A DNA stretch of 15,069 bases from a virus, in the IMG/VR virus record IMGVR_UViG_3300048080_000424, positions 1 to 15,069 of that record; one strand, given 5' to 3'. The notes beneath the pieces were generated by a model, which ran no database searches, was not told the origin of the DNA, and saw nothing but the letters and a program-made list of their open reading frames with translations. Of the stretch, positions 1-15,069 are shown one piece after another. Within the stretch, counting starts at the first letter, position 1. Every line of letters starts with the position of its first letter. The position numbers were made by a program, and so were the translations under genes.

Positions 1-127
1 TAAGGCGTTGGTGCTTGAGCGCTTCGGCATGGCGACCGAGTCGTCGCGTGAGCAGCACGTCGTTGCGCGCGTCGATATGCTGGTCGACTGGACAGTGGTT
101 GGCGAATCGTTCTGCGGCCGGTCGACC
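1..127. repeat. Terminal direct repeat, copy 1 (exact duplicate of 14943-15069); closure overlap
   Basis: Base-by-base comparison shows 1-127 (taaggcgttggtgcttgagc...ctgcggccggtcgacc) identical to 14943-15069. Unique unit length is 14,942 bp. Confidence 0.95.
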
Positions 128-238
128 TTCGTGCACGCGGTCGATCCGTTCGAGCGCAAGGGCCGCGAGGTGCGCTTCTGTCGTTTCTGTTCGAAGTGGG
201 GGCGCGTTGAGGTCTTTGCGTCCGGGGGCCGACGGTAG
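1..238 (+). CDS. 3' part of an 80-aa hypothetical ORF that spans the closure point (start ATG at 14938)
   Basis: The frame is continuous across the junction (ATG GCT AAG GCG TTG GTG ...) and ends at TAG 236-238. Third codon positions are mostly G/C and the composition is protein-like (MAKALVLERFGMATESSREQHVVARVDMLVDW...FCRFCSKWG). Its ATG overlaps the stop of the upstream ORF (ATGGCTAA). Position 1 is the third base of codon 2. Confidence 0.6.
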   Translation, partial: KALVLERFGMATESSREQHVVARVDMLVDWTVVGESFCGRSTFVHAVDPFERKGREVRFCRFCSKWGRVEVFASGGRR

Positions 239-242
239 AAGT

Positions 243-1121
243 ATGGGCGGACGCCGGCGGCAGCAGCTCGCGACCGTGGAGGTCATGGAGAAGTTCATCG
301 CGAGTAGGCGCGCGAAGAATCCGGGGTGTGATTCGTACGAACGGGCGCTGCGCTACTGCATCGGGAAGCTCGTTGCGGCGCACGAGTTCCTGCCGGATCG
401 GGTTGAGGACGTCGAGGCGGTGCTGGCGTCGATGAATGTGGGAGACGAGACGCACTACGACGTCTGGTTGGTGTTCCGGCGGATGTACGCGTGGGCGGCG
501 CGGCGGCTGGACGTGGTCGATGCTGCGTGCGAGATCGAGCGTCCGCGGCGCGACAAGCTGCGCGTGTTTCGCACGATCGAACAGGTTGATCTCGATCGTG
601 TGTTGTGGGTGAATCAGCGGCGCGTGAGGGACTACGCGATGCTCTTGGTTCTGGCCGATTGCGGCGCGCGGATTGGCGAGCTGCAGACGTTGACGGCGGA
701 ACGCGTGCAGCCCGGCTATCTAGTGTTGGAGGGCAAGACGGGGAAGCGCGAGGTGCCGATTCTCTCGAAGACGTTTGGTGCGCTTTCGCGGCTGCCGCAT
801 GGGTTGTGGGAGGCGCGTGATGGTGGGGAACTGGGTCTGGACGGCGCGAAGCGGGCTGTTCGCCGCGCTCTTGCGCGTGGTGGTGTTCGTGGTGGGCCGC
901 ACCTGCTGCGTCATACGTTTGGCCGGCTGTACATCAAGCGTGGTGGCGACGTGTTCTCTTTGCAGCGAATTATGGGGCACCGGCGGATCGAAACGACGAT
1001 GCGCTACGTGTACATGGACTTGCGGGACGTGAGCGAACAGCACCGGAAGTTCTCGCCGGTGGCCGGTGTGCACGAGGGCCGGCAGCTGTCGATGATGGAT
1101 GAGATGGAGGAGGTGGTCTAG
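243..1121 (+). CDS. int: Tyrosine recombinase / phage integrase
   Basis: ATG 243 lies 4 nt after the upstream TAG; an alternative ATG at 285 sits just behind GGAGG. The catalytic pattern occurs in the expected order: R in LADCGARIGEL, K in EGKTGKREVP, HLLRHTF (H-x-x-R), MGHRRIETT, and the Tyr in TTMRYVY. The 15-242 part of the tracked ORF overlaps the upstream gene out of frame and is R/S-rich shadow. Confidence 0.9.
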   Translation: MGGRRRQQLATVEVMEKFIASRRAKNPGCDSYERALRYCIGKLVAAHEFLPDRVEDVEAVLASMNVGDETHYDVWLVFRRMYAWAARRLDVVDAACEIERPRRDKLRVFRTIEQVDLDRVLWVNQRRVRDYAMLLVLADCGARIGELQTLTAERVQPGYLVLEGKTGKREVPILSKTFGALSRLPHGLWEARDGGELGLDGAKRAVRRALARGGVRGGPHLLRHTFGRLYIKRGGDVFSLQRIMGHRRIETTMRYVYMDLRDVSEQHRKFSPVAGVHEGRQLSMMDEMEEVV

Positions 1122-1361
1122 GTGGGGATGTCGTCTGGGGAGGTGCGGCTCGTCGCGTCGAGCAAGGCGGCGCCCGATCCGTTCGTGTCCGGCTCCGGCT
1201 GCTGGTGCCTGTCGTGCGGCTGTACGGACCGGCATGCGTGCGCTGCCGGGTGTCGCTGGCTCTGGTCGGACGTCGTTGTTGGCGTCGGTCTGTGTTCGAG
1301 TTGTGAGGAGTGGTTGGATGTCTACCCGCCTGCCGCTGCGCTGTCGCGCGTGCGGGGTTGA
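1122..1361 (+). CDS. Small cysteine-rich protein (8 Cys; GCWCLSCGCTDRHACAAGCRWLW...LCSSCEEW)
   Basis: GTG 1122 directly follows the int stop and lies 8 nt after AGGAGG (1108-1113); an alternative ATG is at 1128. Third positions are G/C-rich. The C-x-C-x2-C-G-C-T-D...A-C...G-C-x-W...L-C-S-x-C pattern looks like a metal-binding module that I recall from other phage/plasmid small proteins (not verified). Confidence 0.55.
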   Translation: MGMSSGEVRLVASSKAAPDPFVSGSGCWCLSCGCTDRHACAAGCRWLWSDVVVGVGLCSSCEEWLDVYPPAAALSRVRG

Positions 1362-1551
1362 GATCCGTTTCGAGACGCTGGAGTCGGGCCGGAAGCGGCC
1401 GTACGAAGTGGCGACCGGGAGGAATCATTTCGAGGTGTGCTCAGCTGCGGCGGCGTTCCGCAAGGGCTGGAGGCCTGCGGCGCTGCCCGCTGTAAACAAG
1501 CCGCGCGAGGGTGCGCAGTTGTCGATGGATATGGAGGCGCTGGATGATTAG
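1318..1551 (+). CDS. Small zinc-finger-like protein (C-x2-C ... H-x3-C)
   Basis: ATG 1318 lies 7 nt after GAGGAG (1305-1310). The protein is MSTRLPLRCRACGVEIRFETLESGRKRPYEVATGRNHFEVCSAA.... It overlaps the upstream ORF by 44 nt in another frame. Confidence 0.5.
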   Translation: MSTRLPLRCRACGVEIRFETLESGRKRPYEVATGRNHFEVCSAAAAFRKGWRPAALPAVNKPREGAQLSMDMEALDD

Positions 1552-1762
1552 TGGGAGTTGCTTGTTTCGGGTGGTGTCGGTGGCGGGCACGAAGACGAAG
1601 CCGAAGAACAAAGACGGGATGGCGTTCGCGACGGTGAGCCTACGCGTGCCGCTGGATGAGGAGGGCATCGAAGCGTTGTCGTGGCTGCATCAGGCAGAGA
1701 TCGACGGCGACGCGTTGGACGTGAAGATCGAGCCTACGGGCGCGAAGCGGCGGGCGGGGTGA
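1544..1762 (+). CDS. Hypothetical protein (72 aa)
   Basis: ATG 1544 overlaps the upstream stop (ATGATTAG). The product is MISGSCLFRVVSVAGTKTKPKNKDGMAFATVSLRVPLDEEGIEALSWLHQAEIDGDALDVKIEP.... The start is uncertain; an internal ATG lies near 1619. Confidence 0.45.
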   Translation: MISGSCLFRVVSVAGTKTKPKNKDGMAFATVSLRVPLDEEGIEALSWLHQAEIDGDALDVKIEPTGAKRRAG

Positions 1763-2007
1763 TGCCCGGGCTGCCGTGGTGGTGGCCGCTGGTCGCGGCG
1801 TGCGCGTGGTGGGGTCTGACGGGCTTCTACCTGGGCGTGCTGGCCGGCCAACGGTGGGACGCGCGCGGCTGGCTGTCTGGGTCGATGCGGCGGCGGTGGC
1901 GACGGTTCCGGGACGTCGCGCGGGTGGAGGGTGAGGCGCGTGTTGGCGCTGATTTCCGCTACCGATTCGCGGTCCGGCGGAAGCGACGAGGCGACCTTCG
2001 GGGCTGA
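1762..2007 (+). CDS. Small membrane protein (81 aa, one N-terminal TM helix, basic tail)
   Basis: ATG 1762 shares one base with the upstream TGA (TGATG). The sequence is MPGLPWWWPLVAACAWWGLTGFYLGVLAG followed by an R-rich tail. It is the last gene of the plus-strand unit. Confidence 0.5.
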   Translation: MPGLPWWWPLVAACAWWGLTGFYLGVLAGQRWDARGWLSGSMRRRWRRFRDVARVEGEARVGADFRYRFAVRRKRRGDLRG

Positions 2008-2040
2008 TTTTCGTCTAAAAATATGCCAATAAAAAAGTGA
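2008..2040. other. AT-rich island at the convergence point of the two transcription units
   Basis: attttcgtctaaaaatatgccaataaaaaagtga is by eye the most AT-rich stretch of the replicon. It reads TTTTTTATTGGCATATTTTT on the minus strand. The function is unknown; it could be a terminator T-tract, a DNA-unwinding element or a host-factor site. Confidence 0.35.
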
Positions 2041-2115
2041 GTGAAGGCCTCGGGCGGCGCGCAGCGGCGCGTCCTGCCGACGTCCTGGTGCAGCCTGAAG
2101 CGTGGCTTCGCGGCG

Positions 2116-2147
2116 ATAACGAAAGCGCCCGGGGCTGACCCGAGCGC
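2116..2147 (-). terminator. Probable intrinsic terminator of the minus-strand unit
   Basis: On the minus strand, GCGCUCGGG-UCAGC-CCCGGGCGC forms a 9-bp stem with one G-U pair (2125-2147). It is followed by UUUCGUUAU and starts 26 nt after the stop at 2173. Confidence 0.5.
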
Positions 2148-2172
2148 CTTCGCTGTTGGAGCGTGACGACCG

Positions 2173-2778
2173 TTACGATGCCTTCTTCGTTGACCAGTCG
2201 CAGTAGACGCCTTCGCCGAGCTTCTCTGGGCAGTACACGCCGGAGTGGTGCTTCGACTGCTTCGCCCGTCCGTGAACGGGACACTTGGCGTTGTCGACGT
2301 TGACGGGCGTGGCTTGTGGTTCGGCTACGGGCTCAGGGCGGAGCGGTGTTGGTGGTGGCGGCGCCGTGTTCGCCGCGCGCGCCGTCTCCTTCTTCGTCTG
2401 TGCTGCCTGTCCCCATGCGGGCCGGAACAGGTCAACGTAGCGCGTGCCGGCCGCGAACGTTACGTACTGGTCGAGGTTGCTGCGCGTCTCGTCCGGCTGT
2501 TCGTCGAACTTCGAGATCGACACGTTGAACAGCCCGGCGCGCGCGCACCAAACGACGAGTTCGTCAGGCATCTGTATCAGGTCGAGCGTCCGGTTGTTGC
2601 GCTGGATGAACCGTGCTCCGGTCCCAGTGGTCGAACCGTCGAGCTGGTCGAGCTTCTCTGAGTCGAGATATTCTTCGAGCTCGCTCTTGCACGCTTCGAG
2701 GGCCTTCTTCGACCGAACGTAGGTGCCGAGGTGGATGAGGGCGCTGGTGATCATTGCTTGTGCTTCTTGCTCCTTCAC
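2173..2778 (-). CDS. Hypothetical protein (201 aa) with helical N-terminal half and C-terminal Cys/His zinc-ribbon-like motif
   Basis: GTG 2778 lies 10 nt after GAGGAG. Composition is protein-like and third positions are G/C-rich. The C-terminus is KCPVHGRAKQSKHHSGVYCPEKLGEGVYCDW. The N-terminal half (LEACKSELEEYLDSEKLDQLDG...ARFIQRNNRTLDLIQMPDELV) vaguely recalls Gp157/Gam-like phage proteins, which is a weak memory-based impression only. Confidence 0.65.
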   Translation of the reverse strand: MKEQEAQAMITSALIHLGTYVRSKKALEACKSELEEYLDSEKLDQLDGSTTGTGARFIQRNNRTLDLIQMPDELVVWCARAGLFNVSISKFDEQPDETRSNLDQYVTFAAGTRYVDLFRPAWGQAAQTKKETARAANTAPPPPTPLRPEPVAEPQATPVNVDNAKCPVHGRAKQSKHHSGVYCPEKLGEGVYCDWSTKKAS

Positions 2779-2872
2779 GTTTCTGCTGCTCCTCTCGAAT
2801 GGCCGCGAAGTGTGCGGCGATGATGGCTGCGATCGTGATGACGAACATGATTACGCTGGCGTCGGTGAGCAT
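2564..2872 (-). CDS. Possible small membrane protein; only the first ~31 codons are unique, the rest overlaps the next gene out of frame
   Basis: ATG 2872 shares one base with the upstream TGA (TGATG) and follows GAAGGAAGGAG. The N-terminus MLTDASVIMFVITIAAIIAAHFAAI is a clean TM helix. From 2778 downwards the frame runs through the 201-aa gene and becomes R/P-rich shadow-like sequence. Confidence 0.35.
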   Translation of the reverse strand: MLTDASVIMFVITIAAIIAAHFAAIREEQQKREGARSTSNDHQRPHPPRHLRSVEEGPRSVQERARRISRLREARPARRFDHWDRSTVHPAQQPDARPDTDA

Positions 2873-3012
2873 CACTCCTTCCTTCTGCGCAGGTTGAGCA
2901 TCTGGCCGATCTCTTCGACGGTTTTATTGAGCGCTGCCCAGCAGCGCGAGCACCACGGAAAGCCGGTTTTGATGGTGGTGGCTTGGCGGCCGCAGACGCA
3001 GTTGAGTTTCAT
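2872..3012 (-). CDS. Small zinc-ribbon-like protein (46 aa; C-x-C ... C-x2-C)
   Basis: ATG 3012 lies 8 nt after AAAGGA and overlaps the upstream stop (ATGA). The product is MKLNCVCGRQATTIKTGFPWCSRCWAALNKTVEEIGQMLNLRRRKE. Confidence 0.55.
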   Translation of the reverse strand: MKLNCVCGRQATTIKTGFPWCSRCWAALNKTVEEIGQMLNLRRRKE

Positions 3013-3227
3013 GCTGCTGTCCTTTCTGTGAGCGCGAGCGCGAGCTGTTGTTTGGGGTGTTGCAGCGCGCCGAGCACCGTGCAGGCGTGCGAGACGCGAC
3101 ACGGACCGACCGCCCGCCCGGCCACCGTGACGCCGGCGAAGCAGGGCGCGCACCAGCGGCGGAGCGACGCGAGCGGCACCGCGAAGCGGTGACAGCACGC
3201 GCACGGACGGAAGAACGCCGACGCCAC
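3009..3227 (-). CDS. Small cysteine-rich protein (72 aa, 7 Cys)
   Basis: GTG 3227 lies 1 nt after the TAG of the upstream ORF, and the stop overlaps the next ATG (ATGA). The product is VASAFFRPCACCHRFAVPLASLRRWCAPCFAGVTVAGRAVGPCRVSHACTVLG.... Third positions are almost all G/C. This is only the last 72 codons of the 344-aa tracked ORF. Confidence 0.45.
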   Translation of the reverse strand: MASAFFRPCACCHRFAVPLASLRRWCAPCFAGVTVAGRAVGPCRVSHACTVLGALQHPKQQLALALTERTAA

Positions 3228-3228
3228 G

Positions 3229-3525
3229 CTATGCCGCTGGTGGGAGCGCGCAGCCGGAGCAGCGCGTGCTAAGGCAGGACGGGCAGAGACCGGCGACCGC
3301 GACTTGTGCCGAGCGCAGCGCTGCGGCCGCCGGTGGGAGGCCGGCGGTGGCGGCGCGAAGGCCGCCGACCAGCCGGCACACGGAACACACGCCGGACGCC
3401 AGGTACGGCGACGGGGAGCCGCAGCGGACGCACGGCGAGAGCGGGAGACAGAGCCAGCAGCCGGAACCGCGACAGTGGGCACAGGCCCGAAGACAGACAG
3501 CGCAGGTGCAGGAGGTGAGTGCCAT
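3229..3525 (-). CDS. Cysteine-rich protein (98 aa, 15 Cys, seven C-x-x-C pairs)
   Basis: An internal ATG at 3525 is preceded by GAAAGGGG about 9 nt upstream. The product is MALTSCTCAVCLRACAHCRGSGCWLCLPLSPCVRCGSPSPYLASGVCSVCRLVGG...GLCPSCLSTRCSGCALPPAA. It includes one exact DnaJ-type C-x-x-C-x-G-x-G (CAHCRGSG). Third positions are G/C-rich. Confidence 0.5.
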   Translation of the reverse strand: MALTSCTCAVCLRACAHCRGSGCWLCLPLSPCVRCGSPSPYLASGVCSVCRLVGGLRAATAGLPPAAAALRSAQVAVAGLCPSCLSTRCSGCALPPAA

Positions 3526-4331
3526 GTGGGAGACCCCTTTCTGGATTGCAACCCCCGCCCCCGGACGGGGACGGCGAGCGCGTGGGCGACAGGGCCGGCG
3601 CACGCGAGCGCGGCGTCGGAACGCCGGTCGGCGTGTAGCGCGCGCGTGCCCGAAGCGCGCCGAAGGGGGGCGCAGGGCCGCGTATAATTAGCCCTGTGCC
3701 CGCGCGTGTAGCCGGACCCCCGAAGGGCGGGAAATGTGAGGGCGCGACTCGTGGGCGCGCTACCTGGTGAGCGGCGCGACGGCGCGTGAGCCGAGCCCGA
3801 GCCACGGCCACCTTTGCGGTTTAAGGGCTGTGCCGACCGCCAACAGGAGGTGCCTGTGGGGCGGGTGAGGCGAGCGAAAGAGGGGAACGAAGGGTGTTTG
3901 ATTGGGTTCAGTCGTTCCGTGGCGGTGAGCGCGCCTGAGAGCGGGCTGGGGGCACGCGAAAGGGGCGCCTGCGTACGCGGGTGAGCCGTACGACGCCGAC
4001 GTGCGCCGTGAGGCGTCGAGCGACGGGGGCCGCCGCCGGCCACAATGGTTCCCCGCTGAGAGAAGGGCCAGGCGGCGGGCCGGAGCGAAGGTCGCGGCGG
4101 CGTGGTGCGGCGGGTGAGGGTGGACCTGGGCCGGTGGGTGTGCAGACGGAGGCCCGCGAGCGCGTGCGCGCGCCGGTGGTGTGCCTGCCCGTGGGCGGCG
4201 CGAGCCGCCGAGGTGCGAGGTGGAGGCGTGGCGCTGAAGCCATACCCCTGAGTGGAGCGTCTGGGCCTGCTGGTGGTGGGTGTACGGGGTGGCCGTGGTT
4301 GTGCGAAGGCGCGCGAGGCAGGGGCCGGTGG
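3526..4331. other. 805-bp ORF-poor, G-rich (plus strand), hairpin-rich gap downstream of terL; function unknown (pac/cos, ori, ncRNA or decayed gene)
   Basis: No ORF here combines a start codon with protein-like composition. There are many short stable hairpins and recurring GTGAG / CGAAGG motifs. Details are given in the findings. Confidence 0.5.
3668..3701. promoter_or_regulatory. 11-bp stem displaying an AT-rich loop that contains a perfect TATAAT (plus strand, 3683-3688)
   Basis: GGGCGCAGGGC (3668-3678) pairs with GCCCTGTGCCC (3691-3701) with one G-T pair. The loop is cgcgTATAATta. This is the only AT-rich island in the gap. Confidence 0.4.
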
Positions 4332-5720
4332 TCAGCGTCCGCGGGCGACGCGGTGTTCGTGCTGCTGGGCGGCGTGGTTGGTGAGCGCCAACGAGATGAG
4401 GTAGTCGTCGTGTCCTTCGCTCGGGTCGAGGTAGAAGTTCATGAAGCCGCCGGGCAGGTAGTCGGCGCGCGCGAGTCGGAGTTCGCTCCAGAGTGTGCGC
4501 GACGCGTCGTCGGCTTCGTCGAGTTCGAAGAGCTTGAGGTGCCCGGTGATGGCGGCCTGCTGGAGGTCGAAGCCGAGTAGCGATTTCGAGGGGCGGGTGA
4601 ACTTCACGGCGTTGATGGTGGTGCGCTGGTGCACGCCGCGTGCGAGCAGAGCTGCGGTGGTTTCGCCGATGCCGGTCGCGTCGATGGTGAGCGTGTCGGG
4701 TCGCCACACGTCGTTGATGATGGAGAGGAGTTGGGGGATGAGGATGGCGTGGTCGGTGCCTTGCCACGAGAGCGCCTGTAAGACGGCGACGTGGTTCTGG
4801 GGGACGGGCTCGGCCTTTGTTGGGTGGGTGACGGCGGCGAAGGTGAGGACGGTACGGTCGTGGGCTTCGGGTCGGTCGTCGTCGCCGCCGGCGATGTCGA
4901 GACCGGCGACGATGCGAGCGGTGGGCGGGCGCGTGTCGCGCCGTGGCCAGTCGCCGCGCAGCTGTTCGAGCACGGTGGCGCTGAACAAGCGGCCCTTGCC
5001 GGGCAGTTGCTGCATTTCGTACTGCGTCGTGAACATGGGGTGGGTGGGGCCGAGACGAGCGCGTTCGGCTTCGACGTAGGTGCGGTACGTGGGGAGGTGG
5101 GTAGCGACGATGGTCCAGGGCACGATGAAGGAGCGCTGGATGCCGTCGCGCTGTTGCGCGCGCTGCGCGGCTGCGCGTTCGCGTCCGAGTAGGTCGAGCT
5201 CGGACCAAGGTGTGCCGTAGAGGATGGTCGTGGCGTTGTTGGCGGCGGCGAAGGGTTTGATTTCCTTGTCGTACTTGTCGATGGCGACGTCCTGTGCTTC
5301 GTCGATTTCAAGGAGCGGGTGTGCGGTGTGGCCGACGATGTTGGCCGAGGGTTCGGCGCTGAGGAAGGTGACGCGTGCGTCACCGACGCGGATGATGCGG
5401 CCGTCTTCGACGGCGTAGGGGACGTTGCCGGCGCGGAGGATGTCGCGCAGGCGGTCGCGCGAGAGCTTGACCTGGGGGTCGAGGGTGGGCGCGACCTTGA
5501 TGCAGTTGATGGGTGTGGGTGGTAGTGCGAGGTGGGGGTGGTGTTGTTGGAGGAGTACGGTCGCTTCGAGTGTGGCGCTGGTCTGGTTCTTGCCGGACTG
5601 GCGCGCCATTTCGAGGGTGAAGGTGAGGCCGAGGCCGAACTGTACCGAGTCGATGATGGCACGGGCGGGGGCGAGTTGGTAGGGCCGGAGCGGTGGGATG
5701 CCGCCGCCGTTGCTGGTCAC
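4332..5720 (-). CDS. terL: Terminase large subunit
   Basis: The product is 462 aa. It has a Walker A-like MARQSGKNQTS, a Walker B-like PLLEIDEAQD and a coupling-like ILYGTP. Nuclease-domain acidic motifs are VAGLDIAGGDD, TIDATGIGE and GHDDYLISLAL. The GTG start overlaps the portal stop (GTGA). Confidence 0.9.
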   Translation of the reverse strand: MTSNGGGIPPLRPYQLAPARAIIDSVQFGLGLTFTLEMARQSGKNQTSATLEATVLLQQHHPHLALPPTPINCIKVAPTLDPQVKLSRDRLRDILRAGNVPYAVEDGRIIRVGDARVTFLSAEPSANIVGHTAHPLLEIDEAQDVAIDKYDKEIKPFAAANNATTILYGTPWSELDLLGRERAAAQRAQQRDGIQRSFIVPWTIVATHLPTYRTYVEAERARLGPTHPMFTTQYEMQQLPGKGRLFSATVLEQLRGDWPRRDTRPPTARIVAGLDIAGGDDDRPEAHDRTVLTFAAVTHPTKAEPVPQNHVAVLQALSWQGTDHAILIPQLLSIINDVWRPDTLTIDATGIGETTAALLARGVHQRTTINAVKFTRPSKSLLGFDLQQAAITGHLKLFELDEADDASRTLWSELRLARADYLPGGFMNFYLDPSEGHDDYLISLALTNHAAQQHEHRVARGR

Positions 5721-7039
5721 GCCGGTGTGGTGTTGGTGATGTTCCGCTGTTCGTCGAGCCAGCGGTCGAACTCGGCGTCGGCGTTGTCGATGCCGCCGAG
5801 CGCGTCGGCTGCGAAGCGCCGGGAGTGCACGCCTGCGGCGACGGCCGCGAGCTCGTTTGAGACTTCGCGGTCGCGGTCGGTGGGTAGGACGCTGCCCCAG
5901 TCGATGGTGTGGTTGACGAGGCCGAACGCGGTGCCGGTGAACTGGTCAAGGAGCGAGAGGATCATGGTGTTGCGGTCGGTGTACGCCTGGGTGCGGATGA
6001 TGCGCTTGCGCTCGACCTTCTTTACGAGCGGGTCGAGGTCGAGTTCCAGCGCGACGCCGGAGAGTTCGCGCGTCGTGTCGCCGAAGGCGGAGCGGGGCGT
6101 CTCGGCGAGGTCGTACATGGTGCGGTAGAGCGCGGCGAGGTAGTCACTGTGTAGGCGGACGCCGCCGCCGGCGAGGAGGTCGAGGAGGTAGGCTTTGGTT
6201 TCCTTGGGGATCTCCCACACGGCGCCGGGCTTGACGGCGATGTCCTGCGCTTCGTCCATGCCTTCGAGGACGGCGATCGGGTTGCCGCTGACCTCCATGA
6301 TGAGCGAGAGCTGCGACAGCTCGCGGTTGAGTTCGGTGAAGGTGTCGAGTAGGGATTCGAGGTCGGACGTGCCCCAGACGTGCTGGGGCTCGCGTATGTT
6401 CGGGAAGATGACGAAGGGGATGAAGGGGTAGGGGTTGTTGCGCGCTTCGAGCAGGGTGTCGTTGAGCCAACGTTCGTAGGTGTCGAGCGTCCAGGCTTCG
6501 ATGATGGTGTTCGACGCCTTGACGGCCGCGCCGGGGAAGAAAGGCGCGGCGTCGTCGGCGTTGAGCGTGTAGCGGTTGGCGATGCGCCAGACGCGCGAAG
6601 GATCGTCCGGCCACGTCCATTGGAAGATGTTCGCGGGGTCGGGGGCGCTGATGCGTACGCGCTGTTCGGTGTCCGACCACCAGATCTTGTAGGCGGCGTC
6701 GCCGAGCACCGCGCAGTCGAGCTCGGTGTCGAAGTCGAGTGCGGGTGCGGCGTTCTGGTCCCAGACCTGGTTGATGGCGAGTTCTGCTTCGGCGGCGCGG
6801 GCCTTCGCGTCGTCGGAGTCGTCGTCGGGTTCGACAAGAACCGTGCGTCCGGTCATGAGCGCGGCGGTGGTCTTGTGGACGATGGGCCGGGCGTAGTTGA
6901 ACGTGAGGCGGCGCGGGTCGCGCTGGCGCTGCGTCGTGCCCCATTGCTTGCCGTTGTAGAAGTCGAGGTGCTTGCGGTACGTGTCGAGGCGCGTGCGATC
7001 GCGGTTGCGCAGCGCGGCCGGTAGGGTGGCGACGGCCAT
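5717..7039 (-). CDS. Portal protein (SPP1 gp6-like pattern)
   Basis: The product is 440 aa. ATG 7039 lies 9 nt after AGGAGG. Motifs seen are FYNGKQW, FNYARPIVHKTTAALM, GTSDLESLLDTFTELNRELSQLSLIME and LSGVALELDLDPLVKKVERKR. It lies directly upstream of terL. Confidence 0.85.
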   Translation of the reverse strand: MAVATLPAALRNRDRTRLDTYRKHLDFYNGKQWGTTQRQRDPRRLTFNYARPIVHKTTAALMTGRTVLVEPDDDSDDAKARAAEAELAINQVWDQNAAPALDFDTELDCAVLGDAAYKIWWSDTEQRVRISAPDPANIFQWTWPDDPSRVWRIANRYTLNADDAAPFFPGAAVKASNTIIEAWTLDTYERWLNDTLLEARNNPYPFIPFVIFPNIREPQHVWGTSDLESLLDTFTELNRELSQLSLIMEVSGNPIAVLEGMDEAQDIAVKPGAVWEIPKETKAYLLDLLAGGGVRLHSDYLAALYRTMYDLAETPRSAFGDTTRELSGVALELDLDPLVKKVERKRIIRTQAYTDRNTMILSLLDQFTGTAFGLVNHTIDWGSVLPTDRDREVSNELAAVAAGVHSRRFAADALGGIDNADAEFDRWLDEQRNITNTTPA

Positions 7040-7055
7040 GTGCTGCGGCCTCCTG

Positions 7056-7205
7056 TTAGCTGGTGGGCGTTGGCGTTGTTGGCTTCGCTGCGGCGCGCGG
7101 CTTCGGCTTCGCGGGGATGAGCTCAGCGTGACAGTTGGAGCAGCTGCGCTCGTCCTGTTCGAGGATCACTTTGGTGCGGCAGCGGTCGCAGAAGACGCCG
7201 CTCAC
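7056..7205 (-). CDS. Small zinc-ribbon protein (49 aa; C-x2-C ... C-x2-C) between capsid and portal genes
   Basis: GTG 7205 lies 2 nt after the capsid stop. The product is VSGVFCDRCRTKVILEQDERSCSNCHAELIPAKPKPRAAAKPTTPTPTS. It is not in the ORF track because it is too short. Confidence 0.5.
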   Translation of the reverse strand: MSGVFCDRCRTKVILEQDERSCSNCHAELIPAKPKPRAAAKPTTPTPTS

Positions 7206-7207
7206 GG

Positions 7208-8173
7208 TTAGTTCGTCCAGGCGGCTGAGCTGATGCCGTCGAGTCGGGCGAGCGCTTGCGATTCGCGGAGGGCGATCGCGGTGTAGGCCTTCACGCGCCA
7301 GCGGTTGGCGTCTTTCGTTTCGAGGGTACCGACGCGTTCGAGCTGGATGATGCGTTCGAGGTCGTCCTGTGCTTCGGGGTCGTCGGCGCTGATGCCGAAC
7401 AGGCCGGCTTCGTCCATGCGGAGAGCGAAGATGGACGATGCGGTGCTGCCGGTCTTGGCGCTGAACGCGCCGCCGGAGATGGCTTCGACGTCGCCGATGA
7501 AGTCAGCGGGGAGGATCGGGATGTCGCTGTAGAAGCGGACGGGGCGGTTGATGCCTTGCAGGCTGGAGAGCGCGAGGTCCCAGCCTTGCGAGCGCGCGAG
7601 CGCCTGGATGCCGCGGATGCTGCGGCGGCTGGCGATGAGGACGGTGGGCCGTGGGCGGACGAGGTCGATGAGCTGGTCGAGGAGTGAGAAGCTGCCGGCG
7701 CCGGGGATGGTGGTGGCGCCTGCGTGCACCTGCTGGCCCGTGACGTCGTCGCTGATGATTTCGTGCAGGCCGTCGAACTGGTTGGCGTCGATGTCGATGC
7801 TGCCGTAGATGGCGGCGTCGCCCCAGGTGTCGGCGAAGTTGCGGGCCTTGATGGCGATCAGCTCGGCGACGAGGTCTTGGTCTTTGCTGCGCGTGATGGC
7901 GAGGAACTTGTCGATGTCGGCGTCGCCGATGAGTATCTTCAGGGCGAGGACGATCTGCGTGGTTGTCGGCACGCCTTCGGTGACGGTGCCGCCTGCGGCG
8001 ATGAACGTCGGCGCGGAGGCGGCGTTCTCGCGCTGGTATTGGAGCGCGTTACCGCGCACGGGGACGAAGGGCAGCAGGCCGAGGAGCGGGTTCGCGTCCA
8101 TGCTCGTCTCGGCGACGCCAACGAGAACCTGGTTCGTGCTGTACTTGTCGGCTTCGGCAAGGGTCAGGGCCAT
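7208..8173 (-). CDS. Major capsid protein (HK97-fold type, no delta domain)
   Basis: The product is 321 aa. ATG 8173 lies 7 nt after AAGGAG. It sits after a scaffold-like gene. The N-terminal pattern LTLAEADKYSTNQVLVGVAE...LLGLLPFVPVRGNALQYQRE and the internal FDGL are typical of this capsid family by recollection. Confidence 0.8.
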   Translation of the reverse strand: MALTLAEADKYSTNQVLVGVAETSMDANPLLGLLPFVPVRGNALQYQRENAASAPTFIAAGGTVTEGVPTTTQIVLALKILIGDADIDKFLAITRSKDQDLVAELIAIKARNFADTWGDAAIYGSIDIDANQFDGLHEIISDDVTGQQVHAGATTIPGAGSFSLLDQLIDLVRPRPTVLIASRRSIRGIQALARSQGWDLALSSLQGINRPVRFYSDIPILPADFIGDVEAISGGAFSAKTGSTASSIFALRMDEAGLFGISADDPEAQDDLERIIQLERVGTLETKDANRWRVKAYTAIALRESQALARLDGISSAAWTN

Positions 8174-8177
8174 CGGG

Positions 8178-8594
8178 CTACTCCTTCATTCGGGCGAGGC
8201 CGACTGCGATGCGGGCTGCGCCGCGCGTGCCTTCGGGTACGGCGTCGTTGTCGCGTGCGGGCGCTGCGGCCTGCGAGGGGATGGTGGTAGGTGGGGGTGT
8301 CGTGGATGGGTCCGGCGTCGCGTTGGCGCTCGACGCCTTCACGGCGTCGGCGACCTGGCGCGCGACGGTGGCGGATGCCTTCACGGCGGCGATGGTGTCG
8401 CCTGCGATTGCGTCGGGCGGGATGTCGGCGTTGGCCGCGCGGGCCTGCGCGAGGAACTCGGTGGTCGCTGCGACGTTTGCTTCGGTGGCCGTGGCGAGGA
8501 GCTTCTGCGTTTCGTCGAGGGCGGCGGCGGCGCTGTCGCCGGCGTCGGCCTTCGCCCGGAGGTCTGCGAGTTCGGTGTCGTCGACTTCAGTCAC
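8178..8594 (-). CDS. Scaffolding-like protein (138 aa, Ala-rich helical, acidic N-terminus)
   Basis: The start is GTG. The product is VTEVDDTELADLRAKADAGDSAAAALDETQKLLATATEANVAATTEFLAQARAA.... The call rests on its position immediately upstream of the capsid gene and on composition. Confidence 0.55.
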   Translation of the reverse strand: MTEVDDTELADLRAKADAGDSAAAALDETQKLLATATEANVAATTEFLAQARAANADIPPDAIAGDTIAAVKASATVARQVADAVKASSANATPDPSTTPPPTTIPSQAAAPARDNDAVPEGTRGAARIAVGLARMKE

Positions 8595-8597
8595 GGT

Positions 8598-9227
8598 TCA
8601 TACCCCCTGTGGTATTTCTTCCGTGAGCGTAGCACGGGTGGCGTGGGCCGTGTCAAGTAGCGCGGCGTGGTGTAGGTTGCGGAAGGCGAGTAGCGAGGGC
8701 TTCCAGCGGGGCCAGGTGGCGCCAGGGCAGACGGTGTCGCCAGCGGGTGACGGGAGTTCGGTGTGGGCGTTCACGGGTGCGCGCCTGTCGATGATGATGC
8801 GGATGAGCGCGAGGCCGAGGCCAGCGATCGAGAGCTGCCCGTTGGGCGGCTGCGCCGTGGTGAAGTCGCCCAACAGAACGAGCGCGCGGCCCTGGCTGTT
8901 GCGCTGTTTCGCGTGTGAGCCGCGGTAGCGCATGTCGAGCGTGTAGAACAGGCGGCGGCGTGACGCGGCGAACTGGTAGGGGTAGCTGCCCCATCCTTGC
9001 GCGAGGGCGTGCGTGTGGTGGGAGCGCAGGCGTTGGATGTCTTCGTCGAGCGTGGTGCCGTTGTAGTTCTTGTCGCGGCCGTCGAAGAGCACGCCGTCGT
9101 GGTGGACTTCGATCGTATCGACTGCATCGAGCGGCGTTGCGATCGCGCCCGGTGGCTGCGCGAGGAACAGGTGGCGGACGTCGTGGATGACGTAGGGGCC
9201 GAGCTCGAAGCGGTGCGGTCCCGTCAC
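8598..9227 (-). CDS. N-acetylmuramoyl-L-alanine amidase (Amidase_2/PGRP-like endolysin)
   Basis: GTG 9227 overlaps the stop of the holin-like ORF (GTGA) and follows GGGGG. Motifs occur in the family order: IEVHHDG, GWGSYPYQF, GSHA...NSQGRALVLLGDF and NAHTELP...TVCPG. The upstream part of the tracked 271-aa ORF is shadow. Confidence 0.75.
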   Translation of the reverse strand: MTGPHRFELGPYVIHDVRHLFLAQPPGAIATPLDAVDTIEVHHDGVLFDGRDKNYNGTTLDEDIQRLRSHHTHALAQGWGSYPYQFAASRRRLFYTLDMRYRGSHAKQRNSQGRALVLLGDFTTAQPPNGQLSIAGLGLALIRIIIDRRAPVNAHTELPSPAGDTVCPGATWPRWKPSLLAFRNLHHAALLDTAHATRATLTEEIPQGV

Positions 9228-9334
9228 GCGAGCCCCCAGAGGACGGCGACGGCGTAGGCGATGAGCGCGAGCGCGAAGAGGATGCAGTCGAGCGCGAGGA
9301 CGGGGTCTGGTGGGGTCGGCCAGATGCGTCTCAT
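9224..9334 (-). CDS. Holin-like single-TM peptide (36 aa)
   Basis: The product is MRRIWPTPPDPVLALDCILFALALIAYAVAVLWGLA. Its ATG overlaps the upstream stop (ATGA) and its stop overlaps the amidase GTG (GTGA). It is not in the ORF track. Confidence 0.5.
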   Translation of the reverse strand: MRRIWPTPPDPVLALDCILFALALIAYAVAVLWGLA

Positions 9335-9552
9335 GGCGTGTAGACCGCGGTGACGACGGCGTCGTCGGCCTTGGTCTCGTCAAATAGTACAACGCTGACG
9401 CGCCTGTCCACAATCATGTCGCCGGCGGCGATGCCCCGATTCGTGGGAACGCCGGAGAGCGACATGTGGATCGACCCGGTGAGCTGGACGCGGGCCTTGT
9501 ACGTGCCGGCGTCGAACGCCTTGAGCACGCCCGGGTGGATCGTTGCGGCCAT
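9331..9552 (-). CDS. Small OB-fold-like protein resembling baseplate spike/gpV cores (73 aa)
   Basis: The product is MAATIHPGVLKAFDAGTYKARVQLTGSIHMSLSGVPTNRGIAAGDMIVDRRVSVVLFDETKADDAVVTAVYTP. The pattern G-V-x-x-x-D...Y-x-A-x-V-Q...G-D-x-x-x-x-x-R-V-x-V-V-L-F is reminiscent of gpV/gp5-type spikes. Its ATG shares one base with the upstream TAA. Only the last 73 codons of the tracked ORF are credible. Confidence 0.4.
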   Translation of the reverse strand: MAATIHPGVLKAFDAGTYKARVQLTGSIHMSLSGVPTNRGIAAGDMIVDRRVSVVLFDETKADDAVVTAVYTP

Positions 9553-11492
9553 TAGACGCCTCCCAGGTGCACGGTCTGTTCGAACTTCGCCGGCTTGCCT
9601 CGGCGCCCACGCCGGAAGTTGAAGTCGAGCTGCCGGACGCGGCGCTTGATTTCGCCGGTGGCGGCGACGGCGTCGTCGAAGGCGATCACGTCGCCGGCTT
9701 CGAGGCCGCAGTGGGGCGGCGCCACGATGTGGCCGTGGTCTTGGTTCAGGATGGCTTTGCGGATGCGGGCGGCGGCGTGCGCGTTGAGGTCGGCGACGAC
9801 GGCGGTGTGCGGGTCGAGGCGGCGGTCTTGGATGGGTGAATCTTGGGCCTGCTCGGTGAAGTCGAACGCCTGGCCGAGCGCGGCGGCGTTGATGATTTCG
9901 GCGACGCTGACGCGCTGTTCGCGGCGAAGTTTGCTGGTGTAGATCGTGTGGCCCTGCGTGGTGTAGTCGTAGGCGGCGGCGTCGGTTGCGAGCGGTTCGA
10001 AGAGGTAGGCGAACTCTGCGGTGTGGCGGATGATGTCGGGTACGAGGTTCATCAGCGCGTCGAGGTTGTCGCCTGCGCTTTGGTGTGGGTGCAGGGCCCA
10101 TTCGAGGATGAAACTGGTGATTCGCGAGCTGCCGCCGATGTCGACCAGTTCGAGGCCGGCGGTGCCGAGCGCGTCTTGGATGAGCTGGCCGATCGTCAGG
10201 CCGGAGAACGTGCGCGACGTGCGGGGGCGGGCGTTGTCGAGCCAGAAGTCGGCGCCGCGCGTGTGGATGACGAACCTGCTGTCGCCGCCTTTGTGGTCGT
10301 GTTCCCAGTTTACGATCGTCTCGCGTGGGCCCGGTGAGGTGTCGCCGTCGTAGCCGATGGCGACGTGCAGGTTGTGGCCGACGGCGATGAGCGCGGGGAC
10401 GTCCTTGTAGCGGCCGTCGTTGTTGTCGAAGACGAAGCGGCCTTTGTGGTCGCGGAGTGATTCCGACCAGTGCGCTTCGATCAGGTCGGCGGTGAGGACG
10501 GTCGCCGCTGGCGCGTCGAAGGCGGCTTCAAGGACTTGGGCGGGGCGCGCGAGTACGGCCTTGTCGCTCGCGCCGCTGCCGGTGATCGTGATGGCGTAGC
10601 CATAGGCCGTGGTGTTGTTGAGCGGGATGGGCGTGACCCACGCGTTCGCGGCAAAGGCGAACGATGCGGGGAACCAGGTGTGGTACGTGCGCGTGTAGGC
10701 GGGGGCGCTGGCCCGCTTTTCGACGTAGAGGATGTGGTGGCGGTCGAGGGCGTTGATCTTCGCGGCCTGGAACGTGATGCCGCTGTCGGTCTCGGCGGTG
10801 ATGAGGTTGAGGAGTGCCGACCAGGTGTCGAGCGTTTGCGCGAAGCCGTTGCCGAGCGTGACGGTGAGCACGGCGGCGCGGGCGTCGGTCTTGACGCCGG
10901 TGAGGACGACGTGGAAGTCGCCCGCGAAGACCATGCCGACGGAGTTGATGCTGGTCATGCTGTTCGACCAGGCGGCGGGCGAGCCGAACGTGCCGGACGT
11001 CCGCTTGATGCGGCGCAGGGCGTTGCTCTGCTCGTAGACGATGCAGAGGTCGCCGCCGGTGGTGGTGTACTGTACGGCGATGCCCTGGGTGGTGGGGACG
11101 CCCGTGAGGATCGTCGTCTCGACGCCGAAGGATGTGCCTTGGTCTGTGCTCTCGCGGAACATGATCGAGGTGACGCGGTTGTAGACGACGATGACGCGCG
11201 TGTTGTTGATGGCGTGGATTGCGACTTCGTTGGAGTCGGTGCCGCCGCCGAGGTCGGCGAACGCGCCGCCTGTTCTCTTGTACTGGACGCGGCCCGAGGT
11301 GACGCGGGCCTGGTGCAGGTAGGTGGCGTCGCCGGCAGCGTCGTGCTTGTCGTCGGGGTCGCCGCCGGAGACGGTCTGGACGAACTGGAAGTGTCGTGCG
11401 CTACGGGTGAGTTCGTGCACTTCGATGGCGACGGTGGGGATGCCGCTGGGGGCGACTTGCTTTGCTTGCAGCGCGCCGCTGATGCTGCGCAT
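9552..11492 (-). CDS. Large tail protein: N-terminal BNR/Asp-box beta-propeller-like region fused to a gpD/hub-like C-terminal half
   Basis: The product is 646 aa. It has an Asp-box FRESTDQGTSFG (S-x-D-x-G-x-T-W/F). The C-terminal half (HKGRFVFDNNDGRY...AIGYDGD...RFVIHTRGADFWLDN...FSGLTIGQLIQDALGTAGLELV) resembles late-control-D / baseplate hub proteins by recollection. Confidence 0.5.
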   Translation of the reverse strand: MRSISGALQAKQVAPSGIPTVAIEVHELTRSARHFQFVQTVSGGDPDDKHDAAGDATYLHQARVTSGRVQYKRTGGAFADLGGGTDSNEVAIHAINNTRVIVVYNRVTSIMFRESTDQGTSFGVETTILTGVPTTQGIAVQYTTTGGDLCIVYEQSNALRRIKRTSGTFGSPAAWSNSMTSINSVGMVFAGDFHVVLTGVKTDARAAVLTVTLGNGFAQTLDTWSALLNLITAETDSGITFQAAKINALDRHHILYVEKRASAPAYTRTYHTWFPASFAFAANAWVTPIPLNNTTAYGYAITITGSGASDKAVLARPAQVLEAAFDAPAATVLTADLIEAHWSESLRDHKGRFVFDNNDGRYKDVPALIAVGHNLHVAIGYDGDTSPGPRETIVNWEHDHKGGDSRFVIHTRGADFWLDNARPRTSRTFSGLTIGQLIQDALGTAGLELVDIGGSSRITSFILEWALHPHQSAGDNLDALMNLVPDIIRHTAEFAYLFEPLATDAAAYDYTTQGHTIYTSKLRREQRVSVAEIINAAALGQAFDFTEQAQDSPIQDRRLDPHTAVVADLNAHAAARIRKAILNQDHGHIVAPPHCGLEAGDVIAFDDAVAATGEIKRRVRQLDFNFRRGRRGKPAKFEQTVHLGGV

Positions 11493-11496
11493 GGTG

Positions 11497-12129
11497 TTAG
11501 ACGGGCCCGGGGTCGGTGGTTTGCGAGCGCAGCCTGCCTCCGGCGGGCGTGTAGAGCTGTCCGGTGCGGAGCGTGTTGGCGACGGGGAGGTCGCGCAGCA
11601 TCTTTCGGAACTGGGCGAGGCGCTGTTCGCCGAACTCCTGGTACTTGCCCCAGACGTTGTCGCCGCCGACGTTGATGCGGTCGGTGGCGAAGGACGCTGT
11701 GTCGAGCGCTGCGTAGCCGGCGGCGCCCACGGCGATGATGTCGTCGTGGTGGGCGGGGAACGAGATCGTGCCGTTGATGGTGTGCTCCTGGTGGAGGAGG
11801 ATGTTGACGGTCTGGATGCTGCCGGGTGGGGTGGCGACGTCGAGCGTGATGTTATCCCCGAACAGGCTGAAGGGGACGTAGGCGGGTGGGTATTCGTTGA
11901 TGGGCCACTCGACTGCGACGATGCGGATGCGTGGCGTGGTGGGGATGCTGATGATGCGTGAGCCGGCCGTGGTGGCTGCGGCGGCGAGAACTTCTTTGGG
12001 CGAGACCTGCGAGTAGTCGCGGAGGGCGTGCTTGATGTGGCGGTCGAGCACGGCGTCGGTCCAGCGAACGTTGGTTTCGTCGTGCAGGTCTTGTTCGACT
12101 GTGGCGCGGATGGTGGCGAGTGAGCTCAT
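11497..12129 (-). CDS. Head-tail adaptor/connector-like structural protein (210 aa)
   Basis: ATG 12129 overlaps the upstream stop (ATGA). The N-terminus MSSLATIRATVEQDLHDETNVRWTDAVLDRHIKHALRDYSQ resembles gp6-like connector N-termini. The call is also based on its position among structural genes. Confidence 0.35.
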   Translation of the reverse strand: MSSLATIRATVEQDLHDETNVRWTDAVLDRHIKHALRDYSQVSPKEVLAAAATTAGSRIISIPTTPRIRIVAVEWPINEYPPAYVPFSLFGDNITLDVATPPGSIQTVNILLHQEHTINGTISFPAHHDDIIAVGAAGYAALDTASFATDRINVGGDNVWGKYQEFGEQRLAQFRKMLRDLPVANTLRTGQLYTPAGGRLRSQTTDPGPV

Positions 12130-12839
12130 GGCGTGCGTGCCCTCCGTGGGCTGCGCGGCCGCGCTCCGGGTGCACCGAAGGAGGGGCGGTGTGGAACGCG
12201 CGGCCGCTGCGCCCCGATCGGTTGCAGCGTAGCACGTCGTTGTTCGATGCCGCCTTCGAGCGGGTCGTAGTCGACTTCGAGGTACCAGATGTTCGAGCCG
12301 TACTCGCGCGAGCGCCAGGCGAACTGGTGGTTGACGAGGGGGTTCTCGTCGTTCAGGCGCGTGATGATGCTGAGGATGCCGGCGCGGTTGGCGAGCGCGT
12401 CTTCGACCAGCGGTTTGAGGCCGGTGATGGAGTGCCAGCCGGTGGCGGTCGCCTCGGTGTAGGTGAGCTTTGCAGGCGGGCCTACTTCGTCCACGTCGCC
12501 GCCGAAGGTGACCCAGGAGCCGACGCCGTCGTACTTCTTCGAGGTGACGCCGAGCTCGGTCCATTCGTCGGGGCGGGTGCAGCGCATGAGGACGGCCTGT
12601 ACGCCGCCTGGGTTGATGATGTCGAACATGTAGCGGTGCAGGGAGGCGGCGTTGATCGTTTTTGGGTCGATGACGTTGAGGTCGAAGTTCGCGATCGCGC
12701 GGTTCCACGAGAGCTTGAGGCCGCCGAGGTAGGTGGCGCGGTGTACGCAGTAGAGTTCGGTGCCAAAGTTCACGTCCTGCGTCGCGCCGATGCCCGAGAG
12801 AAACGAATCGATCGTAGGGGTGATCTCGACGGTCGTCAC
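12126..12839 (-). CDS. DNRLRE-domain-like protein (237 aa), possible receptor-binding/tail accessory
   Basis: GTG 12839 overlaps the upstream stop (GTGA). The segments IDSFLSGIGATQDVNFGTELYCVHRATYLGGLKLSWNRAIANFDL...INAASLHRYMF and ...GWHSITGLKPLVEDAL...FAWRSREYGSNIWYLEVDY match the DNRLRE-domain layout as I remember it. The last ~45 codons are R/P-rich with weaker third-position G/C. Confidence 0.45.
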   Translation of the reverse strand: MTTVEITPTIDSFLSGIGATQDVNFGTELYCVHRATYLGGLKLSWNRAIANFDLNVIDPKTINAASLHRYMFDIINPGGVQAVLMRCTRPDEWTELGVTSKKYDGVGSWVTFGGDVDEVGPPAKLTYTEATATGWHSITGLKPLVEDALANRAGILSIITRLNDENPLVNHQFAWRSREYGSNIWYLEVDYDPLEGGIEQRRATLQPIGAQRPRVPHRPSFGAPGARPRSPRRARTP

Positions 12840-13282
12840 GCCGGCGGCCGCTGCTTCATCTGGCGCTGCGCGTCGGCGAGGTCGATGACGAAGAGCCAGT
12901 AGCCGACCTCGCCGGTGAGCTGGTTGTAGCCGATGTCCTGTACGTCGCCTTTGAACTGTTCGGTGATGCGTTCGAGTAGGCGGCGATCGTGGATCTCCAT
13001 GTCGCCTTTCGTGAAGCCGCGCGCGAGTGATTCGTCGATGCAAGCGGCGACCAGGTCTTGGGCGAGCCGCCAGTTCGGTGGGTCGGTGGCGACGGCGCCC
13101 ATGTGCACTGTGTCGCCGGCGTCGGGTAGCAGGAGCGTCGCGGCGCCCTTTGTCGTGCCGCGTGCGTCTGCAACGATCACGTGCAGGGCGTGGCGGTTCT
13201 CGGCGATGCCTGGTAGCAGTTCGCGCACGCGGTCGCGGTCGGCGGGGCGTTCCTTGCGAATCACCGGCGCCACCGGAGCCAC
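12836..13282 (-). CDS. Hypothetical protein (142-148 aa) with weak GNAT-fold-like layout
   Basis: The start is GTG 13282 or, more in keeping with the local pattern, GTG 13264, which overlaps the upstream TGA (GTGA). The segment IRKERPADRDRVRELL...HVIVADARGTTKGAATLLL...VHMGAVATDP...LVAACIDESLARGFTKGDMEI resembles an acetyltransferase fold. It lacks the R/Q-x-x-G-x-G/A motif. Confidence 0.5.
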   Translation of the reverse strand: MAPVAPVIRKERPADRDRVRELLPGIAENRHALHVIVADARGTTKGAATLLLPDAGDTVHMGAVATDPPNWRLAQDLVAACIDESLARGFTKGDMEIHDRRLLERITEQFKGDVQDIGYNQLTGEVGYWLFVIDLADAQRQMKQRPPA

Positions 13283-13404
13283 CCGTTGAGGATGCGGGTG
13301 CAGTAGGCGAGGCCGAGCGTGACGGCGGCTGTGACGCCGACGGTGAGCGCGTTGCTGATGATTTGCACCTGTGCGTCTGTGAAGAAGTTCTGGCAGGTTT
13401 CCAC
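13261..13404 (-). CDS. Small single-TM peptide (47 aa)
   Basis: GTG 13404 lies 1 nt after the upstream TAA. The product is VETCQNFFTDAQVQIISNALTVGVTAAVTLGLAYCTRILNGWLRWRR. Third positions are G/C-rich. It is not in the ORF track. Confidence 0.4.
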   Translation of the reverse strand: METCQNFFTDAQVQIISNALTVGVTAAVTLGLAYCTRILNGWLRWRR

Positions 13405-13405
13405 G

Positions 13406-13747
13406 TTAGGTGGCTCCTGCGCGGTCGGCGATCAGGTCGGCGACCATGTCGGCAACGCTGGTGTGCAGCTGCGCGGTTTCTTCCTTCGAGAGGCCGTAGT
13501 TGATGGCGACCATGCGGGTGATGGTGCGCATGAACGCGAGGAAGATTTCGAGGTTCTCGGGCTCGTTGTGGACCAGCTCCATGGCGCGGGCGCGGGTGAC
13601 GGCGATTTCGTGAGCGAGCTGGTGGGGTTCGAGGTCTACGGCCCGACGGAGAAATTTCCGTCCGGCGGTGCCGAGCCCTTCCGCGTAGTAGCCGTGCTTG
13701 AAGGCGTTGCGATTACCCGGCTGCGCTCCGGGCTTGCGACGCGCCAC
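13406..13747 (-). CDS. Possible terminase small subunit / DNA-binding protein (113 aa)
   Basis: The start is GTG. The N-terminal RRKPGAQPGNRNAFKHGYYAEG resembles the G-N-x-N-A-x-K-H-G-x-Y/F motif that I recall near the N-terminus of some small terminases. The remainder is helical. The assignment is tentative. Confidence 0.35.
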   Translation of the reverse strand: MARRKPGAQPGNRNAFKHGYYAEGLGTAGRKFLRRAVDLEPHQLAHEIAVTRARAMELVHNEPENLEIFLAFMRTITRMVAINYGLSKEETAQLHTSVADMVADLIADRAGAT

Positions 13748-13750
13748 GGG

Positions 13751-13969
13751 TTAGGACCTCGTGGGGATGGCGATCGGTTGCTGCTGCGCGTTGCTCAGGG
13801 CGTCGATGAGGAGGCGGCCGAGCTCCTGGGGCGAGCGGCGCGGCTCGGGGGCGTGCTGGCGTAGTTCGTGGAGGTAGTCGAGGGTGCCGGTGATGGTGAG
13901 GAGCGCGGCGGTGTCCCAGTCCTGGCGTTCGAGCGCCGACTTCATCATCTGCGACGGTTTCCGAGCCAT
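13751..13969 (-). CDS. Hypothetical protein (72 aa)
   Basis: ATG 13969 has no SD but lies 6 nt downstream of TGATAGACT, an extended -10-like element, so the mRNA may be leaderless. The product is MARKPSQMMKSALERQDWDTAALLTITGTLDYLHELRQHAPEP.... Confidence 0.45.
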   Translation of the reverse strand: MARKPSQMMKSALERQDWDTAALLTITGTLDYLHELRQHAPEPRRSPQELGRLLIDALSNAQQQPIAIPTRS

Positions 13970-14010
13970 ACGCGCAGTCTATCATGCTGGGGTGTTTCAC
14001 GTGGAACGTT

Positions 14011-14103
14011 CTATAGGCCGGCGCGGATGAGGACGTGCACGAAGACGACGGCGAGGATGGCCGTCGGCAGGAGGAGGAGGAGCGCGCGTTCTATACGTTG
14101 CAT
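14011..14103 (-). CDS. Possible tiny membrane peptide (30 aa)
   Basis: The product is MQRIERALLLLLPTAILAVVFVHVLIRAGL. The SD (GGAAG) is weak. The ORF is flanked by two copies of TATAGAACG. It is not in the ORF track. Confidence 0.3.
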   Translation of the reverse strand: MQRIERALLLLLPTAILAVVFVHVLIRAGL

Positions 14104-14177
14104 GGCTTCCGTGTGTTCGTGGTTTTAGGGGGCGGCTCCGTTGCCGAAGCCGACCCCCTGCGCAGTACCCGCTGGGT

Positions 14178-14186
14178 GTAAAGACC
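14178..14186 (+). repeat. GTAAAGACC direct repeat, copy 1 (candidate integrase arm-type site)
   Basis: The exact 9-mer recurs at 14412-14420. The two copies lie roughly 110-125 bp either side of the tRNA-like core. Copy 1 sits in the loop/3' arm of the hairpin CTGGGT-GTAAAG-ACCCAG. Confidence 0.35.
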
Positions 14187-14266
14187 CAGGTCCCGGAGGC
14201 AGCGCCTTCGGAGGGAACCAGCGGGGGTCTGCCGATATACTAGCACCTGCGTGCTAGACGGTCACC

Positions 14267-14319
14267 TGGAGCGGGAGAAGGGGCTCGAACCCTCGACCCT
14301 CTGCTTGGGAAGCAGAGGG
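14267..14319 (-). other. attP core candidate: 3' half of a tRNA-Gly(CCC), from anticodon arm to CCA; not a complete tRNA
   Basis: The minus strand reads CCCTCTGC-TTCCCAA-GCAGAGGG (anticodon arm, anticodon CCC), then TC, then GAGGG-TTCGAGC-CCCTT (T arm), then CTCCCGC-T-CCA (acceptor 3' strand, discriminator, CCA). No GCGGGAG 5' acceptor strand or D arm lies upstream. Confidence 0.7.
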
Positions 14320-14332
14320 TGGAAAACGTTGT

Positions 14333-14355
14333 CCTTCTGCTGTAGTAGCAGAGGG
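14333..14355. repeat. Second copy of the anticodon-stem inverted repeat with a different spacer
   Basis: The plus strand reads CCTTCTGCT-gtagt-AGCAGAGGG here, against CCCTCTGCT-tggga-AGCAGAGGG at 14297-14319. AGCAGAGGGT is repeated exactly, 36 bp apart. Confidence 0.5.
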
Positions 14356-14374
14356 TCGTTTCGCTTCTGAGGTG

Positions 14375-14404
14375 TTGACGGGCGGCGGCGCGGTCGCGTA
14401 TCGT
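14375..14404 (+). promoter_or_regulatory. Sigma70-like promoter candidate for the plus-strand unit
   Basis: TTGACG (14375-14380), an 18-bp spacer, then TATCGT (14399-14404). It lies about 45 nt upstream of the SD-led ATG at 14448. Confidence 0.4.
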
Positions 14405-14411
14405 CTCGATC

Positions 14412-14420
14412 GTAAAGACC
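14412..14420 (+). repeat. GTAAAGACC direct repeat, copy 2 (candidate integrase arm-type site)
   Basis: The same 9-mer as at 14178-14186. It lies just downstream of the putative early promoter. Confidence 0.35.
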
Positions 14421-14447
14421 TGGTGACCGGGCGACAAAGGAGGCAGC

Positions 14448-14945
14448 ATGCCGGAGCCTGTTCGTCGGCTAACCGACGGCCATCAGCCGCCGCTCGTTCG
14501 TTCGATTCCTGGTGGCTCACGCGCGCGATCTGAACGAAGTGATCTGAACGAAAGAAAGAGTGAAAATTCGTTCCTTCGTTCCTTCCCTCAGATCGTTCCT
14601 TCAGATCGGCCGCGCCCGCGGCGGCGTTTGACGCCGACGGGCGCGCGGGTCGCGCGTTGGCTGGAGCGCTGGGTCCCTGTGGAACGTTACGACGGGCCGG
14701 TGCACACGCTGCCAGAGGGCGACGCGACGTTCTATGGTGCGCGCGGTTTTCTTCTCTGCTACGGCGAAGAGCTGGTGCTGACGGCGTTGGCGGACCTGTT
14801 CGTTGATTACGATCCGGAGACCGTCGAGTGGACGTTGCCGCGCGGCGCCCGCTGGCGTGTTCGGTGCTGGCGTCCGGAGATCTATCACCCGGCGCGTTAC
14901 CTGAACTTCTACGTGAAGCAGCTGCGGGGGCTAGCCGATGGCTAA
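14448..14945 (+). CDS. Hypothetical protein (165 aa); N-terminal third doubtful
   Basis: A strong SD, AAAGGAGG, lies 4 nt before ATG 14448. The C-terminal ~105 aa (ARWLERWVPVERYDGPVHTLPEGDATFYGARGFLLCYGEELVLTALADLFVDYDPETVEW...) has G/C-rich third positions. The first ~60 codons have weak third-position bias and contain the GATCTGAA dyad. An in-frame TTG at 14628 is an alternative start without an SD. Confidence 0.55.
   Translation: MPEPVRRLTDGHQPPLVRSIPGGSRARSERSDLNERKSENSFLRSFPQIVPSDRPRPRRRLTPTGARVARWLERWVPVERYDGPVHTLPEGDATFYGARGFLLCYGEELVLTALADLFVDYDPETVEWTLPRGARWRVRCWRPEIYHPARYLNFYVKQLRGLADG
14526..14608. promoter_or_regulatory. 83-bp imperfect palindrome carrying four GATCTGA(A/G) sites around an AT-rich centre
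   Basis: GATCTGAA occurs at 14527-14534 and 14541-14548. Inverted copies are CTCAGATC at 14587-14594 and TTCAGATC at 14600-14607. The dyad centre is at about 14567 in gagtgaaaattcg. TTCGTTCC occurs in tandem at 14567-14582. Confidence 0.5.
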
Positions 14946-15069
14946 GGCGTTGGTGCTTGAGCGCTTCGGCATGGCGACCGAGTCGTCGCGTGAGCAGCAC
15001 GTCGTTGCGCGCGTCGATATGCTGGTCGACTGGACAGTGGTTGGCGAATCGTTCTGCGGCCGGTCGACC
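14938..15069 (+). CDS. 5' part of the 80-aa closure-spanning ORF (continues as 1-238)
   Basis: ATG 14938 overlaps the TAA of the 165-aa ORF (ATGGCTAA). The ORF runs off the window end in frame and resumes at position 1. Confidence 0.6.
   Translation, partial: MAKALVLERFGMATESSREQHVVARVDMLVDWTVVGESFCGRST
14943..15069. repeat. Terminal direct repeat, copy 2 (exact duplicate of 1-127)
   Basis: Same comparison as copy 1. An ORF reads straight through the closure point. Confidence 0.95.

Follow-up and report, generated by a model that had tools for sequence, protein, structure and literature searches.

A self-closing 14,942-bp viral genome, probably that of a small temperate short-tailed Chloroflexota phage

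Genes and features of a self-closing unit

The window, by which we mean the whole 15,069-nucleotide stretch of viral DNA analysed here, begins and ends with the same 127 bp, an exact match that leaves a unit of 14,942 bp. In our reading of the ORFs, an 80-codon frame crosses the closure (ATG 14938 to TAG 238), its first 8 nt coinciding with the end of the 165-aa ORF that precedes it. A related contig of 14,132 bp (L029) is fully syntenic with the window and has its own break elsewhere; in its interior the 165-aa gene, the junction ORF and the integrase gene are contiguous, in the same way as across the window's 14942/1 join. Because L029 holds the junction internally, the closure proposed in the earlier note is independently confirmed. 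Judged from its sequence, the 14,942-bp unit is a complete, self-closing genome with the following features:

1..127 (= 14943-15069), no strand: terminal overlap, the closure mark of the 14,942-bp unit
285..1121, + strand: tyrosine integrase (PF00589, E 1.2e-14; phrog_1, E 3e-26)
1099..2007, + strand: three small overlapping ORFs, no family match
2173..2778, - strand: 201-aa protein with a C-terminal zinc ribbon, of a rare family (poor model, pLDDT 56)
3009..4331, no strand: 1.3 kb of non-coding DNA, 71-73% GC; 3132-3231 and 3532-3733 are constrained blocks
3520..3775, no strand: conserved structured non-coding element, with the window's only TATAAT at 3683
4332..5720, - strand: terminase large subunit (phrog_2, E 1.5e-9; weak Terminase_6C)
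5717..7039, - strand: portal (SPP1_portal, E 5e-25; phrog_64, E 9e-35; weak SU10_portal)
7208..8173, - strand: HK97-type major capsid protein (phrog_212, E 5e-52)
8178..8594, - strand: 138-aa scaffold-like protein rich in Ala and Glu, encoded immediately upstream of the capsid
8598..9413, - strand: N-acetylmuramoyl-L-alanine amidase, PGRP/T7-lysozyme type (PGRP-LB, E 1.6e-5)
9331..9552, - strand: 73-aa protein next after the hub, a candidate docking domain for a spike or needle
9552..11492, - strand: tail hub, 646 aa, with an N-terminal beta-propeller and a C-terminal gp27/Mu gp44/VgrG-type hub
11497..12135, - strand: head-to-tail adaptor with an SU10/T7-type helix-bundle N-terminus (weak PF24175 SU10_adaptor)
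12126..12830, - strand: CBM96/disaggregatase-repeat-like protein, carbohydrate-binding, receptor-binding candidate
12836..13282, - strand: 148-aa protein, first gene of a five-gene tail block
13406..13747, - strand: small-terminase-like protein, 113 aa (weak phrog_370 terS, E 5e-4)
13751..13969, - strand: 72-aa protein, first gene of the leftward arm, with coding signal and 94% identical in L029
14267..14318, - strand: attP core, the 3' 52 nt of tRNA-Gly(CCC) (anticodon arm, T-arm and acceptor 3' end)
14375..14404, + strand: TTGACG-18-TATCGT, a promoter-like consensus match preceding the rightward arm
14448..14945, + strand: 165-aa protein, conserved partner upstream of the integrase
14938..15069, continuing at 128-238, + strand: 80-aa ORF (L029 homologue 40% identical, E 7e-12)

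The presence of an integrase together with a tRNA-type attP would fit a temperate element. ARAGORN detects no full tRNA in the window, and the attP region gives a weak Rfam tRNA match (23 bits, 14270-14340), but an exact match to its last 28 nt occurs in 38 tRNA-Gly-type genes with several anticodons on metagenome contigs, and at the attP position relatives have tRNA-like sequences of Thr or Pro type. The earlier note had suggested that integrated copies would lie beside tRNA-Gly genes; our search found no skewed copy with a tRNA-Gly flank. In the rightward arm, the putative promoter is the window's only sigma-70-like match, at consensus level, and the 165-aa protein, which matches no family, has homologues adjoining the integrase in L004, L029, L036 and L040. 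The three small ORFs downstream of the integrase (a Cys-rich one at about 1320-1551, one at 1511-1762, and one at 1681-2007 with a transmembrane segment) are conserved in L029 only, at 57-77% identity, and the last is a holin-like candidate. No repressor or excisionase was recognised in the window.

The leftward arm carries the head and packaging genes. The large terminase subunit is conserved in 38 loci and the small-terminase-like protein in 21-23. The capsid protein is at most 35% identical to those of cultured phages, while relatives' capsids match Pfam Phage_capsid, GP7 and SU10_MCP. The scaffold-like protein matches no family; its position and its conservation in 22-32 loci suggest the function.

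Much of this inventory had been anticipated from the letters alone: integrase and attP, large terminase, portal, HK97-type capsid, hub-like protein and amidase are all borne out by family or fold matches or, for attP, by the tRNA-Gly(CCC) 3' end, and the lack of a polymerase agrees with the lack of any such family match. Other assignments survive in part. Position and conservation uphold the scaffold, though no family does; for the holin, only small transmembrane peptides were seen; and the spike-like protein could be either the 73-aa protein, by inference, or the CBM96-like protein.

A tail module without a recognised tube

The best-characterised tail component is the hub. Its AlphaFold2 model (pLDDT 85.8) matches gp27, Mu gp44 and VgrG in Foldseek searches of the PDB (E 1e-17 to 1e-11), with a TM-score of about 0.7 over some 340 residues against 1wru and 3d37; its BFVD matches include phage protein D and Mu gpP, and its N-terminal part matches sialidase- and lectin-type propellers. 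The adaptor, conserved in 48 loci, matches PF24175 SU10_adaptor at E 1.4e-4, below the Pfam cut-off, and relatives' adaptors match it likewise weakly. CBM96 is found in five of five family members (best E 1.3e-8; Disaggr_repeat, 2.5e-7), whereas the window's own copy reaches only E 0.07 and 0.013. The 73-aa protein has no family or PDB match; conserved in 26-33 loci, it corresponds in other members to the N-terminus of a fibre-like protein of 360-640 aa. Adaptor, hub and 73-aa protein are contiguous in nearly all members, and the 148-aa gene always stands ahead of the CBM96-adaptor-hub-p73 series, including at the chromosomal loci L063, L066 and L067. The amidase probably starts near 9227, and its homologue in one relative matches Amidase_2 (E 1e-4).

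The window yielded no tail tube, tape measure, terminator or recognised nozzle family, and no tube, sheath or tape-measure gene was recognised in it or its relatives. The window's tail would comprise adaptor, hub, 73-aa protein and CBM96-like protein only, assignments that, except for the hub, are weak or positional. A gp27-type hub normally forms the tip of a tube, and we know of no solved short tail in which such a hub sits on an adaptor. The fold of T4 gp27, Mu gp44, P2 gpD and VgrG matches the C-terminal ~340 residues of the 646-aa protein, but in those systems the hub closes off a tube assembled on a tape measure.

In SU10 and T7, the adaptor is a 12-mer to which a nozzle that contains a propeller and a needle are attached (PMC9509320). 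The order of adaptor, propeller-containing protein and small protein in the window parallels that of SU10/T7 phages and points to a podovirus-type layout, with which the weak SU10-family matches of the window's portal and adaptor and of relatives' capsids are in agreement. There are also differences: in the window the fusion partner of the propeller is a hub of the gp27/Mu gp44 type instead of nozzle domains, SU10-kind fibres and ejection proteins are lacking, and the genome is 3-5 times smaller and has an integrase.

Strand asymmetry and replication

At four-fold sites one strand of the window has a GC skew between +0.4 and +0.5 regardless of gene orientation: in + strand terms, G is 0.54-0.66 against 0.22 for C, and T exceeds A, in genes of both strands. 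The skew is uniform over the whole 14,942-bp unit. Relatives are likewise skewed (|skew| ~0.25), in spite of block rearrangements and inversions; the capsid orthologues of L011 (79% identity) and L032 (71%) are encoded on the opposite, G-rich strand, and at their third positions G stands at about 0.55, where C at about 0.70 is otherwise seen. As controls, Streptomyces phage Rowa has a four-fold skew of 0.01, and in the chromosomal copies G and C are about balanced.

For mitochondrial asymmetry, the accepted account is that the strand left single-stranded becomes enriched in G+T (PMC3269012, PMC4182315). Animal mitochondria, rolling-circle plasmids and ssDNA phages, like the window, have one strand G+T-rich throughout, and in asymmetrically replicating genomes as in the window the effect is most marked at four-fold sites and does not depend on gene orientation. 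Unlike the window, however, they are not terminase-packaged HK97 elements, and with no identifiable Rep protein or D-loop machinery the window resembles them in compositional footprint only. From composition alone, we infer that it replicates in one direction.

What might carry out or initiate such replication? No window ORF matches a polymerase or other replication family, initiators included, and about one third of the genes have no assignment. The 201-aa protein belongs to a family with 12 representatives at E<1e-10 among 1.84 billion; its zinc ribbon also occurs in a Rad52/22-domain protein, making it a candidate DNA-binding, recombination or replication accessory protein. The non-coding region, about 10% of the genome, shows no coding signal and differs from L029 by many indels of lengths not multiples of 3. 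Its two constrained blocks are nevertheless 89-94% identical to L029, against 80-81% at terL/portal third codon positions. In the structured element, none of 73 predicted pairs is broken between window and L029, and variation affects 5 of 146 paired columns but 32 of 116 unpaired ones; the fold has a z-score of -2.8 on the + strand and -1.5 on the - strand. The element was not found beyond these two sequences, and is a candidate origin or priming site.

Relatives and the nature of the element

The window is one of about 60 related metagenomic contigs, classed as viral by IMG/VR and there at most 16.9 kb long except for one of 30.7 kb, which consists of head-to-tail units with no host DNA. In a 5.8-billion-protein collection, capsids at least 66% identical likewise come from contigs no longer than 16.0 kb, with the same exception. 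Gene blocks are shuffled among relatives, and in L040, a circular relative of 12.4 kb, the entire tail block is missing, so that at least some members cannot make their own tail. Non-skewed, vertically conserved partial copies adjoin ruvB in five lineages of Chloroflexota, which homologues in chromosomes and a single binned contig suggest as host. Neither the strand asymmetry nor the shuffled, tail-less and ruvB-adjacent relatives had figured in the earlier note.

That note's view of a complete, non-chimeric genome is sustained by the size ceiling of the family. The genome is small, as it also held, but no record: the smallest isolated tailed phage has 11.6 kb, and IMG/VR contains 2,728 contigs of 11.6-20 kb with terminal repeats (10.1101/2025.06.18.659913). 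The absence of relatives from larger phage-like contigs speaks against its worry that homologues might always reside in larger prophages. Autonomy it argued from tail-hub, spike and lysis genes; hub and amidase do set the window apart from a classic capsid-forming PICI, but no tube, tape measure or replication protein was recognised, and autonomy itself is no more than probable.

An assembly artefact, either a chimera or a falsely circularised piece of a larger prophage, is very improbable. The 127-bp overlap does match a common maximum k-mer, and closure is ambiguous in one relative, a 15,246-bp contig that is one lap between a 181-bp stretch common to two capsid genes of the 30.7-kb contig. 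Yet L029 crosses the junction with gene order unchanged, the join-crossing ORF has a homologue, larger phage-like contigs hold no relative, and the skew is uniform over the unit. A capsid-forming satellite, with its own head, packaging and distal tail tip but dependent on a helper for tube and tape measure, replication or induction, deserves more weight, though we consider it unlikely. Known cf-PICIs resemble the window in size (10-15 kb), integrase, lack of a tail tube and possession of their own HK97 capsid, portal, terminase subunits and head-tail adaptor; tube, tape-measure and replication genes are unrecognised here, the hub fold normally sits on a tube, and L040, which presumably borrows a tail and fits the cf-PICI pattern better than the window does, shows that the family can lose tail genes. 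However, cf-PICIs have a recognisable replication/primase module and regulators and no tail-tip or lysis genes, whereas the window has hub, CBM96-like binding protein and amidase and no recognisable replication module, and adaptor, hub and 73-aa protein stay together. Moreover, hub homologues occur only on contigs of at most 16 kb or in chromosomal remnants, and no larger phage with a related hub, adaptor or capsid was found, so no candidate helper is visible.

Less likely again is an episomal, plasmid-like or defective particle-forming element, passing to or from domesticated Chloroflexota chromosomal modules, in which one-directional replication takes precedence over infection. The extreme skew implies long extrachromosomal self-replication, the ruvB-adjacent relatives are vertically conserved and unskewed, and a tenth of the genome is non-coding with a conserved structured element. 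Against this, packaging, head, tail-tip, amidase and integrase genes and attP are intact and conserved in the ~60 contigs, these are viral according to IMG/VR, and partition or plasmid replication genes were not found.

We favour, with some reserve, the complete genome of a small temperate short-tailed Chloroflexota phage with a stub tail and one-directional replication; an autonomous, minimal, podovirus-like phage is the most likely reading. phi29-like and other protein-primed podoviruses and Mycoplasma phage P1 (11.6 kb) are comparable in size and in minimal virion genes, but these smallest tailed phages are linear and non-integrative, with terminal proteins and their own DNA polymerase, whereas the window is self-closing, with an integrase and no polymerase. 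In such a phage, scaffold and capsid protein would assemble around the portal into a head filled by the terminase; the hub would sit straight on an adaptor ring at the portal and close it off, and the 73-aa protein would act as a plug or as the dock for a spike. Propeller and CBM96 protein may bind cell-surface glycans, amidase and small membrane peptides may serve lysis or cell-wall entry, and lysogeny would follow integration into tRNA-Gly. Host enzymes would replicate the genome in one direction, by a rolling-circle or strand-displacement mode that leaves the + strand single-stranded for long periods, and C-to-T deamination there would render neutral sites G+T-rich in both gene orientations. 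The window belongs to an undescribed family of 12.4-17-kb elements.

Closure, gene content and integration site

The two ends of the window are identical over exactly 127 bases, the longest overlap present, which leaves a unit of 14,942 bp with a GC content of 66.8%. An ORF of 80 codons starts at ATG 14938, runs across the join and stops at TAG 238, overlapping the stop of the upstream 165-aa ORF by 8 nt. A related IMG/VR contig of 14,132 bp (L029), which has the gene content and order of the window and a portal and TerL that are 90% identical, ends between its CBM96-like and adaptor genes, and carries the 165-aa ORF, the junction ORF and the integrase gene contiguously in its interior. The join is therefore no mere by-product of the assembler, and the self-closing unit proposed in an earlier note from the sequence alone holds. 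Judged on sequence, the map is circular; a circle, a concatemer and a circularly permuted linear molecule all fit it. That the unit is a chimera or a falsely circularised prophage fragment is very improbable. Its size is by itself unexceptional (10.1101/2025.06.18.659913).

Since the high GC content yields many spurious ORFs, real genes were picked by codon-position GC and amino-acid composition, which gives a unit that is about 82% coding. The genes lie in two divergent arms, a short rightward arm from 14448 through the junction to about 2007 and a long leftward arm from 13969 to 2173, with attP and a promoter-like site between them.

Genes and features of the unit, by arm; the leftward arm is in transcription order
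Rightward arm: 165-aa protein, 80-aa junction ORF and three small ORFs (one with a transmembrane segment); no family match
Rightward arm: tyrosine integrase; PF00589 E 1e-14, phrog_1 E 3e-26
Leftward arm, first: 72-aa protein; no match
Leftward arm, second: terS-like protein; weak, phrog_370 E 5e-4
Leftward arm, third: 148-aa protein; no assigned function
Leftward arm, fourth: CBM96/disaggregatase-repeat-like protein; 5/5 family members match, best E 1e-8, window copy only E 0.07
Leftward arm, fifth: adaptor; weak SU10_adaptor match, E 1.4e-4
Leftward arm, sixth: 646-aa hub protein; structure model and Foldseek
Leftward arm, seventh, after the hub: 73-aa protein
Leftward arm, eighth: amidase; PGRP-LB E 1.6e-5, a relative's homologue matches Amidase_2
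Leftward arm, ninth: scaffold-like protein; position only
Leftward arm, tenth: HK97-fold major capsid protein; phrog_212 E 5e-52
Leftward arm, eleventh: portal; SPP1_portal E 5e-25
Leftward arm, twelfth: TerL; phrog_2 E 1.5e-9, weak Terminase_6C
Leftward arm, after TerL: non-coding stretch of 1.3 kb
2173-2778, minus strand, end of the leftward arm: 201-aa zinc-ribbon protein

The capsid assignment is backed by full-length tblastn matches to annotated capsid genes and by Pfam Phage_capsid matches in relatives, and the unit thus has the HK97-fold capsid, portal and large terminase of the Caudoviricetes. In family profile searches no ORF of the unit matched a polymerase, primase, helicase, Rep protein, repressor or excisionase, which bears out the earlier statement that a polymerase is lacking. 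The 201-aa protein matched nothing in Pfam, PHROG, NCBIfam or PDB, and its structure model was too poor for a search. Dozens of small proteins have the same C-terminal zinc ribbon (CPxH...YC...YCxW), as does a single protein with a Rad52/22 strand-annealing domain, which hints at a role on single-stranded DNA. In many relatives (L005, L006, L007, L010, L021, L023, L025, L048 and L059) the ~230 nt that follow the terS-like gene encode a conserved single-transmembrane peptide of about 45 aa. In the window, an unrelated transmembrane peptide ORF (2779-2874, minus strand, ATG 2874) overlaps the beginning of the 201-aa gene; L029 lacks it.

Between the arms, positions 14267-14318 on the minus strand read CCTCTGC-TTCCCAA-GCAGAGG, then a T-arm and ...CTCCCGCTCCA, which corresponds to the anticodon arm (anticodon CCC), T-arm and acceptor 3' end of a tRNA-Gly. 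The Rfam tRNA score over this region is a sub-threshold 23 bits, the only Rfam match obtained, and ARAGORN found no full tRNA gene in the window. On metagenome contigs, the last 28 nt of the attP core are identical to 38 tRNA-Gly-type genes with several anticodons, and tRNA-Gly(CCC) on two GC-rich contigs differs from the core at just two variable-region positions. A tyrosine recombinase (PF00589) together with an attP that duplicates a tRNA 3' end characterises the temperate, tRNA-integrating class, and by these features the element is built as a temperate one that targets a tRNA gene. In relatives the corresponding position, upstream of the 165-aa ORF and integrase genes, is occupied by tRNA-like sequences of Thr(GGT) or Pro(GGG) type (L004 6891-6981; L011 4002-4080; L036 5967-6048), and the integrases of these relatives are only 40-49% identical to that of the window; the family appears to have switched integration targets.

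Integrated copies beside tRNA-Gly(CCC) genes, which the earlier note had suggested looking for, did not materialise in the genomes or metagenome contigs searched, at least not with the strand skew described below. A pattern-limited scan of 185,579 species genomes with capsid patterns found no integrated skewed copy, its only yield being three short contigs from the bins of metagenome-assembled genomes. The metagenome contigs contain no exact match to the 52-nt attP core, and the 38 loci with the 28-nt tRNA 3' end are, within a pattern-limited search, tRNA-Gly genes of the usual kind, spread over many taxa and with none of the element's genes close by.

A hub-type protein and the make-up of the putative tail

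The structure model of the 646-aa protein has a pLDDT of 85.8. In Foldseek searches about 340 of its residues align to baseplate hubs (E 1e-17 to 1e-11), among them those of the Algoriphagus, Anabaena and Streptomyces injection systems, Mu gp44, T4 gp27, VgrG and P2 gpD-type proteins, and against 1wru and 3d37, hubs of 325 residues, the TM-score is about 0.7. Further matches are to sialidase-, lectin- and GH43-type beta-propellers. Placed on the secondary-structure map, the predicted propeller is N-terminal and the predicted hub C-terminal. The 73-aa protein that follows (window 9331-9552) is a free-standing copy of a domain found N-terminally in fibre-like proteins of 360-640 aa in other members (L037 7848-8933; L046 10798-12723), and because its domain heads such proteins we infer that it may dock a central spike or fibre on the hub. 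Neither the 73-aa nor the CBM96-like protein had a match when PDB sequences were searched with profiles.

The tail parts identified are thus the adaptor (a weak match), the hub (a strong one), the 73-aa protein and the CBM96-like protein. Neither in the unit nor in any relative was a tube, sheath, tape-measure or terminator gene recognised, and profile searches gave no match to a nozzle family among the proteins of the unit. In SU10 and T7 the adaptor is a 12-mer; attached to it is a hexameric nozzle that is built around a seven-bladed propeller and closed by a needle (PMC9509320). The window shares with short-tailed phages the order adaptor, propeller-bearing protein, small protein, and there are weak matches to SU10 families for its portal and adaptor and for the capsids of relatives. 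In the stub tail that these parts suggest, the hub-type protein would stand in for the nozzle. We know of no solved example of a short tail with such a protein in that place.

Strand asymmetry and a conserved non-coding element

The plus strand of the unit is rich in G and T (G 6108 versus C 3961; T 2953 versus A 2047), with an overall GC skew of +0.21 that is positive in all 600-bp windows. At four-fold sites, in plus-strand terms, the leftward genes have G 0.655, C 0.221, T 0.089 and A 0.034 (GC skew +0.50, AT skew -0.45) and the rightward genes G 0.538, C 0.218, T 0.176 and A 0.068 (+0.42 and -0.44). Since the skew is alike in both orientations, the bias is a property of the strand and not of coding sense. 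All related contigs of at least 9 kb have an absolute skew of 0.15-0.32, and capsid orthologues on the opposite strand (L011, 79% identity; L032, 71%) are G-rich at third positions (0.53-0.55), where the other orientation is C-rich (0.70). A strand that is G+T-rich over the whole genome is seen in the window, L004, L006, L011, L029, L032, L036 and others. As controls, a GC-rich Streptomyces phage has a four-fold skew of 0.01, and Chloroflexota chromosomal genes, resident copies of the phage genes included, have G close to C or follow the local host skew.

Transcription-coupled deamination and codon-usage selection were rejected as causes because both predict dependence on gene orientation: the absolute skew is equal in both orientations, and it is the C+A-rich strand that codes most genes, the opposite of what deamination predicts. 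In mitochondria, asymmetric replication with a long-lived single strand leaves one strand G+T-rich throughout, with no change of sign (PMC3269012, PMC4182315). From the composition of the unit we infer one-directional rolling-circle or strand-displacement replication in which the plus strand is displaced.

The stretch at 3009-4331 has no codon-position signal, and compared with L029 it contains indels of 1, 2, 5, 13, 29 and 61 nt among others; as these are not multiples of three, a hidden gene was rejected. Two blocks within it are 89-94% identical to L029, a figure that falls to 80-81% for third positions in the adjacent genes. A search of the stretch turned up neither iterons nor significant repeats. 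Positions 3520-3775 have a predicted structure common to the window and L029, with 73 pairs and none broken: five of the 146 paired columns vary, every pair being kept, versus 32 of the 116 unpaired (Fisher p 2e-8, an optimistic value, as the structure was derived from the same two sequences). The only TATAAT in the window (3683) lies inside this element. Both 3520-3775 and 3132-3231 are non-coding and more conserved than neighbouring synonymous sites. The element at 3520-3775 could be a candidate origin or single-stranded-DNA priming site; this stays a lead, since a covariance model found the element nowhere beyond the window and L029.

Relatives, chromosomal modules and the nature of the element

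Searches with the capsid yielded 56 loci in IMG/VR, plus three short contigs of metagenome-assembled genomes that binning had assigned to Binatia, Gemmatimonadales and Chloroflexi. The earlier note had raised the prospect that close homologues might always sit inside larger prophages; the related contigs are instead small, with lengths that cluster at 12.4-16.9 kb. In a 5.8-billion-protein collection, no contig that encodes a capsid at least 66% identical is longer than 16.0 kb, except one of 30,725 bp (L107 and L108; ENA ERZ27247320 k141_3047327), of which 28.9 kb were read. It holds two-and-a-bit syntenic but different units head to tail, 65-72% identical in nucleotides, with capsid genes 15,065 bp apart, the same skew throughout and no host DNA; a tandem array, a heterodimer circle and an assembly-graph path could each account for it. 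The loci considered here include L038 and L051 as well. IMG/VR contig 3300031576_001024 (15,246 bp) is exactly one lap between a 181-bp stretch common to both capsid genes, which makes its closure ambiguous: it was rejected as a third closed circle, its overlap being that stretch shared by two different capsid genes, and it could come from a circle, from a tandem array, or from an assembly graph traversed as a figure eight.

Gene order within the family is fluid. Some members have terL-portal-scaffold-capsid-adaptor-hub, others, like the window, adaptor-hub...scaffold-capsid-portal-terL, and in still others the tail block is inverted. Against window 4332-13747, the terL, portal, scaffold-capsid, adaptor-hub-73-aa and terS blocks are shuffled in order or orientation in L004, L006, L010, L032, L036 and L037, with proteins still 25-90% identical between members. 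Capsid identity to cultured phages is at most 35%, and when the complete unit was compared by megablast with a set of 50,697 phage records, no nucleotide similarity to cultured phages emerged. Our literature searches found no description of the family or of a gene-transfer-agent-like locus in Chloroflexota.

Taken together, we favour an autonomous, minimal, temperate short-tailed phage as the most likely reading, with somewhat better than even confidence; the observations of the earlier note, which had read the unit as a complete miniature temperate tailed-phage-like genome, were right, and its interpretation was largely so. The main competitor, which we think considerably less likely, is a helper-dependent satellite. 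Like the capsid-forming PICIs, the unit combines an integrase with its own capsid, portal and terminase in 10-15 kb, and satellite-like forms do occur within the family: L040 (IMGVR_UViG_3300022665_000989, 1-12534), closed at 12,390 bp by an exact 144-bp overlap within its portal gene, still encodes the 201-aa protein along with int, terS, amidase, scaffold, capsid, portal and terL; as the entire five-gene tail block is missing, it resembles a satellite that arose inside its own family. Capsid-forming PICIs, however, have no tail or lysis genes, whereas the unit has a hub and an amidase. They are also marked by a replication module (primase/Rep and origin) and by dependence on a helper phage; no replication family was matched in the unit, and the homologues of its hub and capsid pointed to no candidate helper. 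We consider a mainly episomal or defective element less probable again. The favoured phage would also be distinct from the phi29-like, protein-primed podoviruses, which have a family B DNA polymerase, a terminal protein and linear genomes with inverted terminal repeats; the unit has no ORF matching a polymerase and a circular map with a direct 127-bp overlap.

Hub and capsid homologues are also present on chromosomal contigs of 21 kb to 1.56 Mb, in every case with ruvB adjoining. RuvB clusters from these contigs carry the NCBI name Chloroflexota. Copies linked to ruvB occur in five Chloroflexota lineages, between which RuvB is 66-79% identical and the gene subsets differ.

Gene subsets at ruvB-linked loci
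L060: terL, split portal, truncated adaptor, hub, p70
L061 and L065: scaffold-like, capsid, adaptor, hub, p68
L063, L066 and L067: capsid, then 148-aa protein, CBM96, adaptor, hub, p77
L109 and L110: adaptor, hub, p71, then two host genes, then scaffold-like and capsid

The ORFs of these copies are intact, unskewed and interspersed with host genes, with no integrase adjoining. Between L109 and L110 the capsid is 80% and RuvB 79% identical, the hub only 42%, and in the hub tree one chromosomal group is nested within the clade of the window. The loci look like old, selected, possibly gene-transfer-agent-like modules that swap parts with the free elements, and may represent a domesticated particle module. 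As judged from their genes alone, they share with gene transfer agents a chromosomal, vertically inherited and integrase-less character; the window, self-closing and with int and attP, is unlike such agents, which are not self-packaging. The ruvB-linked loci also provide the best available host assignment, putatively Chloroflexota. This phylum is abundant in soils and sediments, and to our knowledge has almost no characterised phages.

A bolder reading is more tentative, and we think it less likely than not. The elements would be autonomous viruses and the smallest temperate tailed phages known, with an entire tail consisting of an adaptor ring capped directly by a gp27-type hub, a tube-less design not yet seen; having no replication gene of their own, they would replicate by strand displacement or rolling circle with a mitochondrion-like mutational footprint, and would have given rise both to tail-less satellites (L040) and to the ruvB-linked particle module of Chloroflexota, domesticated and passed on vertically.

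Whichever reading is preferred, four features in combination set the element apart: a hub tail that apparently has no tube, the lack of a recognised replication gene, an extreme strand bias independent of orientation, and a series from free element to tail-less derivative to chromosomal module. With about 20 genes, the family would represent a minimal temperate tailed virion, and it allows a test of the least that is needed for a DNA-delivering tail, an adaptor and a hub. The skew persists through block inversions and is gone in the chromosomal copies. It can therefore serve as a natural experiment on the influence of replication mode on base composition, and as a marker, read from sequence alone, that tells actively replicating episomes or viruses from resident copies. 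With free elements, conserved chromosomal modules and a derivative that has lost its tail existing side by side, the family is a compact system for following the passage from phage to satellite and from phage to domesticated particle.

Follow-up and report, generated by a model that had tools for sequence, protein, structure and literature searches.

Evidence for a chain of coupled genes encoding small cysteine-rich proteins in a 15-kb temperate tailed phage

According to our analysis, three small cysteine-rich open reading frames (ORF1 to ORF3) in the viral record IMGVR_UViG_3300048080_000424 are very probably real genes. The window, i.e., the whole stretch of 15,069 nucleotides that was analysed, derives from a complete, circular, 14.9-kb genome of a temperate tailed phage, which belongs to a small group of 15-kb temperate phages. 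The three frames lie in tandem, followed by a membrane ORF (ORF4) and by a longer gene (ORF5), and preceded by a non-coding gap, as shown in Table 1.

Table 1. Positions of the cysteine-rich chain and its neighbours in the window
Feature	Coordinates	Strand	Description
ORF1	3229..3525	(-)	ATG...TAG, 98 aa, 15 Cys, 7 CxxC
ORF2	3009..3227	(-)	GTG...TGA, 72 aa, 7 Cys
ORF3	2872..3012	(-)	ATG...TGA, 46 aa, 4 Cys (CxC...CxxC)
ORF4 (membrane ORF)	2564..2875	(-)	one transmembrane segment, Arg-rich tail
ORF5	2173..2754	(-)	193 aa from ATG; 201 aa from upstream GTG at 2778
Non-coding leader	3526..3773	(-)	conserved, directly upstream of ORF1
Distal gap part, after TerL stop	3774..4331	(-)	73% GC, patchy conservation

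Together the three frames hold 26 Cys in 216 codons, while the structural genes hold just 4 in 2007. The ORF2 start lies 1 nt past the ORF1 stop (...GCA TAG c GTG GCG...), ORF2 and ORF3 overlap as ATGA (...GCAGC ATGA AACTC), and ORF3 and ORF4 overlap as TGATG. The Cys counts, CxxC pairs and ORF lengths listed in the first-pass annotation were all reproduced on recount, and the TAG-n-GTG and ATGA linkages that it had read were found at the junctions, as were the membrane ORF and the 201-aa Cys/His protein that it had placed downstream. The G/C-rich third positions were likewise recovered, with GC3 values of 0.81, 0.82 and 0.79 for ORF1, ORF2 and ORF3, respectively, against 0.88 in the structural genes; ORF3 is lower in GC1 and GC2. 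Since GC2 is also high in the three frames (0.64 to 0.75), composition alone separates the frames poorly, and the deciding evidence is comparative. The products have pI values of 8.8 to 11.5 and 0 to 3 acidic residues. Their basic charge may merely reflect Arg-rich high-GC coding.

Comparative support comes from four lineages, namely the window, L001, L020 (TerL 59%) and L014 (TerL 55%), whereas the dN/dS values come from the single pair formed by the window and L001, whose TerL proteins are 90% identical. For this pair, dN/dS is 0.27 in ORF1 and 0.34 in ORF2, compared with 0.18 in TerL; the other frames read in the same alignments give 1.3 to 2.7 in four cases out of five, and the antisense frame sharing third positions gives 0.41 to 0.55. 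All indels in ORF1 (3, 6, 21 and 72 nt) and the only one in ORF2 (9 nt) are multiples of three, ORF1 ends at the same TAG stop, and every aligned Cys is kept (11 of 11 in ORF1). The ORF2 start codon is GTG in the window and ATG at the same position in L001. The first-pass annotation had named frameshifts, stops or a lack of selection on the Cys positions in relatives as the signs that would speak against its frames; we found neither frameshifts nor stops, and the Cys positions are under purifying selection. The frames and junctions of all three ORFs are upheld as coding sequences.

The cysteine content of ORF1 also exceeds chance. Its N-terminal 53 aa form the most Cys-rich stop-free stretch of the window in all six frames, and in 2000 first-order Markov simulations with the composition of the region, at least 11 Cys were reached 11 times and at least five CxxC pairs never.

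The source record, instead of ORF1 to ORF3, calls a 344-aa ORF (3009-4043), and in a sister contig nothing is called at all. The 344-aa call is spurious, and the gene model of the first-pass annotation is better than the automatic one. That the three ORFs are not genes, but Cys-rich shadow frames arising in non-coding DNA of high GC or pieces of this longer frame, would agree with the high GC at all three codon positions, with the frequency of open frames at 73% GC, with the fact that no gene caller calls them as such, and with their negative codon-usage log-odds, which are due to training genes nearly devoid of Cys. This alternative, which echoes the caveat on shadow ORFs raised in the first-pass annotation, is largely refuted and is left with only the slightest probability, given the frame-specific purifying selection, the indels restricted to multiples of three, the retention of Shine-Dalgarno, start and stop, and the conservation of protein motifs where the DNA can no longer be aligned; moreover, in L001 seven indels that are not multiples of three disrupt the 344-aa frame in its upstream part, which lacks coding signal, and the true shadow ORFs in relatives are Arg/Gly/Trp-rich with a GC3 of 0.35 to 0.5. 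Where coding is Cys-rich at 73% GC, gene callers either predict nothing over about 1 kb or create a false 344-aa protein, which is why the genes themselves do not figure as such in collections of about 15 billion predicted proteins, and homology-based surveys of phage small proteins will miss such families.

The Cys chain, its Shine-Dalgarno sequence and the coupling of ORF1 to ORF2 recur in L001, L020 and L014, although in the latter two the DNA no longer aligns in the chain region. The ORF1 stop abuts or overlaps the ORF2 start in every lineage, as TAGcGTG in L014 and as GTGA in L020. A fusion of ORF1 and ORF2 by frameshift or read-through was considered and rejected, because the frame of one relative to the other is +1 in three of the lineages but -1 in L020. 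Each of the four lineages with the operon has both ORF1 and ORF2, whereas ORF3 and the membrane ORF behave as variable inserts. The first-pass annotation had taken the position of the chain as one where moron or accessory genes often lie; for ORF1 and ORF2 this reading does not hold, since they belong, like the 201-aa gene, to a clade core that is conserved and preceded by a conserved leader. In contigs whose TerL is at most 45% identical, the gene order differs and the Cys chain is missing. Distant TerL relatives occur in Chloroflexota MAGs.

ORF1 (pI 8.8, no Asp or Glu) consists of a conserved N-terminal part of about 53 aa, which has 11 Cys and five CxxC pairs and contains CxxCxGxGCxLCxPxxxC, and of a lineage-specific Ala/Pro-rich tail with two more CxxC pairs. 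The C-terminal third (about residues 55-98, 4 Cys) has been lost through in-frame deletions in the closest relative. Between lineages, ORF1 is not alignable beyond composition (z 0.0-1.5); against the ORF1 of L020 and L014, in particular, its alignment is no better than with shuffled sequences (z 1.5 and 0.4). The counterparts carry 9-15 Cys in differing spacing, while the Shine-Dalgarno sequence AG(A/C)AAGGGG and the start are kept in four lineages. Across lineages, ORF1 keeps mainly its position, start signal and Cys content. Such non-alignability fits a host-interaction protein that evolves fast, but equally a regulator. A single-sequence AF2 model of ORF1 (pLDDT 46.8) is not interpretable.

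Residues 14-21 of ORF1 read CAHCRGSG, which the first-pass annotation had described as an exact DnaJ-type motif. The cysteine-rich domain of DnaJ (PF00684) comprises four CxxCxGxG repeats and two zinc centres. The motif itself is there, once and exactly, as CAHCRGSG in the ORF1 of the window and L001 and as CVLCGGFG in L014 ORF2, but the domain is not: a single repeat stands against four, it lies inside the longer clade-specific CxxCxGxGCxLCxPxxxC, J and client-binding domains are missing, and neither ORF1 nor its three counterparts match PF00684 even at E<=10.

ORF2 (pI 9.6) has a conserved core, CxCC-x(10-12)-WCxxC-x(n)-C(R/S)V-x(3)-C. This core reaches z 4.1-13.9 relative to shuffles that preserve composition, the one family pair below this range being L014 with a partial L015 fragment (z 2.5), and W25, C26, C29, C43, V45 and C49 are invariant in five lineages. 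The knuckles are spaced as CxCC-x12-(W)CxxC in the window and by x10 in L020 and L014. ORF3 shows CxC-x13-CxxCW followed by a basic helix-like tail and is preceded by the Shine-Dalgarno sequence GAAAGGA; it is missing in L001 and L014 and has a 48-aa counterpart in L020. It scores z 3.4 against this counterpart and z 4.1-5.7 against the ORF2 cores, and a 26-nt segment matches L014 ORF2 at 96% (WCxRCWAA). ORF3 is a paralogue of the ORF2 core limited to some lineages, and the two have in common a CxC(C)...(W)CxxC(W) mini-domain, which has multiplied in tandem. The module CxxCxGxGCxLCxPxxxC is likewise found in ORF1 of one lineage and in ORF2 of another, the window ORF1 aligning with the N-terminus of L014 ORF2 at z 5.4. 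The chain, with its coupled paralogues in tandem and its modules exchanged among adjacent ORFs, makes a tidy example of micro-protein family evolution.

No described family is related in sequence to ORF1, ORF2 or ORF3 according to profile and large protein searches. Scans of ORF1 to ORF5 against Pfam, PHROGs, NCBIfam and PADLOC gave nothing usable (PADLOC-DB no match at E<=1), and Pfam was also empty for the relatives' counterparts. GenBank and INPHARED phage records contain none resembling the region. ORF1 and ORF3 had no match in a word-indexed search of 5.8 billion clusters, and when ORF2 was run with phmmer against 1.84 billion representatives, the only matches were the 344-aa call of the source record itself and two repetitive, unrelated proteins. 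Profile searches of the PDB, run with the alignments of ORF1 and of ORF2, gave nothing significant, the L37e zinc-ribbon appearing at a non-significant E of 0.09. The Cys-rich proteins form a new family of ordinary kind, specific to this phage clade, and the findings give no pointer to a new mechanism.

Upstream of ORF1, the gap (3526-4331, 806 nt) has no coding signal in any frame. Its leader part carries a Shine-Dalgarno sequence AAAGGGG (3534-3540) and a GC hairpin (3555-3574), both kept in four lineages, and is 89.5% identical to L001, the indels being 9, 1 and 1 nt long, against a dS of 0.5-0.6 in the flanking genes. The distal part is 75.8% identical, and no indel there is a multiple of 3 (163, 5, 29, 1, 2, 61 and 4 nt). 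The folding z-score of the leader is just -1.86, and the alignment fold has no covariation support (term +0.69). An RNA gene, tRNA or attP was discarded for the gap, with no Rfam family or tRNA match and a weak leader fold; a tRNA-like attP segment lies elsewhere in the window, at about 14250-14360. An iteron origin was discarded as well: CTCAC occurs 8 times against 1.85 expected, which is not significant across 1024 pentamers, and is missing in L014; no operator-like or iteron repeat was left in the gap after correction for multiple testing. Scanning 2000-4500 for promoters and terminators gave nothing.

ORF5 always shares the operon with the Cys-rich chain. It has four homologues only, with a dN/dS of 0.29 relative to L001, and has a helix and an alpha/beta domain in its N-terminal part, followed by KKETARAA, which is invariant. 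Beyond a Pro-rich linker, its C-terminus reads CP.H...YC...YC, in which C158, H161, C175 and C185 are invariant; this C-terminus is a predicted CHCC metal site. Profile scans found no family match for ORF5, and its AF2 model from four sequences (pLDDT 53.5) is not interpretable, with an empty Foldseek search. A resemblance to Mu Gam/Gp157-like end-binding proteins was considered and dropped, as no model matched.

Our preferred reading, which is tentative and of somewhat less than even confidence, is that these are genuine coupled genes of a non-structural operon, whose products bind metal and act with ORF5 as regulatory or accessory factors. The operon would run from the leader through ORF1 and ORF2, sometimes ORF3 and sometimes the membrane peptide, to ORF5. 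To judge from their motif patterns, the Cys clusters probably bind metal, most likely as zinc knuckles or ribbons and possibly as an Fe-S cluster. Translational coupling would deliver the products in fixed proportion, probably in equal amounts, and they would act together, as small nucleic-acid- or partner-binding factors for the adjacent CHCC protein, within a module for phage DNA transactions or gene control outside the virion. None of the tools applied supported the roles in anti-defence, host takeover or DNA binding that the first-pass annotation had suggested, and no match in Pfam, PHROG, NCBIfam, PADLOC or PDB favours a nucleic-acid-binding fold. A 14.9-kb temperate tailed phage has very few non-structural genes, and Pfam and PHROG scans of the genome ORFs other than the late-strand ones at 11497-13404 found no HTH regulator or replication protein, which places ORF1 to ORF3 among the few non-structural candidates. 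With ORF5, they are among the very few genes that could serve in regulation, replication or host takeover, and are therefore natural targets if this phage group is cultured.

The closest parallels in architecture are prokaryotic zinc-finger micro-proteins, such as the single-domain proteins of less than 70 aa with CxxC...CxxC in Haloferax volcanii (PMC6562870). Like these (PMC6562870), ORF1 to ORF3 are tiny (46-98 aa), carry paired Cys knuckles, belong to a type that often goes un-annotated and have a function that cannot be read from sequence; the roles of such micro-proteins are usually regulatory or adaptor-like. The generic layout of two knuckles about 10-20 residues apart in less than about 100 aa is seen in ORF2 and ORF3, with the knuckle Cys invariant across lineages. 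Unlike them, the present proteins are phage-encoded by two or three coupled paralogous genes, their first knuckle is CxC(C), and ORF1 has 9-15 Cys.

A second reading, unlikely yet well worth weighing, is that the proteins serve in host takeover or anti-defence, as metal-stabilised proteins whose docking target would be not phage nucleic acid but a host protein (RNA polymerase or a sigma factor, a nuclease, a defence sensor), by analogy with phage-encoded WhiB-like (Wbl) Fe-S proteins or zinc-finger binders of RNA polymerase. The very fast divergence of ORF1 between lineages with its Cys content kept, the module swapping between ORF1 and ORF2, the gain or loss of ORF3 and the restriction of the family to this clade would all suit such a role. 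Against it, PADLOC, Pfam and PHROG gave no matches, ORF1 and ORF2 belong to the core genes of all four lineages and are not variable cargo, and the dN/dS of 0.27-0.34, from one pair, reflects ordinary purifying selection with no arms-race signature. The Wbl analogy cuts both ways. Wbl proteins, [4Fe-4S] transcription factors found in Actinobacteria and their phages, are likewise small, basic, Cys-dependent and phage-encoded (PMC6282962), and have four invariant Cys in the pattern C-x(n)-C-x2-C-x5-C (PMC6282962). A similar spacing, C22-x2-C25-x5-C31 with an upstream Cys, is present in the ORF1 of the window and L001 and in L014 ORF2, but is missing in L020 ORF1; ORF1 has many additional Cys, the Wbl G[V/I]WGG motif is missing in all ORF1, ORF2 and ORF3 sequences, which have no PF02467 match, and Wbl hosts are Actinobacteria whereas the distant TerL relatives here lie in Chloroflexota MAGs.

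The most far-reaching version, which we consider quite unlikely, is that the three ORFs represent an unseen phage-specific Zn/[4Fe-4S] micro-protein family whose hetero-complex would reprogram host transcription or disarm a nuclease or defence protein, evolving by swaps of Cys modules across the boundaries of coupled ORFs, with the leader gating expression by sequestering the Shine-Dalgarno sequence of ORF1. If true, a takeover device comparable to Wbl or Ogr would exist in lineages other than those known to have one. Ogr/Delta, the late activators of P2 and P4, and Com, the translational activator of Mu, are Cys4 proteins of 60-75 aa from temperate phages that bind RNA polymerase or mRNA and thereby control expression. 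ORF3 resembles them in size and in its layout of two knuckles, 13 aa apart, and a basic tail, but they are single regulators whereas here several paralogues are coupled, and a Pfam scan detected no sequence similarity.

It is very unlikely that the ORFs encode late virion-associated peptides, made by read-through of the structural operon and packaged with, condensing or ejecting the DNA in the manner of protamines or nucleocapsid proteins. Their location on the same strand directly downstream of the capsid-portal-TerL block, with no terminator-like site between TerL and ORF1, and their very basic composition without acidic residues would allow it, but 806 nt of non-coding DNA, which include the conserved leader, lie between TerL and ORF1, the operon is shared with a membrane peptide and the non-structural-looking ORF5, and no such genes occur in the structural block of relatives that follow the usual TerL-portal-scaffold-capsid order. 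A role in metal or redox handling, with ORF1 especially as a metallothionein-like sponge or a mini ferredoxin or Fe-S carrier, is highly improbable: the CxC and CxxC clusters formed by the 11 Cys of a 53-aa stretch and the CxxxCxxC and CxxCxxC-type spacings in the window and L020 ORF1 recall such proteins, but the Cys spacing of ORF1 varies between lineages, ferredoxin models do not match, the 15-kb genome has no redox partner genes, and neither the conservation of the ORF2 core nor the coupling would be explained. Metallothionein in particular was rejected for the ORF1 N-terminus, which is 21% Cys but contains the aromatic residues W and Y, does not keep its spacing and matches no metallothionein model in Pfam or NCBIfam. 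Precursors of Cys-rich RiPPs (SCIFF/ranthipeptide type) were also set aside, with no NCBIfam or Pfam match and no maturase enzyme in the scanned ORFs, i.e., those other than late-strand 11497-13404.

ORF4 has its transmembrane segment at about residues 8-26, and its Arg-rich tail overlaps ORF5 out of frame. A coding signal in its frame is seen only around 2800-2875, and synonymous change is suppressed in the part of ORF5 that it overlaps. It has a counterpart in L001 and a 29-aa version with the transmembrane segment only in L015, where a zinc-ribbon ORF overlaps the ORF5 start; in L020, ORF5 itself has extra CxxC...CxxC inserts.

According to our comparison with related contigs, the three small Cys-rich ORFs downstream of TerL (ORF1 to ORF3) are judged to be real genes. 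The counts, coordinates, and junctions given for them in the first-pass annotation were all reproduced. ORF1 to ORF4 are tightly packed and followed by ORF5, all of them downstream of TerL and an 806-nt interval, with the junctions TAG-c-GTG (ORF1/ORF2), ATGA (ORF2/ORF3), and TGATG (ORF3/ORF4). No stop-free stretch in any of the window's six frames is richer in Cys than the N-terminal 53 aa of ORF1; of 2000 Markov simulations on the region's own composition, 11 yielded 11 Cys and none yielded 5 CxxC. The structural genes have 4 Cys in their 2007 codons.

Coordinates of the operon and of other features in the window
Feature	Position	Strand	Remarks
Integrase	15-1121	+	
Post-integrase Cys-rich ORFs	1122-1361; about 1280-1551	+	
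ORF5	2173-2754 or 2778	-	193 or 201 aa
ORF4	2564-2875	-	one transmembrane segment
Arg-rich tail of ORF4	2564-2778	-	
ORF3	2872-3012	-	46 aa, 4 Cys
ORF2	3009-3227	-	GTG start, 72 aa, 7 Cys
ORF1	3229-3525	-	98 aa, 15 Cys, 7 CxxC
Public call P0005	3009-4043	-	344 aa
Interval	3526-4331	-	806 nt
Leader	3526-3773	-	
Shine-Dalgarno (SD) of ORF1	3534-3540		
GC hairpin	3555-3574		
TerL	4332-5720	-	
Scaffold to TerL	4332-8594	-	
Zinc ribbon	7056-7205	-	49 aa, double CxxC
tRNA-3'-end-like segment	14254-14360		intergenic
Inverted repeat	14294-14319 / 14333-14358		26 nt, imperfect
Terminal repeat	1-127 = 14943-15069		127 nt, exact

The same operon was found in five contigs: the window, L001 (identical to L016 to L019 in the operon region), L020, L014, and the short contig L015, whose truncation excludes it from the ORF1 comparison. 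TerL identity to the window is 90% in L001, 59% in L020, and 55% in L014. Between the window and L001, third codon positions take most substitutions, and dN/dS is 0.27 for ORF1, 0.34 for ORF2, 0.29 for ORF5, and 0.18 for TerL, whereas in the same alignments four of the five remaining frames give 1.3 to 2.7 and the antisense frame sharing the third position gives 0.41 to 0.55. Indels of 3, 6, 21, and 72 nt separate the two ORF1 sequences, which share their TAG stop; the ORF2 pair differs by a single 9-nt indel and starts at the same site (GTG in the window, ATG in L001). All aligned Cys are kept (11/11 in ORF1, 7/7 in ORF2). The operon DNA of L020 and L014 is not alignable to the window, yet its layout is identical in kind: the SD sequence AG(A/C)AAGGGG and the start are conserved, the ORF1 counterpart has 59 to 71 aa with 9 to 10 Cys, and the ORF2 start and ORF1 stop either touch (TAGcGTG in L014) or overlap (GTGA in L020). 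We looked for the frameshifts, stops, or lack of purifying selection on Cys that the first-pass annotation had named as counterevidence; none turned up. The L001 comparison gave indels in multiples of three, retained Cys, and low dN/dS, and the layout is shared with L020 and L014.

Neither ORF1 nor ORF3 matched any of 5.8 billion protein clusters, the window's own products included, and a full HMMER pass over 1.84 billion representatives gave ORF2 one true match. This is a 344-aa protein identical to the call P0005 in the public record behind the window, that is, ORF2 prolonged upstream across ORF1, out of frame, and the non-coding gap. Support is limited to its final 72 residues, which are ORF2; the extension carries no coding signal, and in L001 its frame is interrupted by seven indels, none of them a multiple of three. 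Callers place no gene between TerL and ORF5 in the L001 contigs, and in L014 they put a 108-aa gene over part of ORF2 in another frame.

The interval has a coding signal in none of its frames. Its leader is 89.5% identical to L001, against a synonymous divergence of 0.5 to 0.6 in the flanking genes, and includes a GC hairpin that lies some 15 nt 5' of the SD, is retained by four lineages (with GGUUUUUC coming next in L014), and has neither covariation support nor an Rfam match. A C-tract upstream of the SD GGGG is able to pair with it.

By its alignments ORF2 is a true family. Five lineages share an invariant W25, C26, C29, C43, V45, and C49, and the four that are complete also C9, C11, and C12. 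Family pairs reach z = 4.1 to 13.9 (local alignment score against composition-preserving shuffles), the one exception being L014 paired with the incomplete L015 fragment (z 2.5). ORF3 is a paralogue of the ORF2 core (z = 4.1 to 5.7 when aligned with ORF2 cores); it has a 26-nt stretch in common with L014 ORF2 (96% match) and a counterpart in L020 (z = 3.4), and is missing from the operons of L001 and L014. L015 carries a different zinc-ribbon ORF and also a different gene order. In L014 an unrelated Cys-free 63-aa ORF (MNAYVYILSEHGNYGDLW...; 9770-9961), which overlaps ORF2 as ATGA too, fills the ORF3/ORF4 slot. Conservation of ORF1 is confined to the close relative L001, its scores against ORF1 of L020 (z 1.5) and of L014 (z 0.4) not exceeding those of shuffled sequences. 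The window ORF1 module CxxCxGxGCxLCxPxxxC recurs at the N terminus of L014 ORF2 (z = 5.4), and L014 ORF1 is similar to L014 ORF2 (z = 4.0). The pattern is that of a mini-domain that has multiplied in tandem, coupled neighbours having swapped modules.

The DnaJ-type motif previously noted in ORF1 is a single CxxCxGxG; since the DnaJ cysteine-rich domain needs four such repeats and an HMM match, and ORF1 has neither, it is not such a domain. Some members of the ORF1-ORF3 family show the Cys spacing of WhiB-like Fe-S proteins (Wbl), yet the G[V/I]WGG turn by which Wbl proteins are defined is missing (PMC6282962). Zinc-finger micro-proteins of prokaryotes and phages are a broad, already well-known class, within which ORF1 to ORF3 are best described as a new sequence family (PMC6562870).

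Profile libraries, PDB sequence search, and structure prediction gave no usable functional lead. The anatomy supports metal binding by the Cys knuckles as plausible, zinc being the most likely metal, though Fe-S-type spacings (C-x2-C-x5-C and C-x3-C-x2-C) are present too. It likewise supports obligatory co-production via termination-reinitiation or overlap and a constant association with ORF5, whose CHCC site (C158, H161, C175, C185) is invariant and which in L020 has extra CxxC...CxxC inserts. Our best guess, a tentative one, is that these metal-stabilised, basic micro-proteins would form a small hetero-complex acting with ORF5 in a phage regulatory or DNA-transaction module, its target being nucleic acid or a protein partner. 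All members are basic (pI 7.6 to 11.5, mostly >8.8; 0 to 4 acidic residues). ORF1 and ORF2 are not moron genes. Host takeover or anti-defence is a less probable role, and basic peptides associated with the virion are a further, improbable reading. Metal or redox handling is more doubtful still. That ORF1 to ORF3 are non-genes is hardly credible, the selection, indels in multiples of three, and recurring layout bearing out their coding status.

ORF4 runs on for about 70 codons as an Arg-rich tail, out of frame over the ORF5 start. Compared with L001, ORF5 has 4 nt differences in the 36 overlapped codons and 27 to 40 per 36 codons beyond; the few changes in the overlap suggest dual coding or another additional constraint.

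The window represents a complete genome, circular or terminally redundant and 14,942 bp long. It belongs to a tiny temperate tailed phage, one of the smallest of this kind. Besides integrase and TerL it encodes TerS-like, tail, amidase-like, scaffold, major capsid, and portal proteins; Pfam and PHROG scans of the ORFs, covering all but late strand 11497-13404, found no helix-turn-helix regulator or replication protein. Distant TerL relatives (33 to 37% identity) occur in Anaerolineae/Chloroflexota MAGs. ARAGORN found no complete tRNA at the tRNA-3'-end-like segment, which lies between the two transcription directions, with the inverted repeat in the same intergenic region; the segment is likely the attP region. 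The late genes run scaffold, capsid, zinc ribbon, portal, and TerL, with TerL at the end, whereas L021 and L023 (TerL 43 to 45% identity) have the customary order TerL, portal, scaffold, capsid, zinc ribbon. Small proteins with metal knuckles are typical of this phage in general, and further Cys-rich ORFs lie outside the operon: the zinc ribbon between capsid and portal is conserved in L023, and the two Cys-rich proteins encoded after the integrase, one of 79 aa (CWCLSCGCTDxxAC...LCSSC) and the other with CRACG...HFEVC, are conserved in L001.

Follow-up and report, generated by a model that had tools for sequence, protein, structure and literature searches.

In the window, by which we mean the whole 15,069-nt stretch of viral DNA analysed here, the 806 nt between the large terminase gene (terL) and the next gene, ORF-A, are non-coding. 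The initial annotation was right in holding the stretch worth attention. Two parts of this gap are under constraint: a short inverted repeat, M1, and a proximal block directly upstream of ORF-A. The reading that we favour, tentatively and short of calling it probable, is that of a composite intercistronic region rather than a single gene or RNA. In this region M1 would be a candidate terminase-linked cis site of the pac/cos type, followed by a leader or control region for the genes downstream.

The window was assembled as a circle, with a terminal overlap of 127 nt, corresponding to a genome of 14,942 nt. It stems from a temperate, podovirus-like phage of about 15 kb, of a family associated with uncultivated Chloroflexota/Dehalococcoidia; such phages are among the smallest tailed phages, and to our knowledge nothing is known about their cis-acting signals. 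The gap takes up 5.4% of the genome (806/14,942 nt), in agreement with the earlier description of an unusually long gap of about 5 percent in a compact genome. That neighbouring genes overlap elsewhere holds for terL and the portal gene but not always, as the portal and capsid genes are 168 nt apart. The identity of terL is given by a match to PHROG phrog_2 at 1.5e-9 and by 1600 homologues; the match to Pfam Terminase_6C is weak.

A gene-free gap is found at the same position in all members of a clade with terL at least about 50% identical to that of the window, and it is confined to this clade. Its length varies between 480 and 1280 nt, a 2.7-fold range, and no member has lost it. No DNA similarity was found between the window and GenBank phages, and literature searches on the region gave nothing relevant. 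Collecting homologous regions had been proposed in the initial annotation; iterated nhmmer searches with the gap of the window recovered only L001, the closest relative of the window and our reference for indels and identity. All-against-all blastn of the gaps gave matches at 60-70% identity, which are probably driven by composition.

The absence of coding sequence, claimed in the initial annotation, is confirmed by the phase of the indels and by the loss of the codon-phase GC signal, which vanishes between about 2950 and 4331. Within the gap, the indels that separate the window from L001 measure 163, 5, 29, 1, 2, 61, 13, 1 and 1 nt, none of them a multiple of 3; those in 3009-3525 are all multiples of 3. 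ORF-A, with indels of 3, 6, 21 and 72 nt in L001 and homologues that follow the gap in relatives, is a real gene, and its ATG at 3525 on the minus strand is indeed the next credible start. Further, the mismatches to L001 in the gap show no 3-periodicity (phase counts 10/3/5, 15/12/10 and 10/8/7). An alternative translation with clear homologues was looked for at the protein level, and tblastx of the gap against 234 related loci gave scattered low-complexity matches of 22-37 bits, that is, noise. With this result and the out-of-frame indels there is no support for a decayed gene, which had been one of the proposed roles. A hidden coding frame reading S-F-P through M1 was also rejected: it is inconsistently open and its flanks are unconserved. 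No conserved ORF was found on the plus strand of the gap.

Table 1. Positions in the window of the gap, its parts and the neighbouring genes.
Feature	Position	Strand	Description
terL (large terminase)	4332-5720	-	462 aa; start overlaps portal stop by 4 nt
Whole gap, untranslated	3526-4331	-	806 nt; codon-phase GC signal lost, out-of-frame indels
NC1 distal spacer	3924-4331	-	Fast-evolving, indel-rich, without folding excess
Hairpin GGCGGC-GCGA-GCCGCC	4194-4209	+	GGCGGC-GAGA-GCCGCC in L001, loop still GNRA on the plus strand
Hairpin GCGCC-GTGA-GGCGT	4003-4016	+	GCGCC-GTGA-GGCGC in L001
Hairpin directly 5' of M1	3929-3968	-	A single C-G to U-A compensatory change relative to L001 (alignment columns 199-238, pair 205/232)
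M1	3882-3923	.	40-nt inverted repeat, single-copy; the GGAACGA/TCGTTCC hairpin of the initial annotation
NC2 spacer	3769-3881	-	Little conservation; L001 has deletions of 61 and 13 nt
Proximal conserved block	3526-3768	-	243 nt directly upstream of ORF-A; long imperfect hairpin or multibranch domain
AT island with TATAAT	3683-3688	+	Antisense to terL; sense reads AATTAT
G-rich hairpin CCGUCCCC-GUCC-GGGGGCGG	3555-3574	-	Just 5' of the ORF-A ribosome-binding site
ORF-A ribosome-binding site GAAAGGGG	3534-3541	-	CAGAAAGGGG conserved upstream of ORF-A in 5-6 relatives
ORF-A	3229-3525	-	Cys-rich small protein, CxxCxGxGC motif; first gene past the gap
ORF-B	3009-3227	-	Cys-rich small protein, CxCC...W..CxxC..PCRV
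p201	2173-2778	-	C-terminal zinc ribbon; last gene of the module past the gap

M1 has the consensus CGTC(C/G)AAACGA-N20-(C)TTCGTTCCCC. In an ungapped alignment of 13 clade members the positions A8, C10, A12, C30, C35, G36, T37, T38 and C40 are invariant: the half-sites AAACGA and TCGTTCC are conserved and their spacing is fixed, the centre is variable, and the surroundings are otherwise unalignable. A covariance model of M1 (R2) gives one match per clade genome, with E-values from 1e-12 to 3e-9. Outside the clade it matches only three loci of a sister lineage (L169, L172 and L192), at the start of terL, and no further copies were found in about 1.2 Mb of related loci. As far as these searches extend, M1 is single-copy and linked to terL.

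It should be noted that M1 is absent from 1.1 kb of sequence in one relative (L161), that another (L089) has a weak copy only, and that the covariance model built on the proximal block (R1) finds no homologues beyond the window and L001. These observations we count against the composite reading.

In two different gene arrangements M1 lies within 0-900 nt of terL. In the window clade the distance is 140-880 nt to the terL stop and 230-500 nt to ORF-A, and no start codon adjoins it. In the sister lineage the GTG/ATG start of terL lies inside the M1 loop (L169, L172), or M1 ends 5 nt ahead of the AGGAGG ribosome-binding site of terL (L192). That M1 stays near terL through such a change of position is expected of a packaging site co-evolving with its terminase. 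Further, the half-sites are conserved in sequence and do not covary, the covariation of the stem being not significant, which points to sequence-specific recognition by a protein. In the composite reading M1 would be a cis-acting site, tied to the terminase and read by a phage protein, and terminase or TerS would be expected to bind it. Its role may be that of a packaging recognition or cleavage site (pac/cos-type) as first choice, and that of a terminase-specific control hairpin as second. A pac/cos site with terminase-binding repeats was among the roles proposed initially; of the roles proposed this one alone has gained support, through M1, family-wide, single-copy and terL-linked, but repeats of the TerS type are not there.

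Some further observations are counted against a packaging site. M1 is 9 kb away from the putative terS (113 aa, 13406-13747), TerS-type repeats are missing, and no contig in the related set ends at M1, metagenomic contig ends being weak evidence either way; in several relatives contigs end 205-855 nt past terL, never at M1. The placement of M1 on the start codon or ribosome-binding site of terL in the sister lineage fits a translational operator at the RNA level equally well. The strong covariation of the sister-lineage spacer that carries M1, described below, indicates a folded single strand and not duplex DNA.

Two known types of element were considered for M1 and rejected. For a LexA operator (Cheo-box, GAAC-N4-GTTC) the half-sites GAAC and GTTC of M1 are too far apart, at about 25 nt; GAACN4GTTC with at most one mismatch has 5 matches against 5.2 expected, 0 of them in the gap. 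As an ECF-sigma promoter, judged by eye on the alignments, M1 has an AAC...CGT spacing of 24 nt and not 16-18, and the alternative GTT is unconserved.

The gap folds more stably than shuffled sequences, with z = -2.8 for the sense and -2.6 for the antisense strand. The many stable hairpins described in the initial annotation are present but unevenly distributed: the signal comes from the 260 nt proximal to ORF-A (z = -2.6 on both strands), and the adjacent distal 300 nt give z = -0.3 and -0.2. In nine relatives the equivalent 260 nt have a mean z of about -2.6 and fold better than shuffles in 8 of the 9.

One large structured RNA across the gap, another of the roles initially proposed, found no support: there is no Rfam match, the distal two-thirds are neutral with indels of 29-163 nt, and R1 has no matches in other members of the family. 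The Infernal/Rfam scan that had been suggested was run with Rfam 15 on the window and 10 relatives, and at the gathering threshold it gave no match to any family, among them pRNA, GOLLD, ROOL, group I/II introns and riboswitches. At E <= 10 the sole match was CRISPR-DR20, with 15.8 bits against a threshold of 42, which is chance. A search for tRNA and tmRNA found none.

It is possible, if on balance doubtful, that the gap acts as a cis-acting structured RNA in the late transcript, with M1 as the operator, an RNA hairpin to which a phage protein would bind. The fold of the sense mRNA would then control the processing, stability or translation of terL in the sister lineage and of the ORF-A module in the window clade. 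In the sister lineage the 415-nt spacer between portal and terL ends in M1, and a comparison of L169 with L172 shows 13 compensatory and 0 broken among 110 predicted pairs; since this spacer is internal to an operon, sense transcription must pass through it. However, the antisense fold of the same spacer has 17 compensatory pairs, so the strands are indistinguishable. An M1 that encloses the terL start or adjoins its Shine-Dalgarno sequence has the classic layout of a translational operator, yet in the window clade M1 is far from any start and still conserved, and its stem does not covary significantly. The folding of the proximal block in relatives and an excess of small tetraloop hairpins (79 against 56 +/- 7.6) also speak for an RNA, while compensatory pairs between the window and L001 are few (1/73 in the proximal block, 2/48 in NC1) and no Rfam family matches. 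Folding the 200-nt stretch upstream of M1 for 11 clade members gave no consensus. That M1 is the conserved core hairpin of an undescribed structured RNA, absent from Rfam, which works with the portal/terminase machinery or controls expression of the terminase and is thus packaging-associated or terminase-regulatory, we regard as unlikely. In that case the sister spacer, with its 13-17 compensatory pairs, would be the best-preserved form and the window gap a relocated, partly degenerate version, which we consider just as unlikely.

The four hairpins named in the initial annotation are all found where it had placed them. The CGTACG hairpin (3972-3992) is not retained in L001; the retained GNRA loop at 4194-4209 is weak evidence, with one loop substitution. 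GNRA loops had been taken to favour the plus strand, and in numbers they do, with 2 such hairpins in the window against 0.2 expected and 7 in the clade against 2.5 +/- 1.6. However, UNCG loops are in excess on the sense strand too (4 across the clade, 1.1 expected), which leaves the preference unproven: the tetraloop signal is weak and picks no strand. UUCG loops were rejected as a strand marker, as TTCG, once dinucleotide content is allowed for by shuffling, does not rank with the most over-represented 4-mers; the counts on the sense strand are 71 for TTCG and 19 for CGAA. GTGAG, said to occur about nine times, has 8 copies on the plus strand, 4 of which are kept in L001, but its enrichment is mostly dinucleotide composition; since dinucleotide shuffling removes it, GTGAG/CTCAC was rejected as a binding motif. 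The plus strand is G-rich, as had been stated, but this reflects a skew throughout the genome (GC skew +0.2 to +0.3) and not a property of the gap.

The proximal block is 89.5% identical to L001 and almost indel-free, the neutral sites being 77% identical. It is constrained and folds more stably than shuffles, and rod-like minimum-free-energy folds similar to its own are found in relatives. The G-runs of the hairpin at 3555-3574 are conserved in L001, L006, L090 and L091. In the composite reading the block would fold to form a leader or control region that serves the downstream module, that is, the Cys-rich ORFs and p201. It would contain a -10-like AT island and the G-rich hairpin beside the ribosome-binding site, and may regulate ORF-A. 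For p201 no match was found in Pfam, PHROGs or PDB sequences, its AlphaFold model, with a pLDDT of 56, is of too low a quality to be used in a fold search, and a search in IMG/VR gave two loci only, both from already known contigs. In L096, a relative whose gene order is different, Cys-rich ORFs and a p201-like gene are also preceded by a long non-coding region, so the region travels with the Cys-rich/p201 module too.

A further reading, to which we give little credence, is that the gap serves ORF-A, ORF-B, ORF-C and p201 as a promoter/operator region and may include an antisense promoter. Here the -10 element would be the AT island, M1 would be the operator of a phage regulator, and plus-strand RNA from near 3695 would cross the distal gap in antisense orientation and reach the 3' end of terL. 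The TATAAT of the AT island is the only perfect one in the genome, and among the 6-mers of the gaps ATTATA shows the strongest over-representation. The hexamer is kept as TAAAAT in L001 and L085 and as TATAAT in L091, in each case 163-206 nt from the ORF-A start, and the distance from the AT island to ORF-A is nearly fixed (145-206 nt). On the other hand, the hexamer is missing or degenerate in 5 of 9 relatives, and M1 and the AT island are separated by anything from 50 to 310 nt. The hexamer also lacks a -35 and the TG extension typical of the recognisable promoters of this family; a consensus scan gave no full promoter, and TGnTAnnnT motifs, which the switch regions of the family carry, are found in none of the gaps. 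The arrangement in L096 and the retention in L001 of both plus-strand GNRA-capped hairpins are consistent with a promoter region. So are the half-sites GAACGA/TCGTTC, which also cluster at 14490-14600, the other control region of the window (spaced pattern 3 times, 0.02 expected), but this cluster is not conserved in L001. Plus-strand RNA would meet no conserved ORF, and the distal gap under it evolves neutrally. A hairpin GGGCACAGGGC/GCCCTGCGCCC around TATAAT was rejected, being degraded in L001.

The initial annotation saw no terminator past terL, and a scan of the minus strand between 2000 and 5000 likewise found no intrinsic terminator. As the gap has neither an extended -10 promoter nor a terminator, read-through from the late operon is plausible. 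In the composite reading the gap would be an untranslated region, in three parts, on a long minus-strand transcription unit, presumably transcribed.

The spacers on both sides of M1 seem, from their divergence, to be largely unconstrained. NC1 is 77-79% identical to L001, where the four-fold sites of terL give 77%, and L001 has deletions of 163, 29 and 5 nt in it. Over the terL-proximal part of the gap, about 560 nt, the rate is neutral, indels are large and folding is no better than in shuffles; the high GC and C-skew of the spacers follow from the mutational equilibrium of the genome. It is nevertheless highly improbable that the gap is for the most part filler of no function, a remnant of a rearrangement in which terL was shifted with respect to a former portal-terL spacer, and kept only because it is harmless or because the capsid demands a minimum genome length. 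Neutral distal spacers that tolerate deletions of 29-163 nt, a composition at mutational expectation, the variation in gap length and a sister lineage with M1 and spacer upstream of terL instead would all fit filler. However, every clade member retains the gap, there is clear constraint on M1 and on the proximal block, and phage genomes of such size are otherwise tightly packed.

A replication origin for host enzymes, either initiator-/DnaA-type or transcript-primed (R-loop) from the plus-strand -10 element, had been proposed as well and is very unlikely. In its favour, no recognisable replication gene was found in the 15-kb genome, a plus-strand transcript of the gap would be 46% G, the long imperfect hairpin of the proximal block recurs in relatives, and the uncharacterised zinc-ribbon protein p201 is encoded nearby. 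Against this, the gap holds short two-copy direct repeats only and no iterons or tandem repeats; no other part of the genome is as GC-rich as the gap (73-75% against 66%), which has no AT-rich unwinding element, its only AT island being 10 nt long; cumulative GC skew has no turning point there, and the G-richness of the plus strand is genome-wide.

The conserved signal is narrowed to one 40-nt element, which provides a testable candidate for a packaging or terminase-control site of the whole group, and the covariance model of M1 is a specific tool for finding further members. An RNA, if that reading were true, would represent a new phage RNA class linked to packaging genes. For genome scans there is a caution: in a high-GC phage, a stretch rich in hairpins and free of ORFs can consist mostly of neutral spacer.

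Several known phage systems resemble the gap in part. The pRNA of phi29 (Rfam RF00044) is the packaging RNA of small podoviruses, and here too a small podovirus-like phage has foldable non-coding sequence linked to portal and packaging ATPase. In contrast to pRNA, there is no Rfam match, nor did the clade yield a conserved RNA of the size of pRNA; further, terL has a nuclease domain, which makes it a classical terminase, unlike the phi29 system. Late transcripts of phages contain structured intercistronic processing regions, such as the RNase III sites of T7 and lambda sib, and the gap shares with them long GC-rich hairpins between cistrons of a long operon, which covary in the sister spacer; it is longer (0.5-1.3 kb) and, in the window clade, mostly unconserved.

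Translational operator hairpins are known from the coat-protein/replicase operator of MS2 and from the RegA and gp32 sites of T4. Like these, M1 encloses a start codon in L169 and L172 and has a conserved stem and a variable loop. Unlike them, it has a loop of about 20 nt and lies, in the window clade, hundreds of nt from any start codon.

The packaging sites lambda cos, P22 pac and SPP1 pac are located in or beside terminase genes. M1 differs from such sites in having no array of TerS-binding repeats, in adjoining terL and not the putative terS, and in that no contigs end there; its half-site centres, about 28 bp apart, are also further from each other than in known cosN sites. In common with them, M1 is a cis element present in one copy, within or next to the terminase gene, to which it remains linked across rearrangements; it has conserved, two-fold symmetric half-sites round a variable centre, and it can extend over the 5' end of a terminase gene, which is the case in the sister lineage.

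The codon-phase GC signal, strong in terL, is lost at position 4331 and stays absent as far down as about 2950. The strongest evidence is the alignment of the window with L001, its closest relative, whose terL is 90% identical: the indels within 3526-4331 measure 163, 5, 29, 1, 2, 61, 13, 1 and 1 nt and the substitutions show no 3-nt periodicity, while all indels in 3009-3525 are multiples of three (3, 6, 9, 21 and 72 nt). The initial annotation had described an ORF-poor gap ending at ATG 3525; the out-of-frame indels on one side and the in-frame indels on the other bear this out, and the boundary is correct because the indel phases change there. The hairpins it named are present at the positions it gave, and no intrinsic terminator was found after terL, as it had said. 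GTGAG, thought to occur about nine times, has eight copies, and its enrichment is mostly gone after dinucleotide-preserving shuffles. The plus strand is indeed G-rich in the gap, but this is a genome-wide property: it is G-rich and T-rich across the whole window, with a GC skew of +0.1 to +0.37 whose sign never flips. As the skew is independent of gene direction, it looks tied to replication or packaging rather than to transcription.

No tRNA, iterons or protein-level remnants were found in the gap, and no Rfam family, phi29 pRNA included, matched the window or 10 relatives. With nhmmer the gaps of the wider clade were unalignable, and R1, a covariance model of the ORF-A-proximal block, gave no match to this block beyond the window and L001. 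Three readings are thus unsupported: a decayed gene (no remnant), an iteron-type origin (no iterons) and a single large conserved RNA (the Rfam, nhmmer and R1 results).

Related contigs were collected via terL. A gene-free stretch follows terL in all phages with a terL of about 50% or higher identity to that of the window (L001, L006, L085-87, L088, L089, L090, L091, L093, L094, L095, L156, L159 and L164). Between the terL stop and the homologue of ORF-A it measures 480-1280 nt, and gene callers make either no call or one dubious antisense ORF in it. Measured in the same way, relatives whose terL falls below about 46% identity lack a gap of this kind immediately after the gene. As a neutral yardstick, the four-fold degenerate sites of terL are 77% identical in the window and L001. 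The distal gap (3769-4331) is 57-79% identical where alignable and bears large indels; the proximal block (243 nt) is 89.5% identical and nearly indel-free.

Five contigs (L095, L156, L164, L169 and L172) end 200-860 nt downstream of terL, inside non-coding sequence, which may be due to poor assembly of GC-rich sequence prone to folding, or to a true genome end close by. Further, L094 (1-6284; contig of 30.7 kb) and L090 (7319-13602) share 6.3 kb at 100% identity, while their terL genes differ (57% and 50% identical to that of the window); the cause is recent recombination, or else the assembly is chimeric or tandem.

One element shared across the clade emerged from k-mer sharing and anchored alignment. 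This inverted repeat, M1, is the same as the GGAACGA/TCGTTCC hairpin of the initial annotation, and has the consensus CGTC(C/G)AAACGA-N20-(C)TTCGTTCCCC. Its alignment over 13 phages is ungapped, with nearly invariant half-sites and a variable centre. The core stem is invariant and flanking pairs covary no more than shuffles; therefore the sequence is what is conserved, as expected of a site read by a protein. R2, the covariance model of M1, finds exactly one copy per clade genome (E = 1e-12 to 3e-9), and in L089 a weak copy besides. Over about 1.2 Mb of related loci it has no other convincing match than in a sister lineage, L169, L172 and L192.

In these three phages terL is 45-47% identical to that of the window, and capsid, portal and terL are ordered as in the window, with M1 upstream of terL. 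In L169 and L172, M1 closes a non-coding portal-terL spacer of about 415 nt and the GTG/ATG start of terL lies within its loop; in L192 it stops 5 nt ahead of the terL ribosome-binding site AGGAGG. In the window clade, by contrast, terL and the portal stop overlap by 4 nt and M1 comes 140-880 nt downstream of terL. The element is therefore kept beside terL despite the change of side. The window gap can naturally be read as a series: NC1, once the upstream spacer; M1; and the sequence upstream of ORF-A (NC2 and the proximal block).

Three gene orders occur among the terL relatives: capsid-portal-[spacer+M1]-terL in the sister lineage, capsid-portal-terL-[gap with M1] in the window clade, and integrase-terL-portal-capsid in L096, L171, L173, L195 and L204. 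Some of the last group have a capsid protein 75-82% identical to that of the window and a terL only about 45% identical, which indicates module shuffling.

The gap was also described as hairpin-rich. Whole-gap folding is better than that of shuffles (z = -2.8 and -2.6), but the excess stems from the 260 nt next to ORF-A (z = -2.6), the following 300 nt being shuffle-like (z = -0.3 and -0.2). In 8 of 9 relatives these 260 nt are more stably folded than shuffles (mean z about -2.6 on both strands), usually as a single long imperfect hairpin. Covariation, the check proposed earlier, is strong in the L169/L172 spacer, where 13 of 110 pairs in sense and 17 of 127 in antisense are compensatory and essentially none is broken. 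Selection therefore acts there on a folded single strand, and the sequences do not decide which one; the spacer is transcribed at least in the sense direction, since it lies inside the late operon. It holds a long GC-rich hairpin (L169 3620-3745, L172 3215-3345) with arms wholly different yet complementary, and one helix with 8 compensatory pairs. The window clade offers little of the kind: there is one compensatory pair in the proximal block and two in the distal part, and no consensus fold was obtained over 11 members. That the gap acts as a cis-acting structured RNA is a rather doubtful reading, and a terminase-associated structured RNA family seems unlikely.

The ORF-A start is preceded, at a distance of 145-206 nt, by an AT island. 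In the window it carries the only perfect TATAAT of the genome (3683-3688, plus strand); TAAAAT in L001 and L085 and TATAAT in L091 have the same place and orientation, and in five other relatives the island is weaker or absent. ATTATA is the hexamer most over-represented in gaps. The gap TATAAT has neither a TG extension nor a -35 element, and no gap contains an extended -10 (TGnTAnnnT) on either strand, the form that recognisable promoters take in these phages' switch regions. That the gap is a promoter and operator region, perhaps with an antisense RNA, is an unlikely explanation.

The extended -10 motifs sit just beyond attP and read into the structural operon. They resemble main promoters of the family and suggest a host RNA polymerase that depends on such elements. 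The tRNA 3' half is probably the attP core. A partial tRNA match occurs in L085 (Rfam RF00005, 31.7 bits), a 23-nt tRNA-like repeat is common to the ends of L089, and members of the family seem to insert into tRNA genes. Between attP and the plus-strand operon, a dense short-repeat cluster overlaps the start of a mechanical ORF (14448-14945); its GATCTGA/TCAGATC units are kept in L001, the GAACGA part is not. The repeats are likely an operator array of the lysis-lysogeny switch.

Features of the window and extended -10 motifs of relatives
Feature	Position	Strand	Remarks
NC1 spacer	3924-4331
M1	3882-3923
NC2 spacer	3769-3881
Proximal block	3526-3768
ORF-A	starts ATG 3525	minus	small Cys-rich protein, CxxCxGxGC motif
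ORF-B	3009-3227		Cys-rich; after ORF-A
ORF-C	2872-3012		after ORF-B
p201	2173-2778	minus	201-aa zinc-ribbon protein; after ORF-C
terL	4332-5720	minus	long unit; phrog_2, 1.5e-9
SPP1-type portal		minus	long unit; 5e-25
Major capsid protein		minus	long unit; phrog_212, 5e-52
Scaffold-position gene		minus	long unit
Amidase-position gene		minus	long unit
646-aa protein		minus	long unit
SU10-adaptor-like protein		minus	long unit
terS-like gene (weak)	13406-13747	minus	long unit; PHROG matches, E about 5e-4
Tyrosine integrase		plus	Pfam Phage_integrase
tRNA 3' half	14254-14330	minus	T-arm GGTTCGAGCCC and acceptor end
Repeat cluster	14490-14610		GATCTGAACGAA x2, TTCGTTCC x2, ATCGTTCCTTCAGATC
Extended -10 motifs	14237-14245, 13976-13984	minus	e.g. 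TGCTAGTAT, TGGTATAAT, TGCTATAAT
Extended -10 motifs, relatives	L085 14017, 14268; L094 15506, 15781; L089 211

The identity of nt 1-127 to 14943-15069 shows the window (66% GC) to be a circular assembly about 14,942 nt in length, and L001 is collinear across its ends. Homologues of terL occur on many 14-16 kb contigs and in MAGs labelled Dehalococcoidia or Chloroflexota, from which we take the element for a temperate phage of Chloroflexota, small and podovirus-like.

Downstream of the gap, a protein of about 200 aa with a C-terminal CPxH...C...CxW zinc ribbon is invariably preceded by two or three tiny ones rich in Cys (window 2872-3525; L006, L085, L088, L090, L091, L093, L094 and L096). The CxxCxGxG motif of ORF-A is DnaJ-like, and ORF-B has the pattern CxCC...W..CxxC..PCRV; neither the Cys-rich nor the zinc-ribbon proteins matched Pfam, PHROG or PDB. 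In L096, with its other gene order, a long non-coding stretch precedes the Cys-rich ORFs and a p201-like gene; the ORF-A side of the gap is therefore to be grouped with the downstream module.

The reading we prefer, tentatively, is a composite intercistronic region: a cis site, mostly neutral spacers and a leader or control block. M1 would be a candidate protein-recognised site tied to terminase, putatively a pac/cos-type packaging signal or, as second choice, a control hairpin for terminase that works at the RNA level. The spacers flanking it are mostly neutral, with a GC content and C-skew that fit the genome's mutational equilibrium, and the proximal block would serve the module from ORF-A to p201 as leader or control region. 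No replication gene was recognised in the window. A host-dependent replication origin and filler left by the rearrangement are both quite improbable.

The region belongs neither with phi29 pRNA nor with any Rfam family, and the likeness of M1 to translational operators is confined to the sister lineage. No contig end coincides with M1. It resembles packaging sites in its single copy, terminase linkage and symmetry, and we would rate the region as a phage cis-acting non-coding region.
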